Shown here: positions 1-64,000 of the stretch, piece after piece | Numbering within the stretch: position 1 is the first letter of the stretch | How the letters are laid out: each line of letters starts with the position of its first letter | NCBI GenBank assembly: GCA_030649135.1 | Contig: JAUSGI010000008.1 | Location: 81,935-145,934 of the forward strand | Source of the DNA: a bacterium | GTDB lineage: Bacteria > Patescibacteriota > Minisyncoccia > Phycocordibacterales > Zambryskibacteraceae | Reading direction: 5' to 3' | Length of the DNA stretch: 64,000 nucleotides | Made by a program: the position numbers and the translations under genes | Notes under the pieces: model-generated | Database searches by the model: none | Told to the model about the DNA's origin: nothing | The model's input: the letters and a program-made list of their open reading frames with translations, nothing else

Positions 1-98
1 TGTTTTTCCCCAAACTTTTTGGCCGCTATAAGCAGCACAACCGCCAGACCGGAGACGGCAAAAGAGATTATAAATATCAAATCTAGAGCTGGCATGCG

Positions 99-551
99 CT
101 AATTAACGGAAAACCGCACAAAATGTCCTATTTCAGCACGCTCGCCGAATTTCTGTACGGTATTGTTTATAAGGTCGCTGATTTTTTGTCCGGGGTCTTT
201 GATAAATGGTTGCTCGAGCAGTTCGGCAGTATCGGTTGGATTCATGGCAGCTATGTGCATGCAAATATCGCGGGCGATAGATTTGAATTCGGGATTTTTG
301 GCGACAAAGTCCGTCTCGCAAAGGAACTCAATCATCACCCCGACCGTCTCACCGGTATGAATGTAAGAGACTACTGTGCCGGCTCCGAGAGTGCGGCCGC
401 CTTTCTTAGCGGCGATTTCGGCCCCTTTTTCCTTGAGAAGGATTATGGCCTTGTCTTTATCCCCCTCCGCCGCTTCCAAAGCCTTCTGACATTCCATGAT
501 GGAGAGGCCGGTTTCTTCGCGCAGAGCTTTGATTTCAGCTGTGGTAATCAT
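99..551 (-). CDS. tsf: Elongation factor Ts (short form)
   Basis: 150-aa ORF. N-terminal UBA-like 'ITAEIKALREETGLSIMECQKAL' and a 'TDFVAKN' core are typical of EF-Ts. It lies immediately downstream of rpsB, as in the conserved rpsB-tsf pair. Confidence 0.85.
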   Translation of the reverse strand: MITTAEIKALREETGLSIMECQKALEAAEGDKDKAIILLKEKGAEIAAKKGGRTLGAGTVVSYIHTGETVGVMIEFLCETDFVAKNPEFKSIARDICMHIAAMNPTDTAELLEQPFIKDPGQKISDLINNTVQKFGERAEIGHFVRFSVN

Positions 552-553
552 CT

Positions 554-1279
554 TTAAACCTTTGGTTCTGCTGGTTCCGCTGGTACTGTTTCCCTGCCTT
601 TCTTATATGCAGTCACCAACGTTTCTAGGATAAAGGCAATGCTTTGTCTCGAGGAGTCGTTACCGGGGACGGCATAGTCAATTTCGTAGAGGTTAGAATC
701 AGAGCCAGCCAGGGCTACCACCGGAATGTGCATTTTGCGTGCCTCAGCGACGGCTATGGATTCTTTTTTAGGGTCAATGACTACCAAAAACTTCGGTAAA
801 GATTTAAGTTGAGCCAGTCCTCCGAAATAAATAGTAAGTCTCTCAATCTCACGGTCGAAAAGCAGGCGTTCTTTTTTGGTGTATTTGCCTAGCTCACCTT
901 TTTCTCTTTGTTCGACAAGCTCTGCCAGCCTGGCAATACGTTTCTTGATTTCAGAAAAATTGGAGAGAGTGCCCCCAATCCACCGACCGGCGACATAAGG
1001 CATATCAAGTTCCCTACCGGCTTTCTTGATAGCTTCTCTTGCTTCACTTTTGCCTCCGACCCAAAGGGCCACGGCCTTTTCCTTGCCTTTCTCTTCCACA
1101 AAAGCTTGTGCCTTCTCCAGTTCCTTACTGGTTTTCTCCAGGTTGAATATTTCGAGATTATTTTTGGAGCCGAAAATAAAGGGTTTGGCAGACGGGTGTC
1201 TGCGAGATTTTACGAAACCGAAGTGAGCTCCAACAGCAAAAAGAGCATTCACCGCCGAAGCTTTGTTGATTTTCTCCAT
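554..1279 (-). CDS. rpsB: 30S ribosomal protein S2
   Basis: The ORF finder opens this frame at 1330, but the S2-like N-terminus 'MEKINKASAVNALFAVGAHFG' begins at an internal ATG at 1279. The rest shows S2 family similarity throughout. The stop abuts the tsf start. Confidence 0.9.
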   Translation of the reverse strand: MEKINKASAVNALFAVGAHFGFVKSRRHPSAKPFIFGSKNNLEIFNLEKTSKELEKAQAFVEEKGKEKAVALWVGGKSEAREAIKKAGRELDMPYVAGRWIGGTLSNFSEIKKRIARLAELVEQREKGELGKYTKKERLLFDREIERLTIYFGGLAQLKSLPKFLVVIDPKKESIAVAEARKMHIPVVALAGSDSNLYEIDYAVPGNDSSRQSIAFILETLVTAYKKGRETVPAEPAEPKV

Positions 1280-1322
1280 GGTCGATAAGTTTAGCAGAAA
1301 AGCCCGTCTCTTACAAGGATAG

Positions 1323-1355
1323 AAAAACACCCTCGACTGTTGCCAGCCGAGGGTG
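1323..1355 (-). terminator. Rho-independent terminator (minus strand) between the GC-rich two-gene operon and rpsB
   Basis: An 8-bp stem (caccctcg / cgagggtg) encloses a 12-nt loop and is followed by a T-run on the minus strand, seen as an A-run at 1323-1327 on the plus strand. Confidence 0.5.
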
Positions 1356-1388
1356 TGGTGACTGTTGGGTCTGCGGGAGCGCGGACGC

Positions 1389-1646
1389 TTAGCTGGGCGT
1401 TTCCTGTTTTCTTACCTTCCTTTTCTTGCGAAAAGGAGAGTCACGGTGTAAGACGGTACACCACGCCTTACCGTCGCTTCCAGCCTCGGCGCTACCAGAT
1501 ATATAGCCCCGGTAGTCTACGAGGATGTCCTCAGAGCCGGACATGCCAGGCGTGTGGTTTTCGCACCACTTGATCTCCAGCATTTCCTTCGTGGAGTCGG
1601 CATCTCCTTCACACCCTGGGCAGTAGGGGCGCGCCGTCTCGCTCAT
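1389..1646 (-). CDS. Hypothetical small Cys-rich protein (CPGC...WC...WC), possible zinc ribbon
   Basis: Strong SD 'AGGGAGGG' lies 4 nt upstream of the ATG at 1646. That ATG overlaps the stop of the upstream ORF as ATGA, a translational-coupling arrangement. The region is distinctly higher in GC than its flanks. I recognise no family for the protein. Confidence 0.5.
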   Translation of the reverse strand: MSETARPYCPGCEGDADSTKEMLEIKWCENHTPGMSGSEDILVDYRGYISGSAEAGSDGKAWCTVLHRDSPFRKKRKVRKQETPS

Positions 1647-1900
1647 AGCGCCCTCCCTGCAGTCCACAGACCAAGGTCGTAGAGACGGCGTTTGTCGAGG
1701 TTCGCGTCGTACCTACAACGACTGCACTGTACCCTGATAGACTCGCCTTTCACGAGCCCCATGATGACCATCTCGGCCTTGCAGACGAAGTGTATGGCCT
1801 GGTTGTTCTCGATGGTGATGGTTCTCGGGTTCTTCGTCTGGTCAATCCGTAGGATAGGGGGTAGGTCATCCTTATCACTCAAAAATGCTAGGAGATTCAA
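1643..1900 (-). CDS. Hypothetical protein, first gene of the GC-rich two-gene operon; start codon uncertain
   Basis: ORF whose TGA stop overlaps the ATG of the downstream gene. The first in-frame start is a TTG without an obvious SD; internal ATGs fall at residues 44 and 47. The C-terminus carries 'VQCSRCRYD'. Confidence 0.35.
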   Translation of the reverse strand: MNLLAFLSDKDDLPPILRIDQTKNPRTITIENNQAIHFVCKAEMVIMGLVKGESIRVQCSRCRYDANLDKRRLYDLGLWTAGRAL

Positions 1901-1960
1901 ATAGTTCGGAGCGGCCTAACCCCACCTTACCTAGAAATATAGAAAAATCAACCGGGGTGT

Positions 1961-2746
1961 ATGATTAGTTTTATGTTGAATAAAGAGACCCCAAAAGGCA
2001 GGGATTATAGCCAAGATATCCGTTGGCTACTCGAAGAAAAGTATCATGGTCAAATGAGTGAGGCGGCCCAGACGGACATAGAAAGAATTAAACAGGGTGA
2101 GCCCGTAGCCTATGTTATTGGCTTTGTGGATTTTCTGGGGTGTAAAATTGACCTCTCGCAAAAGACTTTGATTCCTCGAGCAGAGACGGAATTTTGGGTG
2201 GAACAAGCAATCAGAAGCATCAAGAAGGATGTTCCTACAGGGGTAAGGTGTCTTGATATGTTTGCCGGGTCTGGATGTATTGGGGTTGCCGTGCTTAAGA
2301 ACATCCCTTTTTCGACAGTAGATTTTGTGGATTGTGACGCTACAGCGATTACACAAATTGCCATCAACTGTAAACTAAATGGTATCGAAGCGTCTCGTTG
2401 GAAGGTCATAAAATCGGATGGGTTTCAACGTGTAGACGACTCGTATGATTATATTTTTGCCAATCCGCCATATATTGCCAAAAACAGAAGGAGTGATGTG
2501 GCAGAATCTGTCTTAACCCATGAACCGCGCGGAGCACTTTGGGGTGGTACCGACGGCCTCCTCTACATTAAAACTTTTCTCGACCAAGTAAAAGAATATT
2601 TGAATGAAGGGGGCACGGTCTATATGGAATTCGATACTCACCAGAAAGACGAGATAGAAAAGATTTTAATGACTAAAAGTTTTAATAAAATTGATTTTTG
2701 CCAAGATCAATTTGGTAAATGGCGATATCTCGTTTTAATTGCCTAA
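1961..2746 (+). CDS. prmC: Release-factor glutamine N5-methyltransferase PrmC/HemK
   Basis: SAM-binding '[11 protein letters not shown]' and the catalytic 'NPPY' motif are present. The gene converges on prfA. Confidence 0.85.
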
Positions 2747-3628
2747 ATTGGCCGCTGTGGCTTCGAGAATCGGTCCCATCTCCCCTTTCATGATTCTTTC
2801 TATGTTATGCCACGACTCCTTGAGACGGTGGTCGGTAATGCGGTCCTGGAGAATATTATAGGTACGAATCTTCTCCGAGCGGTCCGCGGTACCAATTTGA
2901 GATTTCCTGTCTGCGGAATACTTGGCCTCTTCCTCCTCCTCTTTCTTAGCTTCAAGCTTGGCAATGAGAATGCTCATAGCTTTCTCACGATTCTTTAATT
3001 GGCTTCTCTCGGCAGTAGAGCGCACATCAATGCCGGTTGGTTTATGGATAATCCTGACCGCAGTTTCGATCTTATTAACATTTTGACCCCCGGCACCTCC
3101 CGACCTGGAAGTTTCTATCTCTAAGTCGGAAGGTTTGATTTCAATGGTAGTTTTTTTGCGTAACGGCAGAATAGCCACAGAAGCAGTCGAGGTGTGGACC
3201 CTGCCCATCTTTTCCGTCGCGGGTACTCGTTGGATGCGATGTACCCCAGTCTCGAAGCGTAGTTTCTTATAAACATCCCGTCCGCGTATTTCAAACGCCG
3301 CTTCCTTATAGCCCCCCAGCGATGTATCAGAACTGTAGAGCGGGGAGACCCCCCAGCCTTGGAGAGCGGCGTAGAGGGTATACATTTCGGAGAGTTCTCT
3401 GGCAAAGAGAGCCGCCTCCTCCCCTCCGGCACCGGCACGCACTTCCAGGATAATTTCATTTGGGAACTCATCGTCTTCTCCTGTAATTTTTTCTGCCGAA
3501 AGAATTCTGTCCATCTCCTCAAGCATCATTTGTTTCGACTCCTCGTCTTCGGGAGGCAGGCGTAAAAGAGCCTTGGCTAAATAGGCAGTCTTGGGATTAT
3601 TTTTATATTTTTCTATATCAAAACTCAC
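2735..3628 (-). CDS. prfA: Peptide chain release factor 1
   Basis: Carries the GGQ motif ('[11 protein letters not shown]') and a PAT tripeptide ('RVPATE'), which is specific to RF1. Confidence 0.85.
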
Positions 3629-3930
3629 TTCTTCTTGCTACGACTTGTCCCGAGCTTCGTCGAGGGAACCTTTCTAGGAGTAGCTTGCGCCTGTCTTTGT
3701 TTGAAGCGTTCGACTCGACCTGCGATATCGAGCGTGCGCACCTCTCCGGTATAGAAAGGGTGGGTAGCGGAAGATATTTCTACCCGAAAAACAGGATACT
3801 CTTTCTTGTCTACTTTGGCTTTGGCGGTTTCCTTGGTCACAACCGTGGAAGGAATGATAAATTCTGTGCCATCAGAGTTATCGATAAAAAGTACCGGTCG
3901 ATAATTGGCGGGGTGAATTTCTTTTCTCAT
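3625..3930 (-). CDS. rpmE: 50S ribosomal protein L31 (type B, no Cys motif)
   Basis: Starts 'MRKEIHP' and contains 'HPFYTG', both typical of L31. Confidence 0.8.
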
Positions 3931-3953
3931 TGGAACTCTATTATATCAGCAAA

Positions 3954-5390
3954 TTAGAGGTTCTGCAACGGGTTAATCATGGTCAGCTGGATGTTCGAGG
4001 CCCTGTTCATCACCTGATTTCCATAGCTTAGACCGACATTTGCTCTACCTCTGGTGTAGCAAGTTTTACCGGAGTAATATCGACAAGCGGCACTACGCTC
4101 ATCGGTAAAGTCTTGGGAGCCGGCACCAAGATTTCCAAGTAGAATAGCCGAAGCCATAATGGCATCGGCCGGGTTCCAGGGGTCAGGATTCGTCTTGCCA
4201 ACCGCCGAGGCAATCTGACTTTCGATAAGGTTCCAGGTCGAAGGAATAAACTGGGCCGGCCCCATAGCGCCACCGTATCCCGGGACACCCGCAATAGGAC
4301 ACGAAACTCTAGTCCCCAAAGCGTCTCGTCCCAGATTTTTTAAAATAGTTTGCAAGAGCGGCAGGTCACGTGTCGGGTGAATACCGTTTAAAAACATTCT
4401 GCCTGTGTTGACCCCCTTGGTCTCACCGGTGGCAAGGTTCGTGATTACACAAGAACCGACATTTGCCCCGAGGTTTGACTCTTGTTGGAGGATTGCCAAA
4501 ATAAATGCCGGTCGCACTCCCGTTTTGACGCTTGCCGTTTCGGCATATTGGAGGGCCGTACCGAAGGGAATCGCTCCGGCATCTCTTAGTGGAAAGAGTA
4601 CGGCTTTAATCTGTGCTGCCTTAGCTTGTCTGTCTGCCAAGACTTGTTCGTAAGTTTTTTCTTTGGTCTGGTTAATAGCCAGGAGGGTCTTTTTCTCGGT
4701 CTGGTCTATTTCCACTTCTTTCTTGGATGCTTCCATGGCGGCGCGGGCAGCCGCCTCGGCTTCCCTTTTTTTATTCAGAATTGCTTTCTCCGTTTCGGTC
4801 AGGGTTCTGGTGGTTCTTAATTCGGTAAATAGGTCAGCCAGCGCCTGCTCGGTGGAAGCATAGGTATCTATGTCTATAAAAAATTCAGAAAGATTCTTGT
4901 CGCTTAACATGGCCTCGACTAATGAATAAGAATTGATATCGTTTGTCTTACGCAAAATATCAGCAATGGCGTTTTTACCCTTCGTGATGCGGGTATCAAG
5001 TACTACAATTTCTTTTTGCTTGACCGCGATATCTTTTGTCAGGTTAGCTATAGCAATATTTTTCCCCTTGATATTAGCTTGGGCGGCCTTTATTTTGGCA
5101 GTAAGAGCTGCAATGTCTCTAGTAAATGAGGCGCTGTCCTGTTTAGTTTTATTGAGCGTTACCGTCCATTCAGCAATCTCTTTATTACAGGCTTCAAGCT
5201 CTTGTTCAAGTTGGGCCCGACTCTTATTGGCGATTTGGTCGGTACAGGCATCTTGAGCGAGAGCGGAGTGATAATTGGGAACAATCAAAAAGCCGATAAC
5301 GAGTATCGAGACGGAAATTATTTGGAGTGGATTAAACTGGAGGTGTTTCTTTTTTGACTTCACTTTCATTGGTTTCAATAGTTTCCTCAC
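3954..5390 (-). CDS. Membrane-anchored coiled-coil protein with a C-terminal lysozyme-like / lytic transglycosylase domain
   Basis: An N-terminal TM segment is followed by a long Ala/Lys-rich coiled coil. The C-terminal domain carries 'AILQQESNLG' and 'GPAQFIPSTW', resembling the SLT catalytic region. The start may be the internal ATG near 5369. Confidence 0.55.
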   Translation of the reverse strand: MRKLLKPMKVKSKKKHLQFNPLQIISVSILVIGFLIVPNYHSALAQDACTDQIANKSRAQLEQELEACNKEIAEWTVTLNKTKQDSASFTRDIAALTAKIKAAQANIKGKNIAIANLTKDIAVKQKEIVVLDTRITKGKNAIADILRKTNDINSYSLVEAMLSDKNLSEFFIDIDTYASTEQALADLFTELRTTRTLTETEKAILNKKREAEAAARAAMEASKKEVEIDQTEKKTLLAINQTKEKTYEQVLADRQAKAAQIKAVLFPLRDAGAIPFGTALQYAETASVKTGVRPAFILAILQQESNLGANVGSCVITNLATGETKGVNTGRMFLNGIHPTRDLPLLQTILKNLGRDALGTRVSCPIAGVPGYGGAMGPAQFIPSTWNLIESQIASAVGKTNPDPWNPADAIMASAILLGNLGAGSQDFTDERSAACRYYSGKTCYTRGRANVGLSYGNQVMNRASNIQLTMINPLQNL

Positions 5391-6003
5391 CTTCTTTGCC
5401 CTTCTTTTCCACTTCTATTTCCGAAAGGTCAACCGGTAGAACCTCTTCCTCCTTCTCTTCTCGTGGAGCCGATACCAAAGCCACCACTTCCTCCGGATTT
5501 TCTTTAAGCTCAACACCCGATGAAAGTATAATGTCTTTAGCTAGAATCTGGTCACCGAAATTGGCTAGAGGGCTTATGTCTATATTGATGCTATGGGGTA
5601 AATCTTTTGGCATCGCTTCTATTTTGAGTTTGTAGAGCACTTTTACGAGCATTCCGCCCAAATCTTTGACTGCCGGTGAAACCCCGATAAATTCGAGAGG
5701 TAATTCCACTTCTACTTTGTGGCCTTTTTCAAAGACATAGAAATCCGCATGACGAGGCACGCCGGTAATGGGGTCGAGGTCCACATCTTGGATTAGGCTT
5801 TCCTTAATACCTTCTGGTGTCTCTAGGGTCACTACGCTTGATTCCCCTGCTTCCTTCCAAACCTTTATAAAGTCAATCTTGGGAACAGAAATCGAGGTAG
5901 ATGCTTCCTTTTTACCATAAAAGACTGCGGGAACCTTTCCCGCTTTTCTGATTTGATCCAATTTATCGGCCTTATTCCGTGCCTCTGCCTTCAAGGTAAG
6001 CAT
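5332..6003 (-). CDS. rplY: 50S ribosomal protein L25 / general stress protein Ctc
   Basis: The L25 N-terminus 'MLTLKAEARNK...GKVPAVFYG' is followed by an acidic C-terminal tail. Confidence 0.8.
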   Translation of the reverse strand: MLTLKAEARNKADKLDQIRKAGKVPAVFYGKKEASTSISVPKIDFIKVWKEAGESSVVTLETPEGIKESLIQDVDLDPITGVPRHADFYVFEKGHKVEVELPLEFIGVSPAVKDLGGMLVKVLYKLKIEAMPKDLPHSINIDISPLANFGDQILAKDIILSSGVELKENPEEVVALVSAPREEKEEEVLPVDLSEIEVEKKGKEGEETIETNESEVKKETPPV

Positions 6004-6012
6004 ATCTCCATC

Positions 6013-7656
6013 TTACTCGATTGCGATGTGAGATTCAAGATACTCCAAAGTGCCGTTCACCTTCTTGCCGGGGTTGAAGATATTTTGTGGGTCGAAAATT
6101 TCTTTGGTTTGTTTGAAGAGTCCCAGTACCTTCGGCGAATACATTTTATTTAAATACGGAGTGCGGACGATGCCGTCATTATGTTCAGCAGTAGTCGTTC
6201 CCTTATACTCCGCTACTAAGTCATAAAACTTATCAGCAACAATTGGAATCTTTTTTCGCTCACTTTCTTTTCTCAAATCCATAAGCGGAATGATGTGGAA
6301 ATTGCCGTTACCCGCGTGTCCGGCGATATTAGCCTCTATACCCGCCTCTTCAAGAATTTTGAGCGCCCGCGGCAGAAATTCCGGAACTTTCTCAGCCGAG
6401 ATACAGAAATCATCCACGAAGGGGGCCGTTCTTTTACCCTTGACATGTTTTCTCAATAGATTAAACGACTCTCTGCGCATGACCCAGAATTTTTCTTCTT
6501 CAGAATCCTTTTCTATCACTCTTGACCAGACATTAAACGACTTGAGAGCTTCCATAACTTTTTTAACCTTTTCTTTTACTTCTCCTTCTGCTTGTTCAGC
6601 TATCTCTACCAAAATGATGAGTTTGGGTAAACCAAGCATTCTTAATCCAATAAGAATTTCTGGAATAAATTGCGCGGCAAATGATACGAGTCCGGTTCCG
6701 GCTTTTCTGGCAATTTCTGGCATGAAGCGGATACCTAGCTTGAGCGTATCTTCATCAAAGGTCTCGAGACTCTCTGGGTCATGGGGCAAGATAGCATTGA
6801 CCACTTGCGGAAGCTCATCCCATGATTTTAAGAAAAGTGCGACCATGTCGTGATACTTTTTTTCAGGCACTAACTTTAGTTTCATTTCCGTGACGATGCC
6901 AAGTGTCCCCTGCGAACCCACCAAAAGCTTATTTATGTCAAACACCTGGTGTTCGACATCCCAGACATTCCAAAGGTAATATCCGGCAGAGTTTTTTGAT
7001 ACTTTAGGTTTTGCTTGTGCCAGAGCTTCTTTATTATCTTCCACCAGACTGAATATCTTTTGGTAAATACTGCCCTCGAAATCTCCTTGTGCCATCTTGA
7101 CATCAAGTTCGGTTCTGGAGAGAGGCTTGACTACATACTCATTGCCATCAGCGAAAATCACTTTTGATTCCAGAATAAAGTTTTCCATTTTGCCGTAGCG
7201 TAAACTTCTCTCCCCCGCACAATTATTGCCAAACATACCACCGAGAGCGCACAAATTTTTTGAAGCCGTAAAGCAAGGCAAGATGAGTCCTTTTTCTTGC
7301 GTCCTTTGCTCAAAATCACGATAGAACATTCCCGGCTCTACCAACACAGAGGTTAAACCTTTGTGCTCGGAGATCTCAGCCATTTTATTAAGATATCTTG
7401 TCACGTCGGCGACTACCGACTCGCCGAGTGGTCCACCGGTCATATCCGAACCGGCTGCTCTGACGGTGACAGAATTACCAGGATTCTCCCCTACCCATTT
7501 GACAAGATTCTTCAAGTCTTCGGTATCTTTCGGGAATACCACAAGCTTAGGCTTCACTTCAAACAATGAGGCATCGTGCGAATATGTCTTGAGGGTCGCT
7601 TCGTCATCCGAAATATCGCCTTTAAAAAATTTCCTGACTTCTTCCGCTAAGGTCAT
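6013..7656 (-). CDS. FAD-linked oxidase (GlcD / D-lactate dehydrogenase family)
   Basis: 547 aa. An FAD-binding PCMH-type N-terminal domain ('VTVRAAGSDMTGG') is followed by a C-terminal FAD-oxidase domain. Confidence 0.65.
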   Translation of the reverse strand: MTLAEEVRKFFKGDISDDEATLKTYSHDASLFEVKPKLVVFPKDTEDLKNLVKWVGENPGNSVTVRAAGSDMTGGPLGESVVADVTRYLNKMAEISEHKGLTSVLVEPGMFYRDFEQRTQEKGLILPCFTASKNLCALGGMFGNNCAGERSLRYGKMENFILESKVIFADGNEYVVKPLSRTELDVKMAQGDFEGSIYQKIFSLVEDNKEALAQAKPKVSKNSAGYYLWNVWDVEHQVFDINKLLVGSQGTLGIVTEMKLKLVPEKKYHDMVALFLKSWDELPQVVNAILPHDPESLETFDEDTLKLGIRFMPEIARKAGTGLVSFAAQFIPEILIGLRMLGLPKLIILVEIAEQAEGEVKEKVKKVMEALKSFNVWSRVIEKDSEEEKFWVMRRESFNLLRKHVKGKRTAPFVDDFCISAEKVPEFLPRALKILEEAGIEANIAGHAGNGNFHIIPLMDLRKESERKKIPIVADKFYDLVAEYKGTTTAEHNDGIVRTPYLNKMYSPKVLGLFKQTKEIFDPQNIFNPGKKVNGTLEYLESHIAIE

Positions 7657-8501
7657 AGCATATTAAATATTTTCAGCCGGCCGAGAACCACTTTTTTCAT
7701 TTCCTCCACTCCTTCGGCCAAGAATTTATAAGGTGCTATTTCACCCGACTTAAGACCTTCCTCGATTCCCTCTTTGTAAGCAACCCTTAATTCGGTATTG
7801 ATATGAATAATTCTGATACCGGCCTTGATTGCCTCCCGAAATTCCTCTTCTTGATTTCCGGAGCCGCCGTGCAGCACCAACGGTATGCCGACAGTTTCCG
7901 CAATAGCCTGAATGCGTTCGATATTAAGCTTGGGCTCACCTGTTTTCACTATGCCGTGAACGTTACCGACGGATGGCGCAAGCATGGCCACACCGGTAGC
8001 TCTCACAAACTCAAGTGCCTCTTCAGGCTTGGTTTGTGTTTCAAGCGAAACACCTTCAGGCAGGGCATCAAGCAGTTTGGATGATTTGCCTATAAAACCA
8101 AGTTCCCCCTCTACTATTATTTCCGTATTTTTAGAACGAGCATATTCCACGACCTCTCTGGTCATTTTAACGTTTTCCTCAAGTGTTTTATCTGCAGCAT
8201 CGATGATAACGCTATCGACTCCTGCATCAATGGCCAACTTTGCCTTTTCCACGGAATAAGTATGGTCGGCGTTAATAAAAACCGGTAGACCGTTTGCCCT
8301 TGCGGTTTTTACCAAAGAAATCACCTCCTCAAGTCCGATGAAGTCCCGCTCCCCTTCGGAAACCCCGATGATGACCGGGACACCCAGCTCCTTAGCTGTC
8401 TCAACTACCGCCTTGAACCCTTCCGAGTCTGAAATATTGAAATGGCCTATAGCCACTTGTTTCTCTTTCGCCCAAGCTAGGTATTCCCTTAAAGTTTTCA
8501 T
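7653..8501 (-). CDS. fba: Class II fructose/tagatose-bisphosphate aldolase
   Basis: The ORF is open back to 8765, but the conserved N-terminus 'MKTLREYLAWAKEKQVAIGHFN' starts at the ATG at 8501. The 'HGGSG' and 'DHT' metal-binding region matches class II aldolases. Confidence 0.8.
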   Translation of the reverse strand: MKTLREYLAWAKEKQVAIGHFNISDSEGFKAVVETAKELGVPVIIGVSEGERDFIGLEEVISLVKTARANGLPVFINADHTYSVEKAKLAIDAGVDSVIIDAADKTLEENVKMTREVVEYARSKNTEIIVEGELGFIGKSSKLLDALPEGVSLETQTKPEEALEFVRATGVAMLAPSVGNVHGIVKTGEPKLNIERIQAIAETVGIPLVLHGGSGNQEEEFREAIKAGIRIIHINTELRVAYKEGIEEGLKSGEIAPYKFLAEGVEEMKKVVLGRLKIFNML

Positions 8502-8532
8502 TCTTACAATTCTATCATGATATACTTTCTGT

Positions 8533-9519
8533 ATGCATGACTTCGTAGCCATAGGCGAGACTACTATTGACGCGTTTATAAAGCTTGAGAATGCGAGTGT
8601 CAATTGCGATGTAGATAAGGAGAATTGCAAAATCTGTCTGCCTTTTGCGGCCAAAGTGCCGTATGAGTTCGTGGTCGAGGTACCGGCGGTCGGTAATGCG
8701 GGCAATGCCTCCGTGTCTGCTAGTCGCTTGGGCTTGAAGTCCGCCCTCGTTGCCAATATCGGCAAAGATAGCGATGGAGAAAAGTGTTTGCGCGCACTGG
8801 AGGCAGACGGAGTCTCGACCGAATATATCGGTATCCAGGAGGGTGAGAAAACTAATTACCACTACGTGCTCTGGTACGAAAGTGATAGAACTATTCTCCA
8901 GAAACATAGTAAATTTATATACAAACTACCGGATATTGGAGAGCCAAGCTGGGTATATCTGACTTCTCTTGGGAAAGATTCGGATAAATATCATACCGAG
9001 ATTGTCGAGTATCTTAAAGGCCATCCCAACATCAAACTTGCCTTCCAACCTGGCATATTTCAAATTGGTCTCGGTAAAGATAAGCTCAAAGATATCTATG
9101 GGAGAACAGATATATTTTTTTGTAACGTTGGAGAAGCAGAAAAAATTCTGGGCATCGATACTTTGGGCATAAACGAGCTTTTAAAACGTATGCAGGCTCT
9201 CGGACCCAAAATTGTGGTTATCACAGATGGACCGAATGGAGCATATGTCTTTGACGGTAAGGATATCTTGTTCCAGCCACCCTACCCCGATCCCAAGCCC
9301 CCTTACGAACGCACCGGAGCGGGCGATGCCTTTGCTTCGACGACGGTGGCCGCTCTGGCGCTTGGTAATGACCTCCCTACCGCTCTCTCATGGGGTGCAG
9401 TCAATTCAATGTCCGTGGTTCAACAAGTCGGCGCCCAAAAAGGTTTGCTCACCCGCCCTCAAATCGAAGAATATTTGAAAACTGCCCCTCCCGATTTCAA
9501 AGCCAAGCAAGTAAAATAA
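8533..9519 (+). CDS. PfkB-family carbohydrate/nucleoside kinase (ribokinase-like)
   Basis: Carries the anion-hole motif 'TGAGDAF' and the ribokinase-like fold signature 'AVGNAGN'. Confidence 0.7.
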   Translation: MHDFVAIGETTIDAFIKLENASVNCDVDKENCKICLPFAAKVPYEFVVEVPAVGNAGNASVSASRLGLKSALVANIGKDSDGEKCLRALEADGVSTEYIGIQEGEKTNYHYVLWYESDRTILQKHSKFIYKLPDIGEPSWVYLTSLGKDSDKYHTEIVEYLKGHPNIKLAFQPGIFQIGLGKDKLKDIYGRTDIFFCNVGEAEKILGIDTLGINELLKRMQALGPKIVVITDGPNGAYVFDGKDILFQPPYPDPKPPYERTGAGDAFASTTVAALALGNDLPTALSWGAVNSMSVVQQVGAQKGLLTRPQIEEYLKTAPPDFKAKQVK

Positions 9520-9521
9520 TA

Positions 9522-10508
9522 TTACCGCTTTATAATTTTGTTGACTGCTCCGATAATACTTTTGGTGCCCATACCGTAGTGTTCTATGAGTTCATCTGGA
9601 GTTCCGGATTGGCCAAATTGGTCGTCTACGCCCAGAAACTCCATGGGCACCGGGAAATTTTTAGCTAAACATTCCGCCACGGCAGAACCCATACCACCAC
9701 GAATTTGATGTTCTTCCAGAGTTATTATCCTGCCAACTTTCTTGGCAAATTTTACAATACTTTCTTCGTCTAAAGGTTTAATGGTCGCAAGGTTCACTAC
9801 TTCTACTTCAATCCCCTGCTCCTCAAGCTCTTTAGCTGCTAGGAGTGCTCTGTGAAGAAGCGCCCCGGTAGCAATGATACCCGCTTGGGGCTTTTCGCTA
9901 GTCCAGTAAGTTTCTGCTTTACCAATCTTGAAGGGTGTTTGTTCTGTTGTTATAATAGGCGTCTTTTCACGGGCGAGGCGTATATAAACCGGCGTGCCTG
10001 TATCCACGCTTGCCAAAGTGGCTTTCTTGGCTTCTATGGCGTCGCAAGGAGAAAGTACCATCATGCGAGGAATAACGCGAGTGATAGCGATGTCTTCTAT
10101 GGCCTGATGCGTCCCGCCATCAGGACCGACAGAGATGCCGGCATGGGAGCCGATAATCTTAACTGGCCTATCGTTATAACAAATATTGGTGCGAATCTGC
10201 TCCCAATTCCTACCGGGAGAAAACATGGCGTAAGAGCTGATGAAAGGAATCTTGCCCATCGCCGCTAAACCGCTGGCTACTCCGGCAAGGTTTTGTTCGG
10301 CCACTCCAACTTGAATAAATCGGTTCGGAAATTTCTCGGCAAACAGATTCATCTTGGTAGACTCTGTCAAATCAGCGCAGAGCCCCACTACCTGCATGTT
10401 TTTCTCCCCTGCCGCCAAAAGTCCTTCGCCGAATCCTTGCCGAATCGGTATTTGTTCTACATCCTTATCAAATATCTTCGTATTCAGTTTTAAGTCAGGG
10501 TTTAGCAT
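9522..10508 (-). CDS. Transketolase, C-terminal (pyrimidine-binding) subunit
   Basis: Transketolase Pyr and C-terminal domains, with 'GSHAGISVGPDGGTHQ'. Confidence 0.85.
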   Translation of the reverse strand: MLNPDLKLNTKIFDKDVEQIPIRQGFGEGLLAAGEKNMQVVGLCADLTESTKMNLFAEKFPNRFIQVGVAEQNLAGVASGLAAMGKIPFISSYAMFSPGRNWEQIRTNICYNDRPVKIIGSHAGISVGPDGGTHQAIEDIAITRVIPRMMVLSPCDAIEAKKATLASVDTGTPVYIRLAREKTPIITTEQTPFKIGKAETYWTSEKPQAGIIATGALLHRALLAAKELEEQGIEVEVVNLATIKPLDEESIVKFAKKVGRIITLEEHQIRGGMGSAVAECLAKNFPVPMEFLGVDDQFGQSGTPDELIEHYGMGTKSIIGAVNKIIKR

Positions 10509-10531
10509 TATTTATAGTGAGTTTATCGAAC

Positions 10532-11143
10532 CTACCTATTTTTATTAGTCCATAAATTATCCCACCAACTTGACGGGTCCTCGCTTAAAGCTATTTTAGC
10601 CAGGGCCTTGCCACTTTTTGTCTTGAATCTTTCCAAGTATTTGTCCTTCTCGCCCCCTTCACCCGGTTTTCCTTCTAACCAAATCAAAGCTTCTTTATTG
10701 CCTTGCCAAACGTACTCTCGTAAGAGAAAAAGTTGGTCAATCAGGTCAGCCTCTTTGGCTATTATAGCCTCCACGCTTTCCCGCTTGTCATACTCGTCGG
10801 CGATTTCCTTCAAATCTCCGAAGGGCAAAGTGCCGAGTTGTTCAGCTTTAATCTCCTCGTCGAAGATTTTGACATATTTTTTGTGAATCCAGTTGTGGTC
10901 CCCCGTTCTGACTTCGCCCATATCATGAGTAAGGCACATCATCACAACCTTATAAGGATCCGCTTTCTCCATTTTGGCCAAAAACCAGCCTATTAATGTT
11001 GCCCGATAGGAGTGAGTGGCAATATTGTCTGACATGTCATCCGTCAGAAGAGTTTGGCGGTGCATGCGCGGTAATTTGCGCATGGTACCCATTTCAAAAA
11101 GGAACCTGACTATCTTTTGTTCGTTTGAATCACTCATGTTCAC
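10532..11143 (-). CDS. HD-domain phosphohydrolase (YfbR-like 5'-nucleotidase family)
   Basis: HD motif ('HSYRATLI...LTHDMGE'). The gene sits between the two transketolase subunit genes. Confidence 0.6.
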   Translation of the reverse strand: MNMSDSNEQKIVRFLFEMGTMRKLPRMHRQTLLTDDMSDNIATHSYRATLIGWFLAKMEKADPYKVVMMCLTHDMGEVRTGDHNWIHKKYVKIFDEEIKAEQLGTLPFGDLKEIADEYDKRESVEAIIAKEADLIDQLFLLREYVWQGNKEALIWLEGKPGEGGEKDKYLERFKTKSGKALAKIALSEDPSSWWDNLWTNKNR

Positions 11144-12023
11144 TTCTTATTTTACCGCCCAGAGTCCGTAATTCGGACAAAGCCACATCACCCTGTTTAT
11201 CAGCCGGCACTTTATCGGTCGGACCTTTGCCGGGAGGACTGCCGTGCCAGCGGTAATCACGTTCAAATTCCGGAACTCCCTTACCTGCGATAGTATGAGC
11301 AATAATTACGGTTGGTTTGCCGAATATCCCCTTAGCCGCCTCGAAGGCATCAGCAATTTCTTCGATATTGTGCCCATCTATTTCAATCACGTGCCAATTC
11401 CAAGCGCACCATTTATCGGAAAGTGATTCAAGTGGCATAATATTTTCGGTATACCCCTCTATCTGGATATTATTTCTGTCTATTACGGCAGTCAGGTTGT
11501 GTAGCTTCTCTTTGCCCGCAAGCATGGCTGCCTCCCAAGTCTGCCCGCAATCCTGCTCCCCGTCGGAGAGGAGCGCGTAGATGCGTCGCTCACTTGTCAG
11601 ACCGTAGTCAATCTTATCGGCAAGCGCCATACCAACTGCTTGGGAAAGCCCGGAGCCAAGTGGTCCGGAACTGGACTCTAACATTGGCAAAAAATCTCGG
11701 TGCGGATGTCCCTGCAGGCGTGAGCCGAACTTTCGGAGAGTCTTGAGCTCTTCGACCGGAAAATAACCGGCATGAGCCATGGTCGAGTAGAGCACCGGAC
11801 AAATATGGCCATTCGAGAGTACCAACCTGTCCCGTTCCGGCCAGTCTGGTTTCTGGGGATTATGCTTCAGGGTATGAAAGTATAGTACGGTAAAGATATC
11901 GGCCATATCTAAAGGTCCCGCGGTATGCCCGGAGCCGGCGGTAATAAGCGCTTCAATAAGCGAGATGCGAATGTTATTCGCCTTCTCTTTAAGTTCGGTT
12001 AATTTTTCGTCAGTGATTTCCAT
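11130..12023 (-). CDS. Transketolase, N-terminal (TPP-binding) subunit
   Basis: 'GSGHTAGPLDMADIF' and 'LSDGEQDCGQTWEA' match the TPP-binding motif. Confidence 0.85.
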   Translation of the reverse strand: MEITDEKLTELKEKANNIRISLIEALITAGSGHTAGPLDMADIFTVLYFHTLKHNPQKPDWPERDRLVLSNGHICPVLYSTMAHAGYFPVEELKTLRKFGSRLQGHPHRDFLPMLESSSGPLGSGLSQAVGMALADKIDYGLTSERRIYALLSDGEQDCGQTWEAAMLAGKEKLHNLTAVIDRNNIQIEGYTENIMPLESLSDKWCAWNWHVIEIDGHNIEEIADAFEAAKGIFGKPTVIIAHTIAGKGVPEFERDYRWHGSPPGKGPTDKVPADKQGDVALSELRTLGGKIRSEHE

Positions 12024-12559
12024 AATTCTTGAAAGCCCGACCCGACCACCAACCTATCTGCGCCGGCATTTTGGAGCGCCTGATAGTTGGTAATATTGAT
12101 TCCCCCATCAATGCTCATCGGCACTTGGGGAAACTTTTCTTTAACCTTTTTTATTCTATCAAAAATCTGTTCATCTAGCGGATGTCCTTGCGCGCCAATC
12201 TGGGCGATAGACATGAGATGGATAAAATCTATTTGAGGTACAAGCGGGGAAACTTCTTCTAACGGTGTTTCGAGTTCTACTGCCAAGCCAATCTCCACTT
12301 TGCCTTTAAACTTACTAATCTTTTCTTCGAGAGTATGAACGATAATTCTCTTGGCTCCCCTCTTCACCCAGCGCTCTACAATTTCTCCTGGTTGCTTTAC
12401 CATCAAGTGCACTTCAAAGTTGATGCCCAGAGGCTCTATCCAGATATCTGCCTCGAGCGTATCAAGGTGCACCAATCTTACCTCCTTTGGTATCTGGGAG
12501 AGCTTAAAATCTAAATCGGCAATGTTGGTAGGTAAAATAGCCGGGATAATTTCACTCAT
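11999..12559 (-). CDS. rpe: Ribulose-phosphate 3-epimerase
   Basis: 'HLMV', 'IHLMSI', 'SIDGGIN' and 'GADRLVVGSGF' align with the Rpe catalytic motifs. Confidence 0.7.
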   Translation of the reverse strand: MSEIIPAILPTNIADLDFKLSQIPKEVRLVHLDTLEADIWIEPLGINFEVHLMVKQPGEIVERWVKRGAKRIIVHTLEEKISKFKGKVEIGLAVELETPLEEVSPLVPQIDFIHLMSIAQIGAQGHPLDEQIFDRIKKVKEKFPQVPMSIDGGINITNYQALQNAGADRLVVGSGFQELWKSLTKN

Positions 12560-13028
12560 GAATACGATTCATTTTAGTAATACGCCTCGCATATTTTTCC
12601 GTATTCTTAAATGGAGTATCGAGCCATTCTTTGACCACCTCTTTCATCTCTTCTTCGGTGATAAATCTCGCTCCTAAAGAAAGTACGTTGGCATCGTTGT
12701 CAGCTCGGGAGATCTTGATGATTGACTCGTGCTCTTCTTGCACTACGCATTGTCCCTGTCCATAATAAACCGTAGCCCGGACGTTATTAAATTTGTTGGC
12801 CGCCATGCCTTCTCCCTGGCCGGAACCGCCCAGGACAATCCCTCTCACTTCATTGGGGTGCATTGAGACTTCGCGGGCTACTGGAATGATGAAATCGGGA
12901 TAGTCGTCTTCCTCGTTGTATTCAAAGGCACCCTTATCCCCCACTTCGTAACCAAGCCCCTGGAGAAAAGGAACTAGTTTTTCCTTAAGTCCGAATCCGG
13001 CATGGTCAGAACCTACGAAAATTTTCAT
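12552..13028 (-). CDS. rpiB: Ribose-5-phosphate isomerase B
   Basis: Starts 'MKIFVGSDHAGF' and contains 'GIVLGGSGQGEGMAANK', consistent with the RpiB/LacAB fold. Confidence 0.85.
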   Translation of the reverse strand: MKIFVGSDHAGFGLKEKLVPFLQGLGYEVGDKGAFEYNEEDDYPDFIIPVAREVSMHPNEVRGIVLGGSGQGEGMAANKFNNVRATVYYGQGQCVVQEEHESIIKISRADNDANVLSLGARFITEEEMKEVVKEWLDTPFKNTEKYARRITKMNRIHE

Positions 13029-13029
13029 A

Positions 13030-14019
13030 TCATTTGATGTGCGAGCCTAACTTAATAACATGCTCTAAGAGCGTGTAGCAGTACCCCATTTCGTTGTCAT
13101 ACCAAGCGAGCACTTTCACCAAGTTACCGCCGACCACGCGAGTGAAGTTAAGGTCGGCAATCGAGCCGTAGGGACTACTTAAAATATCCGAGGAGACCAG
13201 TTCTTCTTCAGTAACAGTGAAGATTCTTTTCCACCTCTCCTCGCCCGATGCTTTCTTCAAAATGTTGTTTACCTCCTCGACGGTAGTTGCCCTTTTGGAT
13301 ACAAAGGTGATGTCTACAATAGAACCAGCCACAACCGGTACCCGCATAGCGATGCCATCGAACAATCCGTTAAGCTTGGTAAATGCTTTAGTCACAGCAA
13401 TAGCGGCACCTGTGGAGGATGGCACTATATTTTGCGCTGCAGCGCGTCCCTCCCGGAAGCCTCTCTGGGAAGGACCATCCACTAAAGACTGTGAAGCTGT
13501 ATAGCCGTGGGTAGTGTTCAAAACCGCTTTCTCTATACCGATGGCTTCATCGAGAATAGCAATTAAAGGACTGCCGGCATTGGTGGTACAGGAAGCATTG
13601 GAAGTAATAAGGCAAGTAGAAAGTTTTTCTTCATTTACCCCCATGAGTACTGTGGCTCCCTCAATACCCCCAATCGGTTCATCTTTCATCGGAGCAGTTA
13701 CCACTACCCTCTTAGCTCCGGCATCAAGATGCGCCTTCGAGCCGGCGTAGCTTGCAAAAAATCCCGTGGATTCAATAACTACATCTATATTGAGTTCTTT
13801 CCATGGCAGGTTACTTGGGTCTTTCTCCTGGAAAAATTTAACATCAAATTTGCCGTTCCAGTTGCCGTAAACGGTGTCATGCTTTAATAGATACTCAATG
13901 TTCTCCCGGTCACCCAAGTCGTTAACAGCCACCACCTCGACCTCCGGTCGCTCGACAGCCAATTTATAAAAAGCCCTGCCGATTCTACCCGCCCCATTGA
14001 TTGCCACTCGTATTGCCAT
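13030..14019 (-). CDS. gap: Glyceraldehyde-3-phosphate dehydrogenase
   Basis: 'INGAGRIGR' and the catalytic 'ASCTTNA'. Confidence 0.9.
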   Translation of the reverse strand: MAIRVAINGAGRIGRAFYKLAVERPEVEVVAVNDLGDRENIEYLLKHDTVYGNWNGKFDVKFFQEKDPSNLPWKELNIDVVIESTGFFASYAGSKAHLDAGAKRVVVTAPMKDEPIGGIEGATVLMGVNEEKLSTCLITSNASCTTNAGSPLIAILDEAIGIEKAVLNTTHGYTASQSLVDGPSQRGFREGRAAAQNIVPSSTGAAIAVTKAFTKLNGLFDGIAMRVPVVAGSIVDITFVSKRATTVEEVNNILKKASGEERWKRIFTVTEEELVSSDILSSPYGSIADLNFTRVVGGNLVKVLAWYDNEMGYCYTLLEHVIKLGSHIK

Positions 14020-14020
14020 C

Positions 14021-14464
14021 CTAGAATTGTACCATAGCGCCTATATCAATAAAGTGTCGAGCGCTAAATCCAGCCGGAAGTTCCAAGACGTATTGGACTA
14101 CTTGATTGGGATAGAAAATTTGTGGAAAAGTATCCGGCGATACTTCCTTGTTTATATCAACAACACGAAAATTATTATCAATCCAGACGATATCAATGGC
14201 AAAACGCATATCTTTCATCCAAAAGCCGTCTTGAACCGGATTACCAAATATAAAAAGCATACCCGTTCCTGCCGGAAGCGTTTTCCTACCCGACAAACCC
14301 TTGGCGCGCGTTTGCGGGGTATCAACTACCTCAACTTGTATGCTGGTATCGTTTATTTTTATAATTTTTGTCTGGCTTTCGGGAACTACTGGGCGGCTGA
14401 AGAACAGAAAAACTGACCCGAGTATAATGAGGAGTCCCAAGACAAGAAAGAAGAAATTCTTCAT
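14021..14464 (-). CDS. DUF192-domain protein (COG1430)
   Basis: An N-terminal TM segment is followed by DUF192-like 'AKGLSGR...GMLFIF...MKDMRFAIDIVW'. Confidence 0.6.
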   Translation of the reverse strand: MKNFFFLVLGLLIILGSVFLFFSRPVVPESQTKIIKINDTSIQVEVVDTPQTRAKGLSGRKTLPAGTGMLFIFGNPVQDGFWMKDMRFAIDIVWIDNNFRVVDINKEVSPDTFPQIFYPNQVVQYVLELPAGFSARHFIDIGAMVQF

Positions 14465-14477
14465 CTTTTTATTATAA

Positions 14478-14503
14478 CAAACCCCGCCAGAGGCGGGGTT
14501 TGT
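14478..14503 (-). terminator. Rho-independent terminator built on a CCCCGCC-AGA-GGCGGGG palindrome (REP-like family member)
   Basis: 'aaaccccgccagaggcggggttt' is a perfect 7-bp GC stem flanked by A and T runs, so it can terminate in either orientation. It lies 23 nt downstream of the RRM gene stop. Confidence 0.65.
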
Positions 14504-14526
14504 TCACTAACTGCTTTCGCAGTTAA

Positions 14527-14808
14527 TTACATAGGTCGACGATCGCGAGGAGCGCGAGGCTCTAGCGGGCGAGCAACATTGACAGTCAACTTTCTACCTT
14601 CGTAGTCTTGACCATTGTACATGTTAATCGCTGCTTGAGCTTCATCATCATTTGACATCTCGACGAATCCGAAACCTTTGCTTCTGCCGGTCATGCGATC
14701 AATAATAATTGATGCAGAGGAGACAGCTCCAGCCTTTGCGAACAAGTCGCTAAGGGCTGCTTCTGTCGTGGAATAAGGAATCCCACCGACGTATAGCTTT
14801 GTTGCCAT
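14527..14808 (-). CDS. RRM-domain RNA-binding protein
   Basis: RNP-2 'KLYVGGI' and RNP-1 'KGFGFVEM' motifs. The start is placed at the internal ATG 'MATKLYVGG'. Confidence 0.8.
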   Translation of the reverse strand: MATKLYVGGIPYSTTEAALSDLFAKAGAVSSASIIIDRMTGRSKGFGFVEMSNDDEAQAAINMYNGQDYEGRKLTVNVARPLEPRAPRDRRPM

Positions 14809-14956
14809 TTTATTTGTGCCGACATTTAAGTTAAGCATGTAAGTGTCGGACCGATCTCATCTCGCGCTCTCTCTCGGATAAACCTCAAGTAACCTCTCAA
14901 CGAGAACCTTACATTGCTTGATTATAGCATATAGTCCTAATTTGTGCAAACTTGCT

Positions 14957-15163
14957 TTAACCATCCTTTCTTTTAAACCAACCCTTTAATTTATCCCATA
15001 GTAAGACTCTAAGTCCCAATAACTCTAAACCTACGAGCAAAAGAAAGCCTACCGGTGTAAAAGGGGTGATTACGGACAGCAAGCCGATAATGACCAACAC
15101 CACACCGGTAACTTTTCTGACCTTGGGATTATCAGTCCAAATTTTTTTAAAATATTCTTTCAC
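14957..15163 (-). CDS. Small membrane protein (hypothetical)
   Basis: 68 aa with one or two predicted TM helices and a basic C-terminus. Confidence 0.4.
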   Translation of the reverse strand: MKEYFKKIWTDNPKVRKVTGVVLVIIGLLSVITPFTPVGFLLLVGLELLGLRVLLWDKLKGWFKRKDG

Positions 15164-15424
15164 TTAAAGTGGACAAACCGTATCCCCCCTCTGACATTTA
15201 TCGTAATACTCCTGTGTCACGCAATTTAGAGGGACCCCATAATTTACACAACCCGCCGGACATTTTCCATTGGCATCCGGGTCAACATTACATTGACTAT
15301 TATCTACAGCGGGCGGCGTCAGATAAACTGCGTTTTGTTTGGTGTAAACAAAATAAGAACCTGCTCCGATAACCACAATGGCAGCTATGATAAGGGCTAT
15401 ATTTATAAATCCTTTTTGGTGCAT
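15164..15424 (-). CDS. Small secreted/membrane Cys-rich protein (hypothetical)
   Basis: An N-terminal TM/signal anchor is followed by 6 Cys in the C-terminal 50 aa. Confidence 0.4.
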   Translation of the reverse strand: MHQKGFINIALIIAAIVVIGAGSYFVYTKQNAVYLTPPAVDNSQCNVDPDANGKCPAGCVNYGVPLNCVTQEYYDKCQRGDTVCPL

Positions 15425-15456
15425 ATTGTTCTCTCAATTATACCACGATTCCCAAC

Positions 15457-15544
15457 TGGCGGAGGCGGAGAGAGTCGAACTCTCGAGGGCTTGCGCCCTA
15501 CACGCTTTCCAAGCGTGCGCACTAGACCACTATGCGACGCCTCC
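15457..15544 (-). tRNA. tRNA-Ser (anticodon GGA)
   Basis: Folded by hand. Acceptor is GGAGGCG/CGCCTCC. The D-stem is 3 bp. The anticodon loop is TTGGAAA. A long variable arm (GGGC-GCAA-GCCC) is present. The T-loop is TTCGACT. CCA is encoded. Confidence 0.8.
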
Positions 15545-15603
15545 GTGATTGAAGCATACTAACCCAATTTCCGCCTTTTTAAAATCTCCACCCATATTTT
15601 TTC

Positions 15604-16434
15604 TTACCACCGACCACTCGCTCCCCCGCCACCGGACATTCCCCCGCCGAAACCACCGAAGCCACCGGAGTGGCCACCTCCCCTGCCTCCGCCAATCCAC
15701 CATGGCGGTACTCCGCCCCGCGTGACCGCATTTTTGTAAGCTCGAGAAACCAGAAAGTCGAAAACCAATCCGACCAAAATGCTTAAGCCAATGAACAAAA
15801 CGCCGGATAAAAATATAAATCCCAGAACGCCTCCTATGATACCACCCGCCCACCACGACTTTGACCTACCTAAAATTGAGGCAAAGTAAATTAAGATAAA
15901 GATAGCGTAAGGAAAAAAGTTTGACCAATTCTCACCGCCGGATTCTACCCCAGAAGGTAATTCCTCACCTCCTATAAGTCCGATAATGATGTTAATAGCA
16001 TCATTGATACCGCCATCATAATTGCCCGCCCGAAATGCCGGTACAATAATCTCTCTGATGATTCTTCCGCTGTCGATGTCCGTAACTACCGACTCCAATC
16101 CGTAACCGACTTCTATACGCACCTCTTTATCCTCGAGAGATACCAGAAGAAGCAGGCCGTTATCTTCCTTTTCCTTACCGATTTTCCATTCTTGAAACAG
16201 TTTTTCCGCGTAAGTCTCGATAGTCTCGTCTTCGAGCTTAGGGATAGTGACTACCGTAATTTCATTACTGGTATCTTCTGCAAACTGCGTCAATCTCTGA
16301 TTGAGACTCGAAATAGTTTCCGGTTTGAGAACTTTCGCAAAATCATTGACAAATCCCATCGGCTGGCCGGGAGAAATATAGCCCAGGACAATAGCCGGAA
16401 ATATCAAAGAGAAAACGAGAGCAGACCACCTCAT
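15604..16434 (-). CDS. TPM-domain protein (TLP18.3/Psb32/MOLO-1 family) with a C-terminal TM helix and Gly-rich tail
   Basis: TPM-like 'GFVNDFAKVL...LLLLVSLEDKEVRIEVGYGLE'. The C-terminal 'GGGRGGGHSGGFGGFGGGMSGGGG' is Gly-rich. This protein is classically paired with LemA. Confidence 0.7.
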   Translation of the reverse strand: MRWSALVFSLIFPAIVLGYISPGQPMGFVNDFAKVLKPETISSLNQRLTQFAEDTSNEITVVTIPKLEDETIETYAEKLFQEWKIGKEKEDNGLLLLVSLEDKEVRIEVGYGLESVVTDIDSGRIIREIIVPAFRAGNYDGGINDAINIIIGLIGGEELPSGVESGGENWSNFFPYAIFILIYFASILGRSKSWWAGGIIGGVLGFIFLSGVLFIGLSILVGLVFDFLVSRAYKNAVTRGGVPPWWIGGGRGGGHSGGFGGFGGGMSGGGGASGRW

Positions 16435-16437
16435 CGC

Positions 16438-16995
16438 TTATTCGAGATTTACTGTAGGAGATGTCTCGGCCCCACTAGCTGATTCGAAGTATGAACGTTC
16501 ACCAAAACCAAGCAATCCCGCCAGAATATTCTTAGGAAATCTTTTTACGGAGATATTATAGTCACGAATCATGTCGTTGAAGCGGATGCGTTCCACCGAG
16601 ATACGGTTCTCCGTACCTTCAAGCTGGGTCATCAGGTCTCGCACATTGGAGGAAGACTGTAATTGCGGATAGTTCTCCATCACTACGAGGAGTCTCGCGA
16701 AAGCATTTTCGACTTGGCTCGCAGCGAGGGCCTTATCATTGGCGGAAGTAGCGCCGGCGTAGCGAGTGCGGGCTTCGGCAATATCACCGAAAATCTTTTG
16801 CTCTTGAGTTAAGATGCCTTTAACCGAATTTACCAAGTTAGGGATAAGGTCAAATCGTCTCTGATACTGTGTTTCCACTTTGGCCCACTGGGCGTCGGCC
16901 GCTTCGTTCAATGAAATCAGGCCGTTATAACCAGAAAATCCCCAAATGACGAGAAGAACGAGCACTCCTATAATTGCCAAAACGCTTTTGTTCAT
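16438..16995 (-). CDS. LemA-family protein
   Basis: TM helix followed by a LemA-like domain ('AQWAKVETQYQRRFDLIPNLV'). The start is placed at the internal ATG at 16995. It is paired with the TPM gene. Confidence 0.7.
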   Translation of the reverse strand: MNKSVLAIIGVLVLLVIWGFSGYNGLISLNEAADAQWAKVETQYQRRFDLIPNLVNSVKGILTQEQKIFGDIAEARTRYAGATSANDKALAASQVENAFARLLVVMENYPQLQSSSNVRDLMTQLEGTENRISVERIRFNDMIRDYNISVKRFPKNILAGLLGFGERSYFESASGAETSPTVNLE

Positions 16996-17029
16996 ATCTT
17001 TTTGGTTAGTTACCAAATTGTAAACTAAT

Positions 17030-18694
<1,665 letters not shown>

Positions 18695-19075
18695 TTATTT
18701 AATGACTGCTAAAATATTGTCTTCTTTCAAGAGATAAAGTTCCTCGCCGCCCTGTTCAACTTCGTCATATCCGTATTTGGAAAAGATGACAACGTCGCCA
18801 ACCTTAAGACGCACCGGTACCAATTTTCCCTCGATCCATTTCCCCTCCCCGACGGCTAAAACTTTACCTTGAGCCGATTTCTCTTTGGTCACGGATTCAG
18901 GGAGAATAAAATTGAGTGGAGACTTTTTACCTTGAGCTTGCCCCGCCACGGCGGGGCGCAGTCGAATCTCTTCTTCGGTAAAAGGACGAACCAGAACTCT
19001 GTCCCCAAAAGGCTTGATCTGGGCTTTTGCTTGCCCGGAGTTTTTGCGAGGGGTTTTTGTATTTTTCTTTTTCAT
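18695..19075 (-). CDS. groS: Co-chaperonin GroES with a Lys-rich N-terminal extension and an internal in-frame insertion
   Basis: 'IKPFGDRVLVRP' and 'GKVLAVGEG' are GroES motifs. The protein is 126 aa against about 95 aa typical. The extra 'EIRLRPAVAGQAQ' segment is encoded by the palindrome at 18940-18957. Confidence 0.85.
   Translation of the reverse strand: MKKKNTKTPRKNSGQAKAQIKPFGDRVLVRPFTEEEIRLRPAVAGQAQGKKSPLNFILPESVTKEKSAQGKVLAVGEGKWIEGKLVPVRLKVGDVVIFSKYGYDEVEQGGEELYLLKEDNILAVIK
18940..18957. repeat. REP-like palindrome CCCCGCC-ACG-GCGGGG, in-frame inside groES
   Basis: 'gccccgccacggcggggc' with flank 'ggcggggcaagctc' on the coding strand. It is identical in core to the copy at 28582-28597 and shares the flank with 61547-61560. 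Confidence 0.7.
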
Positions 19076-19124
19076 ATTGCCCGCACATTATATTCAAAAA
19101 AATCATAAAGTCAAATTAAATGGT

Positions 19125-19154
19125 TTGCGTGGCTGGTTTAAATTGTGCTAGTAT
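19125..19154 (+). promoter_or_regulatory. Putative sigma70-type promoter for secG
   Basis: TTGCGT, an 18-nt spacer, then TAGTAT with a TG dinucleotide 2 nt upstream of the -10, about 40 nt upstream of the secG ATG. Assigned by eye only. Confidence 0.3.
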
Positions 19155-19193
19155 AACCCGGTACAGGCCCCTCGACCTTACTCGGGGTAAACA

Positions 19194-19421
19194 ATGGCCC
19201 AGATTCTTCCCTACATTCAGATTCTTTTGAGCATCCTTCTTATAGGAGGAGTGCTCCTCCAGCGCTCGGAAGCCAGCCTCGGTTCCGCCTTTGGAGGGGA
19301 CAGTGCGATAGGAGGTCGTTTCATGCGACGTGGATTTGAAAAAATTCTTTTCAACGCTACGGTAGTAGTGGCTATCCTTTTCGCCCTTTCCGCTTTTGCC
19401 AGTCTTTTCCTCGACCGGTAA
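19194..19421 (+). CDS. secG: Preprotein translocase subunit SecG
   Basis: 75 aa with two TM helices and 'ILLIGGVLLQRSEASLGSAFGG', the SecG signature. Confidence 0.75.
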   Translation: MAQILPYIQILLSILLIGGVLLQRSEASLGSAFGGDSAIGGRFMRRGFEKILFNATVVVAILFALSAFASLFLDR

Positions 19422-19427
19422 GTAACA

Positions 19428-21185
19428 ATGAATTATAAAGAATTGCAAGTGCTTCTCTTGAAGCGCTTCAGTATGCCCAAGGAACGTTTAGTACGCGGAA
19501 TTCTGCGTTCTTTCTCCATAGCGGAAAAGGCGGTGTTCTTTTTCTTAGTCTCGGTCTTTGTATTTTCCGGCACCACTCTCCTATGGAAAGTGAGCAGTAC
19601 CTATCTCGTCGAAGTACCTACCGAAGGCGGCACCCTGACGGAAGGCGTAGTCGGTAATCCGCGCTTTATTAACCCGGTGCTGGCTATATCGGAAGCTGAC
19701 AAGAATTTGGTAGCTCTGCTTTACTCCGGCTTGGTACGCGTCACCCCGGAAGGCCAGACGGAAAATGATTTGGCGGAAAAAGTGGAAATTTCAAATAATC
19801 GCCTAGTTTATACGGTTCAAATTCACCAAGATGCCCATTTCCATGACGGTACGCCAGTGACGGCTGACGATGTAATTTTTACTATCCAGAAAATTATTGA
19901 CCCGAGTATTAAAAGTCCCAGAAGGGGCAATTGGGATGGGGTTGAGGTCGAGAAAATCGACGACAGAACCGTCTCGTTTACTCTAAGACAGGCATACACT
20001 CCCTTCATCTACAACTTGGCGGTAGGCATCTTGCCCAAACATATTTGGAAAAATGTTTCCCCCGACGAGTTTTCCTTTAGTCAGTTTAATACTCTTCCCG
20101 TCGGTTCCGGACCGTATCAGGTTGAAAGTGTCGAGAGAAATTCCGGTGGCATACCCAATTTATACAAATTAATCCCCTTTGAGAACACGCCCGGTAAAAC
20201 ACCCTTTATCAAAAATCTAGTGTTCAGATTTTATCCTAGCGAAGCCGAATTGATTATGGCCCATAACACAAATGCGGTAGAAAGCCTTAGCGGTATCTCG
20301 CCAGAGAGAGTACAGGAGCTCGAAATAAACGATTCCCGCATTGTTTCCTCCGCTCTACCTCGCGTTTTTGCCGTCTTTTTCAACCAAAGTAAATCCAAGG
20401 CGCTTTTAAATAGAGAGGTGCGCCAAGCGCTTGACCTTGCCAGTCCCAAGGAAGAAATAGTCGAAAAAATTTTCGACGGCTACGCTACCGTTATCGACGG
20501 CCCAATGCCCGCCGGCATATACTCTTGGACCAATACCGACAAGAACAGACCTCCACTTGACCAGAGATTAGAGACAGCGCAAGCATTACTTGCCAAAGCA
20601 GGTTGGAAAATGAACACGGAGACGGAAGTGCTTGAAAAGAAATCCGCTTCTGGTACAATGACCTTGTCGTTTGCAATCTCTACCGGTGATGCCCCCGAAC
20701 TTCAACAGGTAGCGAATGAGCTCGTTGCTCAATGGGGAAAACTCGGCGCCAAGGTCAATGTTCTCGTCTTCGAGACTGGTGACCTTAACCAAAACGTCAT
20801 ACGCCCGAGAAACTTCGACGCCCTTCTCTTCGGTGAGGTAGTAAGCAGAGATGCCGACCTGTATCCATTCTGGCATTCTTCTCAGAGAGCCGACCCCGGG
20901 CTCAATATCGCTCTCTATGCCAATAGTCGGGCCGACAAGGAACTCGACAATGCCCGAAGTGCAAGTAACCCGCAAGCGGCGGAAGAAAGTTACAAGGCCT
21001 TCACGAAAGAGTTGGAGGCCGATATGCCGGCAGTCTTCCTCTATACGCCAAGTTTCCTTTATGTCGTACCGGAAAAAATAGCGGCCTTGAGTCTAAACTC
21101 TCTGACGGTTGCTCAAGATAGATTCCTGGGTATTAGAGAATGGTATATCGAAACAGATAAAGTTTGGAAAATATTCGTTAACTAA
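19428..21185 (+). CDS. ABC transporter substrate-binding protein, family 5 (peptide/nickel, OppA/DppA-like), membrane-anchored
   Basis: 585 aa with an N-terminal TM anchor and SBP_bac_5-like architecture. Confidence 0.65.
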   Translation: MNYKELQVLLLKRFSMPKERLVRGILRSFSIAEKAVFFFLVSVFVFSGTTLLWKVSSTYLVEVPTEGGTLTEGVVGNPRFINPVLAISEADKNLVALLYSGLVRVTPEGQTENDLAEKVEISNNRLVYTVQIHQDAHFHDGTPVTADDVIFTIQKIIDPSIKSPRRGNWDGVEVEKIDDRTVSFTLRQAYTPFIYNLAVGILPKHIWKNVSPDEFSFSQFNTLPVGSGPYQVESVERNSGGIPNLYKLIPFENTPGKTPFIKNLVFRFYPSEAELIMAHNTNAVESLSGISPERVQELEINDSRIVSSALPRVFAVFFNQSKSKALLNREVRQALDLASPKEEIVEKIFDGYATVIDGPMPAGIYSWTNTDKNRPPLDQRLETAQALLAKAGWKMNTETEVLEKKSASGTMTLSFAISTGDAPELQQVANELVAQWGKLGAKVNVLVFETGDLNQNVIRPRNFDALLFGEVVSRDADLYPFWHSSQRADPGLNIALYANSRADKELDNARSASNPQAAEESYKAFTKELEADMPAVFLYTPSFLYVVPEKIAALSLNSLTVAQDRFLGIREWYIETDKVWKIFVN

Positions 21186-21198
21186 AATTTAAGGAAAC

Positions 21199-22971
21199 AT
21201 GCTTAATACATTTACGAGTGGTCTGCGCCACAAAAATATTCATAGGAGATCTAACGCACCCATGGTGGCGAAAAAGCCTCATGACATCATTCCGACATTG
21301 GGAGAGAGCATTAGAATCATCCCGCTCGGCGGGGTGGAAGAAATCGGCAGAAACATGACCGTCATAGAATACGGCGAAGATATCATAGTCATTGATGCTG
21401 GCATTAAGTTTACCGACTATGAGACGCCAGGGGTCGACTATATCCTGCCTAATATTAAATATCTCGAGGAACGCAAGGACCACATCCGCGCCTTGGTGAT
21501 TACTCACGGGCACCTCGACCACATCGGCTCCATCCCCTACGTCATTGACCGCCTTGGTAATCCGCCAATCTATACCCGTGAGTTTGGGGCCCTATTGATT
21601 CAGAAGAGGCAGGTGGAATTTCCCCACCTGGCGCCGCTTGATATCAGGATTGTCGAAGCCAACGACACTTCCATCCCGTTAACCGCCAATCTCAAGGTGC
21701 GCTTTTTCGGTGTTACCCACTCTATTCCGGATTCCACCGGTGTCATCATCGAGACCCCTTACGGCGACATCGTCAATACCGGAGACGTGCGTATAGAGAA
21801 CGAAAATGGCGTACCGGACCAGAGGGAAATAGAGCATTACAAAATGTTCAAGGACCGCAATATTCTGCTCTTTTGTATGGACTCGACAAACATCGAACAA
21901 CCGGGCTTCTCGCTATCGGAAACTTTTATTTTGAAAAACATAGACGGGATTGTGGCCGCCGCGCCCGGCCGGATTATCTTAGCCACCTTTGCTACCCAAG
22001 TGGAGAGGGTGATTGAGTTTATCAAGATGGCCCAGCACTATTCGAGAAAAGTGATTATTGAAGGCCGCAGTATGAAAACAAATGTCGAGATTATCAAACA
22101 TCTTAATCTCGTCGAAACCAGCCATATCATTCCGATTGAAGATACTACGAAGTATCCTCCCAACAAGATTATGATTATCACCACCGGCGCCCAAGGCGAA
22201 GAATTCTCCGCTCTGATGCGCATGTCCAACAAGACCCACAAATTTGTCCGTCTGGAACGTTCCGACACCATTGTGCTCTCTTCTTCCGCTATTCCCGGTA
22301 ATGAACGCGCTATTTCCAAGCTGAAAGATAATCTCTATCGTCATGATTCAAAAATTATCACTTATCTTGATTCGGACGTGCACACCTCGGGCCACGGTAG
22401 GCGCGGTGAATTGGAGTGGTTACACAAGCAAATGCCGTACAAATATTTTATGCCGGTGCATGGCAACCACTACAGACTAAAGATGCACGCCGAACTAGCC
22501 GCGAGACTCGGCTGTCCGCGCGAAAACATTATCGTGCCGGACAACGGCAGTATTCTCGAAATTCAAGACAAAGGCGCTAAGTTTGTTAAATTACGGGAGA
22601 AAGCGCCCTCGGAAGATATGGTGGTTGAGGGTCTTTCTATCGGAGATATTTCTGACGTAGTAATCCGAGACAGAAAAATGTTGGCGGAAGACGGTATTTT
22701 CGTAGTTATAGCCCTGGTGAACACGCGCACGGGCTATCTCAAAAAATCACCGGACATTATCGCCAGAGGTTTCGTCTACCTGCGGGAATCGCAGGAATTG
22801 CTTTCCGAAGCGCGGGGCATCATTAAGCGCTCCATCGAAGGCACCACCGTGGGTATGAATCCGATTAATTTTGATTACGCCAAGAACGCAGTCACCGAGG
22901 ATGTCTCCCGGTTTCTCTTCCAACGCACAGCCAAAAAACCGATAGTTATTCCGGTCATCTTAGGAGTATGA
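21199..22971 (+). CDS. rnj: Ribonuclease J
   Basis: Metallo-beta-lactamase 'HGHLDHIG' plus beta-CASP and RNase J C-terminal domains. The start could be the second ATG ('MVAKKPHD'). Confidence 0.85.
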   Translation: MLNTFTSGLRHKNIHRRSNAPMVAKKPHDIIPTLGESIRIIPLGGVEEIGRNMTVIEYGEDIIVIDAGIKFTDYETPGVDYILPNIKYLEERKDHIRALVITHGHLDHIGSIPYVIDRLGNPPIYTREFGALLIQKRQVEFPHLAPLDIRIVEANDTSIPLTANLKVRFFGVTHSIPDSTGVIIETPYGDIVNTGDVRIENENGVPDQREIEHYKMFKDRNILLFCMDSTNIEQPGFSLSETFILKNIDGIVAAAPGRIILATFATQVERVIEFIKMAQHYSRKVIIEGRSMKTNVEIIKHLNLVETSHIIPIEDTTKYPPNKIMIITTGAQGEEFSALMRMSNKTHKFVRLERSDTIVLSSSAIPGNERAISKLKDNLYRHDSKIITYLDSDVHTSGHGRRGELEWLHKQMPYKYFMPVHGNHYRLKMHAELAARLGCPRENIIVPDNGSILEIQDKGAKFVKLREKAPSEDMVVEGLSIGDISDVVIRDRKMLAEDGIFVVIALVNTRTGYLKKSPDIIARGFVYLRESQELLSEARGIIKRSIEGTTVGMNPINFDYAKNAVTEDVSRFLFQRTAKKPIVIPVILGV

Positions 22972-24119
22972 TGCGATTCATACCGGTTTTCGCGGCCAGC
23001 CTCTTTCTCTCCGTACACTTTGGCAGTACCCTTTACTTCCATTCTTCTTTCTTAAACGATTACTTCAAACCTAATGTCGTCAGTTTTCTCTTTCTCCTTG
23101 GAGCCCTCGGTAATATTTTTCTTTTTTTATTTGCTCCTAAGTTGATTCAACGATTCGGCAAGCGTCCTCTGCTCTTTTTTTCCCTCGTCCTAACCGCCGC
23201 CAGTACGTTTATTTTCGCTTTAACTATCACCCGACCAGTGATTATTTTTGCTTTTATCGTCTACAGTAGTTTCCTGCCCATGGTTTATTACTGCCTTGAT
23301 GTTTTCCTGGAAGAACTATCGACAAATGCCAAGACGGGGGAAATCCGGGGTATTTATCTTACTGTATTTAATGCCGGCATAGTCGTGGGACCGCTTATTC
23401 TGGCGATCTTGGCGCAAGAGGGCCCGCCTACTAAATTTCTGTATTTAGTGGCGGGTCTGTTGTTAATACCGCCGGCGATACTAGCGCTTTTTTCTTTCAA
23501 ATCTCAACAGCCTAAAGCGCACAGCCCCTACCACCATTCCCTGCGATTGCCATTCGGCGATTGGTGGCATTCCAAAAACATTCAACGCGTTACTTTAGCC
23601 AGACTAACACTCGAATTGTTCTTCGCCTTTATGGTTATCTATGTTCCAATTTATCTCCATACTGGGCTTGGTTTCGCGTGGTCAGAACTTGGTATTATTT
23701 TCACCGTTATGCTTCTGCCTTTTGTGCTGTTCGAGTGGCCAGCAGGCGAACTTGCCGACCGTCTCCTGGGGGAAAAAGAGATTATGAGTGCCGGTTTTTT
23801 CATTACTGGCATATCTCTGCTCATCATGCCTTTTATAGGGAAAGTATTTTGGGCATGGATGGCTATCCTTTTTATCTCAAGAGTTGGAGCGAGTCTAATC
23901 GAGGCGATGACCGAAAGTTATTTCTTTAAACATATCAACGCGCGTGATACCGGTCTGATAAGCATTTTTCGCTTAACCCGTGCGTCCGGTTTCGTTTTGG
24001 GCGCCATAGTCGCCACTCTGACTTTAAATTTTTTCTCGTTCGATAAAATTTTTTTTGCTCTGGCGGTGATAGTCTTCTTCGGTCTCAAACAAAGTTTGTC
24101 TCTCAGAGATACGCGGTAG
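22968..24119 (+). CDS. MFS transporter
   Basis: 383 aa with about 11-12 predicted TM helices, typical of the MFS fold. Confidence 0.65.
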   Translation: MMRFIPVFAASLFLSVHFGSTLYFHSSFLNDYFKPNVVSFLFLLGALGNIFLFLFAPKLIQRFGKRPLLFFSLVLTAASTFIFALTITRPVIIFAFIVYSSFLPMVYYCLDVFLEELSTNAKTGEIRGIYLTVFNAGIVVGPLILAILAQEGPPTKFLYLVAGLLLIPPAILALFSFKSQQPKAHSPYHHSLRLPFGDWWHSKNIQRVTLARLTLELFFAFMVIYVPIYLHTGLGFAWSELGIIFTVMLLPFVLFEWPAGELADRLLGEKEIMSAGFFITGISLLIMPFIGKVFWAWMAILFISRVGASLIEAMTESYFFKHINARDTGLISIFRLTRASGFVLGAIVATLTLNFFSFDKIFFALAVIVFFGLKQSLSLRDTR

Positions 24120-24130
24120 AAAAATTTATA

Positions 24131-24162
24131 AAAAAATAGGACCCGCCAAGTAGGCCGGGTCC
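24131..24162 (-). terminator. Hairpin terminator for island gene a (GGACCCGCC...GGCCGGGTCC followed by a T-run on the minus strand)
   Basis: An A-run at 24131-24137 on the plus strand precedes a GC hairpin at 24139-24162. Confidence 0.5.
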
Positions 24163-24199
24163 TGTGGCAGTTTGGGGAGGTCTGCCAACCTTTACTTCT

Positions 24200-24388
24200 C
24201 TACTCGGCGGGTCGGAACTTACGACGAGGCCGACTTTGTTTCAGGTCTTCGTCACACCCTACCATCTCCCTTTCTATCACATCCTGGTCAGAGAGGTCTT
24301 CATCCTCCGACCCATGCATCAGTCCAAAACCCTTAAGGAGTCGAATTTCCTTACTCGAAGGATCTACGCCTGTCTTTCTCTTTTTCAT
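24200..24388 (-). CDS. Island gene a: small acidic hypothetical protein
   Basis: 62 aa. SD 'AAGGAG' lies 6 nt upstream of the ATG. The gene sits in the ~60% GC segment and is followed by a hairpin terminator. Confidence 0.5.
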   Translation of the reverse strand: MKKRKTGVDPSSKEIRLLKGFGLMHGSEDEDLSDQDVIEREMVGCDEDLKQSRPRRKFRPAE

Positions 24389-24514
24389 CTGGGCTCCTTA
24401 TGTCCTGCTTCCCTTTCGATTATGTTCAGGGTGAAGGCTTACAGACACTAACGCTCTGTCCTTTAGAGTGGCATGAACAAGCTAGTTTGTCAATTAGTTG
24501 TAATCGTTGTATAG

Positions 24515-24544
24515 AAAAAGGACCCTCCATGCTGGCAGGGTCCC
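24515..24544 (-). terminator. Hairpin terminator for island gene b (AAAAA-GGACCCTCC-N-AGGGTCC)
   Basis: 'aaaaaggaccctccatgctggcagggtccc'. It is near-identical in design to the hairpin at 25517-25545. Confidence 0.5.
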
Positions 24545-24621
24545 GTTGTGAGTTGAGGCCGTGTCCTCAACTCGTTTGTACTTAGGCGTGACATCGGCAC
24601 GCATTGGGATCTGAAACTCTG

Positions 24622-24852
24622 CTAGTCCCCGATCGCCCCACTTCGTGAGAACGGGCGAGAGACGCCCGGTAACACCCGGGACGGATCCATCCCGAGGCGC
24701 TGCCTCAGCCACGCGACCCACTCCGGATAGCTCGGAGTGAGAAGCACGACGACCTCGTCGTAGGTCGGCGTGTCCCCAAGCACGTCGCACACGGCTGGCA
24801 AAAGAAGCCGGCGTGTTTCCTTGTCGAGTCTCCGACCCGATGCGTCATTCAT
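24622..24852 (-). CDS. Island gene b: hypothetical protein
   Basis: 76 aa with a strong SD 'GAGGAGAAGG' upstream of the ATG. The gene is GC-rich. Confidence 0.5.
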   Translation of the reverse strand: MNDASGRRLDKETRRLLLPAVCDVLGDTPTYDEVVVLLTPSYPEWVAWLRQRLGMDPSRVLPGVSRPFSRSGAIGD

Positions 24853-25085
24853 TGCCTTCTCCTCATCGCGCTTTGCGCGACTTTAAACATTTAGCAGTGC
24901 GTCCTCTTGCGAGGCCTATACGCACTGCGGTTCAGCCCCCTCTGTGCGGGGAATCGATACTTGATTATATTTTCTTTCTCAAAGAACTAACTGTTTCGCC
25001 CTTTCGGACTCATCAGCGCAGATACACATCTGCGAACAGCGGGAAGTTTTGCTGAGATACTTCCCGAAACTCTGGGTTTGCACGG

Positions 25086-25406
25086 TTACCCCTTCTTCTT
25101 CTTGCTACCGGCACCCATGCCAGCGGCCATCCGGCGCTGCTCCTCCGCGCGCTCGCTCCGGTGGGCGAGGTAGCGCTTGTGCGCCGCCTCACGGATGGAG
25201 GCCGAGAACTCGGTCTCCTTCCGACGCCGCTCGGACAGCATGCGCCTGGCGCACGCCAGGCGTGGCCGCCAGAAATCGGAGGTCGCGAGTTGCTTGTCGA
25301 GCTCGACCGCGGCGATATCCGCCGCAACGGTCGAAGTGGCGACCTGCACCGGCAGGGTGCAGGCCAGAAACTCTATCACTCGGCCAATGGAGCGTGTCGC
25401 ATTCAT
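25086..25406 (-). CDS. Island gene c: hypothetical Ala/Arg-rich protein with a KKKKG tail
   Basis: 106 aa with SD 'AAGGAGAA'. Upstream on the minus strand lies TTGACAA-N17-TATCAT. Two hairpins follow downstream. Confidence 0.5.
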   Translation of the reverse strand: MNATRSIGRVIEFLACTLPVQVATSTVAADIAAVELDKQLATSDFWRPRLACARRMLSERRRKETEFSASIREAAHKRYLAHRSERAEEQRRMAAGMGAGSKKKKG

Positions 25407-25516
25407 GGCGTTCTCCTTATCGTGCCTCCCCTTCGTCTATACTTAGGGTGAGGACTTTCTAGCTACAATGATAGCATAATACAACTTATTTGTCAATGGC
25501 TTTAAATAGTTAAAAG

Positions 25517-25545
25517 TAAAAGGGCCCTCCGTGTAGGCAGGGCCC
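25517..25545 (-). terminator. Hairpin terminator for island gene d (AAAA-GGGCCCTCC-N-AGGGCCC)
   Basis: 'aaaagggccctccgtgtaggcagggccc'. Confidence 0.5.
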
Positions 25546-25564
25546 AGTCGAAACGCCACCTAGT

Positions 25565-25960
25565 CTAGTAACTGGTGGGGAAAGCAGATGTCAGCGCCTC
25601 CCCCTGGTCGCTTGCCGGGTTGGGGTTGAACCAAACCCGAGAGATGGACCCATGGCCGATGTGATACACGCCGGCCAGAGTACATGAGCCATCCCGCTGT
25701 GCGGGGTGATGTACGAACACCCCGAAACGCAGACGGGCCAGCGCGGCCGCGATGCAGAACGGCACATCCGCGACGGCATAGACGAAGCCATCGCCATGCT
25801 CGCGGACGTAGTCCGCGAGCCCATCCGTGGTGACGAACACCGTGGGGTCCTTCACGATCTCCACGTAAACACCGTGGAGAGTTCGCATCGCCCGCCGCTG
25901 TGTGGGCGACATGTCGTAACGCGATAACCAATAAATCCTCCCGATGTAAATTCTGTTCAT
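25565..25960 (-). CDS. Island gene d: hypothetical protein
   Basis: 131 aa starting at the ATG at 25960 ('MNRIYIGRIYW...'), with SD 'GGGGGAA'. Upstream on the minus strand lies TTGACAA-N17-TATTAG. No family recognised. Confidence 0.5.
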   Translation of the reverse strand: MNRIYIGRIYWLSRYDMSPTQRRAMRTLHGVYVEIVKDPTVFVTTDGLADYVREHGDGFVYAVADVPFCIAAALARLRFGVFVHHPAQRDGSCTLAGVYHIGHGSISRVWFNPNPASDQGEALTSAFPTSY

Positions 25961-26068
25961 GGTTCCCCCACTCTGCCTCCCATTTCTCGGAGGGCTATAG
26001 GTAATACAACCTTGGTCTGCTCTCACTAATAGCACAGCACAATTCTCTTGTCAACAGCGTCCATAAAT

Positions 26069-26503
26069 CTAATACACATTTAGGAGTTTGAAAATTGGAG
26101 CAAGGAACGGGTCGAAATGAGTACCGTAGACGGTGGCGCCGAAGAGTCCGCCGGCAACCACAATAAAAAATAGTCCGATAATAGCCAAGGGAATTATGAT
26201 GACTGGCAAGAGCATTTTAGACCATCTAACGTAAGCCAGAGAAATAATGCCGAAGATAGTGGCAGTGATAAGAATAAAAATTTTATACATGGTTACCAGA
26301 GGACTATCCCCCGCCAAATTAGCGCTCATGTAAGCGGTGACAACCGTAGCAATAGCGCCCAGCTCACCGACTACGAGCAAAGTTCCTTTGATAGGGAGCC
26401 AGTGCGGAGAGTCCAATAATTTTTTGAAACGCATTAGTTCAAAAACAGTATAAGTTGTCAAAAATGCTATGGGGTAGTGTATCACCAGTGGATGAATGTC
26501 CAT
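26069..26503 (-). CDS. DUF2231-like membrane protein
   Basis: 'MDIHPLVIHYPIAFL' matches the DUF2231 N-terminal signature and is followed by 4 TM helices. Confidence 0.55.
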   Translation of the reverse strand: MDIHPLVIHYPIAFLTTYTVFELMRFKKLLDSPHWLPIKGTLLVVGELGAIATVVTAYMSANLAGDSPLVTMYKIFILITATIFGIISLAYVRWSKMLLPVIIIPLAIIGLFFIVVAGGLFGATVYGTHFDPFLAPIFKLLNVY

Positions 26504-26504
26504 T

Positions 26505-28154
26505 TTATTTCTTATTTTTTATTATAGCTTTTATAAAAGCCGTGAAAAGAGGGTGGGGGGAAAGAGGTCGCGCTTTGAACTCCGGATGAAATTGCGTTGA
26601 GAGATAAAATGGGTGAGCATTTTTAGACAATTCAGCTATTTCGCAAAGTCTCCCGTCTGGAGACATGCCGGAGAAAATCATGCCTGCCTTATTAAGTCTT
26701 TCAATATAAGCAGGATTAACTTCAAAACGATGCCTGTGTCTCTCGGAAATTTTATTTGTCGCGTAGGCCTTGTGGGCAAGAGTCTTTGGTTTAAGAACCG
26801 CCGGCCAAGCACCCAGGCGCATGGTGCCGCCAAGTTTACCGTCTTTAATTTTATCTTTCTGCTCTTCCATGACATCTATCACCGGGTATTTGGTTTCTTT
26901 ATCTACTTCCGTAGTGTGTGCACCCTTGAGACCGGCCACATGCCGTGCGTACTCCACTACCGCCAGTTGCATACCGTAACAAAGCCCGAGATACGGAATC
27001 TTCTTTTCCCTCACAAACTTAATTGCGCTGATAATGCCCTCCACGCCGTTGGAACCAAAACCACCCGGCACTATCACTCCATCGTAATTTTTAAGTTCAC
27101 TTACTTTGCGTTTACCCGTCTCGTATTCTTTGGCATTTATCCAGACTAGTTTAGGCTTCACGCTTTGCCAATAGGCAGAGAATTTGACAGCTTCTATAAC
27201 CGACACGTAGGCATCGGAGAGCACAAAGTCTCCGGTGTCGAAATATTTACCTACTACCGCAACCCTCACTTCCCTCTTGGCGGACTTGGTTTTAGAAACA
27301 AATTTTTTCCAGGCGACTAAATCCTTTTTGCGTGGTTTGAGACCGAAGTGGCCGAGAATCCTTTGACTTAACCCGTCCCGTTCAAAATTTATCGGCACAT
27401 CATAAATACTTTCGATATCCGGCGCTGCAATGATATCCTCACTCGACACGCCCGTGGCCAGAGCGATTTTCTCCTTCCGCTTCTGGTCAATCGACACCTC
27501 GCTTCTTGCGATAATCATGTCCGGTTGGATACCGTAGGAATTGAGTTGGCGGATAGCATTTTGGGTAAGTTTGGTTTTCATCTCGCCGAGCTTGCCCGGC
27601 ACAGGAAGATAAGAGACCATCACGAACATAACGTTTCTTGGTTCTCGAATTTTCATTAGGCGGGCTGCTTCGAGAAAAATGGCATTCTGATATTCGCCGA
27701 CCGTACCGCCGATTTCGAGTACGGTAATATCCGCATTAGTTTTAGAAACTGAATGATGAATACGATTGAATATCTCTTCCGTTACGTGATAGACCGGTTC
27801 CACACACTTGCCGTTGTATCCAAGAGCGCGCTCTTTATCTATAACATGTTTAAGAATCATGCCATTGGTCAGATAATTTTCCGAAGGCATATCGGCATTG
27901 AGGAAACGTTCGTAATTGCCCATATCCTGGTCAGTCTCAAGACCGGAATCCAGCACAAAGACTTCTCCATGTTCGACCGGATTCATGGTGCCGGCATCGA
28001 CATTTAAATAAGGGTCAGCCTTGATCAGACTGACCGAGAAACCTTTTGACTGGAGAATGGCGCCAATAGAGGAGGTGGCGATACCTTTGCCGACTCCCGA
28101 CATTACTCCGCCCACGACAAAGATATATTTATACCGACCTTCCTTTTTTCTCAT
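26505..28154 (-). CDS. pyrG: CTP synthase
   Basis: A synthetase domain ('GGVMSGVGKGI') is followed by a GATase domain ('GLCYGMQ'). Confidence 0.95.
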   Translation of the reverse strand: MRKKEGRYKYIFVVGGVMSGVGKGIATSSIGAILQSKGFSVSLIKADPYLNVDAGTMNPVEHGEVFVLDSGLETDQDMGNYERFLNADMPSENYLTNGMILKHVIDKERALGYNGKCVEPVYHVTEEIFNRIHHSVSKTNADITVLEIGGTVGEYQNAIFLEAARLMKIREPRNVMFVMVSYLPVPGKLGEMKTKLTQNAIRQLNSYGIQPDMIIARSEVSIDQKRKEKIALATGVSSEDIIAAPDIESIYDVPINFERDGLSQRILGHFGLKPRKKDLVAWKKFVSKTKSAKREVRVAVVGKYFDTGDFVLSDAYVSVIEAVKFSAYWQSVKPKLVWINAKEYETGKRKVSELKNYDGVIVPGGFGSNGVEGIISAIKFVREKKIPYLGLCYGMQLAVVEYARHVAGLKGAHTTEVDKETKYPVIDVMEEQKDKIKDGKLGGTMRLGAWPAVLKPKTLAHKAYATNKISERHRHRFEVNPAYIERLNKAGMIFSGMSPDGRLCEIAELSKNAHPFYLSTQFHPEFKARPLSPHPLFTAFIKAIIKNKK

Positions 28155-28180
28155 TCAGATGATTCTATCACACTCAATAT

Positions 28181-28387
28181 CTAAGACATTTTGGGGATAA
28201 TAAAGATGGCCAAAATGTATGCGACAAGTCCCGGTACCACCCCGCTGAATATAACTACGAGGAGCCAAACTAGGCGTAATGGCACTGGGTCAATGCCGAA
28301 GTACTCCCCCAGTCCTCCACAGATACCGGCAAAAACCTTGTTGGTATTACTGCGATATAATTTCTTGGTTTCCATATTGGTTTCCAT
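28181..28387 (-). CDS. PspC-domain membrane protein
   Basis: 'KKLYRSNTNKVFAGICGGLGEYFGIDPVPLRL' matches the PspC domain. The start lies in a tandem 12-nt duplication (METN-METK), and the ORF is open back to 28459. Confidence 0.65.
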   Translation of the reverse strand: METNMETKKLYRSNTNKVFAGICGGLGEYFGIDPVPLRLVWLLVVIFSGVVPGLVAYILAIFIIPKMS

Positions 28388-28426
28388 ATTGGAATTATAA
28401 CAGATTTCAGGTATCGTATGAACTAT

Positions 28427-28663
28427 TGCGGGATCGTCTAATGGTAGCCTGCCCGCCATCGCTGGGAGTTGAGCTGGGAGATCGTCTAATGGTAGGACAC
28501 CTCCCTCTGAAGGAGGTTATCTTGGTTCGAGTCCAAGTCTCCCAGCTCAGGCCCTAGCAGGCGGGGACATCGCCATCCCTGCCCCGCCGTGGCGGGGTGA
28601 AAAGGCGAGCATCTTGCTTGTCCCGGCCAGCCGGGCGGGAGTCGAGTCCAAGTCCCGCAGCCA
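28427..28663 (+). pseudogene. Fragmented tRNA-Gln(UUG)-like gene interrupted by GC-rich palindromic insertions and by an intact tRNA-Gln(CUG)
   Basis: Segments match the intact tRNA-Gln(TTG) at 39279-39352 in collinear order. 28427-28447 matches nt 1-21 (21/21). 'GACATCGCC' at 28567-28575 matches nt 22-30 (9/9). 'GGCGAGCATCTTG' at 28604-28616 matches nt 39-51 (12/13). 28647-28663 matches 'TCCAAGTCCCGCAGCCA' (17/17). They are separated by inserts that include ccccgccgtggcgggg. Confidence 0.55.
28475..28545 (+). tRNA. tRNA-Gln (anticodon CTG)
   Basis: Hand fold. Acceptor is TGGGAGA/TCTCCCA with a U1-A72 pair, as in bacterial tRNA-Gln. D-stem is GTC/GAC. Anticodon stem CCTCC/GGAGG encloses loop CTCTGAA. 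The T-arm is CTTGG-TTCGAGT-CCAAG. No CCA is encoded. Confidence 0.75.
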
Positions 28664-28711
28664 GGTTTGCTATAACTAAGCGCATGAACAAATGTGCTAC
28701 AATAAGAACAT

Positions 28712-29602
28712 ATGAACAAAATAATCATTGCGCTGGCTGTAATCATGATTGCTGGTTTGGGTGTTTACTTTATAAACAAGAGTCCTACAAAGGTAGTAAA
28801 TCCTCCCGAAAGCCAGAATACTACTGCTACCACTACGCCCATAGCGAAAGAAGAAAATCCAAGCGAATCGATTATCGGTAAATCGGTCGAGAATCGCGAC
28901 ATCATCGCCTACCACTACGGCACCGGTGAGACGGAACTATTGTTTATTGGCGGGATACATGGCGGATATTCGTGGAATACGGCACTGGTCGCATTTGAGT
29001 TGATGGACTATCTCAAGGCAAGCCCCAATATCATTCCCAAGAATATAAAAGTGACGGTCATTCCGGTACTGAACCCGGACGGTTTGAATAAAGTTGTCGG
29101 CACTGCTGGTCGCTTTACCCCATCGGATGTGCCGTCGCCAATATCCGCCACGGTGGCTGGTCGCTTTAACGCCAATACCGTTGACCTTAATCGTAACTTC
29201 GACTGTGACTGGAAAGCTTCAGGCACATGGCAAAGCAAAACCGTCAGCGGCGGAAGCAGGGCTTTCTCCGAACCCGAAACCCGGGCAATCAAAAGCTACG
29301 TAGAATTAAACAAACCAGACGCAGTCGTGACCTGGTATAGTGCCGCAGGGGGTGTCTATGCCTCCGAGTGCGGTAAGGGCATTTCCGCCGAAACCCGGGC
29401 TATCACAAAAGAATTTGCCGATACCTCCGGCTATCCTGCTTTTGATGATTTCGACTTCTATGAGGTAACGGGCGACATGGTCAATTGGTTTGCCAAGAAT
29501 AATATCCCAGCCATCAGCGTGCTTCTCACGAACCACACAGACACCGAATGGACAAAAAATCAGAAAGGCATCCAGGCTCTCCTCAAGTATTACGTCAAAT
29601 AA
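28712..29602 (+). CDS. Secreted M14 / AstE-AspA-superfamily zinc-peptidase-like protein (paralog 1)
   Basis: TM anchor, then 'GGIHGGYSWN' and 'VDLNRNFDCDW' (M14-like DxNRNF motif). The canonical HxxE appears altered. Confidence 0.5.
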   Translation: MNKIIIALAVIMIAGLGVYFINKSPTKVVNPPESQNTTATTTPIAKEENPSESIIGKSVENRDIIAYHYGTGETELLFIGGIHGGYSWNTALVAFELMDYLKASPNIIPKNIKVTVIPVLNPDGLNKVVGTAGRFTPSDVPSPISATVAGRFNANTVDLNRNFDCDWKASGTWQSKTVSGGSRAFSEPETRAIKSYVELNKPDAVVTWYSAAGGVYASECGKGISAETRAITKEFADTSGYPAFDDFDFYEVTGDMVNWFAKNNIPAISVLLTNHTDTEWTKNQKGIQALLKYYVK

Positions 29603-30471
29603 TGCCCAGGAAGGTTATTGTTCCGGTTGTCATTGTCATCTTGGGTATTGGTGCGTTTGTGCTGTTTAATTTTTACGGAAAATCTAGAGAAGCGCCATCG
29701 ATAGTAGACTTAGAGCCCAAGTGGCCCCAATTCGAAGTCATCGGCCAATCCGTCGAGGGGCGCAAAATTGAAAGTTATACATATGGAGACGGAGATAAAT
29801 ATGTGCTGTTCGTGGGTGGCATCCACGGGGGTTACGAGTGGAACAGTGTACTCCTCGCTTATCAATTCATCGACTACTTGGCGGCCAATCCTACTACCGT
29901 ACCCCCCAATTTAACTATCGCAGTAATACCTTCGGCTAATCCTGACGGAGTCTATAGAGTGGTAAGCAAAGAAGGTCGTTTTACCAGCACCGATGTTTCT
30001 ACCGACAAAGAAACCCTGGCCTCGGGACGTTTTAATGCGCACAAGGTAGACCTTAATCGCAACTTTGACTGCAATTGGAAACCGACAAGCCTGTGGCGAG
30101 AGAAGACCGTGAGTGCCGGCTCCGAGCCATTCTCCGAGCCGGAAGCAATGGCACTGCGAACATTTGTTTTAGAAAACAAACCGGATGCCGTTATCTTTTG
30201 GCATAGTCAATCCAACGCTGTGTACGCATCAGAGTGCCAGTCAGGTATTCTTCCGGAAACACTTGATATCATGAACGCCTACTCGCGTGCGTCAGGATAC
30301 CAGGCGGTCAAGTCATTTGACAGTTACGATGTCACAGGCGACTCTGAAGGGTGGCTCGCTTCTATCGGTATCCCGTCCATTACGGTCGAGCTTAAAGACC
30401 ACGAGAACATAGAGTGGGAGAAGAACCTAGCCGGTATCAAAGCTATACTCGGATACTATTTGACAAAATAA
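29602..30471 (+). CDS. Secreted M14 / AstE-AspA-superfamily zinc-peptidase-like protein (paralog 2)
   Basis: Same architecture ('GGIHGGYEWN', 'VDLNRNFDCNW'). The start is the ATG overlapping the upstream stop (TAATG). The ORF is open back to 29548. Confidence 0.5.
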   Translation: MPRKVIVPVVIVILGIGAFVLFNFYGKSREAPSIVDLEPKWPQFEVIGQSVEGRKIESYTYGDGDKYVLFVGGIHGGYEWNSVLLAYQFIDYLAANPTTVPPNLTIAVIPSANPDGVYRVVSKEGRFTSTDVSTDKETLASGRFNAHKVDLNRNFDCNWKPTSLWREKTVSAGSEPFSEPEAMALRTFVLENKPDAVIFWHSQSNAVYASECQSGILPETLDIMNAYSRASGYQAVKSFDSYDVTGDSEGWLASIGIPSITVELKDHENIEWEKNLAGIKAILGYYLTK

Positions 30472-30519
30472 GCGAGGTGCGATATACTAGAGCGGTAAAT
30501 CAGTACTCACAGGTTTCGT

Positions 30520-31752
30520 TTGGAGATTATCTCTATTACGCAGACGCAAGTCTATAAACCTCACGAGCGAGGTTTATCTTATATGCAAAATGGAAATCGC
30601 GGCTTTAGGCCGCAAAATAGAGGACGTATAGGCAAGTGGCCCCAGAAGGCCTTTTCTGACGTGTCGAAGTTTATAAATAAGGATATTATCAACCTTGAGA
30701 CGGAGCACTTCGCGCCGGAACATTCTTTCGCCGATTTCAAATTCCAAGAAATATTGAATCAAAATATCAAAGCGAAGGGCTACATCACTCTTACGCCTAT
30801 TCAGGATAAGGCCATCCCCTATGTTATGGCCGGCAAAGATATTGTCGGTATCGCCAATACCGGTACCGGTAAGACGGCCGCTTTCCTTATCCCACTTATC
30901 AATAAAATTATTCTCGACTCCCGAGAGAAGGTCCTGATTGTGGTACCCACCCGTGAGCTGGCGCACCAGATAGACGAGGAGCTACGAGTTTTTGCCAAAA
31001 ACTCAAACCTTTTTTCCGTGCTCTGTATTGGCGGTGTCGGTATGGGTAAACAGATTAGAGAACTCTATCAGAGACACCATTTTGTCATCGGCACACCCGG
31101 GCGTTTGAAAGACCTCATGGAACAGAAAGTACTTGACCTCTCCGGATTCAAGACTATCGTCCTTGATGAGGCTGACAGAATGCTCGATATGGGCTTTATT
31201 CGTGATATGCGTTTTATGATGTCAAAAATGCCCAAAGAGAGGCACACGCTCTTCTTCTCCGCCACTTTATCGCCGGAGATTGAGAAACTTATTCATGAAT
31301 TCCTACGCGAACCGGTGCGTATCTCGGTGAAAACTCAAGATACTCCCAAGAATGTACACCAAGATGTGGTGAGAATTCCGAAAGATAAAACCAAACTGGA
31401 TATCCTTCACAATCTTCTTACGCAAGTGGAGTTTAGTAAGGTGCTCATCTTCGGCCGTACTAAACACGGAGTAGAGAAGCTTGCCCATGAGTTAGGAAAG
31501 CGAGGTTTCAAAGCCGAATCTATCCACGGCAACAAGAGTCAACCACAAAGACAGCGAGCGCTGGAGCTCTTCAAGCACGACCACGCCCAAGTGCTTACCG
31601 CGACCGATGTGGCCGCACGTGGTCTCGACATTTCCGATGTGACACATGTCATCAACTTTGATTTGCCGGCTACCTATGACGACTACGTCCATCGTATCGG
31701 CCGTACCGGCCGCGGTAGTAAGTCAGGCAAGGCCCTCACATTTATCGAGTAA
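30520..31752 (+). CDS. DEAD-box ATP-dependent RNA helicase
   Basis: Q-motif, 'ANTGTGKT', 'VLDEADRMLDMGF', 'SAT' and 'HRIGRTGR'. The exact start is uncertain. Confidence 0.85.
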   Translation: MEIISITQTQVYKPHERGLSYMQNGNRGFRPQNRGRIGKWPQKAFSDVSKFINKDIINLETEHFAPEHSFADFKFQEILNQNIKAKGYITLTPIQDKAIPYVMAGKDIVGIANTGTGKTAAFLIPLINKIILDSREKVLIVVPTRELAHQIDEELRVFAKNSNLFSVLCIGGVGMGKQIRELYQRHHFVIGTPGRLKDLMEQKVLDLSGFKTIVLDEADRMLDMGFIRDMRFMMSKMPKERHTLFFSATLSPEIEKLIHEFLREPVRISVKTQDTPKNVHQDVVRIPKDKTKLDILHNLLTQVEFSKVLIFGRTKHGVEKLAHELGKRGFKAESIHGNKSQPQRQRALELFKHDHAQVLTATDVAARGLDISDVTHVINFDLPATYDDYVHRIGRTGRGSKSGKALTFIE

Positions 31753-31753
31753 A

Positions 31754-32170
31754 CTAACGTACAGTCAGAGTACCAACCATACCCATAGCGCGATGATTGC
31801 CGATTGAGCAGTAGTATTGGAAAGAGCCAGTCTTATCGGCGACAAAGGTAATCGTTTGTTCTTCTCCGACTTTAAGGGTACGGGTGGCGACACCAAATTC
31901 GTCTATCTTTAAGTCGTGAGTGCCGTTCACGTTCTTAACGGTAATTTTAACAGTATCTCCTTTATTGACCACCAAGGTCGTAGGAGTAAATGAGAAAGGA
32001 ACCGCCTCGATATTAAATTCCTTAACTCCGATTAAGTTAGTTTGTACCTCCTCTTCCAGCACTTTTTCTTCCACTACTGCCGTTGGCGCAATACTTTTAC
32101 TTTTGAAAAGTAGGAAACCGCCAACAATCAGGACAACAACAATGACAACTGAAATTATTTTATTATTCAT
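31754..32170 (-). CDS. Membrane-anchored plastocyanin-like (type-1 blue copper, cupredoxin) protein
   Basis: The C-terminus 'GSFQYYCSIGNHRAMGMVGTLTV' parallels plastocyanin 'YSFYCSPHQGAGMVGKVTV' (Cys/His/Met ligands), with an upstream His in 'VNGTHDLKIDEFGV'. There is an N-terminal TM helix. The gene is the last of the ftsE-ftsX operon. Confidence 0.7.
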   Translation of the reverse strand: MNNKIISVVIVVVLIVGGFLLFKSKSIAPTAVVEEKVLEEEVQTNLIGVKEFNIEAVPFSFTPTTLVVNKGDTVKITVKNVNGTHDLKIDEFGVATRTLKVGEEQTITFVADKTGSFQYYCSIGNHRAMGMVGTLTVR

Positions 32171-32181
32171 GATACTTTAAA

Positions 32182-33123
32182 TTATACCTTCAAGTACTTT
32201 CTAATGGCAAGAGCGCTCGAGAGCGCGCCGATAGACACTCCGGAAACCATAATGATGGAAGCAATCTCCAGGAAGTGGCGAAAATAATAAGAGAAGATAT
32301 TGAAGCCTACAAAGAAACTTTCGGTAGTACTGCCAAGCCAGTAAGTAAGGGGTAAAAGGATTAGCAGAGTCAAGAGGCCTGCCACCACTCCGTAAATAAT
32401 GCCAACCACCACGAACGGTCCCCTGATGTAGGTGGTCGAGGCACCCACCAAGCGCATGACACTTATCTCATCCCGAGCGAGGTAGATGGTCAGACGAATG
32501 GTATTGAAGGCAATCAGCACGGAAATAATGGCCAGAAAGAGCGTCAAGGCGAAACCGAGCCGGTCAGCGGAGGAAATAATTTGTGTCAGTTTGTCTATGG
32601 CCACTTTGTTCTGAAAGTAATTAACTCGGTCAATAATAGGCACACCGCCGGAGGCAAGCGCGCTCCCACTCTCCAGAAACTCGGCTACGGAAGCGTACTG
32701 GGCTGGGTCCCTGGCTCTGACATTAAGAACCGCCCCCAGCGGATTTTCACCCAGCTCATTAAGAGCGGAAAGAATGGGCTGGTCACTTGCGTGTCTCTCT
32801 TTGAAGGCAGTGAGCGCCTCCTCGCGCGAAACATAAGTGACCAAAAAGACTTCGGAGAGAGATTCAATGGTATGTTTAATATTTAAAATATCCTCTTCTT
32901 TGGCCGAAGTGACAAAAGTGACGTTAATATCAATCTTATTTTTCAATTCGGCCAGAGTAGTATCGAGAATGGCGCTGGAGAAAGAAATGAGACCAATAAC
33001 CAAAAGTGTAACCATCATCACCAAAACGGAGGCGAGAGTAACCGTGCCGTCTCTCCAGAAGTTGAAAAATCCGGTGCGTAGGATTCTCTTTAATTTTGTC
33101 CAAAACATTTGCTTTTTCGTCAT
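32182..33123 (-). CDS. ftsX: Cell-division ABC transporter permease FtsX
   Basis: 313 aa with 4 TM helices and a periplasmic loop. It overlaps the ftsE stop. Confidence 0.8.
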   Translation of the reverse strand: MTKKQMFWTKLKRILRTGFFNFWRDGTVTLASVLVMMVTLLVIGLISFSSAILDTTLAELKNKIDINVTFVTSAKEEDILNIKHTIESLSEVFLVTYVSREEALTAFKERHASDQPILSALNELGENPLGAVLNVRARDPAQYASVAEFLESGSALASGGVPIIDRVNYFQNKVAIDKLTQIISSADRLGFALTLFLAIISVLIAFNTIRLTIYLARDEISVMRLVGASTTYIRGPFVVVGIIYGVVAGLLTLLILLPLTYWLGSTTESFFVGFNIFSYYFRHFLEIASIIMVSGVSIGALSSALAIRKYLKV

Positions 33124-33800
33124 ACGAAATATTTGCCGGCTTTTTCATCGCGGACAATCTTGCCTCGATTCATGGCCACGACGCGCTTCTTCAACAAATC
33201 AATTATACCTTTATTGTGCGTGGCGAGTATGACGGTGGTGCCAAGATCGTTAATCTTTTTTAATATCTGCACTATGTCGTAGGTATTGGCTGGGTCAAGA
33301 TTGCCTGTCGGCTCATCGGCAATAATGATATCCGGTTCGTTGACCAAGGCGCGGGCAATAGCTACTCGCTGCTTCTCACCGCCCGAGAGTTCGCGCGGAA
33401 AATTCCAAATCTTCGGCATCAAGTCTACCAATTCAAGAACATGGGGAACATCCGACTCTATCTCACTATCCGTTCGACCAGCTGCTTCCATGGTGAAGGC
33501 GATATTCTCGTAGACGGTCTTATTGGGCAGAAGCCGAAAATCTTGGAAAACCATGCCCACTTTTCTGCGAAAGGCATCAATTTCTTTCTTGTTGAGAGTG
33601 TGGATATTGGTAGATTCGTAATACACGGAACCTTCGGTCGGCTTTTCTTCCGCGAGAAAAAGTTTCAAGAGTGTGGTTTTGCCGGCACCGGATGGTCCGA
33701 CGATAGAGATAAATTCCTCCGGCTCGATTGAGAGCGTTACCTCCTCCAGAGCTATGGAATTATCGGGATAAATTTTAGACACACGGTCAAAAACAATCAT
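33120..33800 (-). CDS. ftsE: Cell-division ATP-binding protein FtsE
   Basis: Walker A 'GPSGAGKTT', the ABC signature 'LSGGEKQR' and Walker B 'IIIADE'. Confidence 0.85.
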
Positions 33801-33862
33801 GTCTCTCTATTCTATCATGCGACTATCCGCCCAACAAGATAAAATATGCTATATTATCAACA

Positions 33863-34450
33863 ATGAAGGGACGAATTATCGTTATAATTGCTGTTTGCGC
33901 CGCTGGGATAATATTTTTTATTAGCACTTACCCATCGAAAACCGTGCGGTCTTTCCCGAACCCTGATTTACCCCTTGTCTCCCCTGTGCTCTCTGCTCCG
34001 CCCATAGACATACTATCCGGTAATGACCCGCTATTGGCTACCCGAGCATGGATGACCTTCCAGAACTATCTGGAATTTGCCCGCACTCATAATCTACCAG
34101 GGATAAAAAGTTTGTCTCATCAAATTTCCGACACATGTAATGACCCTGTAAAAGAGCAGAGGTGTTTCGCTCTGATGGACAGCGTGTACATTATGGCTAG
34201 TAAACTAAAGATGGACGAATTCAAACATATCCAAGCAGACCGACGCCAGATTATGATGTTTACAGATGGACCGATAGTGGCAATTCTTTATTTCACCAGA
34301 GATGAAAGCCTTACTCCCAAGATGCTCGGCCTTAGGTTTTGTTTCGAAGAGACAACGACACCGGGAAGATGTGTCGAGGCTGATCCCAAACTGCGCGACC
34401 AGGATGGCAACGGCTGGTGGGACAACGTTGAATCACTTTTCTACCGTTAG
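33863..34450 (+). CDS. Hypothetical membrane-anchored/secreted protein
   Basis: 195 aa with an N-terminal TM helix and several Cys. No family recognised. Confidence 0.4.
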   Translation: MKGRIIVIIAVCAAGIIFFISTYPSKTVRSFPNPDLPLVSPVLSAPPIDILSGNDPLLATRAWMTFQNYLEFARTHNLPGIKSLSHQISDTCNDPVKEQRCFALMDSVYIMASKLKMDEFKHIQADRRQIMMFTDGPIVAILYFTRDESLTPKMLGLRFCFEETTTPGRCVEADPKLRDQDGNGWWDNVESLFYR

Positions 34451-34464
34451 TTCAAATACGCTTC

Positions 34465-34890
34465 CTAGGACCTGTCGGTACTTTTCAATGCCAAGAGAGC
34501 CAACACCAGAATATAAACAATGTGTTCGTCAAGCAGAGGATGGTTGGCAGGCGGGAAAGCGGCCAAATACATTAACAAGAACATAAGACTGCCGGCAAGT
34601 GCTCCCCAGACAACCTTCCTATTAAGTAATAGGGTAAGTCCCACGGAGAGAAGTCCCAGCATAAAGAGCCAATCAACCACGGGCATCCCGGAGAGACCCT
34701 TGAAAAATTCCGCCAAAGGCCCACGGGTGGCATTCATTAAGAATCCAGAAGTGGGCGAACCGCCGTTAATCCAAGCTTTTTCGCTTGTGGTGGCAAAGCC
34801 GAGTCCGAACAACTTATCGACAAACGCCCAAAGGAAAATTAGACCCATTGATAAACGTAGCGCGAGCCAAACAATTTTTTTCTTCTTCAT
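34465..34890 (-). CDS. DoxX-family membrane protein
   Basis: 141 aa with 4 TM helices and a DoxX-like sequence. Confidence 0.55.
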   Translation of the reverse strand: MKKKKIVWLALRLSMGLIFLWAFVDKLFGLGFATTSEKAWINGGSPTSGFLMNATRGPLAEFFKGLSGMPVVDWLFMLGLLSVGLTLLLNRKVVWGALAGSLMFLLMYLAAFPPANHPLLDEHIVYILVLALLALKSTDRS

Positions 34891-34931
34891 ATGCGCTTAT
34901 TATAACATGTGATAAAATGTAATATCATATT

Positions 34932-35348
34932 ATGTGGATAGGTTACGCTTTATTGTCAGCTATCTTTGCGGCCGCGGTCGCTATTCTTGCTAAAATCGGC
35001 CTGAAAAATGTTGACTCGACTCTGGCAACCACTATCAGAGCTGTGGTTATGGCGCTTTTTCTCCTCGGTGCCGCTCTTGTATTGCAGAAATTCTCGCTCA
35101 TCAAAACTGTCGGCAATCAAACTCTGACTTTTATTGTCTTTTCCGGCGTGGCCGGAGCTCTCTCCTGGCTCTTTTACTTCCTCGCTCTTAAATACGGTCC
35201 GGCTACCGGTGTAGCCGCTTTAGATAGACTAAGTGTCGTCTTTGTCGTCATTCTCGCCGCCATATTTCTCGGTGAAGCTCTAACCTTTAAATCCGTCACC
35301 GGTCTAGTATTACTTGTCCTCGGAGCCCTTCTCCTCGTCTGGAAGTGA
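34932..35348 (+). CDS. EamA-like (DMT superfamily) small transporter
   Basis: 138 aa with 4 TM helices and an EamA/DUF6-like sequence. Confidence 0.5.
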   Translation: MWIGYALLSAIFAAAVAILAKIGLKNVDSTLATTIRAVVMALFLLGAALVLQKFSLIKTVGNQTLTFIVFSGVAGALSWLFYFLALKYGPATGVAALDRLSVVFVVILAAIFLGEALTFKSVTGLVLLVLGALLLVWK

Positions 35349-35355
35349 AAAAGTC

Positions 35356-35640
35356 CTACTTATCCAACTTTTTATAAAGAGTACCGGTAAAAATAAGGAT
35401 TACAAGACCAATTAAAAATAAATACCACGGGTTATTCTCGAATATCAATACGCTTCTGATAATCCCTTTCACCCCTTCAGAGACTGCAACAGCGCCGAAA
35501 AGTGCAAGCAGAGCAAAGGTGAGCGGATACCTTTTAAAAACAGATTGACCCTTCTTCCCCGCCATATTATTTACCTCCTCAGTCAGTTTCTCTAAATCTT
35601 TCAGTAAGTCAAGCTGACTACGCGGTTCTGATTCGTTCAT
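35356..35640 (-). CDS. Hypothetical small membrane protein
   Basis: 94 aa with an acidic N-terminus and 2 TM helices. Confidence 0.4.
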   Translation of the reverse strand: MNESEPRSQLDLLKDLEKLTEEVNNMAGKKGQSVFKRYPLTFALLALFGAVAVSEGVKGIIRSVLIFENNPWYLFLIGLVILIFTGTLYKKLDK

Positions 35641-35674
35641 GGGTATATTCTAACAGAGTTTAGATTTCATACAC

Positions 35675-36244
35675 TCATTGCATCTCCAACACGGCTTCTA
35701 GAGCTGATGGTAGACTGCTTACTCCGTCACTGCCGCTAAAATGCCCCTTGTTGTGTTCTACGATTATCTTGGCCCCGGCCTTTTCTTTCCAGGATTCCTG
35801 ATTTTCCGCTAAAACAAAAGGGTCATTATCTGAAAAGATAGCAACCGCTTTGTTTACCACTCTTTTTACTTTCTCATCGTTGCGTGGCGTATTGACCCAT
35901 GGTCCGGCAATTCTTTCTTCCTCTTCAGTCTCCAGATTACGAAGATTGTAAAACCCAGCTACGAATACAGCCCCGCCAATTTTAACTCCTTCCGGCAAAG
36001 TTTCGAGATACCTGATAATGGCCTGGCAGCCGATACTATGTCCAATAAAAAATGTATTGATATCGGCTGTTCCCACTAAGTTACTCAAAAATGGAATCCA
36101 TGTTTCTATCTTTGGTTCTGACGGGTCTGGCATTGCTGGCACAAAAACTTCGAAACCTCTGGCTTCTAGTTCTTTCTTCAACCACGGAAACCAGCATTCT
36201 TCGGGATGACCATCCCAACCGTGAATTATGTAGACTCTTTTCAT
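35675..36244 (-). CDS. Alpha/beta-hydrolase-fold serine hydrolase (YdeN/RBBP9-like)
   Basis: 'IIHGW' and the GxSxG motif 'GHSIGC'. The start is placed at the ATG 'MKRVYIIHGW'; the ORF is open back to 36277. Confidence 0.6.
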   Translation of the reverse strand: MKRVYIIHGWDGHPEECWFPWLKKELEARGFEVFVPAMPDPSEPKIETWIPFLSNLVGTADINTFFIGHSIGCQAIIRYLETLPEGVKIGGAVFVAGFYNLRNLETEEEERIAGPWVNTPRNDEKVKRVVNKAVAIFSDNDPFVLAENQESWKEKAGAKIIVEHNKGHFSGSDGVSSLPSALEAVLEMQ

Positions 36245-36249
36245 ATAAA

Positions 36250-36810
36250 TTACTTTTGGGCGCTCATAATAAAACACGGCGGAATATTACGAAGTTCAAA
36301 TTGAGTATTAACGGCATCTTTATTAAAGTATTTATTCAGTAGGCCAAGCATTAGCGGAGAATACTGGTGAAAGACGATAAATTTACCGGTACTCTTGAGC
36401 ATTGCGAATGTATCACCCACTATTTTTTCCCGCTCAAGAGACTTCAAGATGGAAAAGGGGATGCTGGAAACTACTAAATCGATAGTGGCCTCGTTCCTGC
36501 GGCTTAATTCTCGGGAGGCTTCTTGGGCTGTTCCTTTGATAATTTTCAGTCGGGAATCTTCTATATTTTTTAAAACTTTCAAAAACTTTGGATTCGTTTC
36601 CACCACGATAAGCTCTCCATCTTCCGGCATTCTTTTCAGTATCTCCATTGTCAGCACCCCGTCCCCGGGGCCATATTCTACTACCCGGCGCAGTGCCCTA
36701 CCGTCAAACTGGCGCACCACAGCGTTCACCACATATTTAGAACTACGCGTTAGCGCGCCGATTTGACTGTCCAGGAAAGCGACCTTGAAAAAATTTAATT
36801 GTTCCAGCAT
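36250..36810 (-). CDS. Class I SAM-dependent methyltransferase
   Basis: SAM motif 'VVEYGPGDGVLT'. Confidence 0.6.
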   Translation of the reverse strand: MLEQLNFFKVAFLDSQIGALTRSSKYVVNAVVRQFDGRALRRVVEYGPGDGVLTMEILKRMPEDGELIVVETNPKFLKVLKNIEDSRLKIIKGTAQEASRELSRRNEATIDLVVSSIPFSILKSLEREKIVGDTFAMLKSTGKFIVFHQYSPLMLGLLNKYFNKDAVNTQFELRNIPPCFIMSAQK

Positions 36811-36814
36811 GTTG

Positions 36815-37390
36815 TCAGACTACGCGGAGGAGGAAAAGTAGTATTTCTTTCCCCAGAAAGATATAGACCGCGCAAGTTATCCCTTCTCCAATAAATACCC
36901 CCAGCAGAAACTTTTTTTTATCTATCTTCAGCGAACCGCAAACATAGCATATGACATCGGTGGGCGTGAATGGAAGCATACTCCAAAGGATAACGATTGG
37001 CAATTCATTTTTCTCGATTACCGACTTTAATTTGGCTATCTGTGTGGGATATTTGCGTTCGAAAAATTCGCTTAAGTGGAGAAATTCAGAGAAGTAATAG
37101 ACAACGATGGAAGATACCATAATGCCAACTAGGGTTAGGATAAAAAGCGGCTTTAAGGGCAGGAATAAAAGTCCCAGTATTATTAAATAGGTTACCGGAA
37201 TCAGAGTAAAACCGCGTAGGCATCCTAATACTAAATAAACCCAGTAACGTACATAAAGGGGTGCATCCACTACTCTGGTTATCTGCTCCACGATGAATCC
37301 TCTCTGGAAAAAATACAAATAAAACGCCGCAATAATTACGAGAAGCCATATATCTCTAGCGACGAGCTTTGTTTGGGAGTGAGTTTCCAA
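36815..37390 (-). CDS. TVP38/TMEM64 (DedA-like, VTT-domain) membrane protein
   Basis: 191 aa, multi-pass, with a VTT-like core 'LRGFTLIPVTYLIILGLLF'. Confidence 0.55.
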   Translation of the reverse strand: METHSQTKLVARDIWLLVIIAAFYLYFFQRGFIVEQITRVVDAPLYVRYWVYLVLGCLRGFTLIPVTYLIILGLLFLPLKPLFILTLVGIMVSSIVVYYFSEFLHLSEFFERKYPTQIAKLKSVIEKNELPIVILWSMLPFTPTDVICYVCGSLKIDKKKFLLGVFIGEGITCAVYIFLGKEILLFLLRVV

Positions 37391-37437
37391 GAGTTTTGCT
37401 AGTAGTAATTCCTAAATCTTCATTTTTTATCTTACCA

Positions 37438-37674
37438 TCAGGTGCGAACTTGTTCTTGAATCCTTTTTAGGTTTTGCGAAGCCTCATTGTATCGTTCCTC
37501 AACAGTATCGTGTAACCAAGCTGATGAAATCTCTTGATTATTACCACCCGATTCTTTAACTAGACCCGCAACTTCTGCCAAGTGAAAAATGTATGGTGTT
37601 TTTGCTTCGTCATTGCGCACATGGTCCTTGTGTGCGTGCGATGCGAATTCTTTTGCTTTTGTAATTATGTCCAT
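37438..37674 (-). CDS. Truncated HD-domain protein (SpoT/Rel-like hydrolase N-terminal fragment)
   Basis: 78 aa. 'EFASHAHKDHVRNDEAKTPYIFHLAEVAGLV...AWLHDTVEE' parallels 'AFTFALRAHQGHERLSGEPYLKHLSETALIL...GLLHDTIED' of the rel gene at 51423. The fragment ends shortly after the HD motif. Confidence 0.5.
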   Translation of the reverse strand: MDIITKAKEFASHAHKDHVRNDEAKTPYIFHLAEVAGLVKESGGNNQEISSAWLHDTVEERYNEASQNLKRIQEQVRT

Positions 37675-37712
37675 ATTTTTGATGTTTCTTAGAGTCCGAA
37701 CCTGTCTCTACA

Positions 37713-38348
37713 CTAGAGATCTACTCGGTGTAATCCTTTTTTCTTTATTAGACTGCCTAGAAAGATGCAATTGCGGCCATGCTTCCCGTTGACGAATATT
37801 TCATCGCACTCACATTCACCAAGAACACCTTTAAAGTACTCGTAGTCCATCTCTTTGGGCGCAAAGATTACAATATCATTCGTTATAAACTCTTTGATAT
37901 CAGAAATCAATTTAGCTAAGTCAGGATTTACTAGAGACCTTTTTTCTGCCGAATAGTTTGGATATTTCTCAGGGTACCAGTAAGGAATATCGTAAATAAC
38001 AATATCCGCAGCAATACTTTTGAGTAAATCGGTATCAGTCACATCTCCCAAAACTAATTTAACTTTTTCAAGCAGACCTGCTTTTTCTAAATTTTCTCGA
38101 CATGCTTCCAATACTTTTTTATCTATATCGACACCAATAGCTCCCTTGAACACTGGTGCTAAACGTTCAAGTGTAACACCAACCGCACAGCAGAGTTCGA
38201 GTAAAATCTTATTCGTATTGCCAATGCGTTCTCCAAGCCATTTTGCAGCCGTAGGATTGTTGGATAGGTAGAGAGATAATGCATCACCAGCGATATCTTC
38301 CCGGTATCCTCTTTTTTGTATGAGTAAACTACGAACGTTATCGTACAT
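37713..38348 (-). CDS. Class I SAM-dependent methyltransferase (RNA/small-molecule MTase-like)
   Basis: Motif I 'LELCCAVGVTLERLA' and 'GVDIDKKVLEACRENL' indicate a Rossmann-type MTase. The start is the internal ATG 'MYDNVRS'. Confidence 0.55.
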   Translation of the reverse strand: MYDNVRSLLIQKRGYREDIAGDALSLYLSNNPTAAKWLGERIGNTNKILLELCCAVGVTLERLAPVFKGAIGVDIDKKVLEACRENLEKAGLLEKVKLVLGDVTDTDLLKSIAADIVIYDIPYWYPEKYPNYSAEKRSLVNPDLAKLISDIKEFITNDIVIFAPKEMDYEYFKGVLGECECDEIFVNGKHGRNCIFLGSLIKKKGLHRVDL

Positions 38349-38415
38349 AATCTCTATTTTAACAGATTTAGGCTTCAACAATAGACACCTGCGATTTTTG
38401 ACAATTTCAAATTTT

Positions 38416-39276
38416 TTAAGAGATTTTCCCGAAGAAGTCCTCAAGTCCCTGATGATTCATTGTATCGTCATAACCCTGCTGGATCGTCTGAGACAAACAG
38501 TTAAACCTGGTGTCTATTCTGAAAATTGGTAAGTTCTTCTTTGGCTGAATTACAGCAATGTTTTTCTTCTGGCGTATTTTCTCAATAAGATTGGGTATTT
38601 GCTCGTAGTGAGCGGGCATGCTCCAAATCGCTTCCTGTAGTGCAGTTGTTTCATCGCGTATGAGAAGCCAGCGTAAAATTTTACGGAAGAAAAACATTTT
38701 AGGCAACGGCATAGGCGGTCTTGTAAGAACTATCAGGATATTATCTTCATCAAAAACTCTTTCTAGCCCAGAAACACTACCAATAGTGCCGTCATAGTAA
38801 CACCGGCCCCCAAAACAAACCTTTCCTTCAGAAAAATAAGGAACGGCACAGCTTGATCTTAATAGTTCATAAAAATTTATTGGATCATCTTTCGAGAAAA
38901 AAACAGAAGTTCCAGTTTCAGCATCGGTAACGCCAATTTCTAATTTAGTTGGGTTACTCTTAAATGCGGGAAGATTTAATGGATATCGCTTTTGAAGCAT
39001 TTCATCGATAAGAAAATTAATGTTCATGACACGTTTACCGATGGGGAATTTCCAGGGAGTAACAAATTTACCAGATCTTACTAAGTCCTCCCAAATCGGT
39101 TGGATGAGATTCTCCTGGCCGCTGACAAGATACGAATATACTGCTGCTGCACCTGAGCTTGCTACAATACGATGGAGTTTTTTAAAGCCGTATCTCTTCC
39201 CAAGTGCGGACACGACTCCAGCATGATAGGCAGTAATCATTCCGCCGCCCTGCCCAATGATACAAAATTGATTCAT
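38416..39276 (-). CDS. Patatin-like phospholipase
   Basis: Oxyanion 'GQGGGM', the serine lipase motif 'ASSGA' (GxSxG) and the C-terminal 'DG' dyad. Confidence 0.7.
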   Translation of the reverse strand: MNQFCIIGQGGGMITAYHAGVVSALGKRYGFKKLHRIVASSGAAAVYSYLVSGQENLIQPIWEDLVRSGKFVTPWKFPIGKRVMNINFLIDEMLQKRYPLNLPAFKSNPTKLEIGVTDAETGTSVFFSKDDPINFYELLRSSCAVPYFSEGKVCFGGRCYYDGTIGSVSGLERVFDEDNILIVLTRPPMPLPKMFFFRKILRWLLIRDETTALQEAIWSMPAHYEQIPNLIEKIRQKKNIAVIQPKKNLPIFRIDTRFNCLSQTIQQGYDDTMNHQGLEDFFGKIS

Positions 39277-39278
39277 TT

Positions 39279-39352
39279 TGGCTGCGGGACTTGGATTCGA
39301 ACCAAGATACTCGCCTTCAAAGGGCGATGTCCTACCATTAGACGATCCCGCA
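39279..39352 (-). tRNA. tRNA-Gln (anticodon TTG)
   Basis: Hand fold. Acceptor TGCGGGA/TCCCGCA, anticodon loop CTTTGAA, T-arm CTTGG-TTCGAAT-CCAAG, CCA encoded. Confidence 0.8.
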
Positions 39353-39401
39353 ATAGGTCCAATTTATCAAAATTCTATCCCTTTCGCCACCTCCATAAAA
39401 T

Positions 39402-39671
39402 CTATTCTAGTGTTCTCAAGAACTTAAGAATAGATTTGCCATCATCAGTTAAAGCATGGCGCACACTATTATTATCATTCCTTTTCATCACAATACCAGA
39501 AAGCGCTAACCGCCGGATATGATCTGCCCCTGTTTTGTAATTTATTATCAACATGTCAGATATCTCCGTGACTGACAACTCGGGAGATTTGGCTAATAAC
39601 TCCATTATTTCTATCCTTCTATGGTTTGAAAACCCTCTAACTAATTTTTGCAGTTGTTTAGGTTTTCTCAT
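39402..39671 (-). CDS. ArsR/SmtB-family winged-helix transcriptional regulator
   Basis: 'HRRIEIMELLAKSPELSVTEISDMLIINYKTGADHIRRL' matches the ArsR HTH. Confidence 0.65.
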   Translation of the reverse strand: MRKPKQLQKLVRGFSNHRRIEIMELLAKSPELSVTEISDMLIINYKTGADHIRRLALSGIVMKRNDNNSVRHALTDDGKSILKFLRTLE

Positions 39672-39703
39672 TCTATACTGGTGTTCTTGAGAACATAAGA
39701 ATG

Positions 39704-40747
39704 CTATTTGACAGTGTCGGCGAGAGCAAGCTCGAGAGCCAGTTCTGGGATACTGGTGCGGCCGGAGTCTTCGTAAGCAGTAATGAAGCGCAGGAGAACG
39801 TCGGCAGTTAGGTCAGTCCCAGCTTTGTCTCTAAGGGTTTGCAAAAACTTAAAGTCATCTTCACTAACTTCTCCGGCAATATATTCGTCCATACCTGCTT
39901 TGAGCCGCAGGAGAAAGAGGAAACGCAGGCGCTCGAGAATAAGTTTGGCGAAAAGTTTCATCTCGGCATTGGCTCCGGCGGCGCTCTGGATTGCTTTCAT
40001 CCCCTTTTCTAAATCTTTTTCGACAATCGATTCGAGAATCTGGCGCACCAGCTCCGCTTTCGGCGCACCAGTTACTTGTTCTATCTCCTCTCTGGTTATC
40101 TTCTTACTTTTGGTAGAAGAAAGCACTTTTTCCAAAATCCCATGCGCATCGCGGAAAGAGCCGTCACCCAGTAGCGCCACCAGTTCCGCCGCGGCCGGCT
40201 CAAGCGCTGCGCCCTCCTTTTTCGCCACCGAGAGTGCGAAATCTTTGAGCGTCGCTTGATTGGGTTGTTTGAACGAAAAAGTTTGGCAACGAGAAATCAC
40301 CGTCTCCGGCACTTTCTCAAGTTCGGTGGTAGCTAAGATGAAGACCACATGCGCCGGTGGTTCCTCAAGAGTCTTTAGAAACGCGTTCCAGGCATCTTTG
40401 GTAAGCATGTGCACTTCGTCGATAATGTAGACCTTATATTTGGACTCGAATGGCAAAGTATTGACCGATTCCCGAATCTCCCGCACGTCGTCGATACCAC
40501 GGTTGGAAGCGGCGTCCATCTCGACGAGGTCATTGGCCGAGGTGCCAATTTCTCGCGACAAAATTCTCGCCATGGAAGTCTTGCCGGTACCTCGTGAGCC
40601 AGAGAAAAGGTAGGCATGGGAAATATTGCCGAGTTTGATTGCCCCTTCCAAAACTTTGACAATATGACCCTGCCCGATAATATCTCCAAAGGTTTGGGGA
40701 CGATATTTGCGGTAAAGCACTCCCCCGCTCTTCTCTCCTTTTTTCAT
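39704..40747 (-). CDS. dnaX: DNA polymerase III subunit gamma/tau (short)
   Basis: 'YRPQTFGDIIGQ', Walker A 'GSRGTGKTS', 'DEVHML' and sensor motifs. Confidence 0.85.
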   Translation of the reverse strand: MKKGEKSGGVLYRKYRPQTFGDIIGQGHIVKVLEGAIKLGNISHAYLFSGSRGTGKTSMARILSREIGTSANDLVEMDAASNRGIDDVREIRESVNTLPFESKYKVYIIDEVHMLTKDAWNAFLKTLEEPPAHVVFILATTELEKVPETVISRCQTFSFKQPNQATLKDFALSVAKKEGAALEPAAAELVALLGDGSFRDAHGILEKVLSSTKSKKITREEIEQVTGAPKAELVRQILESIVEKDLEKGMKAIQSAAGANAEMKLFAKLILERLRFLFLLRLKAGMDEYIAGEVSEDDFKFLQTLRDKAGTDLTADVLLRFITAYEDSGRTSIPELALELALADTVK

Positions 40748-41727
40748 GAACGTAGTATATCAGATACTATTTTGTTAACCTCGTTTGCGTTGTTCGTTTC
40801 CATAAGTTTGGCGCGTAAATCCCCTGCTTTATCAAAGCCCGTAACGTAGGCCTTAAAATGTTTCTTCATCACAGAAAAGTTTTTGTACCCACCGAGCAGT
40901 TCTTCAAATAACTTTGTGTGCTCAACCAGCACCCGCAGTTTTTCTTCGGTTGCCGGAACATATCCTTCCACAAATAGCCACGGGTTTCCGAAAATGGCCC
41001 GGCCGAGCATGACACCATCACAGCCCGTCTCTTCGACTCTCATCCTTGCTTCTTTCAAATCTTTAACATCCCCATTACCCAAAATTAAAGTGTCTTTACC
41101 ACTTGCATCACGAATCTCGACTGCCAGTTTGACAAACTCCCAACGAGCGGGCACCTTCGACATTTCTTTCCTGGTACGAGCATGAATGGTAACCATCGCC
41201 ACTCCCTCTTTAAGCATTTCTGACAGCCAGCTCTCCAGGTCAGGACGACTGTACCCTATACGAGTTTTGACCGAGACAGGTAGTGTGCTAGCCCCTTCTT
41301 TAGCCGCCCTTACAAGCTCCCGAGCCAGCACCACGTTCTTCATAAGTGATGCGCCGGCACCTTGTTTCTCGATACTTTTGTCCGGACAACCCATATTTAT
41401 ATCGACACCATCAAAGCCAAGCTCCTTTGCGAGCTCGGCGGCTTTTTTCATATGTTCCGGAGAGGAGGTAAAGAATTGCGCCACGATTGGCCGCTCCGCT
41501 TCGCTATATTCCAGATTCTTCAAAAGTTTCTTTTTCCCCTCTTCCGGCGCAAGTGCCAAGCCGTCGGCAGAAGTAAATTCTGTCCACATCACGGCGGGTT
41601 TACCCCGCCCACCTAGGCGGGGCGAGCCGTACTTAGCGATTATTCTGCGAAAAGCGGCATCCGTAACATCCGCCATGGGAGCGAGGACGAAAACAGGTTT
41701 TTCTATTTTCTGCCAGAAATTATCCAT
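40744..41727 (-). CDS. dus: tRNA-dihydrouridine synthase, carrying an in-frame 10-aa palindromic insertion
   Basis: 'FVLAPMADVTDAAFRRII', 'MWTEF' and the TIM-barrel Dus family. The inserted 'SPRLGGRGKP' lies between the conserved 'AKYG' and 'AVMWTEF' and is encoded by the palindrome at 41603-41622. Confidence 0.8.
   Translation of the reverse strand: MDNFWQKIEKPVFVLAPMADVTDAAFRRIIAKYGSPRLGGRGKPAVMWTEFTSADGLALAPEEGKKKLLKNLEYSEAERPIVAQFFTSSPEHMKKAAELAKELGFDGVDINMGCPDKSIEKQGAGASLMKNVVLARELVRAAKEGASTLPVSVKTRIGYSRPDLESWLSEMLKEGVAMVTIHARTRKEMSKVPARWEFVKLAVEIRDASGKDTLILGNGDVKDLKEARMRVEETGCDGVMLGRAIFGNPWLFVEGYVPATEEKLRVLVEHTKLFEELLGGYKNFSVMKKHFKAYVTGFDKAGDLRAKLMETNNANEVNKIVSDILRS
41603..41622. repeat. 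REP-like palindrome CCCCGCC-CACCTA-GGCGGGG, in-frame inside dus
   Basis: 'ccccgcccacctaggcgggg', with an adjacent ggcggg-ttta-ccccgcc half overlapping at 41594-41609. Confidence 0.7.
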
Positions 41728-44068
41728 TCACGTCCTTTTCCGTCAATTCTATTTCCGAGCCTGAAGTAATTTCACCGGATATCATCTTCTTGGCAATAAC
41801 CTGTTCAACAGTCTCCTGTATGGCGCGATTAAGCGGCCGGGCACCGAACTTCGGGTCCATACCTTTTTTGGTTAGAAATGATATCAAAGAGTCGCTGATT
41901 TTAAGAGTGATGCCTTGTTTCTTCAGACGTAAGGTGAGGTGGGACAATAAGCGTTTAGACACCTCACGTAAAGATGCTTCGTCGAGGGGATGGAATAGTA
42001 TCACGCCGTCAAAGCGATTCAATAACTCCGGTTTGAAAATTCCCTTGGCGATTATCTCATTAATAATCGTTTCGCGCGCCAGGGAAAGGTCCTTACCGGA
42101 CTTGACGTATTCAAAGATGAGGTCACTCCCAGCGTTGGAGGTGGCGACAATGATGACATTTCTGGCACTCACCTTTTCGCCCCGCATGTCCGAAAAGATT
42201 CCCTCATCTATAATCTGGAGAAATAAGTCCAGTACTTTCGAATCTGTTTTTTCAAATTCATCAAGCAAAAGAACGCCATACGGGTTCTCACGAAGCAAAG
42301 TAGTAAGCGTCCCCGGCGTCTTGGACTCAAATGAGCCTATCAATCTGTTTAACGAGTCCGGAGCATTATATTCGGACATGTCGAGACGAAGTAATTTGGA
42401 TGCTTGGCCGAAAAAGACTTCCCCCAAAGCTTTAGCCGTTTCCGTTTTACCAACTCCGGTAGGGCCGATAAACAGAAAAGAGCCGGCGGGTCTTAACGGA
42501 TTGCCTATGCCGGAGCGGGCGCGTCTGACAGCGTCGCTCACCGCCTTAATCGCATCATCTTGACCCACAATCCTCTCCTTGAGAATAATCTCAAGATTCA
42601 AGAGCTTGTCTTTCTCTTCCGGTTTGACAAAACCGGTTGGTATGCCGGTTTTAGACTTGACCGCGGAGAGAATGTCTTCCTTATTCACTATCCCCCTTCC
42701 ATCTTGGCTCACTTTCGCTGACGATGTCGCTATAAGATCCATGGCGCTGTCAGCAAGCGGTCTGTCCACAAAATATTGTTTGGATGCGGCCACAGCTTCA
42801 GAGAGCGCCGGGTAGGAAATCAAAATATTCATTTGTTTCTCCAAATGGTTGACCTCCGATTCAAGCATTTGCACCAACGCGTCTTCATCGACCGGCAAGA
42901 CATTTACTTTTTCAAAATGTTGTTTAATCTCGCCCAAGGGTTCGAGCAGACGCTGGTATTCCTCGGTATTGGAGACGCCCACAATCTGCATCTGCGACGA
43001 AGAGAGAAAGGGACTTAACAGGGCCAGCACAGAAACTCCGTAACTATTGCCCGCCGACAAAAAAGCGGCCATATTCGGTATGACGAATATGACATTACCG
43101 GCCCTTTCGGACTCTTGCAGCACCTTTATCAGTTCGCGTTCCAATATCTGACCATTACTTGCCGCCGCGGAAAGAGTGGAGATTTCAAAAACCCATATTT
43201 GTTTGTTGCTTAATGCGGCAGACACTTCGTCTTTCTCTATAAGTTTGTGGAGTTCCTCAAGCACTTCCATCTTCCCTACCCCGTCGTCACCGACAAGCAA
43301 AGCATTGGCTTCATGCGACCGGGACAGAGCAATTTCCAGAAGCTTGGCTTCTTCGATATGGTACCCTTCCTCACCCATTGAGTCGGAGATTATAAGTGGA
43401 CGGGCATACTTCATCAGAGAAAATGATTTTCCATACGACCAATCCCGGCCTATGGGGTCTATTTTGAAAAGATTGTCTTTGCCCCACCATCTTTTTGATT
43501 TCAAGATATTAAATCTGACTGACGCGGTCCATGTCGCCGCTCCCAGAAATTCTTCCTCCGTAACGTGATGAGTGAGAATAAAGTTCTTGAATTCGATATC
43601 GGAAGTAAGCAATCCTCCTAGATATCCACGAAGGATGGAATGGCCTCTAGTTAACTTGAAAGAGGCCGATGTTACCTTAGACTTTCTGTTCGATAAAAAG
43701 TTCTTCTGGGATTCCTGGTCTATGCCACAACGCCAAAGTATTTCCCTTCCCAACTTGGCCGACATGAAGCCGTAAGTTAAATCGCCTTCCGGAGAACCGA
43801 AAACTATCAAGGCGAGCTCACAGGCAAATCTACCGGTATCTTTGGAACGCTTAAAATAAAGAGAGTAAAAGAAACAATCAAACAAAGAGAGTATGAGCCA
43901 TAACGAGAAAAAGGCGAGACCAAGACCTATGGACCATATTGAAGTAATAGCGAATAATAAAATAAGGACGGTCTTCACAATACCGCGCGCACGTCGCGGT
44001 AAGGTTTGCTCAAGCAGATAAACCGGCTTCCAGGGGGTAAGTGTTTTCTTTAATGTTTCATAATGCAT
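41720..44068 (-). CDS. Membrane-anchored Clp/Hsp100-family AAA+ ATPase (ClpC/ClpA-like) with a degenerate D1 module
   Basis: Two N-terminal TM helices. D1 Walker A is degenerate ('LLVGDDGVGKMEV'). D2 is intact: Walker A '[14 protein letters not shown]', Walker B 'LLLDEFEK', sensor 'IIVATSN', R-finger 'GARPL'. Confidence 0.7.
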   Translation of the reverse strand: MHYETLKKTLTPWKPVYLLEQTLPRRARGIVKTVLILLFAITSIWSIGLGLAFFSLWLILSLFDCFFYSLYFKRSKDTGRFACELALIVFGSPEGDLTYGFMSAKLGREILWRCGIDQESQKNFLSNRKSKVTSASFKLTRGHSILRGYLGGLLTSDIEFKNFILTHHVTEEEFLGAATWTASVRFNILKSKRWWGKDNLFKIDPIGRDWSYGKSFSLMKYARPLIISDSMGEEGYHIEEAKLLEIALSRSHEANALLVGDDGVGKMEVLEELHKLIEKDEVSAALSNKQIWVFEISTLSAAASNGQILERELIKVLQESERAGNVIFVIPNMAAFLSAGNSYGVSVLALLSPFLSSSQMQIVGVSNTEEYQRLLEPLGEIKQHFEKVNVLPVDEDALVQMLESEVNHLEKQMNILISYPALSEAVAASKQYFVDRPLADSAMDLIATSSAKVSQDGRGIVNKEDILSAVKSKTGIPTGFVKPEEKDKLLNLEIILKERIVGQDDAIKAVSDAVRRARSGIGNPLRPAGSFLFIGPTGVGKTETAKALGEVFFGQASKLLRLDMSEYNAPDSLNRLIGSFESKTPGTLTTLLRENPYGVLLLDEFEKTDSKVLDLFLQIIDEGIFSDMRGEKVSARNVIIVATSNAGSDLIFEYVKSGKDLSLARETIINEIIAKGIFKPELLNRFDGVILFHPLDEASLREVSKRLLSHLTLRLKKQGITLKISDSLISFLTKKGMDPKFGARPLNRAIQETVEQVIAKKMISGEITSGSEIELTEKDVNG

Positions 44069-44074
44069 AAATCC

Positions 44075-44464
44075 TTAGATAAAGAGATTAATTGCGCCGA
44101 GAGAAAAAAGAAACAAAATGATAAGCGGCACGAGCGCCCATAAAACAAACGCTACAGGACCGGCGATAACCAGCAGAAGCAAAACGAGCAACCCGGCCGT
44201 CATCACAAACGTTTTTAAGACAAATCCCACCATGCGCATCAGAGTATTAACCACCAAAGTTTCGAAAAAAACTTCGGGGTTAAGCCCTTTTTGATACTCT
44301 TCATCAAGCCGTCCAAATGGGGCAAACCAAGTTCTAAAGAGAAGTCCCAAGGAGAAAAAGTGACGGACGAACAAAATAAGATTTTTCCAATTGTGAAGTA
44401 AATCTTTTAAGCCATCGGTATAATGCCACCTGGTGTAGAAAGGTAAGAGATAGAAGAAACCCAT
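44075..44464 (-). CDS. Hypothetical multi-pass membrane protein
   Basis: 129 aa with Trp/Phe-rich TM helices. Confidence 0.4.
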   Translation of the reverse strand: MGFFYLLPFYTRWHYTDGLKDLLHNWKNLILFVRHFFSLGLLFRTWFAPFGRLDEEYQKGLNPEVFFETLVVNTLMRMVGFVLKTFVMTAGLLVLLLLVIAGPVAFVLWALVPLIILFLFSLGAINLFI

Positions 44465-44482
44465 GACTTCTTAATTATACTA

Positions 44483-45298
44483 TTAATCTTTGAATTTGTA
44501 GAATACTTTATTTTCGGTACGCAAATCGAGGTAGCGTATCCTGTCGAAGAAATCACTTTGGGCTTTGATGGCGGGGTCGGAGAGAAACGCCTCCAAGTTC
44601 GAGCGGATAAGGACGAGATCGTCCTCCCTTCGCCATATAATCTGACCTCCCTCGGACAGCCCGAGCTTGTAGTCCTCGCTTCCGACTTCCATGGTCAAAG
44701 GTTGAATCTTGAGTGCCGCCAAATTTTCTATAAACTTTGAAAGTAATCGAAAATCTTGAATAGGAGTGAATCTTTTACCCACGGGACTCTCGGCCTGGTT
44801 AGGAGCAAGGTAGGCAAAGTAGACTCCATCCGAAAAGGAGGGCGCGGGAGCAAAAATGAATCCCTCTTCGTCCAGGAAAAAACATTCGGGAGTGCAGTAA
44901 AGGGCAAAAGGCATACGCTCGAGAACTGCTACGAGCAACTCCTGTTGTTCCCCTAAATCCAAATTAACAGACTTGAACCTAGGAAATTCTCCAAGCAGAT
45001 TTTCTCTGATGGCACGCCGCGGATAGATGAGAACATTGGCCCGGGGAATAAGCCAAAGATAGTAACCTGCAAGCCCGCGTCTGACCGTTTGGATAATTTC
45101 TTCTTTATCAACCACATTCTCTCCCAAAATCGTGACATCGGTTATTTGAAAGCGTTCCAGACGAGAAAGATAGATTAGCCAAGAAAGAATGGACAGGAAT
45201 CCAATAGAAAGCAGGGTAAGCCGGATAAGTCTCCTCCTTTTCTTCTTCTCATAGAATTCTCGCGAGTTAAGGACCCTGCCACTCGAAACAATTTTCAT
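44483..45298 (-). CDS. ftsQ: Cell-division protein FtsQ/DivIB (POTRA domain)
   Basis: A basic N-terminus and a TM helix are followed by POTRA-like 'FQITDVTILGENVVDKEEI'. The gene is in a dcw-cluster-like position beside the mur-ligase fragment. Confidence 0.65.
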   Translation of the reverse strand: MKIVSSGRVLNSREFYEKKKRRRLIRLTLLSIGFLSILSWLIYLSRLERFQITDVTILGENVVDKEEIIQTVRRGLAGYYLWLIPRANVLIYPRRAIRENLLGEFPRFKSVNLDLGEQQELLVAVLERMPFALYCTPECFFLDEEGFIFAPAPSFSDGVYFAYLAPNQAESPVGKRFTPIQDFRLLSKFIENLAALKIQPLTMEVGSEDYKLGLSEGGQIIWRREDDLVLIRSNLEAFLSDPAIKAQSDFFDRIRYLDLRTENKVFYKFKD

Positions 45299-45328
45299 AA
45301 GAGAAGTATAACAAATCCTTTAACAATT

Positions 45329-45910
45329 TTAGAAAAAAGAAATGTGATGAGGCCGATACATCGAGTACTCAAGACAGAGAACCTCGTGTGATGGGTCCAT
45401 GTAGTTGACTATCCAAGACGATAGATTGAGTGGGGTCAGACGCTTCGAATAAATGCGTCCGCACTCAAACCGTTTGGATAGAATGCTCTGGATCATGGCG
45501 GCGGTTGTCGTCTTACCGACACTTCCAGTAACTCCCACTACTAGTGGGTTGAGAATCGAAAGAACGTACTCCCGCAGTTGATTGATTGCGAGAAACACGT
45601 CGTGAACACGGATATATTTCAGGCCGTACATGTCGCCGTCGGAGACTCTGCCATCGACCACGAAGACGATATTGCTTCTTTGTCGAAGTTTGGGGATATT
45701 TTTGGTACGATCAAACGCGTTGATGTACCAACCCTCTTCTTTCGGATTGTCTTTATAGACTACGAAGTAGAGTTCGTTTCCCTCTCTAACACCGCCTGTC
45801 TCAAACTCCCTGATGTAGGCGACGTTGAGTCTCATGAAAGATGTTCCGTCACTGACGTTGTGAACCTCTGCTTCCCAGATGGCTCTGATCGTCTCGATAC
45901 TTATTTGCAC
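45329..45910 (-). CDS. Mur-ligase (MurF-like) N-terminal fragment, truncated
   Basis: 'LVVGVTGSVGKTTTAAMI' is the Mur-ligase P-loop, preceded by a MurF-like N-terminal domain. The ORF stops after about 193 aa against about 450 aa expected, and no remainder of the gene is visible nearby. Confidence 0.55.
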   Translation of the reverse strand: MQISIETIRAIWEAEVHNVSDGTSFMRLNVAYIREFETGGVREGNELYFVVYKDNPKEEGWYINAFDRTKNIPKLRQRSNIVFVVDGRVSDGDMYGLKYIRVHDVFLAINQLREYVLSILNPLVVGVTGSVGKTTTAAMIQSILSKRFECGRIYSKRLTPLNLSSWIVNYMDPSHEVLCLEYSMYRPHHISFF

Positions 45911-45920
45911 TTTGTTCTCC

Positions 45921-46628
45921 CTAGGTCAGGTTGACGATGACTGAAACAAGCTCATCAGTGTGAGTGTTGGCGATATCGTGTCCGCCGCCCTCGATGACGT
46001 GGAGTTTGTGGTGGCTCTTGCGCGAAGCAAGAAAATCCTTTACCGACTCAAGCGGAGTAGCAGAATCCTTCTCTCCGTAGATCAGGACGAGTTCGTCCGA
46101 CACTTTCAGCAGGTCCTCTCTGAGATCGAGACCGACGATGTTGCGGTAGGTTTCTCTCATCACGGGACTGGCCTTAGTGTAGTAGGGATTTCTCACCACG
46201 CTCGTAAGATAGAAGTCTCTGGCAAGTACAATGAGTCTTTCCGGCAGGATGGCTTTGAGCCAACCGATCGAGACACTCTTTTTCTCGTACCGGCGAAGAA
46301 TGGCTGGGGAGACGAGAAAGGTCTTGACTGTCTTGTTGCCCGAGACTGCCTTCCAGTGAAGCAAAATCGCTCCGCCGAAAGAGTATCCGAGCACGATGTC
46401 CGGTTTCTCCCTCTGTATAACCCGATCTAAATACCGGCTAAAATCAGAAAGAACCCATGGGTGTTCTGGTTCTTTCTCCCCGCAGAATCCGGGAAGATTG
46501 AAGCGAACAACCTCAAAGTATGTCGAGAGTTCTTCCACGAAGCGTGAGCGATTGCTCCACGCATCCGTGCATCCAGACGATGTATAGTTATCGTGATTCC
46601 AACCGTGGACAAGGAGAATCTTTTTCAT
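45921..46628 (-). CDS. Alpha/beta-fold hydrolase
   Basis: 'LLVHGW' and the GxSxG motif 'GYSFGG', plus a C-terminal 'GGGHD'. Confidence 0.6.
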   Translation of the reverse strand: MKKILLVHGWNHDNYTSSGCTDAWSNRSRFVEELSTYFEVVRFNLPGFCGEKEPEHPWVLSDFSRYLDRVIQREKPDIVLGYSFGGAILLHWKAVSGNKTVKTFLVSPAILRRYEKKSVSIGWLKAILPERLIVLARDFYLTSVVRNPYYTKASPVMRETYRNIVGLDLREDLLKVSDELVLIYGEKDSATPLESVKDFLASRKSHHKLHVIEGGGHDIANTHTDELVSVIVNLT

Positions 46629-46720
46629 GTTTTCACCTTTCGTGGGTTTGTTGTTAAGGATCTGATGTCTGCAGTGGACACTACATTAAATAAATACATT
46701 CGTCAAGATAGTGTTCTTTT

Positions 46721-47986
46721 TTATTTCCTTATTTCAGAGAGTCCGTTCATATAGGGCACCAGTACCTCGGGAATCCTGATGGAACCATCAGCCTGTTGAA
46801 AATTCTCAATCAGAGAAACCAGAATGCGCGGAGTGGGCGCAGCAGTGGCGTTGAGTGAGTGGGCGTATTTAATTTTGCCGTCATCATCTTTATATCGAGT
46901 GTTGAATCTTCTGGTTTGGAAGTCATGATAGTACGATGCGCTGGCAATCTCTCTGTACCTGCCTTCTTTGGGCACCCAGAGTTCGGTATCATAAGATTTG
47001 ACGTGAGCACCCTTGAGGTCGCCGGTACATATCGCTAGCTGTTGATACGGAATACCGAGTGACTCGATAAACTCTTCCATATTTCTGTTTAGTTCTTCAT
47101 GGAACTTCACGGACTCTTCGTGGCTTGCCTCACACAAAATAAGTTGTTCCAGTTTGAAAAACTCATTGACCCGAATCAAACCTTTTACATCTTTTGAATA
47201 GCTGCCGGCTTCGCGGCGATAACACGGCGAAAACGCCAGATACCTCTTTGGCAACTCTGCCTTGTCGAGAATCTCTTCCGCATGATAGGCCATCATCGGC
47301 ACTTCGGCCGTGCCGGCCAGATAATCACCGTCTTGAGTTTGATAAATGTCTTCGGCTCCTCCCGGCAAGTGACCGGTACCGTAGAAGAAATTTTTATGAA
47401 CAATCGCTGGGGCAATGAATGGCGTAAAGTTTTTTCGCAGGAAGAAGTGTTGCGCATAATTCCAGATTGCCCAAGAGAGCATGGCTCCAGCATTTTTCAA
47501 AAAGTAGCCCCGAAAGCCGTGCACCTTGACTCCCCTTTCAAAATCAACCATATCGAGTCCAATCATGAGCTCGGTATGATCTTTAGGCTCAAAGTCGAAC
47601 TTAGGCTTGTCACCCCAAGTTTTGATTACAACATTTTCTTCTTCGCTTGCGCCTTCGGGAACAGAAGCATCCGGCACGTTAGGGACAGAGAGCATCAGTC
47701 CCTGCCATTCATGCATCACTTCCTTTAATGCCTCTTCCTCTCGCCCAAGCTCTACCTTCAGCACTTTCATCTTTTCCAAAATATTGTCGCGTTCTTCGGA
47801 ATTTGCCTTAACTATTGCGTTGTTAGCCACCTTCTGTTCAGCTCGCTTCTCTTCCACTTTGCCTAAGAGCTTTTTACGCTTGTCATCGACTGCGATAAGT
47901 CTATCGATATCGCATTCGATATGTTTCTTTTTAGCCGCGAGTTCGACTAGTTCTCTATTTTCCCTAATAAACTTAATATCAAGCAT
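46721..47986 (-). CDS. serS: Seryl-tRNA synthetase
   Basis: N-terminal coiled-coil arm plus class II core motifs 'FRGYFL' and 'YRREAGS'. The start is the internal ATG 'MLDIKFIREN'. An antisense ORF at 47607 was judged spurious. Confidence 0.9.
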   Translation of the reverse strand: MLDIKFIRENRELVELAAKKKHIECDIDRLIAVDDKRKKLLGKVEEKRAEQKVANNAIVKANSEERDNILEKMKVLKVELGREEEALKEVMHEWQGLMLSVPNVPDASVPEGASEEENVVIKTWGDKPKFDFEPKDHTELMIGLDMVDFERGVKVHGFRGYFLKNAGAMLSWAIWNYAQHFFLRKNFTPFIAPAIVHKNFFYGTGHLPGGAEDIYQTQDGDYLAGTAEVPMMAYHAEEILDKAELPKRYLAFSPCYRREAGSYSKDVKGLIRVNEFFKLEQLILCEASHEESVKFHEELNRNMEEFIESLGIPYQQLAICTGDLKGAHVKSYDTELWVPKEGRYREIASASYYHDFQTRRFNTRYKDDDGKIKYAHSLNATAAPTPRILVSLIENFQQADGSIRIPEVLVPYMNGLSEIRK

Positions 47987-48008
47987 AATACGATACAATA
48001 TTATCATA

Positions 48009-48866
48009 ATGATTCGTGAACTTCTCCCACCTGATTTCCCCGCACTTCTCAAAGAAATTCCTGACGCCCCGCAACGGCTTCGTTACGAAGGCATGTTACC
48101 GAAAGATGGCAATAAGCTTTTGGCTGTCGTCGGTTCAAGAAAGTACTCGAGCTATGGCAGAGAATCATGCGAGTCTATTATCTCCGGACTGTCCGGTTCT
48201 CCCATCACAATCGTCTCCGGCTTGGCACTCGGTATCGATTCTATAGCCCACCGCGCCGCTCTGCGCGCTGGCCTCCAGACTATCGCCATCCCGGGCTCCG
48301 GTCTTGATAGGAAAGTCTTACACCCCCACTCACATGTTAATCTCGCGGAAGAAATTATCGAAAATGGTGGCGGACTCATTTCGGAATACGACGATACGAT
48401 GCCAAGTGGCGCGTGGGCCTTCCCAAGAAGAAACAGAATCATGGCTGGGATGTGCCACGCCACTATCGTCATCGAAGCGGAGAAGCGTTCTGGGACTCTC
48501 ATAACTTCACGGCTCGCCACAGAATATAACCGTGAAGTTGGTTGCGTTCCCGGCCCAATTGATTCTCCCACTTCCGATGGGCCGCATATGCTTATCCGCC
48601 TCGGCGCCGCACTCATCCGAGATGCCAATGATGTACTGGAACTTCTAGGACTCCAGAGAAAGGACGAGAACCTAACACTCGTAGATATAGAAGAGCTAAG
48701 TGATGAAGAGAAAATTTTTATAAAAATCTTAGAGGAACCATGTTCACGCGATGAACTTATCCGTAAATCACAACTCGATATCGGCAACGCTAGCGCTACT
48801 TTGTCACTTCTGGAGATTAAGGGTTTAATTAGCGAAGAACTGGGTGAAGTACGAAAGACGTTTTAA
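48009..48866 (+). CDS. dprA: DNA-processing protein DprA (Smf)
   Basis: 'AVVGSRKYSSYG', 'IVSGLALGIDSIAHRAAL' and a C-terminal winged helix. The start is placed at 'MIRELLPP'. Confidence 0.8.
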   Translation: MIRELLPPDFPALLKEIPDAPQRLRYEGMLPKDGNKLLAVVGSRKYSSYGRESCESIISGLSGSPITIVSGLALGIDSIAHRAALRAGLQTIAIPGSGLDRKVLHPHSHVNLAEEIIENGGGLISEYDDTMPSGAWAFPRRNRIMAGMCHATIVIEAEKRSGTLITSRLATEYNREVGCVPGPIDSPTSDGPHMLIRLGAALIRDANDVLELLGLQRKDENLTLVDIEELSDEEKIFIKILEEPCSRDELIRKSQLDIGNASATLSLLEIKGLISEELGEVRKTF

Positions 48867-48936
48867 ATATTTCAATTCGCATATTTTCCTTGACATTATT
48901 GACACGATATGTTATGCTTCTCGCAGGAGGTGTGTT

Positions 48937-49164
48937 ATGGAGTCAATCATCACGGCCATCATGATTCTCCTTGTTGTGCTATGCACGATCCTCACATTCG
49001 ACAGATGGCTGACTGCTATCCTGTCGGTCGGAGGACTCGCGCTCTACGTGGCCTCGTGGCCTGCCGAGAGCGTGTGGGGTAGCTGGCCAGCGATGCTGGT
49101 CTGGGCCGTCGGTATTCTAATGTGGTTCACAGCGGTCCGCATGTGCATGTCATCAACGGACTGA
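48937..49164 (+). CDS. Small GC-rich membrane protein (hypothetical)
   Basis: 75 aa from the ATG, with a strong SD 'AGGAGGTG', 2 TM helices and about 56% GC. A terminator follows. The ORF is open back to 48844. Confidence 0.5.
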   Translation: MESIITAIMILLVVLCTILTFDRWLTAILSVGGLALYVASWPAESVWGSWPAMLVWAVGILMWFTAVRMCMSSTD

Positions 49165-49169
49165 GCAGA

Positions 49170-49215
49170 TTCCACTGCTCCCCGCCTCGTCGCAAGATTT
49201 GGCGGGTTTTCGTTT
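49170..49215 (+). terminator. Rho-independent terminator after the small membrane-protein gene
   Basis: 'ctccccgcctcgtcgcaagatttggcggg' followed by 'ttttcgtttt'. Confidence 0.45.
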
Positions 49216-49254
49216 TATAATTTGCAAATAAAAAGTTTCTGTAGTATTTGTTAG

Positions 49255-51462
49255 GTGATGCGTTTACTTATAGTAGAGTCGCCGTCGAAAGCCAAGACTA
49301 TCGAGAAATATCTTGGTAAAGATTTTCGCGTGGTCGCGTCCGTCGGGCATATTCGCGACCTTCCCAAATCAAATAAGGCGGCTATTGATGTACCGGGTGG
49401 CTTCATACCGCACTACGAAGTGGTGAAGGGAAAAGAAAGAGTGATTTCGGAAATTAAGTCATTGTCCAAAAAAGCCGACGAAGTCTTGCTCGCGACCGAC
49501 CCAGACCGCGAAGGTGAGGCTATTGCTTGGCATGTCGAGCAGGCGGTTGGATTGAAGTCTCCGAAACGTATTGTCTTCTATGAGATAACCAAAGAAGCCG
49601 TAGAAGAAGCGCTCGAACATCCCCGAGAAATTGACACCAACCTTCGGGAAGCACAGGAAGCAAGGAGGGTTTTGGACCGTTTGGTCGGCTATGACCTTTC
49701 CGGACTAATCTGGAAAAAGGTGCGTTACGGTCTGTCCGCCGGCAGAGTGCAATCCCCCGCTCTGCGCATCGTAATGGAGCGCGAGCGCGAAATACGCGCC
49801 TTTCTACCGGTCACTTTCTGGACTATTACTGCCAATCTCGAAGATAAATCTAAAAATAATCTGGTTTTCGTCTGTTCCCAAGAACCAAATAAAAAAGAGG
49901 ATGTAGAAAATATCATTAATTCTGCCAAGGTCTCCCCTTGGCAAGTTACGGACATCAAGGAAACCAAAGTGGCGCGCGCTCCGCGCGCGCCCTTCATCAC
50001 CTCGACCTTGCAACAGACAGCAAGTTCTCGCCTTGGCATGGCACCCTCTCGCTCTATGTACTTTGCCCAGAGACTTTACGAAGCCGGACACATTACTTAT
50101 ATGCGTACCGACTCCACCAATCTTGGTGGTGCGGCGCGCAAAGAAATAGAGGAGGTGGTGAAGAAAAAATACGGAGCGAATTATTTTGAATCGCACGTCT
50201 TTGCGAAAAAATCTAAAAACGCACAAGAAGCTCACGAAGCCATTCGGCCAACGCACATGAATGTAGAAACGGCTGGGGCGACAGATGGGGAGAAAAAACT
50301 TTACCAACTAATCTGGCAGAGAACCATCTCAAGCCAAATGAAACCGGCGGAAGTCATGCGGACCAAAGTCGTGGCCAACACAGAGGTTAAACCTCTGGGA
50401 TTGGAGTCCGGAGGTTTAACCTCTGGGGAAATGCCGGACTTCTGGCTCAATGGCTCGCGCATTATCTTTGACGGCTGGCTTAAGGCCGACCCACGCTCGG
50501 CTAGTGAGGATATTATCTTGCCGAAAATCTTGACAGGCGACCCGCTCAAGCTCTTGAATATAAGCTCGGAAGAAAAGCTAACCGAACCGCCCGCTCGATA
50601 TTCCGAAGCAGGATTAATTAAAGAACTTGAAAAACGCGGCATCGGCCGACCGTCGACCTATGCTTCCATTATCAAGACACTTGACGACCGTGGCTATGTG
50701 GAAAAAAGGGCTAAAGCCCTTTTCCCCACCGACACAGGTGAAGTGGTCAGCTCATTTCTCGAAGAGCATTTCCCTACCTATATCAGTGATTCCTTCACTG
50801 CGGAAATGGAGGACGAGCTGGACGACATCGCCAACGGTACGCGCACATATAAGAAAACTCTGGCTGATTTTTATACGCCATTTTCAAAAGAAGTAAAAGA
50901 GCGAGATAAAGTCGCCAAAATCACTAACCTAGGCAAAGCGCCAGCGGACTTGAAGTGCCCCGTCTGCGGAGCTAACATGATTATCAAGCTCGGCAAGAGC
51001 GGTAAGTTCTTGTCCTGCGAGAAGTACCCGGAATGCCAAGGGGCACGCACCATGGAAGGCAAGGAGCTTGAAGGGCCTAAAGATACCGGAGAAATATGCC
51101 CTAAGTGCGGCAAGGGTAATCTGGTCACTCGGGAAGGCAAGTTCGGCATGTTCACGGCTTGTTCGCGTTTCCCCAAGTGCAAGTTTGTCAAAAAAGATGA
51201 GGAGCAAGAGAAAGCAAACTCCACCGGTGTAAAATGTCCCGTATGTAAAACTGGTTTTCTGTCGGAACGGCGCGGCCGCTTCGGAATATTCTACAGCTGC
51301 TCAAACTATCCCGACTGTAAGTATGCCATCAATGCTAAGCCTACCGGTGAGACCTGCAAACTCTGTGGTAGTTTGATGATGGAAGGTACGAAAACTATTC
51401 CGGAGAGATGTTCAGATAAAAAATGTCCCAATCACAACCCACACAAAATCAATCAGACCTAG
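49255..51462 (+). CDS. topA: DNA topoisomerase I with C-terminal zinc ribbons
   Basis: Toprim 'LIVESPSKAKTI', the active-site region 'GHITYMRTDS' and four C4 zinc ribbons. Confidence 0.9.
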   Translation: MMRLLIVESPSKAKTIEKYLGKDFRVVASVGHIRDLPKSNKAAIDVPGGFIPHYEVVKGKERVISEIKSLSKKADEVLLATDPDREGEAIAWHVEQAVGLKSPKRIVFYEITKEAVEEALEHPREIDTNLREAQEARRVLDRLVGYDLSGLIWKKVRYGLSAGRVQSPALRIVMEREREIRAFLPVTFWTITANLEDKSKNNLVFVCSQEPNKKEDVENIINSAKVSPWQVTDIKETKVARAPRAPFITSTLQQTASSRLGMAPSRSMYFAQRLYEAGHITYMRTDSTNLGGAARKEIEEVVKKKYGANYFESHVFAKKSKNAQEAHEAIRPTHMNVETAGATDGEKKLYQLIWQRTISSQMKPAEVMRTKVVANTEVKPLGLESGGLTSGEMPDFWLNGSRIIFDGWLKADPRSASEDIILPKILTGDPLKLLNISSEEKLTEPPARYSEAGLIKELEKRGIGRPSTYASIIKTLDDRGYVEKRAKALFPTDTGEVVSSFLEEHFPTYISDSFTAEMEDELDDIANGTRTYKKTLADFYTPFSKEVKERDKVAKITNLGKAPADLKCPVCGANMIIKLGKSGKFLSCEKYPECQGARTMEGKELEGPKDTGEICPKCGKGNLVTREGKFGMFTACSRFPKCKFVKKDEEQEKANSTGVKCPVCKTGFLSERRGRFGIFYSCSNYPDCKYAINAKPTGETCKLCGSLMMEGTKTIPERCSDKKCPNHNPHKINQT

Positions 51463-52967
51463 ACCCACTCGCCAACATTATAAGGAGCATGGTCAACCCT
51501 TTGCCGGAAGACGTTGTCACCGTCAAGAAGGCCTTTACCTTCGCTCTCCGCGCTCACCAAGGGCACGAGAGACTATCCGGGGAACCTTATTTAAAACATC
51601 TGTCCGAAACGGCACTGATACTGGCAGAGCTGGGCGCGGGAGGGCCAACGATTGCAGCTGGATTACTTCACGATACGATAGAAGATGTTGGGGTTAAAAG
51701 AGAGGAAATTGTATCTGAATTTGGAGAAGAAGTCGCTTTCTTGGTTGACGGTGTTACCAAGCTCGGACATCTTAAATATAAAGGTGTTAACCGACACAAC
51801 GAGAGCTTGCGTAAATTATTCGTAGCCATGTCGGAAGATATCAGAGTGCTTCTCATCAAGCTCGCGGACCGCCTACATAATATGAGAACGCTCTCTCATG
51901 TGCCGAAAGAAAAACAAAAAAGGATAGCGGCGGAGACACTCGAAATCTACGCCCCCATCGCCTACCGACTGGGTATCAGAAAGATTAATCGCGAGCTTGA
52001 AGACTTATCCTTCCCTTACGTATATCCCAAGGAATACGAAGAGATGCGAAAAATGCTCAAAGAACGACACTCGGATAGAGTAGAGAGTTTAGAAAAATTT
52101 TCACACTCTGTTCAGAAGGCGCTGGCCAAAGAAGGTTTAACCAAAGCCAAGACAGAGTATCGGGTAAAGGGACTCTATAGTCTATACAAAAAATATCTTA
52201 GATATGATAAAGACCTGGAAAAGATCTATGACGTGAGCGCCATGCGTATCCTAGTGGACTCTATAGCAGATTGTTATCGAGTGCTGGGAGTGATACATGG
52301 ACGCTGGAGACCTTTACCGCGTCGTATCAAAGATTACATCGCTTTCCCCAAACCGAATGGCTATCAGGCCCTACATACAACTATCTTCATTGGAGACGGC
52401 AATATTGTGGAAGTCCAGATTAAAACTCACGAGATGTATCGGTATTCCGAATACGGTATCGCTTCCCACCTTTACTATAAAGAAAACGGTCGCAATAAAA
52501 ATGTCTTGGCCTGGGTCTATGCCCTTTTGCCAAAATCTAAAAAAGCAAACGGCACAGGTACTGTTAAAAGTAAGGATGTGCCCAAATGGATATCGGAGTT
52601 GGCCACATATGAAGAGCCCTCCCAAAATCAACGGCTCTTCCGAGAAAGGCTCACAAGCGACTTTTTCAGCCAAAGAATATTTGTTTTCTCCCCGAAGGGC
52701 GACGTGGTGGACTTGCCTATTGACTCAACCCCCATCGACTTTGCCTATTCGATACATTCCGACATCGGAGACCGCATGACGGGCAGCAAAGTGAATGGCA
52801 AGTTGGTCTCACTTGACACCAAGCTTCACAATGGAGATATAGTTTTCATCATGACTAGCGAATCGGCTAAACCTAATCGCAAATGGCTTGAGATGACCAA
52901 AACCTCAATGGCTCGCCGCCATATCCGACATCAACTTGGGAAACTTAGGAAACCTGACCGCGCTTAG
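51423..52967 (+). CDS. rel: RelA/SpoT-family (p)ppGpp synthetase/hydrolase (HD + synthetase + TGS, no ACT domain)
   Basis: HD 'HDTIEDV', synthetase 'ILVDSIADCYRVLGVIHGRWRP...DYIAFPKPNGYQALHTT' and TGS 'IFVFSPKGDVVDLP'. The start may be the second ATG at 51489. Confidence 0.85.
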   Translation: MSQSQPTQNQSDLDPLANIIRSMVNPLPEDVVTVKKAFTFALRAHQGHERLSGEPYLKHLSETALILAELGAGGPTIAAGLLHDTIEDVGVKREEIVSEFGEEVAFLVDGVTKLGHLKYKGVNRHNESLRKLFVAMSEDIRVLLIKLADRLHNMRTLSHVPKEKQKRIAAETLEIYAPIAYRLGIRKINRELEDLSFPYVYPKEYEEMRKMLKERHSDRVESLEKFSHSVQKALAKEGLTKAKTEYRVKGLYSLYKKYLRYDKDLEKIYDVSAMRILVDSIADCYRVLGVIHGRWRPLPRRIKDYIAFPKPNGYQALHTTIFIGDGNIVEVQIKTHEMYRYSEYGIASHLYYKENGRNKNVLAWVYALLPKSKKANGTGTVKSKDVPKWISELATYEEPSQNQRLFRERLTSDFFSQRIFVFSPKGDVVDLPIDSTPIDFAYSIHSDIGDRMTGSKVNGKLVSLDTKLHNGDIVFIMTSESAKPNRKWLEMTKTSMARRHIRHQLGKLRKPDRA

Positions 52968-53926
52968 ATACTGAAATTGGCGACAGAATAGAGAGACTCG
53001 TCGTCTTCGGATTTTACTGGCTCGTCCTCTGCGAGAATTTTGTCCTCCTCTGTCAGAGCTGGAACGTCTGCTATAGACATGTTTACTTCATGTGAGTTTT
53101 TAAATTCTTTATCCACAATAATTCTTTCAAGTAGAGCTCGTAGGTCATCTTTATTGAAAAAGTCTATCGTCACTCGCCCGCCTTCTTCCTTCTTTTCTAT
53201 TCTCACTCGAGTACCCAATTTCTCTTTAAACAAGCCCTCGATATCTATAAGTTCTTGGTCGATCAACTTGCGGGCACGCTCGACCGCAATGTGACGTGCG
53301 ATACCTTCCGCCTCCCTGACGTTGAGTTTTTTGAAAATAATTTCTTTGAAAAGCGTTTCTTGCTCCTGTGGCCTGTCGGTAAGCATCATGAGTGGCCGGG
53401 TATGGCCCTCGCTAATCTTATTTTCCGATAGAGCGTTAATAATATATTCCGGCAAAGAAAGAATGCGCAGAGAGTTTGAGACAAACTCACGACTCTTCCC
53501 TACTTTCTTGCCGATCTCGTGATGCTTGAACTTAAATTCTTTCGACAGGCGGTCGAAAGCGCGGGCACGGTCAACGGGACTAAGGTCCTCGCGCTGAATG
53601 TTTTCGATGATAGCGAGCTCAAGTTTCATTAGGTCAGTTTCCTCACCATCGCGAATGAGTACTGGTACTTGCGCGAGGCCAGCTAGGCGAGCGGCGCGGA
53701 GGCGCCGCTCGCCGGCCACCAATTCATATTCCACACCAATCCCCCCCTCCTCCTTTTCCACTTCTTTACGCGTCACCACAAGAGCCTGAAGCACGCCATA
53801 TTGGCGGATGGAATCCGCCAAACTCTTGAGCTGAACTTCATCGAAGTCACGGCGGGGCTGGTATGGGTTCGGCTTAATTTTATCCACCTCTATCCAGAAA
53901 ATAGAGTCGTTATAGAATCGGGACAT
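52964..53926 (-). CDS. parB: ParB/Spo0J-family partition protein
   Basis: ParB box 'GVLQALVV...ELVAGERRLRAARLAG', an HTH and an acidic C-terminus. Confidence 0.8.
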   Translation of the reverse strand: MSRFYNDSIFWIEVDKIKPNPYQPRRDFDEVQLKSLADSIRQYGVLQALVVTRKEVEKEEGGIGVEYELVAGERRLRAARLAGLAQVPVLIRDGEETDLMKLELAIIENIQREDLSPVDRARAFDRLSKEFKFKHHEIGKKVGKSREFVSNSLRILSLPEYIINALSENKISEGHTRPLMMLTDRPQEQETLFKEIIFKKLNVREAEGIARHIAVERARKLIDQELIDIEGLFKEKLGTRVRIEKKEEGGRVTIDFFNKDDLRALLERIIVDKEFKNSHEVNMSIADVPALTEEDKILAEDEPVKSEDDESLYSVANFSI

Positions 53927-53969
53927 GCAAATATTATATCAAATGTTTTTATGCTATTCTATGGTAGAC

Positions 53970-54052
53970 GCTGGAGTGATGGAATGGCAGACATGCAGCA
54001 CTCAAAATGCTGTGGGCGCAAGCCCGTGTGGGTTCAAGTCCCACCTCCAGCA
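53970..54052 (+). tRNA. tRNA-Leu (anticodon CAA)
   Basis: Hand fold. Acceptor GCTGGAG/CTCCAGC, 3-bp D-stem, anticodon stem CAGCA/TGCTG with loop CTCAAAA, a 15-nt variable arm (GGGC-GCAA-GCCC), T-arm GTGGG-TTCAAGT-CCCAC. No CCA is encoded. Confidence 0.8.
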
Positions 54053-54053
54053 C

Positions 54054-54632
54054 ATGCTAAATCTTACCGATAAAACTTTGGTGGCATATGTTATTGGTAT
54101 CGCTCTTGGCGATGGAAATCTTTCTAATCCGAATGGACGTGCAGTTAGATTAAGAATAACCTGTGACTCTAAATATCCCTTTTTGATTTCTAAGATTGAA
54201 CAGTCATTAAAGAAATTGGCCCCTAAAAATAAAGTCTCTCGAATCAATAGAGGAGATAATGCCATAGATGTCAGCTGCTATTCAAATCAATGGGAGCAAT
54301 TACTCGGTTGGAAGGCCTACGGTGGCTCAAAAATAAGACAATCGGTTCGCATACCTAGTTGGATATTTAGAAATAAAAAACTTTGTCAGGCTTGTTTGTG
54401 CGGACTATGGGAGACCGATGGTTCGGTTTACAAAGACAGAAAATATATAACAGCAAATTTTGTGACTCAGATTCCAAGCCTCGCACAAGGTGTGGCGAAG
54501 ATGATTCTTAAAACCCGCTACAAGGCTTCTATACAAAAATTGGTCTTATCTGATAACAGAGAAAAATTTACTTTCAGAATTCATAGAAATGCTTCTCAGT
54601 TTATTAAAGAAATGTCTATAGAGAAAAGGTGA
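54054..54632 (+). mobile_element. Free-standing double-motif LAGLIDADG homing endonuclease gene
   Basis: Motif 1 'VIGIALGDGNLS' and motif 2 'LCGLWETDGSV'. The ATG sits 2 nt after the tRNA-Leu 3' end. The frame is open back through the tRNA to 53925. Confidence 0.7.
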
Positions 54633-54770
54633 TACAGCAAGCGTCCATCATAGAATGTGGATTCTCTCTCCCGGCACCCATAATTGACTTCCTATCAGTG
54701 TGATATAAAATTCGTGTTAAACAGTACAAACGCGACTTATCAGATAGAACCAAGGGAGGAGGTGAAGGAC

Positions 54771-55160
54771 ATGACACCAGGCGATAAACTGCAGTTATGC
54801 CAGCAGGTTGGGGAGTGCCTCCGAAACTCTCCGGTAAAAGATTCTCTCACGAAGCGCTGGGAGAATCAGCTCTTCGCGAGGCATCTAGAGTATCCGGAGC
54901 GAAGTCCCCAAATCTGCACGACGGTGCAGTTGGAAATCGGACCTACAACCGGCTGGTTTACACTTGAGCAGACGGGTGGTGGTTTCTTGGCGCACATCTG
55001 GGCGCCAGGCGCCCGAGAGTCCAAGGAGGTCGAGAAGGAGGCACGCGATCTCGGTGACCATCTGTTGTCGGTCCTTCCTGCCTCATGCGTTCGAGTCCGT
55101 TTTGCCAAACCGCACGAGTTCCTCTCTCGTAAAGGGTGGTCAATCCACAACGGCAACTAG
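54771..55160 (+). CDS. Hypothetical protein in GC-rich islet
   Basis: 129 aa with a very strong SD 'GGGAGGAGGTG', about 58% GC and a perfect terminator downstream. The ORF is open back to 54684. Confidence 0.5.
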   Translation: MTPGDKLQLCQQVGECLRNSPVKDSLTKRWENQLFARHLEYPERSPQICTTVQLEIGPTTGWFTLEQTGGGFLAHIWAPGARESKEVEKEARDLGDHLLSVLPASCVRVRFAKPHEFLSRKGWSIHNGN

Positions 55161-55181
55161 GTATAGACGGGCAATCATCCC

Positions 55182-55224
55182 GGGCCTCTCCGACACCGCT
55201 GTCGGAGAGGCCCTCTTCTTTTTT
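55182..55224 (+). terminator. Strong rho-independent terminator
   Basis: A 14-bp stem (gggcctctccgaca / tgtcggagaggccc) is followed by a T-rich run ending in TTTTTT. Confidence 0.7.
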
Positions 55225-55339
55225 AAATTTATTTTCATAAATGGTTAGTTTTTACTGCATGTGCTTGACTTTTAGCATATATCTATTGTATAATCTAAGC
55301 AGAAAATAAAACGATCTTAGCCCAGGGCCCAAGGAGGGC

Positions 55340-55795
55340 ATGATGCACAAGTCACTAGTTTTCGCATGGATATGTGTGATCTGTTGGTCATTCCTTCCGA
55401 ATATTTTGGAACGGAAGCTGGATGGTTTCCACCCTGCGTCGATCCTCGTCCTCGTCTACTCCGTGATGCTCTCGCTCGCCTTTGTACGACTGGGACACGT
55501 AAAGTACATGGGAGAGCCGGTGCACTTCCCGACGGGCATCTTCCTTACCATCGCTGTCGGTACTGCCTTCCTCTGGTTTGTGGGTGACTACTCGTATACC
55601 AGCGCATTCTTGAGCCAGGGTAGCCTGGTCGCGATCATGACTATTTTGGCTTTATCACCCATCGGTGCAACCCTCGTGAAGATGGTTTGGGCAGGGGAGC
55701 TCCCGAACCGTTATCACATCGTGGCGTATGTGGCAGTCCTCATAGCAATCTACTTCACGGCGAAAGGTAATACCATCGCCAACTCAGTCCCCTGA
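55340..55795 (+). CDS. Hypothetical 4-TM membrane protein in GC-rich islet
   Basis: 151 aa with SD 'AAGGAGGG' and GC-rich codon usage unlike the core genes. Confidence 0.5.
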   Translation: MMHKSLVFAWICVICWSFLPNILERKLDGFHPASILVLVYSVMLSLAFVRLGHVKYMGEPVHFPTGIFLTIAVGTAFLWFVGDYSYTSAFLSQGSLVAIMTILALSPIGATLVKMVWAGELPNRYHIVAYVAVLIAIYFTAKGNTIANSVP

Positions 55796-55907
55796 AATAG
55801 ACATTGCGAGTTCAAGCCTCGCATGGGAAAGCTCAACACAGCTTACCGTGCGGGGCTTTCTTATTTTCATAACATACTCTGTATATTTGCAATGTATAAT
55901 AAGATGA

Positions 55908-58619
55908 ATGGAAACCAAGTGGCATACACTAGAGCTTTCGGAAATATTTGAGATATTGAAGTCTAGTGAGCACGGACTCTCAAGCGTAGAGGCGGATCGG
56001 CGGCTTGACGAGAACGGACCGAATAAATTACCGGATTCGAAAGCAGATAGCATCGCGTTTATTTTCCTGCGCCAATTTCGAAGTCCCTTGATTTATATCC
56101 TCCTCGCGGCCGCCCTGACGGTTTTTGTCATGGGGGAAACAGTCAACAGTATCGTTATTATGGCGGTGCTTATTGTTAATGCAGTTATCGGCTCCATCCA
56201 GGAGGGACGGGCCCGCAGTACCATACTTGCCCTGAAGCAATTCGTGGAGACAAAAGCGGTTATTCTGCGAGACGGCAAAGAAGTGATTGCCCCCGATACG
56301 CAAGTAGTAGTCGGGGATATCATCTTACTCCAAGAGGGCGACAGAATAGCCGCCGATGCAAGGTTGATAGTCGCCCGGAATCTAAAAATCGACGAATCCT
56401 CTTTGACCGGAGAGTCCGAGGCGGTGCACAAGACAAGTGACACTCTGGTCAAGCCAGACTTGGCGATGATAGGGGAAAGCAATATGGTCTTCAAAGGCAC
56501 CCACATTGTCCTGGGCAATGGCAAAGCAGTTGTGGTAAAAACCGGAGTGGAAACAGTCATCGGTAAAATTGCCAAAGAGGTTCTAACTATCGAGACAGAA
56601 ATTCCACTTCAGACCAATATCCGTTATCTCTCCAGAATAATTATCGCAATTGCTATTGGCGTCAGCACCGCCATCTTTATCCTTGGCAGCTTTTCCGGTC
56701 AATCTACACGAGAAATGTTTTCTCTTGTCGTTTCCATGCTCGTCTCCGTCATACCGGAAGACTTGCCTATTGCCATCACTATAATTTTAGCCGCCGGCGT
56801 CTGGAGAATGAGTAAGAGAAATGCTCTGGTCAAGCGCCTGCAGGCGGTCGAGGCGCTTGGAGAAGCCCGAGTCATCGCGGTAGATAAGACCGGCACTATT
56901 ACCAAAAACGAGATGATGGTCCAGACTATCTATGTGGATGGTAAAACTTTCGAGGTCGGAGGCATCGGGTATGAACCTAAGGGAGATATCAAACTGGAAA
57001 ATCGGATTATAGACCCGCCCAATCATCCGGAACTTTTGCTAGTCGGCAAAATGGCCGCTTTTTGCGCCAATGCTCGGGTCATGTTTCTGGAAAAGACCAA
57101 GGAGTGGAAAATCTCCGGCGATCCGACGGAAGCGGCCATGTTGGTAGTGGCAGAAAAACTTGGATTTAATAAAGATGATTTGGAACGTGAGTCCCCGCTC
57201 ATATCGGAAATTCCTTTCGACTATAAATTGAAATATCACGTGACCGTTCACAAAGACAATAACCAAAACTTTACAACAATCGTGGGGGCGCCGGAAACTA
57301 TCTTGGGAATCTCGAGCAAAGTCTGGCGTAACGGGCAGGCAGAGCAACTCTTACCGGAGGAGAAAGATGAATTGGTATCCATTTTTTCCGGTATTTCGAA
57401 GAGGGGGCTTAGAGTTATCGCGCTTGCCTTAAGCCCACAGGTGTCAGAAAATGTTAATCAAACAGATATTAAACATCTCACTTTTGTCGGGTTCTTGGGC
57501 CTAAAGGATGCCTTACGTCTGGAAGTTAAGGAAGCCACCAAACGCGCGATCTCGGCCGGCATCAGGGTGGTGATGATTACCGGTGACCACCAAAATACTG
57601 CGGAAACCATAGCGAAAGAAGCCGGTATCTACAGGACCGGTGATATCAGTTTGACGGGCGCAGAAATTGATAATCTGTCGGATACCATGCTTAAAGAGCG
57701 CCTGACCAAAACTTCTGTCTTTGCCAGAGTAACGCCGGAGCACAAGCTCCGCATTATCAATGCCTACAAATCGAGAGGAGAGATTGTCGCGATGACGGGT
57801 GACGGAGTAAACGACGCGCCGTCTCTAGTGGCGGCAGACCTCGGAGTGGCGATGGGCAGAGTCGGCACCGAGGTGGCCAAAGAAGCTTCCGATATCATAC
57901 TCTTGGACGATAACTTCGGCAGTATCATTTCCGCCATTGAGGAGGGCAGGAGTATTTATAAAACTATTAAAAAAGTTGTTCTATATCTATTATCCACCAG
58001 TCTCGGAGAGATTTTTGTTATTGCCGGAGCCATCATCGTTGGGCTCCCCCTACCGCTTTTGCCAACACAAATTATCTGGCTGAACTTCGTCACTGACGGA
58101 TTTTTCACCTTGGCGCTCGCCATGGAACCGAGGGAGGAGGGACTATTGCGCGGCAATTTTGAGAAGCCGAAAAAATATTTGGTTGATGCCCTCATGGGAC
58201 GGCGGATGATTGTCATGGCGCTCCCGATGACGATAGCGACGCTCGTGCTGTTTCAAAATTACTTCAATACTGACTTGGCAAAAGCCTGGACAATTTCCCT
58301 CACCCTCCTGGCAGTATTCCAATGGTTCAATGCTTGGAATTGCCGCTCCGAGAGCGAGTCTATCTTCCAGACTAACCCCTTTGAAAATAAGTTCATGGTA
58401 TTTGCCACCTTGGCGGCCTTTTCCTTCCAGTTGCTGGCTGTTTATAATCCCCTGTTCCAAAAATTCTTACATACTGCGCCGCTTGCGCTTTCCGACTGGT
58501 TGGTTATCATTGCCCTTGCTACTTCTATTGTCTTGGTGGAAGAAGTTAGAAAATTTTTATGGCGCAACAAAAAGTCCTCGTTATCCTTGGCCCTACCGCT
58601 TCAGGCAAGTCAGATTTAG
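55908..58619 (+). CDS. P-type cation-transporting ATPase (type IIA, Ca2+-ATPase-like)
   Basis: Phosphorylation site 'DKTGTIT', 'MITGDHQNTA', 'GDGVNDAPSL', and 10 TM helices. Confidence 0.85.
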   Translation: METKWHTLELSEIFEILKSSEHGLSSVEADRRLDENGPNKLPDSKADSIAFIFLRQFRSPLIYILLAAALTVFVMGETVNSIVIMAVLIVNAVIGSIQEGRARSTILALKQFVETKAVILRDGKEVIAPDTQVVVGDIILLQEGDRIAADARLIVARNLKIDESSLTGESEAVHKTSDTLVKPDLAMIGESNMVFKGTHIVLGNGKAVVVKTGVETVIGKIAKEVLTIETEIPLQTNIRYLSRIIIAIAIGVSTAIFILGSFSGQSTREMFSLVVSMLVSVIPEDLPIAITIILAAGVWRMSKRNALVKRLQAVEALGEARVIAVDKTGTITKNEMMVQTIYVDGKTFEVGGIGYEPKGDIKLENRIIDPPNHPELLLVGKMAAFCANARVMFLEKTKEWKISGDPTEAAMLVVAEKLGFNKDDLERESPLISEIPFDYKLKYHVTVHKDNNQNFTTIVGAPETILGISSKVWRNGQAEQLLPEEKDELVSIFSGISKRGLRVIALALSPQVSENVNQTDIKHLTFVGFLGLKDALRLEVKEATKRAISAGIRVVMITGDHQNTAETIAKEAGIYRTGDISLTGAEIDNLSDTMLKERLTKTSVFARVTPEHKLRIINAYKSRGEIVAMTGDGVNDAPSLVAADLGVAMGRVGTEVAKEASDIILLDDNFGSIISAIEEGRSIYKTIKKVVLYLLSTSLGEIFVIAGAIIVGLPLPLLPTQIIWLNFVTDGFFTLALAMEPREEGLLRGNFEKPKKYLVDALMGRRMIVMALPMTIATLVLFQNYFNTDLAKAWTISLTLLAVFQWFNAWNCRSESESIFQTNPFENKFMVFATLAAFSFQLLAVYNPLFQKFLHTAPLALSDWLVIIALATSIVLVEEVRKFLWRNKKSSLSLALPLQASQI

Positions 58620-59449
58620 CCGTTCGATTAGCCAAGAGATTCGGGGGAGAAATAATCTCTGCCGATTCGCGACAAGTATATAAGGGTCTTGATATCGGCA
58701 CCGGCAAGATTACCAAGCAGGAAATGCGGGGAGTCCCCCATCATCTGCTGGATGTGGTAAATCCTCGAAAACAATTCTCGGCATCGAAATACAAAAAACT
58801 AGCTGATGAAAAAGTACGATATATCGCACAAAAGCATAAGTTACCCATTGTGGTAGGAGGGACGGGGTTTTATATTGATGCCTTGACAGGCAGAGCTAAT
58901 TTTCCGGAGGTGGGACCCAATCTTCTATTACGCAAGAAGCTGGAGAAAAAAACTGCGTCTGAACTTTTCCGAATGTTAAATAAAAAGGACCCCCGGAGAG
59001 CTGGAGCAATTGATTTGAGAAATAAAGTACGTGTGATACGGGCATTGGAAATTGTCGAGGCTCTGGGCAAGGTGCCCCAAGCTAGCCCCAAGCCCCTAGA
59101 ACCTAGCCCCTTTATCTACATCGGCCTCAAACCGGATAATCTTGACGGGAGAATTCATAAGAGACTAATAGAGAGGCTTGATGGGATGATTCGCGAGGGC
59201 AAAAAACTCCACACTCAAGGACTCACCTACAAGCGCATGCACCAGCTCGGGCTGGAATATAGATATGTTGGTATGTACCTACAAGGCAAGCTCTCACGGG
59301 AAGAAATGGTTGATAAGTTATATATTGAAATAAAACGTTACGCCAAGCGCCAAATGACTTGGTTCAAACGCAATAAAAAGATTAGGTGGTTTAAACCGGA
59401 GGAATACAAAAAGATAGAAAGATTAGTAAATGTTCAGCTAAACACCTAA
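58559..59449 (+). CDS. miaA: tRNA dimethylallyltransferase
   Basis: P-loop 'GPTASGKS', 'ISADSRQVYKGLDIGT' and 'VGGTGFY'. Its start overlaps the ATPase 3' end by 61 nt in another frame. Confidence 0.85.
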   Translation: MAQQKVLVILGPTASGKSDLAVRLAKRFGGEIISADSRQVYKGLDIGTGKITKQEMRGVPHHLLDVVNPRKQFSASKYKKLADEKVRYIAQKHKLPIVVGGTGFYIDALTGRANFPEVGPNLLLRKKLEKKTASELFRMLNKKDPRRAGAIDLRNKVRVIRALEIVEALGKVPQASPKPLEPSPFIYIGLKPDNLDGRIHKRLIERLDGMIREGKKLHTQGLTYKRMHQLGLEYRYVGMYLQGKLSREEMVDKLYIEIKRYAKRQMTWFKRNKKIRWFKPEEYKKIERLVNVQLNT

Positions 59450-59842
59450 AAACTTTCGAATTTCAGCTATGGCTAGCATGTCATGGTCAATCATCTGGAG
59501 ATTTCCTAAATCATCAAACTTCCGCCAACTCTTGCCTTGACCCTCATGCTGTATAAGCGGCTGTGAAGAATCGTATTCCTCAACAAAAACGTACTTGATA
59601 TTTTCATCTTCCTTCCAATTAAATTTCTGAACTAACACCCGAACTGGCTTAGATACTTTATATTCTAGTTCTTCAAAAATTTCTCGCTCTAAAGCCGCCT
59701 CTGGAGTTTCCCCTTTCTCTATCCCTCCCCCAAAGAAACCCCAGTAGTTAGGAAGTCTTTTCGCATCCTCGTCTCTATGTTGAAGAAGGATTTCCTTATC
59801 CTTATTGTATAAGGCCAATACTGAAATATTTCTTACTGCCAT
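59438..59842 (-). CDS. NUDIX hydrolase
   Basis: Nudix box 'GGGIEKGETPEAALEREIFEELE'. Confidence 0.8.
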   Translation of the reverse strand: MAVRNISVLALYNKDKEILLQHRDEDAKRLPNYWGFFGGGIEKGETPEAALEREIFEELEYKVSKPVRVLVQKFNWKEDENIKYVFVEEYDSSQPLIQHEGQGKSWRKFDDLGNLQMIDHDMLAIAEIRKFLGV

Positions 59843-59845
59843 ATG

Positions 59846-59916
59846 CGGGCGATCGAGGAATCGAACCTCGGATAGCAGATTTGGAGGCCGCAGTTATACC
59901 ACTTAACTAATCGCCC
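59846..59916 (-). tRNA. tRNA-Trp (anticodon CCA)
   Basis: Hand fold. Acceptor GGGCGAT/ATCGCCC, D-stem GTTA/TAAC, anticodon loop CTCCAAA, T-arm CGAGG-TTCGATT-CCTCG. There is one mismatch at the 31:39 pair. No CCA is encoded. Confidence 0.7.
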
Positions 59917-59939
59917 TTCGAGGGCTATATTAGCACAGA

Positions 59940-60113
59940 CTAAGCTTTCTTCTCCTTATAAACCGTGTGTTTGCGGACGATGGGGTTATATTTTTTAAAC
60001 TCGAGTTTACGCTCTACGGATTTGCGATTTTTGCGAGAATAATAGGTGTGGCCTTTGCCGGCACCCTTTTCGTCCCCTACCGAGACTAGCTTGATGAGAT
60101 GATTCTGCGACAT
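59940..60113 (-). CDS. rpmG: 50S ribosomal protein L33
   Basis: Not in the supplied ORF track because it is under 60 aa. Translation is 'MSQNHLIKLVSVGDEKGAGKGHTYYSRKNRKSVERKLEFKKYNPIVRKHTVYKEKKA'. The pattern 'Y.T.KNKR...ERLELKKY.P..RKH..YKE' matches L33. Confidence 0.75.
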   Translation of the reverse strand: MSQNHLIKLVSVGDEKGAGKGHTYYSRKNRKSVERKLEFKKYNPIVRKHTVYKEKKA

Positions 60114-60226
60114 ACTAGACGGCTATTCGGCAATATAAACCTCTGACCCTTCTTTGGCTGGTTGACAGCCACAGAAAGCTTGTCGTACCAGTGCATCACC
60201 TTGCCAATCGGATTGTCTTTTGACAT
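60086..60226 (-). CDS. Possible small ORF (46 aa) overlapping the rpmG start; function unknown
   Basis: Translation is 'MSKDNPIGKVMHWYDKLSVAVNQPKKGQRFILPNSRLV...'. No SD checked and no family recognised. It may be spurious. Confidence 0.2.
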   Translation of the reverse strand: MSKDNPIGKVMHWYDKLSVAVNQPKKGQRFILPNSRLVCRRIISSS

Positions 60227-60296
60227 GACAATATATGTTACACCATTTATTAGATTTTGCAACTGTCTATAGTGACGATTATGGTATACTTGTAGA

Positions 60297-60581
60297 ATGC
60301 TTACTCCTCAATATTTTGTTCGTGGTTTGACACTGGGTATCGGACTAATCTATCTGATCATTGGGATAGCGAGTTTGCCGTTTACTCTTATGGCAGTAGA
60401 TCCCTCGCCGGATGGTTGGCCGGCTTTTCGTCCGTCAGTTCATCCAATAATACTAGTGCTATTCACATTGTCATTTATTTCAGCTTCAATAATCTTAATC
60501 AGACCGAGTTCCCCATCTAGACTTCGTCGGATATCTTTCTATCTCCCGTTAATAATTACTATCCTGATGTTATGGAAATAA
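60297..60581 (+). CDS. Hypothetical small membrane protein
   Basis: 94 aa with 2-3 TM helices. Confidence 0.4.
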   Translation: MLTPQYFVRGLTLGIGLIYLIIGIASLPFTLMAVDPSPDGWPAFRPSVHPIILVLFTLSFISASIILIRPSSPSRLRRISFYLPLIITILMLWK

Positions 60582-60750
60582 CTTTGGACCAGCTAGCTTG
60601 CCTTAGGCAGATTTTTTAATTAACTTAAAAACAAAAGACGCCCACCCCGCCTCCAGCACGATGCTGAGGGGAAATGAACGAAATCAATATAAAAGTAATT
60701 AGTGTGCCTGGCCGGGGTCTCTCGCGACTCTTCCAGATTCGTCCCTTTAA

Positions 60751-61170
60751 CTATGCCTCCGGAGTCTTGATTGGTACTGGTAAGCCAAACTTTCTGTGAT
60801 AGTCGAGGTCTTCAGCTTCGTAATCGAAAGTTAACTCTTCTCCTTCCGGAATATCATGGGCGGCAATATCAGAATAAATTCCATTTTCTAGAGAACCATT
60901 TGTAATGTTTGGTTCTTTCGAGTGATTGACAAATCGAGCATCATCAAAACATAGAATGTAAATGTCTGGCTTTTCTTTATCAATATAAGAATAGTTTAGA
61001 ATTTGCTCGCGACTATATTCAGAGAGGGCAACTAGATCTTCTTTCTTCAACTCTAAATCAAGGCCTGGAGTAAACTTCCAAGTAGGCGTGCCCTTTTTGA
61101 CGAACTCCGCAGCAAATAATCCAATACCGTTAATTTTACTTGGACCAATTCTTGTTTTAACGAGTAGCAT
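60751..61170 (-). CDS. SET-domain protein (putative protein-lysine methyltransferase)
   Basis: 'GIGLFA', 'FVNHSKEPN' (the NHSxxPN motif) and 'ELTFDY' (the ELxFDY motif). The start is the internal ATG 'MLLVKTR'. The supplied ORF's extended N-terminus is rejected because it overlaps tRNA-Tyr. Confidence 0.7.
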   Translation of the reverse strand: MLLVKTRIGPSKINGIGLFAAEFVKKGTPTWKFTPGLDLELKKEDLVALSEYSREQILNYSYIDKEKPDIYILCFDDARFVNHSKEPNITNGSLENGIYSDIAAHDIPEGEELTFDYEAEDLDYHRKFGLPVPIKTPEA

Positions 61171-61186
61171 ATAACATATTTTATAC

Positions 61187-61273
61187 TGGTGCGCCGGGCA
61201 GGATTCGAACCTGCGTAGACCAAAGGTCGAGGGATTTACAGTCCCTTGCGATTGACCGCTCCGCCACCGACGC
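61187..61273 (-). tRNA. tRNA-Tyr (anticodon GTA)
   Basis: Hand fold. Acceptor GCGTCGG/CCGGCGC with one G-U pair, anticodon loop CTGTAAA, long variable arm, T-arm CAGGTTCGAATCCTG, CCA encoded. Confidence 0.75.
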
Positions 61274-61281
61274 AATAACCA

Positions 61282-61521
61282 TCAATTTATCAGTTTTTTC
61301 AAACCATTGCCACCTTTGTAAGATTTGATCTTCTTTTCTCTCTCAAAAGCTTCTTGTTGTCCCTCGAACAATTCCAAATGGACTATTTCCCACGGACAGC
61401 CAAGTTTTGTAGATAAATTTTGACCTTTATTATGTTCCTTCAGCCTCCTTTTATAATTATTTGAGCACCCTATATAATATTTTCTATTCTTTTTGCTCTG
61501 AAGAATATATACATGCCACAT
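61282..61521 (-). CDS. GIY-YIG nuclease-superfamily small protein (YhbQ/UPF0213-like)
   Basis: 'WHVYILQS...KYYIGCSNN...RRLKEHN' matches the GIY-YIG core. Confidence 0.7.
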   Translation of the reverse strand: MWHVYILQSKKNRKYYIGCSNNYKRRLKEHNKGQNLSTKLGCPWEIVHLELFEGQQEAFEREKKIKSYKGGNGLKKLIN

Positions 61522-61538
61522 GTCCGTGCGATTGATTC

Positions 61539-61588
61539 CGCCCCGCCTCGGCGGGGCAAGCTCCGCCTTTACCCCGCTGTGGCGGGGA
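61539..61588. repeat. Two tandem REP-like palindromes (CCGCCCCGCC-TC-GGCGGGGC and ACCCCGC-TGT-GGCGGGGA) between the GIY-YIG gene and clpB
   Basis: The first copy carries the 'ggcggggcaagct' flank, identical to the groES-internal copy. On the minus strand the pair would act as a terminator for clpB. Confidence 0.65.
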
Positions 61589-61641
61589 CCGACACGATGG
61601 GGCTATTCTAATCGAAATCTGACGGACTTGCAAAAATACTT

Positions 61642-64000
61642 CTATTTCAGCGCAGGTTCTCTGCTTGATACAACTGTACTCACATGACCCGAGCGTTTGC
61701 TCCTCTTAATATCGAAAGTAAATTGGCCATCTTTCACATCAACCGAAACCGTACCACCGGAAAGCACTTTATTGGATATCATCATGGAAGCCACCGGGTT
61801 CAGAATTTTTTCCTGAATCAGACGCTTCAGGGGTCTTGCTCCGTACTGTGGATTATAACCTTCTGCGGCCAAGAGTTCCGACACCGACTCCATGACCGAA
61901 AGGTTGATTTCCTTTTCTGCGAGACGCTTCTTAATGATATCGATTTGGATATTAACAATTTCTTTGATTGCCTCCTTGGAGAGTATGTCGAAGATAATAA
62001 TATCGTCAAGACGGTTGAGAAATTCCGGTCGGAAATGCTCTTTGAGGGTCGAGAGCACTTTCTCTTTAACACCCTCGTAAGTTTCCTTCTCGCCACTGTT
62101 GAAGCCGATGGATTGCATCTTGTCTATGTATTGGGCACCAATGTTTGAGGTCATGATGATGACCGTGTTTTTGAAATTAATAACCCTACCCTTGGCATCG
62201 GTCAGACGACCATTATCGAGGATTTGCAATAAAATGTTAAACACCTCCGGATGCGCCTTCTCAATCTCATCGAAAAGGATGACCGAATATGGCCTGTGTC
62301 GCACAGACTCGGCAAAACTGGAACCTTCTTCGAAGCCGACGTATCCCGGTGGCGCGCCAATCAGTTTGGAGACGGAATGCTTTTCCATAAACTCCGACAT
62401 ATCTACGCGGATGAGTGCCCGTTCATCGTCAAACATAAATTCCGCCAAGGCCTTAGTCAGCTCGGTCTTACCCACCCCAGTCGGACCAAGAAAGATGAAA
62501 GAACCGATAGGACGATTGGGGTCGGAGATACCGGCGCGCGAACGCTTGACGGTGTCAGCAATCTTTTTGACTGCCTCGCCTTGACCGACAATACGCTTCT
62601 TGAGGAATTCTTCCATTCGGGAAAGTTTGGCCGCTTCTTCTTCAAGCATTCTGGAAACCGGGATACCGGTCCACCGACTGACTACCAGCGCGATATCGGG
62701 TGCGGTAATTTCTTCTTTCAGAATGCTCCTGGAACTTTGAAGTTTTTTCAGACGCTTGGCTTTGGCTTCTAATTCTTTCTCCAGACCCGGTATCTGGCCG
62801 TATCGAAGTTCCGCCGCGCGGGAAAGGTCGGCGCGTGCCTCCGCCGCTTCGGCCTCAAGTCGCAGAGTTCCCAGAGTTTTTTTAATCTCCTTGATTTCCC
62901 CTACCGTTTCTTTCTCATTTTTCCACTTCAACTCTATCTCCGAAGTCTTCTCGCGCAAATCGGCAATATCTTTGTCAATAACTTTCAGTCGTGCTTTCAC
63001 TTTAGGGTTCCCGGACTCTTTCTTAAGTGCTTCCTTCTCGATATCTAACTTCATAATCTTGGAGTGGGCATCCTGAAGCACCGGCGGCATATTCTCGAGA
63101 GAAATTTTGAGAAACGAAGATGCCTCGTCTATAAGGTCTACCGCTTTATCCGGCAAAAACCTGTCAGTGATATAACGCGAAGAGAGATTAACGGCTGCTT
63201 GGATAGAATCATCGGTAATACGCACCCCATGATAGAGTTCGTACCTTTCTTTCAATCCACGCAAGATGGTCACGGCATCATCGATAGAAGGTTCCTGAAC
63301 ATAAACGGGCTGGAAACGGCGGGTCAAAGCCGGGTCTTTCTCGATATGTTTCTGATATTCACGCAGAGTTGTGGCACCAATAGCCCGTAGTTCCCCTCGA
63401 GCGAGTGAAGGTTTGAGCATATTGGAGGCATCCATAGCCCCTTCCGCGGCACCGGCGCCGACGATGGTATGAATTTCATCTATAAACAGAACAATTTTGC
63501 CTTCCGATTTTTCGATTTCTTTAATGATATTTTTGAGCCGCTCTTCAAATTCGCCGCGGTACTTGGTGCCGGCAATCAAGAGTCCGATATCGAGAGACAC
63601 CAATTCCTTATCCCGCAGAGATTCCGGGACGTTGCCGCTTGCCATGCGTAGTGCCAGTCCTTCGGCAATGGCAGTCTTACCGACGCCCGCTTCACCGATG
63701 AGAATCGGATTATTTTTGGTACGGCGGGAAAGAATTTGGATAATGCGCGAGATTTCATCATCGCGACCAATAACCGGGTCGAGTTTATTTGCCTTGGCAA
63801 GCATGGTTAGGGAACGGGTGTATTTGGAAAGAGATTTATATTTCTTCGATTCTTTCGGCTCGGTGGGGCTGGTCTTTTTCAGTTCCTCAAGCACCTTTAG
63901 AATTGTTTGTCTGTCGATTTTAAATTTTAAAAGAAGTTCACGCGCTTCTCCCGGAACATCGAGTACCGCGATAAATAGATGCTCGGTGGAAACAAATTCA
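61642..64000 (-). CDS. clpB: Chaperone ClpB (5' end beyond the window edge)
   Basis: D1 Walker A '[10 protein letters not shown]', Walker B '[12 protein letters not shown]', a long middle coiled coil and D2 '[14 protein letters not shown]'. The frame stays open upstream of the annotated GTG to the window end, with N-domain-like '...[10 protein letters not shown]...'. Confidence 0.9.

Follow-up and report, generated by a model that had tools for sequence, protein, structure and literature searches.

A GC-Rich Two-Gene Cassette, Probably Acquired Horizontally, Upstream of rpsB in a Zambryskibacteria-Like Patescibacteria Genome

Two small overlapping genes, designated ORF B and ORF A, occupy a GC-rich block between rpsB and a PrmC-like methyltransferase gene in the 64,000-nucleotide stretch of DNA analyzed here, which is referred to throughout as the window. 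In our preferred reading, which we regard as probable, the pair is a horizontally acquired cassette, most likely a phage moron, the small products of which bind metal and serve as partners or regulators rather than as enzymes. Its insertion site would be the interval that separates the PrmC-like gene from the native rpsB promoter in a Zambryskibacteria-like Patescibacteria genome. It is well supported as a cassette yet functionally anonymous, and the kind of event that it represents is fairly ordinary. Its significance would lie in showing that a streamlined Patescibacteria genome has recently taken up foreign genes, with a phage as the probable source, and in an ORF A family that the unrelated phylum Methylomirabilota also possesses. 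The analysis also defines two uncharacterized families of small proteins outside the curated libraries, one comprising approximately 200 clusters with an invariant CCCH set and the other comprising two members.

Layout, Composition, and Signals of the GC-Rich Block

The left end of the window carries tsf (99-551) and rpsB (554-1279), both on the minus strand. On the far side of the GC-rich block lie the PrmC-like gene (1961-2746, plus strand), which is divergent from the cassette, followed by prfA (2735-3628) and rpmE (3625-3930), both on the minus strand. The placement between rpsB and prmC given in the original prediction is therefore correct. The block spans approximately 1328-1950 and contains two minus-strand ORFs. 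ORF A (1389-1646) encodes 85 amino acids (aa) from an ATG start, and its upstream partner, ORF B (1643-1900), encodes 85 aa from a TTG start. The two overlap as ATGA at 1643-1646, as had been predicted, with the stop codon of ORF B running into the start codon of ORF A. A strong Shine-Dalgarno (SD) sequence had also been claimed for the downstream gene; it is present as AGGGAGGG at 1651-1658 on the minus strand, within the 3' end of ORF B, and is separated from the ATG of ORF A by 4 nt (1650-1647).

The elevated GC content on which the prediction was based is readily reproduced. Positions 1340-1905 have a GC content of 55.8%, whereas the window averages 46.6% (z = 2.6). Among segments of 560 nt, only 2% reach such a value, and all of these fall here or in a single other island at approximately 24.1-26.1 kb. 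The GC content at third codon positions (GC3) is 0.66-0.69 for ORF A and ORF B versus 0.40-0.55 for the neighboring genes. SD motifs precede the genes of this genome at best slightly more often than they precede random positions: a 4-mer is found at 10 of 46 genes versus 17% of random positions, and a strong 5-mer is found at 6 of 46 genes (13%) versus 5% of random positions. Because SD use in this genome is slight, the SD of ORF A looks imported. Recent acquisition of the pair would fit both this SD and the GC3 contrast. A hairpin at 1620-1660 (-24.8 kcal/mol) that might occlude the SD was also considered and was rejected, as it is no better than those of shuffled sequences (z = -0.6).

The hairpin terminator predicted for the cassette is indeed strong, with a 13-bp stem and a U-run, and its coordinates are revised from 1323-1355 to 1327-1356 (minus strand). 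The stem includes 8 GC pairs and leads into the tail TTTTCTATCC. Folding gives a ΔG of -25.2 kcal/mol and a z of -6.68, with none of 200 shuffles being as stable. The U-run (1326-1321) ends 4 nt short of the -35 element of the native rpsB promoter (1288-1316, minus strand; TTGTAA-17 nt-TAAACT), which marks the resumption of host sequence. A predicted terminator of this strength would stop read-through from the cassette into rpsB-tsf. A consensus promoter scan of the cassette returned no promoter-like site; a candidate weak promoter, recognized by eye only, is located at 1924-1951 on the minus strand (TTGATT at 1951-1946, 16 nt, TAAGGT at 1929-1924). Around the block runs a direct repeat of 16 nt at 81%, within which the exact 9-nt sequence ATAGAAAAA occurs at 1319-1327 and 1939-1947 on the plus strand. 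This repeat may be a target duplication or may have arisen by chance. Chance is about as likely, the expectation for such 9-mers in 900 nt being approximately 1.5 by our own estimate.

Insertion at the prfA-rpsB Junction and Coding Status of the ORFs

The junction was compared across eight relatives, defined as the contigs (L003-L010) that encode the closest S2 proteins, with identities of 66-83%. These contigs are labeled Zambryskibacteria, Minisyncoccia, Parcubacteria, or Patescibacteria, apart from two that are labeled Saccharibacteria. Four of them (L004, L005, L006, and L008) have the order rpmE, prfA, a spacer of 33-151 nt, rpsB, and tsf. The spacers of L004, L006, and L008 share the rpsB promoter of the window, TTGTA(T/A)-17 nt-TA(A/G)ACT, and the spacing between the promoter of these relatives, TTGTAT..TTTCTGCTA(A/G)ACT, and the rpsB start equals that in the window. 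The remaining contigs differ at this junction. L003 carries a co-oriented prmC that is 40% identical to that of the window, L007 carries an unrelated gene encoding 283 aa, and the 400-500 nt found here in L009 and L010 contain no clear genes. Neither ORF A nor ORF B was found in any of the eight. The comparison indicates that the prfA-rpsB junction is variable in this group and, because all eight relatives are without both genes, that the cassette is a lineage-specific insertion. The synteny of the interval, then, is not conserved. The description of the block as an inserted accessory module is upheld by the absence of both ORFs at the junction of the relatives, by the foreign GC3, and by the homologs in phage and viral contigs described below.

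A contrary reading is that the block contains no genes, being GC-rich noncoding DNA or structured RNA with chance ORFs, or that it is a native conserved segment. The second version is refuted by the absence of the segment from the junction in all eight relatives. The first could appeal to the Logan assembly of the same sequence (contig L001), an independent assembly in which ORF A is called as a gene and ORF B is missed by the gene finder, and to a word-indexed protein search, which returned no match for ORF B. However, a scan of 1200-2100 against Rfam gave no match up to E ≤ 10, and tRNA and tmRNA genes are likewise missing from that interval. Moreover, both ORFs have homologs. The word-indexed search with ORF A returned one, P0002, with 57% identity, and the codon differences between ORF A and two homologs distribute over the three positions as 29/29/49 and 31/26/53. 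A homolog of ORF B came to light only next to P0006, another homolog of ORF A that is located on contig L092. This 73-aa ORF (L092:2984-3205) matches ORF B with 60% identity across 62 aa and lies 1 nt upstream of P0006 (TGA-G-ATG). Of the 62 codons compared, 21 show synonymous and 25 show non-synonymous differences, the other 16 being identical; by codon position, the differences number 23/11/39. The GC content of ORF B by codon position is 0.52/0.38/0.69. Because both ORFs have protein-level homologs with an excess of third-position differences, they are authentic protein-coding genes subject to purifying selection. This coding status refutes the noncoding version, and we give the reading as a whole next to no credence.

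The start of ORF B had been left between a TTG and an internal ATG. The internal ATG (M44) is excluded, and TTG 1900 or TTG 1882 remains. Conservation with the L092 homolog begins at approximately residue 22, ahead of M44, and the start must therefore be upstream of that point; nothing in the homolog corresponds to the first 21 residues of ORF B. ORF B has neither an ATG start nor an SD. Given these features, the unconserved N-terminus, and the lack of a detected promoter, ORF B could be a decaying copy. A broader form of this idea is that the whole cassette is a relic of a phage or mobile-DNA insertion, carried as nonfunctional neutral cargo, with the 5' end of ORF B lost at the boundary and ORF A perhaps still translated. 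The TTG start without an SD, the 21 N-terminal residues unrelated to the N-terminus of the homolog, and the negative promoter scan are consistent with such a relic. So is the GC3, which has not been ameliorated and thus implies recent acquisition with little time for selection. In addition, the window and L092 share no other phage genes and have nothing in common besides the pair. However, both reading frames are intact, the family-invariant residues are all kept, and the coupling junction, the SD of ORF A, and the very strong terminator are likewise intact. As SD sequences are little used in this genome, the lack of one at ORF B carries little weight. We therefore consider a relic unlikely and favor a functional cassette.

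The ORF A Family and the B-A Pair

A full HMMER search with a two-sequence ORF A profile yielded 181 cluster representatives at E ≤ 1e-3, 23 of them at E ≤ 1e-10. A profile search of a larger collection expanded the family to 202 clusters that share 39-58% identity with ORF A, the closest being P0205 (58%) and P0237 (56%). In alignments of 67 and 91 members, C9, C12, C28, H31, G37, and D40 are invariant. The 91-member alignment shows P10, G51, S52, and G56 to be invariant as well and W62, C63, and H67 to be nearly so. All ten invariant residues (C9, P10, C12, C28, H31, G37, D40, G51, S52, and G56) are retained in ORF A of the window. Family proteins have 70-130 aa and a core with a mean net charge of -7.3. 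Basic tails are present in about 31% of members, including ORF A of the window, in which an acidic core is followed by the tail RKKRKVRK. These alignments place ORF A in a large, unnamed CxxC...CxxH family. The longer members contain no informative domain fusions and look like over-extended gene calls or repeats.

The claim that neither product resembles a known family requires some qualification. It holds for Pfam, NCBIfam, PHROGs, PADLOC, and PDB sequences, in which neither the two ORFs nor the ORF A-family members compared have a usable match, and a search of the literature returned nothing specific. Even so, ORF A has approximately 200 uncharacterized clusters of homologs and ORF B has one clear homolog. 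No relatives of ORF B were found in two JGI metagenome scans, in IMG/VR, or in cultured phages (tblastn). A search of cultured phages with ORF A found no homolog, and a pattern scan of IMG/VR for the low-GC ORF A subfamily returned nothing.

Two candidate family assignments for ORF A were rejected. DUF6083 is an uncharacterized and mainly actinobacterial Pfam family that matches residues 5-68 of ORF A weakly (E = 0.11, 12.7 bits). This score compares with a gathering threshold of 27.1, and none of 67 family members matches DUF6083 at E ≤ 0.01. The spacing of H31...N59...H67 in ORF A is suggestive of an HNH nuclease. Nevertheless, no ORF A-family member matches Pfam HNH, N59 is not kept in the subfamily to which ORF A of the window belongs, and an hhalign comparison of the family profile with the HNH protein of L093, a weak test with a single template, gave a probability of 0.5%.

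The contexts of the family point to phages. L092 itself is phage-like, with co-directional small genes, three PHROG matches, and a C5 DNA methylase. Its pair has a GC content of 55-56% versus 48% for the contig, an elevation that is expected of a mobile cassette. Contigs L093-L095 encode terminase, NinG, HNH, and YopX, with NinG and terminase on either side of the ORF A-family gene. On L086, it accompanies a replication module (DnaB, primase, and PolB), L091 is an integrase-bearing contig, and on L098 and L099 the gene is in the lysis region. Members are also present in five IMG/VR viral contigs, where some adjoin lysis or structural genes.

Family members are not confined to such contigs. High-GC genomes carry solitary ORF A-family genes at two conserved chromosomal positions, one between a luciferase-like monooxygenase and PutA and the other between GntR-ETF and an M24 peptidase. 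The named members at these sites are from Rokubacteria/Methylomirabilota. Stable chromosomal sites in Methylomirabilota thus hold family members as well, which tempers any assignment of the donor and the direction of transfer.

A second Patescibacteria contig, L101, carries a solitary ORF A-family copy with a GC content of 53% versus 44%. This copy lies upstream of rpiB and is flanked by three copies of the 16-nt palindrome TTGAAGTnnnACTTCAA, which is absent around the cassette of the window. In the window, gap runs directly into rpiB without interruption; L101 therefore represents an independent insertion. In a bolder proposal, an ORF A-family gene, with or without ORF B, is a self-contained mobile mini-cassette that repeatedly lands in intergenic sites beside the housekeeping operons of reduced Patescibacteria genomes and encodes a new class of small zinc-finger effector. 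Two independent sites, one preceding rpsB in the window and the other preceding rpiB in L101, can be set beside this proposal, as can circulation in phages and in Methylomirabilota. The product might be, for example, a new toxin-antitoxin or anti-defense pair or a factor acting on the neighboring translation genes. We rate this extended proposal as quite unlikely.

The B-A pair is much rarer than the ORF A family. It is known from two loci only, the window and L092. Among 12 other distinct ORF A-family contexts examined, an ORF B homolog is present in one, L092, and ORF A-family genes are solitary in all the others. In L092, the gene that immediately precedes the ORF A-family member is the ORF B homolog; the pair, its order, and its tight junction thus form a conserved unit that the window shares with a phage-like contig. 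A direct comparison showed no relationship between ORF A and ORF B themselves.

Possible Functions and Comparison with Known Systems

A zinc ribbon had been suggested for the Cys-rich downstream product and remains plausible, given that CxxC...CxxH is invariant in 91 members and that the N-terminal 30 residues are modeled confidently. The candidate ligands of ORF A are C9, C12, C28, and H31, plus C63/H67. Both proteins display the paired-ligand pattern of a zinc ribbon or knuckle, as C9-x2-C12...C28-x2-H31 in ORF A and H37-x2-C40...C59-x2-C62 in ORF B, and the HxxC...CxxC residues of ORF B (H37, C40, C59, and C62) are conserved in the L092 homolog. The profile searches and structure prediction proposed for both ORFs thus recovered the ORF A family, no named family, and models of unequal quality. 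The AlphaFold2 model of ORF A is moderate overall (pLDDT 68.8) and confident for residues 1-30 alone (81-89), where it shows two short strands (6-8 and 23-25). That of ORF B, built from the single sequence, is poor (pLDDT 45.6) and places beta strands at 35-69, around HxxC...CxxC. Fold comparison of the two models gave no match to solved structures. From the conserved ligands alone, ORF A and ORF B are probably zinc-binding.

We infer that the two proteins are small metal-binding adaptors or regulators that act by binding a partner, because they are small, have invariant ligands, carry no catalytic signature, and, for ORF A, occupy varied positions in phages. Under our preferred reading, translational coupling would supply ORF B, which is mildly net basic and carries HxxC...CxxC, and ORF A, with its acidic CCCH core and Lys/Arg tail, in fixed proportion. 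The two might then bind each other, a host protein or nucleic acid, or both, and they would resemble small phage zinc-finger regulators or host-factor binders. A role as enzymes or as a poison-antidote pair appears unlikely. If the pair proved to act on something specific, for instance a methyltransferase or a host factor, or to work as toxin and antitoxin, it would provide a way into how phages and hosts interact among uncultured CPR bacteria.

The neighborhood of the pair raises the possibility that ORF A and ORF B are accessory zinc-finger proteins that work with an adjacent methyltransferase. A methyltransferase gene adjoins the pair in both loci. In the window, the PrmC-like gene is divergent and 60 nt away, and in L092, the C5 DNA methylase is 257 nt downstream. 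A precedent is Trm112, a small zinc-binding protein that activates Mtq2, the enzyme that corresponds to PrmC in eukaryotes and archaea. However, the PrmC-like protein and the C5 methylase are unrelated, with no similarity found between them, and neither ORF matches Pfam Trm112p. The solo contexts examined (L083-L091, L093-L095, and L101) have no methyltransferase as an immediate neighbor, and two loci easily coincide by chance. A methyltransferase partnership is accordingly highly improbable in our assessment.

The original prediction also raised a toxin-antitoxin-like function, and this suggestion fared poorly. Such a pair, acting in addiction or abortive infection, would have ORF B as the toxin and ORF A as a zinc-binding antitoxin that sometimes occurs alone. 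Several features are reminiscent of a type II system such as mqsRA, in which the toxin gene comes first and the antitoxin MqsA has a zinc-binding N-terminal domain. Two co-oriented genes of approximately 85 aa, one of them encoding a Cys-rich protein, overlap through ATGA on the same strand, share a single downstream terminator, and form a mobile, phage-associated unit. ORF B is net basic and the core of ORF A is acidic. ORF B occurs with ORF A at both of its loci, and ORF A alone is common, as might be expected of an antitoxin though not of a toxin. Yet neither protein matches PADLOC, Pfam, or NCBIfam or is like a known toxin or antitoxin family, and ORF A has no recognizable DNA-binding antitoxin fold. 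The partners do not generally co-occur: the pair is limited to its two known loci, and ORF A-family genes nearly always stand alone, both at the conserved chromosomal positions and in viral contigs. The weak start signals of ORF B would also be odd for a toxin that needs tight stoichiometry. On balance, a toxin-antitoxin pair seems very unlikely, and the partner-binding reading is retained.

Among phage regulators, the P2 Ogr and P4 Delta proteins (Pfam Ogr_Delta), which are small zinc-finger activators of late genes, offer a closer parallel in form. They share with the ORF A family a size of approximately 70-90 aa, two pairs of Cys/His ligands, and a phage-borne gene. Late regulators often sit between NinG and terminase, and the ORF A-family gene of L093-L095 is at this typical position. 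The family differs from Ogr and Delta in giving no Pfam match, in the strongly acidic core of ORF A, and in the variation of its position, which extends to the replication module of L086 and the lysis region of L098 and L099.

The cassette as a whole is best likened to phage morons and other small horizontally acquired cassettes. It departs from them in being situated between housekeeping translation genes of a bacterial chromosome, with no prophage genes nearby, and in having no promoter found by scan. It shares with them a compact organization, an atypical composition, a location between unrelated genes, and a strong intrinsic terminator at its end. It also shares with them the occurrence of a homologous unit in a phage-like contig, where that unit is again compositionally distinct from its surroundings.

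The prfA–rpsB junction and its methyltransferase gene

The PrmC-like gene (1961-2746, plus strand) and prfA (2735-3628, minus strand) are convergent, and their 3' ends share 12 nt. Identity between the PrmC-like gene and the co-oriented prmC of L003, a relative's contig, is only 40%, although the flanking genes reach about 80%. In four other relatives, prmC is absent from the prfA–rpsB junction, and in L007, also a relative's contig, the junction is occupied by an unrelated 283-aa gene. The junction appears to be a rearrangement hotspot within the window's group of relatives. A methyltransferase gene immediately adjoins the ORF B–ORF A pair in both loci that carry it: the PrmC-like gene in the window, and a C5 DNA methylase (3706-4968) in the phage-like contig L092. 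These methyltransferases belong to unrelated families.

Shine-Dalgarno (SD) use in the window

The sequence upstream of the first ATG of each of 46 long ORFs across the window was compared with random positions. An SD 4-mer precedes 10 of the 46 genes, versus 17% of random positions, and a strong 5-mer precedes six (13%), versus 5% at random, so that enrichment in this set is weak at most. The rpsB leader extends only 8 nt beyond its -10 element. SD-led initiation seems to play only a small part in this genome, and against that background the strong SD of ORF A is conspicuous.

A second GC-rich island

Two membrane-protein genes flank a second GC-rich island (24120-26070; 58-60% GC). The island contains no convincing ORFs, yields no Pfam matches, and shows no similarity to the cultured phages with which it was compared. 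Within it, the minus strand at 24988-25042 matches the type III hammerhead ribozyme (RF00008) over the full length of the model; the score of 37.5 bits (E = 5.7e-6) is under the family's gathering score of 48.5, and the ribozyme core, CUGAUGAG plus CGAAAC, is intact. The island may be a mobile element carrying a ribozyme, or it may be a large non-coding RNA.

ORF A-family genes on other contigs

A solitary ORF A-family gene is present at 116-388 of L101, a Patescibacteria contig from Logan SRR34331844 considered here over positions 1-480. The gene has 53% GC, versus 44% for the contig, lies upstream of rpiB, and comes with a terminator of its own; it is flanked by the palindrome TTGAAGTnnnACTTCAA, present in three copies (39-54, 430-445, and 456-471). 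In the window, nothing interrupts the corresponding site. The arrangement in L101 suggests that a cassette-like insertion took place independently in a second reduced genome. In the terminase-bearing phage contigs L093 (5733-5999), L094 (3866-4111), and L095 (4244-4489), the ORF A-family gene is likewise preceded, after a gap of 1 nt, by a gene for a small Cys/His protein (CxxC...HxxC). This protein has no sequence relationship to ORF B. It may be a counterpart of ORF B despite the lack of homology, or its position may be coincidental.

Follow-up and report, generated by a model that had tools for sequence, protein, structure and literature searches.

Short GC-rich hairpins linked to GIY-YIG/tRNA cassettes in Patescibacteria, with in-frame copies in groES and dus

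Results

The window that we analyzed, a 64-kb stretch of DNA from a Patescibacteria genome, carries groES, dus, topA, clpB, a split tRNA-Gln locus and, next to clpB, a tRNA-Tyr gene accompanied by a small nuclease gene. A search for the exact palindrome CCCCGCC-N{2,8}-GGCGGGG returned five sites in the window (14482-14498, 18941-18956, 28582-28597, 41603-41622 and 61541-61556), and a variant with a 6-bp stem, CCCCGCtgtgGCGGGG at 61572-61587, is the sixth family site. Two of these six copies lie in coding sequences and three within tRNA-gene remnants. A sequence-only reading of this DNA had reported recurring GC palindromes in a background of roughly 46% GC; the palindromes are real, their coordinates had been given correctly to within 1 nt, and the GC content of the window is ~46-47%. 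The same reading noted, rightly, that the cores at 28582 and in groES are reverse complements of each other and that the groES and 61547 copies share an extended flank, which we find as GGCGGGGCAAGCT at 18947 (minus strand) and at 61550 (plus strand).

The expected number of exact palindromes was 0.00 in 100 dinucleotide-preserving shuffles of the window, versus 5 observed, and their density in the window (5 per 64 kb) was ~22 times that in the groES loci of 80 relatives (4 in 1.13 Mb), where single family copies were occasionally found in distant relatives. Together with the empty groES and dus sites described below, these results support the earlier proposal that the palindromes are a non-random, copy-spreading family and not the product of chance. 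Close relatives with 92-93% identical ClpB had zero family hairpins in the examined ~8.7-kb loci, and the amplification is therefore recent; loops vary between copies, which implies either several source units or fast loop mutation. All six sequences folded into the expected hairpins. Only the 14482 copy was far above shuffled controls (DNA fold of -16 kcal/mol, z = -8.4), because its stem runs into flanking A/T runs. CRISPR repeats were considered and rejected, as we found only sub-threshold matches to CRISPR-DR10 (17.5 bits vs a gathering score of 39) and no array. The features outside coding sequences and tRNA remnants were as follows.

14482-14498 (no strand): hairpin CCCCGCC-aga-GGCGGGG, its stem reaching 13 bp via aacaaa/tttgtt flanks (14476-14504)
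49180-49206 (plus): possible distant relative, assigned with low confidence, CCCCGCC, a 14-nt loop, GGCGGG and a T run, upstream of topA

The 14482 copy sits between an RRM gene (14527-14838, minus) and a DUF192 gene (14021-14464, minus), at a spot where the relatives L081 and L084 have a different terminator hairpin, aaaaaaGCCCCttcaGGGGCtttttt. Among the window copies, this one alone has the GC stem-loop followed by a U run that is expected of a terminator; the T run is absent at the 61541/61572 pair, and the coding copies cannot act as terminators. The suggestion that the 14482 copy serves as a terminator agrees with its position and its A/T-extended stem, while the function itself we infer from these features. 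We propose that this copy replaced an older terminator stem-loop and now probably serves in its place.

The copies in groES and dus are parts of longer blocks:

18940-18960 (minus): in-frame 21-nt insertion TGCGCCCCGCCGTGGCGGGGC in groES (18695-19075, minus), encoding L-RPAVAG in the mobile loop
41602-41625 (minus): in-frame 24-nt insertion TCGCCCCGCCTAGGTGGGCGGGGT in dus (40744-41727, minus), encoding SPRLGGRG in the loop between helix alpha1 and strand beta2

An empty groES site (cttcgac|aagctcagg) is present in L087 and L088, and a protein alignment identified five carriers of the insert among the relatives; mapping against PDB 4v4o_O placed it in the mobile loop. The same groES insert also occurs in L081 and L084, where its right arm has decayed and its 2-nt loop is flipped. 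The corresponding empty dus site (tatggc|aaaccg) is found in L090 and L091, the insert is missing from 118 of 120 homologues, and it aligns opposite a gap in PDB 1vhn. The distant L089 has a dus insert at the same site with the same ends and another loop, and the Dus proteins of L089 and the window are not nearest relatives; thus an insert with identical ends recurs in two lineages. L089 also has a 36-nt extension at the C-terminus of SerRS, for which a clean empty site is known, and shares with four other homologues an insert at the N-terminus of Dus (net +6 residues). With lengths of 21, 24 and 36 nt and 6 residues, all four coding inserts are therefore multiples of three, and the all-G/C stems contain a stop codon in none of the frames. 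We saw no intermediates of gradual palindrome build-up in the orthologues, only the decay in L081 and L084. Judged by these alignments, the groES and dus blocks are real in-frame insertions, as had been suggested.

The third copy lies, as the sequence-only reading had placed it, in a broken tRNA-Gln; it occupies the anticodon loop, and the gene is split:

28427-28447 (plus): 5' part of the old tRNA-Gln, tgcgggatcgtctaatggtag
28582-28597 (plus): hairpin CCCCGCC-gt-GGCGGGG in the anticodon loop of the old tRNA-Gln 3' part (28565-28663)
28622-28635 (plus): a further GC hairpin of different sequence, CCCGGC-ca-GCCGGG, in the remnant's T arm

The two old parts are set apart by 27 nt, then tRNA-Gln(CTG), a replacement gene at 28475-28546, and finally ~18 nt. 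The flanks of the 28582 copy, ATCGCC...GGCGAG, match the anticodon-stem sequence of tRNA-Gln(TTG) in the window. In L005, a homologous hairpin occupies this tRNA-Gln loop, beside a GIY-YIG ORF and an intact tRNA-Gln.

The window contains one GIY-YIG gene, which is part of a tRNA-Tyr cassette:

61282-61521 (minus): ORF for a 79-aa stand-alone GIY-YIG nuclease (UPF0213-like), between the tRNA-Tyr remnant and an intact tRNA-Tyr (61187-61273, minus)
61527-61595 (minus): tRNA-Tyr 5' remnant (positions 1-26) bearing two hairpin units
61537-61559 (minus): hairpin unit 1, TT-GCCCCGCC-ga-GGCGGGGC-GGA, in the D loop of the remnant, from alignment with the intact tRNA-Tyr and L093-L096
61568-61587 (minus): hairpin unit 2, CCCCGC-caca-GCGGGG-TAAA, between U8 and G9 of the remnant, also in L093

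The 79-aa protein matches Pfam PF01541 (E = 3.8e-16), has weak matches to the UPF0213 structures 1zg2 and 1ywl, and consists of the catalytic domain without a DNA-binding domain. A promoter scan identified a promoter-like site, TTGCAA-17-TAGAAT (61605-61633), preceding the tRNA-Tyr remnant. In the relative L176 an intact tRNA-Tyr comes right after the same promoter, with neither ORF nor hairpins; because the gene is uninterrupted there, the GIY cassette is an insertion into tRNA-Tyr. The cassette is thus present in the window and absent from L176 at a fixed site in a host gene, as is seen with homing cassettes. Hairpin unit 1 is common to loci with 57-77% identity between their GIY proteins, and its stems show compensatory changes. 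The hairpin pair at 61541-61588 had been described as lying before clpB; it lies downstream instead, since the clpB gene is read from the minus strand and stops at 61642. The pair is upstream of the GIY-YIG ORF that precedes tRNA-Tyr, an ORF which that reading overlooked. Also missed was the location of the pair inside a tRNA-Tyr 5' remnant made by insertion of the GIY-YIG gene.

We surveyed 80 metagenomic GIY-YIG loci, of which 75 were non-redundant. A CCGC-type hairpin occurred within 130 nt upstream at 57 of these 75 loci, and an intact tRNA stood right behind the ORF at 58. The density of CCGC hairpins was 5.34 per kb upstream of GIY ORFs vs 0.156 per kb elsewhere (34-fold), compared with 0.30 vs 0.165 per kb for other GC hairpins, and G-first hairpins were rarer than C-first ones. 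These data demonstrate that the hairpins are linked to GIY-YIG/tRNA cassettes. The dominant loop of GIY-linked hairpins is fixed at 3 nt, whereas loops of the window copies are 2-6 nt, and the side of the ORF on which the hairpin lies varies with cassette type. Remnants of Gly, Glu, Ala and Pro tRNA genes have the hairpin in place of the 17-nt anticodon arm, exchanged base for base, and in some Pro remnants it takes the place of the D arm. The pairs of the CCGC/GCGG core do not vary, and the closing pair shows covariation (C-G, U-A, A-U). At the two stem pairs concerned we counted 13 double changes and 1 unpaired cell, a score reached in 0 of 500 shuffles; this pattern of substitutions shows stem pairing to be under selection.

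Solo copies and tRNA-scar units have junction bases in common (GAGCTT, TAAA). On the opposite strand, the groES insert reads GAGCTT|GCCCCGCC-ac-GGCGGGGCG and matches the unit in the tRNA-Tyr D loop, GAGCTTGCCCCGCC-ga-GGCGGGGCG. GAGCTT is already in the empty groES site; since 'aagct' pre-exists in the target, this flank does not belong to the element and represents junction microhomology. The dus insert ends in GGGGT|AAA, and a common end of GIY-linked units is GGGGTAAA. In L089 SerRS the order is TTCGA(c), hairpin and AAGCTCA, with TTCGA already in the empty site. The microhomology argument draws on these three junctions. The TAAA and TGAA flanks have the sequence of the 3' half of the anticodon loop in tRNA-Tyr and tRNA-Gln.

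Discussion

We describe the family as all-G/C hairpin micro-elements with a CCGC...GCGG core, 5-8 bp stems and short variable loops. Their usual home in Patescibacteria would be the dead duplicate of a tRNA gene, left by insertion of a miniature GIY-YIG gene into that gene, where the hairpin would replace or interrupt an arm of the remnant, most often the anticodon arm. From such scars, tracts of ~20-36 nt bearing a hairpin may occasionally be copied to other sites in a templated, microhomology-primed manner, through template switching at a stalled hairpin or through break repair, and this lineage would have gained several extra copies in this way. The coding copies that survived would be those with a length that is a multiple of three in a tolerant surface loop, such as the GroES mobile loop or the Dus alpha1-beta2 loop. 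We lean toward this explanation as a whole, with its tRNA-scar home, templated copying and selection of loops; the copying mechanism and any role of the nuclease are inferred from sequence comparison.

More tentatively, the cassettes may represent an undescribed selfish system of Patescibacteria. A bare 79-aa GIY-YIG gene would invade tRNA genes and bring or regenerate a working tRNA, and a conserved CCGC/GCGG hairpin recognized by the nuclease would disarm the displaced tRNA at its anticodon or D arm and also move alone, in REP/RAYT fashion, into other DNA, including essential genes.

It is unlikely, in our view, that the small GIY-YIG protein recognizes the hairpin as single-stranded or cruciform DNA, cuts it and mobilizes both the hairpins and its own cassette, in a REP/RAYT-like arrangement with GIY-YIG replacing the Y1 transposase. 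The 34-fold enrichment beside GIY ORFs, the dominant fixed 3-nt loop, the occurrence of hairpins on either ORF side by cassette type, and an invariant core with a covarying closing pair, as a protein-recognized hairpin would show, all point toward such a protein. It also falls in the UPF0213 group of stand-alone GIY-YIG domains, which we take to belong to the bacterial Slx1-like cluster; eukaryotic Slx1 is a structure-specific nuclease. However, the 79 aa of the protein make up a catalytic domain and nothing more, the loops of the window's solo copies span 2-6 nt, and solo copies carry neighboring flank bases, which suits templated copying more than it does exact excision followed by insertion.

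An independent origin of each copy in place, as a functional hairpin (terminator, RNA stabilizer or protein-binding site) that converged under selection with no copying, would need to account for blocks of 21 and 24 nt arising at once in otherwise conserved coding sequence, for identical extended flanks at unrelated loci and for C-first hairpins being commoner than G-first ones. We regard it as improbable, even though the 14482 copy has A/T runs and occupies a spot that holds another terminator in relatives, compensatory changes keep GIY-linked hairpins paired, and distant relatives have occasional single copies; a regulatory role is implausible for hairpins in the GroES mobile loop or Dus.

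There is very little chance that the copies are classical REPs moved by a RAYT, an IS200/IS605-type Y1 transposase, whose gene would lie elsewhere in the genome: although REPs are short GC-rich palindromes able to terminate or stabilize mRNA (PMC3733652), and L175 and L178, both close relatives, have a gene for a Y1_Tnp protein two genes upstream of clpB, a different palindrome, TTGTCCTAAGCTCGGCTTAGGACA, which is absent from the window, borders that gene on either side, the CCCCGCC copies lack a GTAG/CGTC tag and lie within coding sequences and tRNA remnants, and Y1_Tnp matched 0 of the 30 window ORFs scanned against Pfam (ORFs beyond these were assigned by synteny with relatives' gene tables, a few being left without assignment).

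Comparison with known systems

REP/BIME elements have high copy numbers and extragenic sites, and their RAYT gene lies between inverted copies of the REP palindrome. The window's hairpins resemble them as dispersed short GC-rich palindromes, some at gene ends where termination or transcript stabilization is possible, and in their association with a single dedicated gene of nuclease type, itself bordered by copies. A REP is a 20-40-bp imperfect palindrome with a GTAG or CGTC tag at one end (PMC3733652), whereas the copies here are perfect palindromes of 16-20 nt and untagged, with no GTAG, CGTC or complement adjoining the stem in the flanks of all six. Given also their low copy number (six in 64 kb), their sites inside coding sequences and tRNA remnants, and a linked gene encoding a GIY-YIG nuclease and not a Y1 transposase, with the relatives' RAYT-like gene using another palindrome, the suggested kinship to REP/BIME elements is not supported in that form.

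Membership of the Rickettsia palindromic elements (RPEs) is likewise not supported as proposed, though part of the likeness stands. Both are palindromic selfish DNA in frame in essential genes of a reduced genome, at protein surface regions that tolerate it, and the groES and dus copies are, like RPEs, in-frame insertions in conserved protein genes that are absent from orthologues. RPEs are ~100-150 bp and not all-G/C, as against palindromes of 16-24 nt here, within inserts of 21-36 nt that have pure G/C stems and are tied to tRNA-gene scars and a nuclease gene.

The GC clusters, ultra-short elements and double-hairpin elements of yeast, Podospora and Allomyces mitochondria are likewise very short GC-rich palindromes that spread in compact, AT-richer genomes, at intergenic and coding sites and sometimes next to mobile endonuclease ORFs; in Allomyces atp6, a replacement segment of the gene arrives with the endonuclease ORF. 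These elements are organellar and unrelated in sequence to the window hairpins, and we know of no description of tRNA-arm replacement by them.

Free-standing homing endonuclease genes can also adjoin tRNA genes, as does phage T4 segB (PMC2330249). The GIY-YIG ORFs share with them a position among or beside tRNA genes and a cassette present or absent at the same site. They differ in encoding a 79-aa catalytic domain without a DNA-binding domain, for which homing is putative, and in splitting the tRNA gene with partial duplication, so that the dead duplicate bears a conserved hairpin. CPR rRNA genes contain short non-intron insertions at the tops or bases of stem-loops, some encoding GIY-YIG proteins (PMC11270868). 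That work concerns rRNA genes, with no mention of tRNA, a conserved hairpin family or protein-coding insertions, whereas the phylum, the targeting of structural RNA genes and the presence of GIY-YIG proteins are common to both.

Recurrent GC-rich hairpins in the window

Searching the window for CCCCGCC-N2-8-GGCGGGG returned five matches, starting at 14482, 18941, 28582, 41603 and 61541, where 100 dinucleotide-preserving shuffles of the window gave an expectation of none; a sixth hairpin, with a 6-bp stem, lies at 61572-61587 (CCCCGCtgtgGCGGGG). These counts bear out the proposal of the sequence-only reading that palindromes of this kind recur beyond chance, and its coordinates were right to within 1 base. 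The window (G+C ~46-47%) has 24 occurrences, 11 of them within hairpins, of the 7-mer CCCCGCC or its complement, against ~6 expected from base composition, and the C-rich arm comes first in all window copies. The exact motif is found 4 times in 1.13 Mb covering 80 groES loci of relatives, which makes the window ~22 times denser; the genome sequence examined for this organism is the 64-kb window, and the nearest groES locus among GTDB representatives is 71% identical. In Logan, the window GroES was matched exactly on a single 1.1-kb contig, and no exact match to its Dus was on record. By its GroES, Dus and ClpB homologues, the window belongs to Patescibacteria (Parcubacteria), close to Zambryskibacteria. 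The window genes are ordinary housekeeping genes, and no transposase was matched among 30 window ORFs scanned against Pfam. In Rfam, no copy matched a family at gathering score, and matches to CRISPR-DR10 and miRNA families were at chance level only.

Copies within groES and dus

Comparison with relatives lacking the hairpin shows that the groES and dus copies, described as in-frame coding copies in the sequence-only reading, are clean in-frame insertions. The empty groES site (coding strand) reads cttcgac/aagctcagg in L087 and L088 (L numbers denote loci from relatives or metagenomes; slashes mark junctions), and the window reads cttcgac-TGCGCCCCGCCGTGGCGGGGC-aagctcaagg, 21 nt longer. L081 and L084 (GroES 84-85% identical) have the same insert, but its right arm has decayed (GGCGAAG, GACGAGG) and its 2-nt loop reads ac, the flipped form of gt. 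The empty dus site in the syntenic loci L090 and L091 (Dus 81% identical) reads tatggc/aaaccg, and the window reads tacggc-TCGCCCCGCCTAGGTGGGCGGGGT-aaaccc, 24 nt longer. Peptides predicted for the insert-bearing proteins are:

GroES: RLRPAVAGQAQGK
Dus: YGSPRLGGRGKPAVMWTEFTSADGLALAPEEGK

The L-RPAVAG insert of the window GroES is shared by four relatives (proteins P0002-P0005), is missing from relatives of similar identity, and lies in the GroES mobile loop, immediately N-terminal of the hydrophobic tripeptide. The dus insert, which in alignments with solved Dus structures falls in a gap between helix alpha1 and strand beta2, is missing in 118 of 120 homologues. The one other carrier, L089, has the same site and ends and a different loop (caaat). 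It is not closely related, as 81 homologues are closer to the window Dus protein; this site has therefore taken up an insert on two occasions, or else a short tract passed from one lineage to another. L089 also has a decayed copy near the Dus N-terminus (KLKDDSSRRGGVF; variants occur in 4 other homologues), and its SerRS ends in IVRPAPAVAGQAHYK directly before the stop, versus IVR in L090. All length changes in the four coding inserts are multiples of three (21, 24 and 36 nt, and 6 residues net), and the ribosome would therefore read through them; stems made up of G and C alone have no stop codon, whatever the frame.

We considered the GroEL C-terminal tail (17038-17064, minus strand; CCCGCC, a 14-nt loop, GGCGGGG) as a further insertion. 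Relatives read TSSPIGGQGGGMDY here, a tail of equal length, and no insertion is callable; the tail could hold a family copy that was rearranged or has decayed.

Other small insertions were observed in the same genes and beside them. A second micro-insert family, built on TTCGACAAGCTCAGG, occurs at L090 10411-10434, L087 9621-9666, L001 14670, L105 1025 and window groES 18926-18940 (6 times in 1.8 Mb versus ~0.2 expected). In L090 Dus it forms a clean 24-nt in-frame insert, and in the window's clade it codes for LRQAQG in the GroES mobile loop, with the CCCCGCC hairpin nested within it. A 37-nt insertion in topA relative to L090 (50392-50428) looks like a tandem duplication containing GAGGTTAAACCTC. 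A lineage-specific, GC-rich segment of 24 nt between groES and secG (19169-19192) is extra relative to L087.

The intergenic copy and a nearby GC-rich island

The copy at 14482 lies between two co-directional genes and, with its flanks aacaaa/tttgtt, forms a 13-bp stem (-16 kcal/mol; z = -8.4 for the fold against shuffled controls). L081 and L084 carry a different terminator-like hairpin, aaaaaaGCCCCttcaGGGGCtttttt, at the orthologous spot, and the family hairpin has therefore replaced an older stem-loop. This copy had been called a terminator: its position and sequence are terminator-like, and terminator function is plausible. T runs occur only at 14482 and, loosely, at 49180, which rejects the idea that all copies are ordinary terminators. 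A lineage-specific 16-nt hairpin insert, TAACTGCgaaaGCAGTTA, sits beside the 14482 copy at 14512-14527.

We also observed a 1.9-kb island (24165-26070; 55% G+C) that is missing from the syntenic relatives L081 and L084. Similar hairpins, both with a ...taggc loop, form its boundaries (24139-24162 and 25522-25545), and it contains ORFs without Pfam matches and a strong promoter-like site (25496-25468, minus strand). Inside the island, a well-formed, sub-threshold match to the type III hammerhead ribozyme (24988-25042, minus strand; 37.5 bits versus a gathering score of 48.5; E = 6e-6 for 2.2 kb searched) has intact cores CUGAUGAG and CGAAAC.

Hairpins in broken tRNA genes of the window

The remaining copies lie in partial tRNA genes. 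The window has an old tRNA-Gln gene (acceptor TGCGGGA/TCCCGCA) in separate pieces, as follows:

28427-28447, first 21 nt of the old tRNA-Gln, then a 27-nt spacer
28475-28546, complete replacement tRNA-Gln(CTG) with another acceptor, then ~18 nt
28565-28663, remainder of the old tRNA-Gln

The hairpin at 28582-28597 lies in the anticodon loop of the old gene, in agreement with its earlier placement in a broken tRNA-Gln, and a second, different hairpin lies in the T arm (28622-28635). In L005, a homologous hairpin occupies the same loop of a partial tRNA-Gln, downstream of a GIY-YIG ORF and an intact tRNA-Gln.

The pair of hairpins at the other end of the window had been placed before clpB; clpB is on the minus strand with its stop at 61642, and the pair lies after it. 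In minus-strand order, this region contains:

61633-61605, minus, promoter-like site TTGCAA-17-TAGAAT
61595-61527, minus, tRNA-Tyr 5' remnant (positions 1-26) carrying both hairpin units
unit 2, minus, CCCCGCcacaGCGGGG-TAAA, inserted after U8 of the remnant
unit 1, minus, TT-GCCCCGCCgaGGCGGGGC-GGA, inserted in the D loop of the remnant
61521-61282, minus, GIY-YIG ORF of 79 aa (PF01541, E = 3.8e-16)
61273-61187, minus, intact tRNA-Tyr

In L176 (ClpB 92% identical) the same promoter is directly followed by an uninterrupted tRNA-Tyr, and the ORF and hairpins are absent. The nuclease gene has therefore been inserted here, with duplication of the first 26 nt of the tRNA gene, and it is the dead duplicate into which the hairpins were inserted. 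Unit 1 is common to loci whose GIY proteins are only 57-77% identical, with compensatory stem changes. Elsewhere in the window, an ORF with a LAGLIDADG_3 domain starts at 54054 (region 53970-54632), one base past tRNA-Leu(CAA) (53970-54053), and is a second endonuclease gene abutting a tRNA.

Association of the hairpin with GIY-YIG genes across metagenomes

An alignment of five GIY-YIG proteins, used to scan contigs from metagenomes, yielded 80 loci, 75 of them non-redundant. An intact same-strand tRNA starts within 80 nt after the GIY ORF in 58 of the 75, a complete tRNA ends just upstream of it in 14, and 57 have a CCGC-type hairpin in the 130 nt upstream. Counting perfect hairpins of at least 6 bp, those containing CCGC reach 5.34 per kb in these 130 nt versus 0.156 per kb in the rest of the same loci, and other GC hairpins 0.30 versus 0.165 per kb. 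We examined generic tRNA proximity as an explanation. Where loci were chosen without regard to GIY, every class of GC hairpin shows only 2.5-3.4-fold enrichment within 300 nt of tRNAs; closeness to a tRNA is thus unspecific by itself, and the specific signal is the one upstream of GIY ORFs.

A partial copy of the same tRNA precedes the GIY ORF, or follows it in some loci. In this copy the 17-nt anticodon arm is swapped base for base for [C/T]CCCGCC-NNN-GGCGGG[G/A]; remnants of Gly, Glu, Ala and Pro tRNAs show this (for example L149, L150, L171, L172, L116, L130, L110 and L114). In some copies of tRNA-Pro it is the D arm that is replaced, and in Ser-type cassettes the tRNA is broken after the second anticodon base and a twin hairpin follows. 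We aligned 18 twin-hairpin units without using closing-position pairing as a selection criterion. The four CCGC/GCGG pairs are invariant, and the loop-closing pair varies among C-G, U-A and A-U; at these two pairs there are 13 double changes and a single unpaired cell, and none of 500 shuffles reached the observed covariation score. Selection therefore acts on the pairing as well as on the core sequence. Among the listed loops, the loop triplet has no consistent relation to the anticodon of the tRNA remnant.

Some tRNA-like copies in which a hairpin replaces the anticodon arm are full-length or nearly so (L172 924-998, L116 ~6345-6410, L150 ~1330-1400). ARAGORN labelled one hairpin-bearing remnant 'tRNA-Phe(aaa)', and such odd calls are an annotation trap.

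How solo copies may arise

Copies away from GIY-YIG cassettes have junction bases in common with units in tRNA scars. On the opposite strand, the groES insert reads ccttGAGCTT/GCCCCGCCacGGCGGGGCGCA/GTCGaa. The window's tRNA-Tyr D-loop unit, ggcgGAGCTTGCCCCGCCgaGGCGGGGCGGAatc, shows an exact match to it of 14 + 9 positions around the loop, and the empty groES site itself already contains GAGCTT. At its end the dus insert reads GGGCGGGGT/AAA; GGGGTAAA is a very frequent end of GIY-linked units, and L096 has TCGCCCCGCCaaaaGGGCGGGGTAAA. L089 SerRS carries TTCGA(c), hairpin and AAGCTCA, the same composite as groES, and the empty form of its site ends in TTCGA. The common right flanks TAAA and TGAA equal the 3' half of the anticodon loop in tRNA-Tyr (cuGUAAA) and in tRNA-Gln (cuCUGAA), respectively, which suggests that anticodon loops are the primary home of the units and that units take a little donor flank along on copying. 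As judged from three junctions, short templated copying primed by microhomology would fit better than precise, transposase-type excision and insertion, and could proceed by template switching at a stalled hairpin or by break repair.

Alternatively, the GIY-YIG protein itself may recognise and mobilise the hairpin. A classical REP/RAYT system is unlikely: a Y1_Tnp gene in L175 and L178 has a palindrome of its own on either side, TTGTCCTAAGCTCGGCTTAGGACA, that the window lacks, and the CCCCGCC copies are without the GTAG/CGTC tag that defines most REPs (PMC3733652). That RAYT-like gene (L175 995-1654, L178 789-1436; ClpB 92-93% identical) lies between IF-2 and a cysteine desulfurase-like gene, and the TTGTCCTAAGCTCGGCTTAGGACA hairpins on both its sides form a REP/RAYT-style arrangement. 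Independent, convergent origin of the copies leaves block insertions with shared flanks unaccounted for.

Significance and comparison with known systems

Short palindromic repeats such as REPs, Rickettsia palindromic elements (RPEs) and mitochondrial GC clusters are common, and to our knowledge little is understood of the way they move. In the present case copies are few and recent, relatives provide empty sites, and junctions hold bits of donor flank, so that the copying mechanism is directly testable. The link to a minimal, tRNA-splitting GIY-YIG nuclease suggests that ultra-small genomes in the Candidate Phyla Radiation have a new kind of partnership between a nuclease and a hairpin, which may be a selfish system. 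Hairpin inserts also explain odd P/R/G/A-rich peptide insertions (RPAVAG, SPRLGGRG) in the otherwise conserved proteins of these bacteria, which can confuse annotation, alignment and tRNA prediction.

Consistent with the sequence-only reading's remark that it knew of no such element in this kind of small genome, neither the hairpin family nor GIY-YIG cassettes in Patescibacteria tRNA genes were found in the literature searched, the coverage of which is incomplete and leaves novelty unproven. GIY-YIG ORFs and short non-intron insertions at stem-loops occur in CPR rRNA genes (PMC11270868), and group I introns occur in Patescibacteria tRNA genes (PMC13011429); neither paper covers the hairpin family, the replacement of tRNA arms or tRNA genes with GIY-YIG cassettes. 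The likeness to REPs and RPEs first proposed holds for behaviour; membership is not supported, since the family fails tests that define each, as it does for mitochondrial GC clusters and double-hairpin elements. It resembles REPs in being made of short GC palindromes, one at a terminator position, tied to a nuclease-type gene; it behaves like RPEs in coding DNA, and it is also like mitochondrial GC clusters and double-hairpin elements.

Follow-up and report, generated by a model that had tools for sequence, protein, structure and literature searches.

The groES gene of the 64-kb window (the whole stretch of patescibacterial DNA analysed here, 64,000 nt) carries a 21-nt in-frame hairpin in the region of the mobile loop, and the stretch containing it belongs to a CPR repeat of the form TTCGAC-spacer-CCCCGCC-NN-GGCGGGG-CAAGCTCAG. 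This stretch would represent the core of a ~34–40-nt member of a family of very short, GC-rich hairpin repeats, which are mostly intergenic in many Patescibacteria (CPR), and the insert is probably a tolerated REP-like or RPE-like selfish hairpin in a permissive loop of the protein.

The Hairpin Insert in groES

The host gene (18695..19075, minus strand) encodes a Cpn10 protein of 126 aa and is located directly upstream of its operon partner groEL (17030..18688, minus strand, 552 aa; identified by its ORF and by PF00118 in syntenic loci), with a gap of 6 nt between the two genes. PF00166 is found in all protein matches, an identical NCBI record from a MAG is named "co-chaperone GroES," and hundreds of Patescibacteria/Parcubacteria homologs are retrieved by the protein search. 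The protein aligns to solved GroES structures (4v4o, 1wnr, 1aon), with FIL at the position of IVL, so that the domain, the groEL operon and a mobile loop with a hydrophobic tripeptide, as expected for a Cpn10, are all present.

The minus strand at 18936–18962, inside the groES ORF, reads ctgcgccccgccgtggcggggcaagct, and the motif search identifies in it a perfect palindrome GCCCCGCC-GT-GGCGGGGC (18940..18957) with 8-bp arms and a 2-nt centre. In hairpin-less relatives L008 and L009 the corresponding groES region is GAC GCC CTT CGA / CAA GCT CAG GGT (D A L R Q A Q G), vs. GAG ATT CGA / CTG CGC CCC GCC GTG GCG GGG / CAA GCT CAA GGT in the window. The insert (18941..18961, minus strand), defined by the codon alignment with these two loci and by the tblastn gap, encodes LRPAVAG, GroES residues 39–45, and is exactly 21 nt long, that is, the palindrome and a 3–4-nt spacer. 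In the codon alignment no target-site duplication is seen at the junction CGA/CTG...GGG/CAA; a 1-nt C/C microhomology is present at the ends of the indel. The initial annotation had placed a palindrome in frame in the mobile-loop region of GroES, which is borne out by the codon alignment, the AlphaFold model and the alignment with Thermus GroES. It had also expected an indel of 10–13 aa coinciding with the palindrome in related GroES proteins; the coincidence holds at the codon level, while the size has to be corrected to 7 aa.

The same annotation had contrasted the 126 aa with the typical GroES length. The length itself is right, and the insert accounts for only seven residues of the excess, the rest coming from an N-terminal extension of ~18 aa and from a long mobile loop that is characteristic of the whole family. 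Compared to Thermus GroES (4v4o, 1wnr), the window protein has 14 additional residues between EEE and GIVLP, and the insert lies inside this gap. An AlphaFold model based on an alignment of 111 homologs has a usable core (an alignment of 39 near-identical sequences yielded pLDDT 40 and was uninformative), with pLDDT of 81–87 in the beta-barrel and below 50 for residues 1–16, corresponding to the N-terminal extension, and 39–63. The latter segment, the sole internal one of low confidence, starts exactly at the insert (L39–G45) and runs through FILPES. According to the model, the insert opens the GroES mobile loop, in a segment predicted to be disordered; given this segment and the gap in the Thermus alignment, the insert lengthens the N-terminal arm of the mobile loop, in agreement with the location initially suggested. 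It lies 10 residues N-terminal of the hydrophobic FIL tripeptide, which should contact GroEL.

The palindrome is strongly overrepresented in the window. The form GCCCCGCC-NN-GGCGGGGC is found three times vs. 0.03 expected, CCCGCC-NN-GGCGGG five times vs. 0.08, and a still looser form eight times vs. 0.37. A further motif, CCCGCTCGGCGGG at 21321, is located in the region encoding the N-terminus of RNase J, shows no indel relative to homologous loci and was treated as a chance match. The RNA fold of the groES hairpin has a 7-bp stem and a 4-nt loop, with an energy of approximately –16 kcal/mol. This is extreme compared to random coding segments of the window (P ~0.0007) and unremarkable compared to dinucleotide shuffles of its own 51 nt (z = –1.1). 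The shuffle z-scores are weak overall (–1.1 and –1.5) and were not relied on; the significance of the palindrome is based on the motif counts, the comparison with coding DNA of the window, and the covariance model described below. The stem is followed by CAAGCUCAAGG, without a U-tract, and hence it does not have the structure of an intrinsic terminator. By contrast, a hairpin at 14483–14497 has a 12-bp stem and UUUGUU.

The same insert at the same site is found in seven independent assemblies besides that of the window (ENA, JGI, Logan; loci L001–3, L004, and L005–7). An assembly artefact, against which the initial annotation had advised checking, or a chance palindrome can therefore practically be dismissed: beyond the general risk associated with metagenome-assembled genomes nothing speaks for either, and both are refuted by these seven assemblies, to which the identical MAG record may be added, by the motif enrichment and by the match to the covariance model.

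A Repeat Family in CPR Genomes

Bare palindromes are poorly specific, as a search of the viral collection produced at least 120 matches in unrelated GC-rich DNA, and hence we used a flanked pattern, TTCGA-N3-8-CCCNGCC-N2-6-GGCGGGGCAAGC, scanned over genomes with one representative per species. The scan yielded 25 stretches, mostly from low-GC CPR genomes, while the few matches in high-GC genomes look like chance occurrences in coding DNA. The low-GC carriers are Berkelbacteria, Yanofskybacteria, Falkowbacteria, Magasanikbacteria, Dojkabacteria and Saccharibacteria, as well as records labelled Bacteroidales and Gammaproteobacteria. Most low-GC copies share the consensus (GCT)TTCGAC-TTCA-CCCCGCC-NN-GGCGGGG-CAAGCTCAGCC, with the spacer before the stem being TTCA, TGCG, TCCG or TCG across copies. 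In an alignment with these copies the groES stretch is readily recognized as one of them. Nearly all of the approximately 25 sampled CPR copies are located outside long ORFs. In the JGI metagenomes no match to the exact groES-type pattern was found; a broader pattern identified eight further loci, one of which, L162, has a copy in frame in a 346-aa ORF resembling a family-2 glycosyltransferase.

The covariance model R1 was built from 12 copies from other genomes, none of them from the window or from any groES. Its best match in the window is the groES stretch at 18933–18966 on the minus strand (43.7 bits, E ~2e-10), where 32 of 34 positions coincide with the consensus; the full copy, which we call the long form, was delineated by this match and the repeat alignment as TTCGAC-TGCG-CCCCGCC-GT-GGCGGGG-CAAGCTCA. 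The next matches are at 61528–61566 on the plus strand (37.5 bits) and at 28577–28605 on the minus strand (22.5 bits), and, overall, five to seven copies of the repeat are present in the 64 kb. Beyond the window, R1 matches groES of the related loci L001, L005 and L004, and in L012 it detects a copy at the 3' end of serS (54 bits).

A recurrence of the palindrome together with its flank had been proposed initially, and the family consensus does include CAAGCT; the same hexamer is, however, also present in hairpin-less groES, where it encodes Gln-Ala. The family flanks are the reverse complement of the D arm of class II tRNAs, to which the GroES loop segment thus bears a resemblance, and long-form copies in Dojkabacteria are 5' fragments of tRNA-Ser-like genes (GGAGAGGTGGCTGAG, hairpin, TCGAAAGC) adjoining small GIY-YIG-like ORFs. 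Covariation for an outer stem formed by the flanking TTCGAC...AAGCTC is only suggestive: both partners vary in three of four pairs, but with an ambiguous register and with only 68% of cells pairing. Rfam models detect only tRNAs in the window and in 15 copy-bearing loci, with nothing significant at 61270–61650. No publication describing the repeat was found by peptide, DNA motif or topic within the incomplete coverage of the literature.

Copies in dus and in tRNA Relics

The second host gene in the window is dus, encoding tRNA-dihydrouridine synthase (40744..41727, minus strand; PF01207 and the NCBI name, aligning to 1vhn). It has a 24-nt in-frame insert, TCG CCC CGC CTA GGT GGG CGG GGT, encoding SPRLGGRG (41602..41625, minus strand; defined by comparison with relatives and the codon alignment with L013), which contains the palindrome CCCCGCC-N6-GGCGGGG (41603–41622, minus strand). 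The window protein reads IAKYG-SPRLGGRG-KPAVMW, vs. IAKYGKPDVMW or a close variant in most relatives (best 85 of 120). Among these best 85 of 120, two proteins have different inserts, and the same 24-nt insert at the same codon is found only in P0184 from L012. The Dus protein of L012 is 72% identical to that of the window, and the two inserts differ at the centre only, with divergent flanks. In dus the hairpin module occurs without the TTCGAC and AAGCTC flanks, and no target-site duplication is seen at the junction GGC/TCG...GGT/AAA. In the alignment with the Thermotoga maritima enzyme (1vhn), the extra residues map to the gap that separates helix 1 from strand 2.

Copies at intergenic sites had been reported in the initial annotation; such copies exist, and they lie in tRNA-derived relics. 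The first is a tRNA-Gln(UUG) pseudogene (28560..28664, plus strand), recognized by pairwise alignment with the intact tRNA-Gln at 39279–39352; neither ARAGORN nor Rfam detects it as a tRNA. It has hairpins in the anticodon loop (28581–28598) and in the T arm (28622–28635), and its D arm is missing. The second relic (61525..61595, minus strand), established by alignment with the neighbouring tRNA-Tyr at 61187–61273, reproduces the first ~27 nt of that gene and contains two hairpins, one of ~23 nt in the D loop (61540–61557) and one of 20 nt at the acceptor/D junction (61572–61587). The copies in dus and in the tRNA relics imply that the hairpin behaves as a separate module landing in loops.

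Since related hairpins occupy positions in tRNA loops where small introns occur elsewhere, one might suppose that the groES hairpin is removed from the RNA as a mini-intron or bypassed in translation, and that its residues are not in the protein. We consider this extremely improbable. All coding copies (18, 21, 24, and 24 nt) are multiples of three and free of stop codons, while the lengths of non-coding inserts do not follow this rule (e.g., 20 nt at 61568–61587), which argues for translation over removal at the RNA level; moreover, the tRNA hosts are otherwise defective, one having no D arm and the other being truncated.

A Short Form and Nested Layers

The hairpin-less groES sequence CCCTTCGACAAGCTCAGGG, encoding ALRQAQG, is present at this position in most relatives, and we refer to it as the short form. 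It is itself repeated: L009 has a copy in an intergenic position (ATCCTTCGACAAGCTCAGGAT), and dus of L013 has one inserted in frame (RSTSSGQA). Related hairpins consisting of a stem and TCGAC-N2-4-GCTC are located in frame in topA (HGERKSNH) and dus (VLSEVEGH) of L013. The window groES thus appears to have two layers at this site, an older short-form unit and, inside it, a GC hairpin module. A 36-nt insert in topA of the window was considered as a third in-frame case and rejected, as it is unique to the window and equally readable as a tandem duplication.

The N-terminal extension of GroES may have a similar origin. Its segment PRKNSGQAKA (19022..19051, minus strand) is missing from L010 and many homologs, and L001 at this site reads CTCGAC-T-AAGCTC-GGGGCAAGC. 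Judging by this comparison, the extension (TPRxxSGQAKA) may be a third, degraded copy of the repeat, possibly an older one of the short form, although in the window itself the similarity is weak.

The groES Loop Among Relatives

In 115 relatives, the loop segment from P-F-T/S-E to F/I-I-L-P is of 11–12 aa in 29 proteins, 14 aa in 68, 21 aa in five, and 22 aa in three. The 14-aa class is of the ALRQAQG type and the 21-aa class comprises the five hairpin carriers, so that the hairpin lengthens the segment from 14 to 21 residues. The three 22-aa loops have a different 24-nt insert at the same point, which is itself a short TTCGACAGGCTCAGGG unit enclosed by TTCGAC and AAGTTC.

In the carriers, the insert of L004 has a perfect stem with loop AC instead of GT, while the 3' arm is decayed in L001–3 (GACGAGGC) and in L005–7 (GGCGAAGC), leaving six of the eight pairs. 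The extra residues are retained in these relatives, a benign form of the situation that the initial annotation regarded as evidence against its reading, namely, additional residues without a palindrome; here the decayed palindrome in two lineages indicates age rather than absence of a palindrome. The decay in L001 and L005 also means that no strong constraint keeps the hairpin. The peptide encoded by the insert is variable (PAVAG, PATAG, PATTR, PATAK).

An alternative explanation is a functional hairpin in the groESL mRNA or DNA, involved in stability, pausing or temperature sensing. A stable stem inside a heat-shock operon would suit such a role, and the stems of the window and L004 are identical despite the genes being only 77% identical, which could, contrary to neutrality, reflect selection for the hairpin. 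Still, we find this explanation very unlikely, as the stem is decayed in the two lineages above and missing from most relatives, has neither a U-tract nor a match to an Rfam family, and recurs as the same module in unrelated places, including pseudogenes.

Another possibility is adaptive lengthening of the loop, with the repeat serving as raw material and the seven residues being kept because a longer loop changes the capping of GroEL, e.g., yielding a larger or differently gated chamber. In line with this, the loop segment has been lengthened repeatedly at the same point, as seen from the length classes, near-identical strains differ disproportionately in groES, and three lineages have kept the insert, including those with a decayed palindrome. 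There is also a precedent: Gp31 of phage T4, an analogue of GroES, has a longer mobile loop, by which the cage is enlarged. The window protein resembles Gp31 in being a lid of the GroES type whose mobile loop is unusually long, but the long loop of Gp31 is an adapted feature of the protein and is not derived from a repeat, while the window GroES is known from the sequence and a model. Adaptive lengthening seems unlikely, given that the encoded peptide is not conserved, most relatives have no insert, and a benefit of this kind is inapplicable to dus and the dead tRNA genes, which contain the same hairpin. We retain the reading of the insert as a tolerated hairpin, and it would be selectively near-neutral.

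History of the Carriers

The trees of GroEL, SBP and RNase J place L001/L005 (with the hairpin) beside L009 (without it), and L004 (with the hairpin) beside L010 (with a nested short-form insert), the window being apart. The tree of the groES core agrees with them, and the carriers (window, L001/L005, L004) are not monophyletic. A clade of hairpin-bearing GroES, suggested by the ranking of bit scores, is rejected by all four trees. It follows that the insert was gained repeatedly at one site, lost repeatedly and precisely, or spread by recombination or allele exchange. For one pair of carriers there is a trace of the latter: of the 74 differences between L001 and L005 over 16.4 kb, 12 are in groES and only one is in groEL, and this cluster suggests allele exchange or recombination at groES.

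One may also consider a history that does not involve site-specific insertion, in which either the long form came first and was followed by precise losses via slippage, or a single gain was spread by short-patch recombination. This history is compatible with the main reading. The patchy, non-monophyletic distribution fits it, as do the microhomology at the indel ends, the cluster of differences between L001 and L005, which has the appearance of a recombination patch, and two features shared by all carriers, GAG for GCC just upstream of the insert and the same TGCG spacer. On the other hand, the short form is found in 68 of 115 relatives and the hairpin in just five, and the loop dinucleotide differs, being GT in the window groES, as in the window copy at 28581, and AC in the other carriers. 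The same dus insert in proteins that are 72% identical and have divergent flanks is also hard to obtain by recombination. We regard this history as somewhat unlikely and infer that the direction of change was gain rather than loss.

Comparison With Known Systems

Rickettsial palindromic elements (RPEs), of ~100–150 bp, are palindromic repeats found between genes and in frame in conserved genes, where they are translated as an extra surface peptide (PMC10969869). The hairpin described here behaves similarly, being in frame in groES and dus and having non-coding copies at 28581, 61540 and 61572. However, RPEs comprise ten Rickettsia-specific families, each with a conserved peptide. The units described here measure 21–40 nt, reside in a Patescibacterium and encode a variable peptide, and the one in groES lies within an earlier copy of the repeat. 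Hence the initial label "RPE-like" is apt as a description of behaviour, that is, of a palindromic repeat translated in frame, and does not extend to membership in an RPE family, from which the element is set apart by its size (21-nt insert, 34–40-nt copy) and host.

With REP/BIME elements the repeat shares the length of 20–40 nt, GC-rich imperfect palindromes, multiple and mostly extragenic copies, lack of target-site duplication, and occasional pairing of copies (here, 61540 with 61572 and 28581 with 28622). The differences are that the CPR repeat is shared across several phylum-level lineages, while classical REPs are lineage-specific, and that its copies are found inside coding genes and tRNA relics. 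A hallmark of REPs is a conserved GTAG-type tetranucleotide at the 5' foot of the hairpin; such a tetranucleotide is absent here, its place at the foot being taken by the spacers listed above.

MITEs (ERIC, BOX, Correia-type and others) are small non-autonomous repeats that can be read through as protein (PMC10969869). Compared to them, the hairpin module has no terminal inverted repeats apart from the hairpin itself, makes no target-site duplication, and is approximately ten times smaller. The lack of target-site duplications and terminal repeats makes it REP-like rather than MITE-like.

GC clusters of yeast mitochondria and "byp" elements are mobile GC-rich hairpins of tens of nucleotides, residing in a lower-GC genome and inside coding genes. 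Both are organellar, and the byp elements disrupt the frame and are passed over by the ribosome; in contrast, the groES insert keeps the frame, and its translation is the simplest reading.

Possible Mechanism

The observations may be summarized in a scenario where a 21-nt hairpin module (the TGCG spacer, a 7–8-bp C/G stem and a 2-nt centre) would have entered the older short form between TTCGAC and AAGCTC. The event would have occurred at the DNA level, without target-site duplication and without terminal repeats besides the hairpin. The insert would survive in an essential gene because its length is a multiple of three, because no stop codon can arise in arms consisting solely of C and G, and because the site is the disordered N-terminal arm of the GroES mobile loop. 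It would then be translated, lengthening the mobile-loop segment.

We infer the mobility of the module from its distribution only. The leading guess for the putative mobilizer is a structure-specific nuclease, HUH/Y1 (RAYT-type) or other, with single-stranded hairpins as its substrate. A Pfam scan of 20 window ORFs revealed neither a transposase nor a RAYT, and tblastn with the RAYT of L011 gave nothing convincing near the sampled repeat copies (best E ~1). In the relative L011, a RAYT-like Y1 transposase is encoded beside groES and is flanked by its own, different REP (TGGTCAAAGC-CGA-GCTTTGACCA), one copy of which lies in frame inside the RAYT-like gene; REP/RAYT biology therefore exists in this group.

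More broadly, and as a tentative suggestion that may well prove too wide, CPR may hold undescribed ultra-small insertion modules, namely, the 20–25-nt GC hairpin and a "D-arm-like" stem with loop TCGAC-N2-4-GCTC, whose sequence is shared across several phylum-level lineages. Such modules would insert without target duplication, preferentially into hairpin loops (the D, anticodon and T loops of tRNAs and their own), would be possibly mobilized by a structure-specific nuclease (HUH/Y1 or GIY-YIG), and would rank among the main causes of in-frame length variation in conserved proteins, with the GroES mobile loop, remodelled more than once, as one example.

Implications for Protein Evolution

Rickettsia provides the best-known examples of palindromic repeats colonizing genes in frame; the present case is from a genome-reduced bacterium of a very different lineage and involves much smaller units. 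Here an essential co-chaperonin is affected in its GroEL-binding loop, and the modules offer a natural experiment on how much additional mobile loop GroES can tolerate or exploit.

To place the groES and dus inserts among other insertions, 40 window ORFs were compared with syntenic loci, inserts of at least 3 aa were listed, and 19 lineage-specific inserts of at least 4 aa were tabulated. Eight of these 19 fold more stably than 97% of random coding segments, vs. approximately 0.6 expected, and some of the remaining ones are short-form units or hairpins. Thus, in this small sample, at least eight of 19 lineage-specific protein insertions are hairpin-forming or repeat-derived. If this proportion is general, hairpin modules would be a significant, overlooked source of protein length evolution in CPR, and they would also confound gene calling and alignment.

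Divergence of groES Between Related Strains

A comparison of two almost identical strains, represented by the syntenic loci L001 and L005, reveals 74 differing sites over 16.4 kb. The 381-nt groES accounts for twelve of them and groEL for just one, the groES differences being clustered at positions 10087–10291 of the comparison. groES is a local hot spot of divergence, or else a recombination patch, between the two strains.

In another syntenic locus, L011, a gene for a RAYT-like Y1 transposase (PF01797, 9165–9916) lies directly upstream of groES. It is bordered by a palindrome with a 12-bp stem, ACTGGTCAAAGC-CGA-GCTTTGACCAGT, and a third copy of the same palindrome is found in frame within the transposase ORF, encoding TGQSSALTSG.

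In-Frame Inserts and Hairpins

Compared to the syntenic locus L013, the topA-like ORF of the window (49255..51462, plus strand) hosts a 36-nt in-frame insert, TEVKPLGLESGG, at 50380–50415. The insert forms a perfect 13-bp inverted repeat (GAGGTTAAACCTC...GAGGTTTAACCTC) and occurs only once in the window; it could equally have originated by tandem duplication.

The hairpin CCCGCC-AGA-GGCGGG at 14483–14497 looks less like a copy of the GC hairpin repeat than like an ordinary intrinsic terminator: the stem extends to 12 bp (ACAAACCCCGCC...GGCGGGGTTTGT), TTTGTT comes next on the minus strand, and the hairpin is situated between two minus-strand genes.

Among the relatives, the dus gene of the syntenic locus L012 (7759–8787) contains three hairpin-forming in-frame inserts, which encode the peptides SSRRGG, SPRPNGRG, and RPSEASAKGE. 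The sequence CCCCRC(C)TTYGCCAAGGCTACGNGSGGGCAAGC constitutes a second repeat. It is intergenic in L011 (approximately 12050–12110), and at 9436–9465 of L012 it lies in frame within a RuvB/HolB-like AAA+ gene, where it encodes ADPTLPRLRG.

GC-Rich Region and Candidate Hammerhead Ribozyme

The region at 24120–26068 of the window, about 1.95 kb long, is GC-rich (up to 59%, compared to the 46% background) and contains no convincing long ORF. It is flanked by an MFS transporter gene on one side and by the 144-aa membrane-protein/CTP synthase genes on the other; in L001 and L005 these two sides are spaced by about 96 bp. The region looks like an inserted element. Inside it, on the minus strand, we observe a candidate type III hammerhead ribozyme (24988–25042), with both cores, CUGAUGAG and CGAAAC, intact, a GUU cleavage triplet, and three helices. 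Its score of 37.5 bits is below the gathering threshold of 48.5 (E = 5.6e-6 to 7e-7).

tRNA-Associated Features

The Dojkabacteria-type loci L146 (1200–2000), L165, L163, and L141 contain tandem units of about 314 bp adjoined by an intact tRNA. Each unit consists of a small GIY-YIG-like ORF and a tRNA-Ser 5′ fragment, with the GC hairpin located in the D loop of the latter.

In the window, a free-standing LAGLIDADG_3 homing-endonuclease-like ORF (53925–54632, plus strand) starts beside or overlapping tRNA-Leu (53970–54053). A candidate sigma-70-like promoter, identified by eye at 61601–61640 on the minus strand (TTGCAA, 17 nt, TAGAAT), lies immediately upstream of the tRNA-Tyr fragment that carries the hairpins and is directed at the intact tRNA-Tyr. 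Given this position of the candidate promoter, the hairpin-bearing tRNA-Tyr relic may be transcribed.
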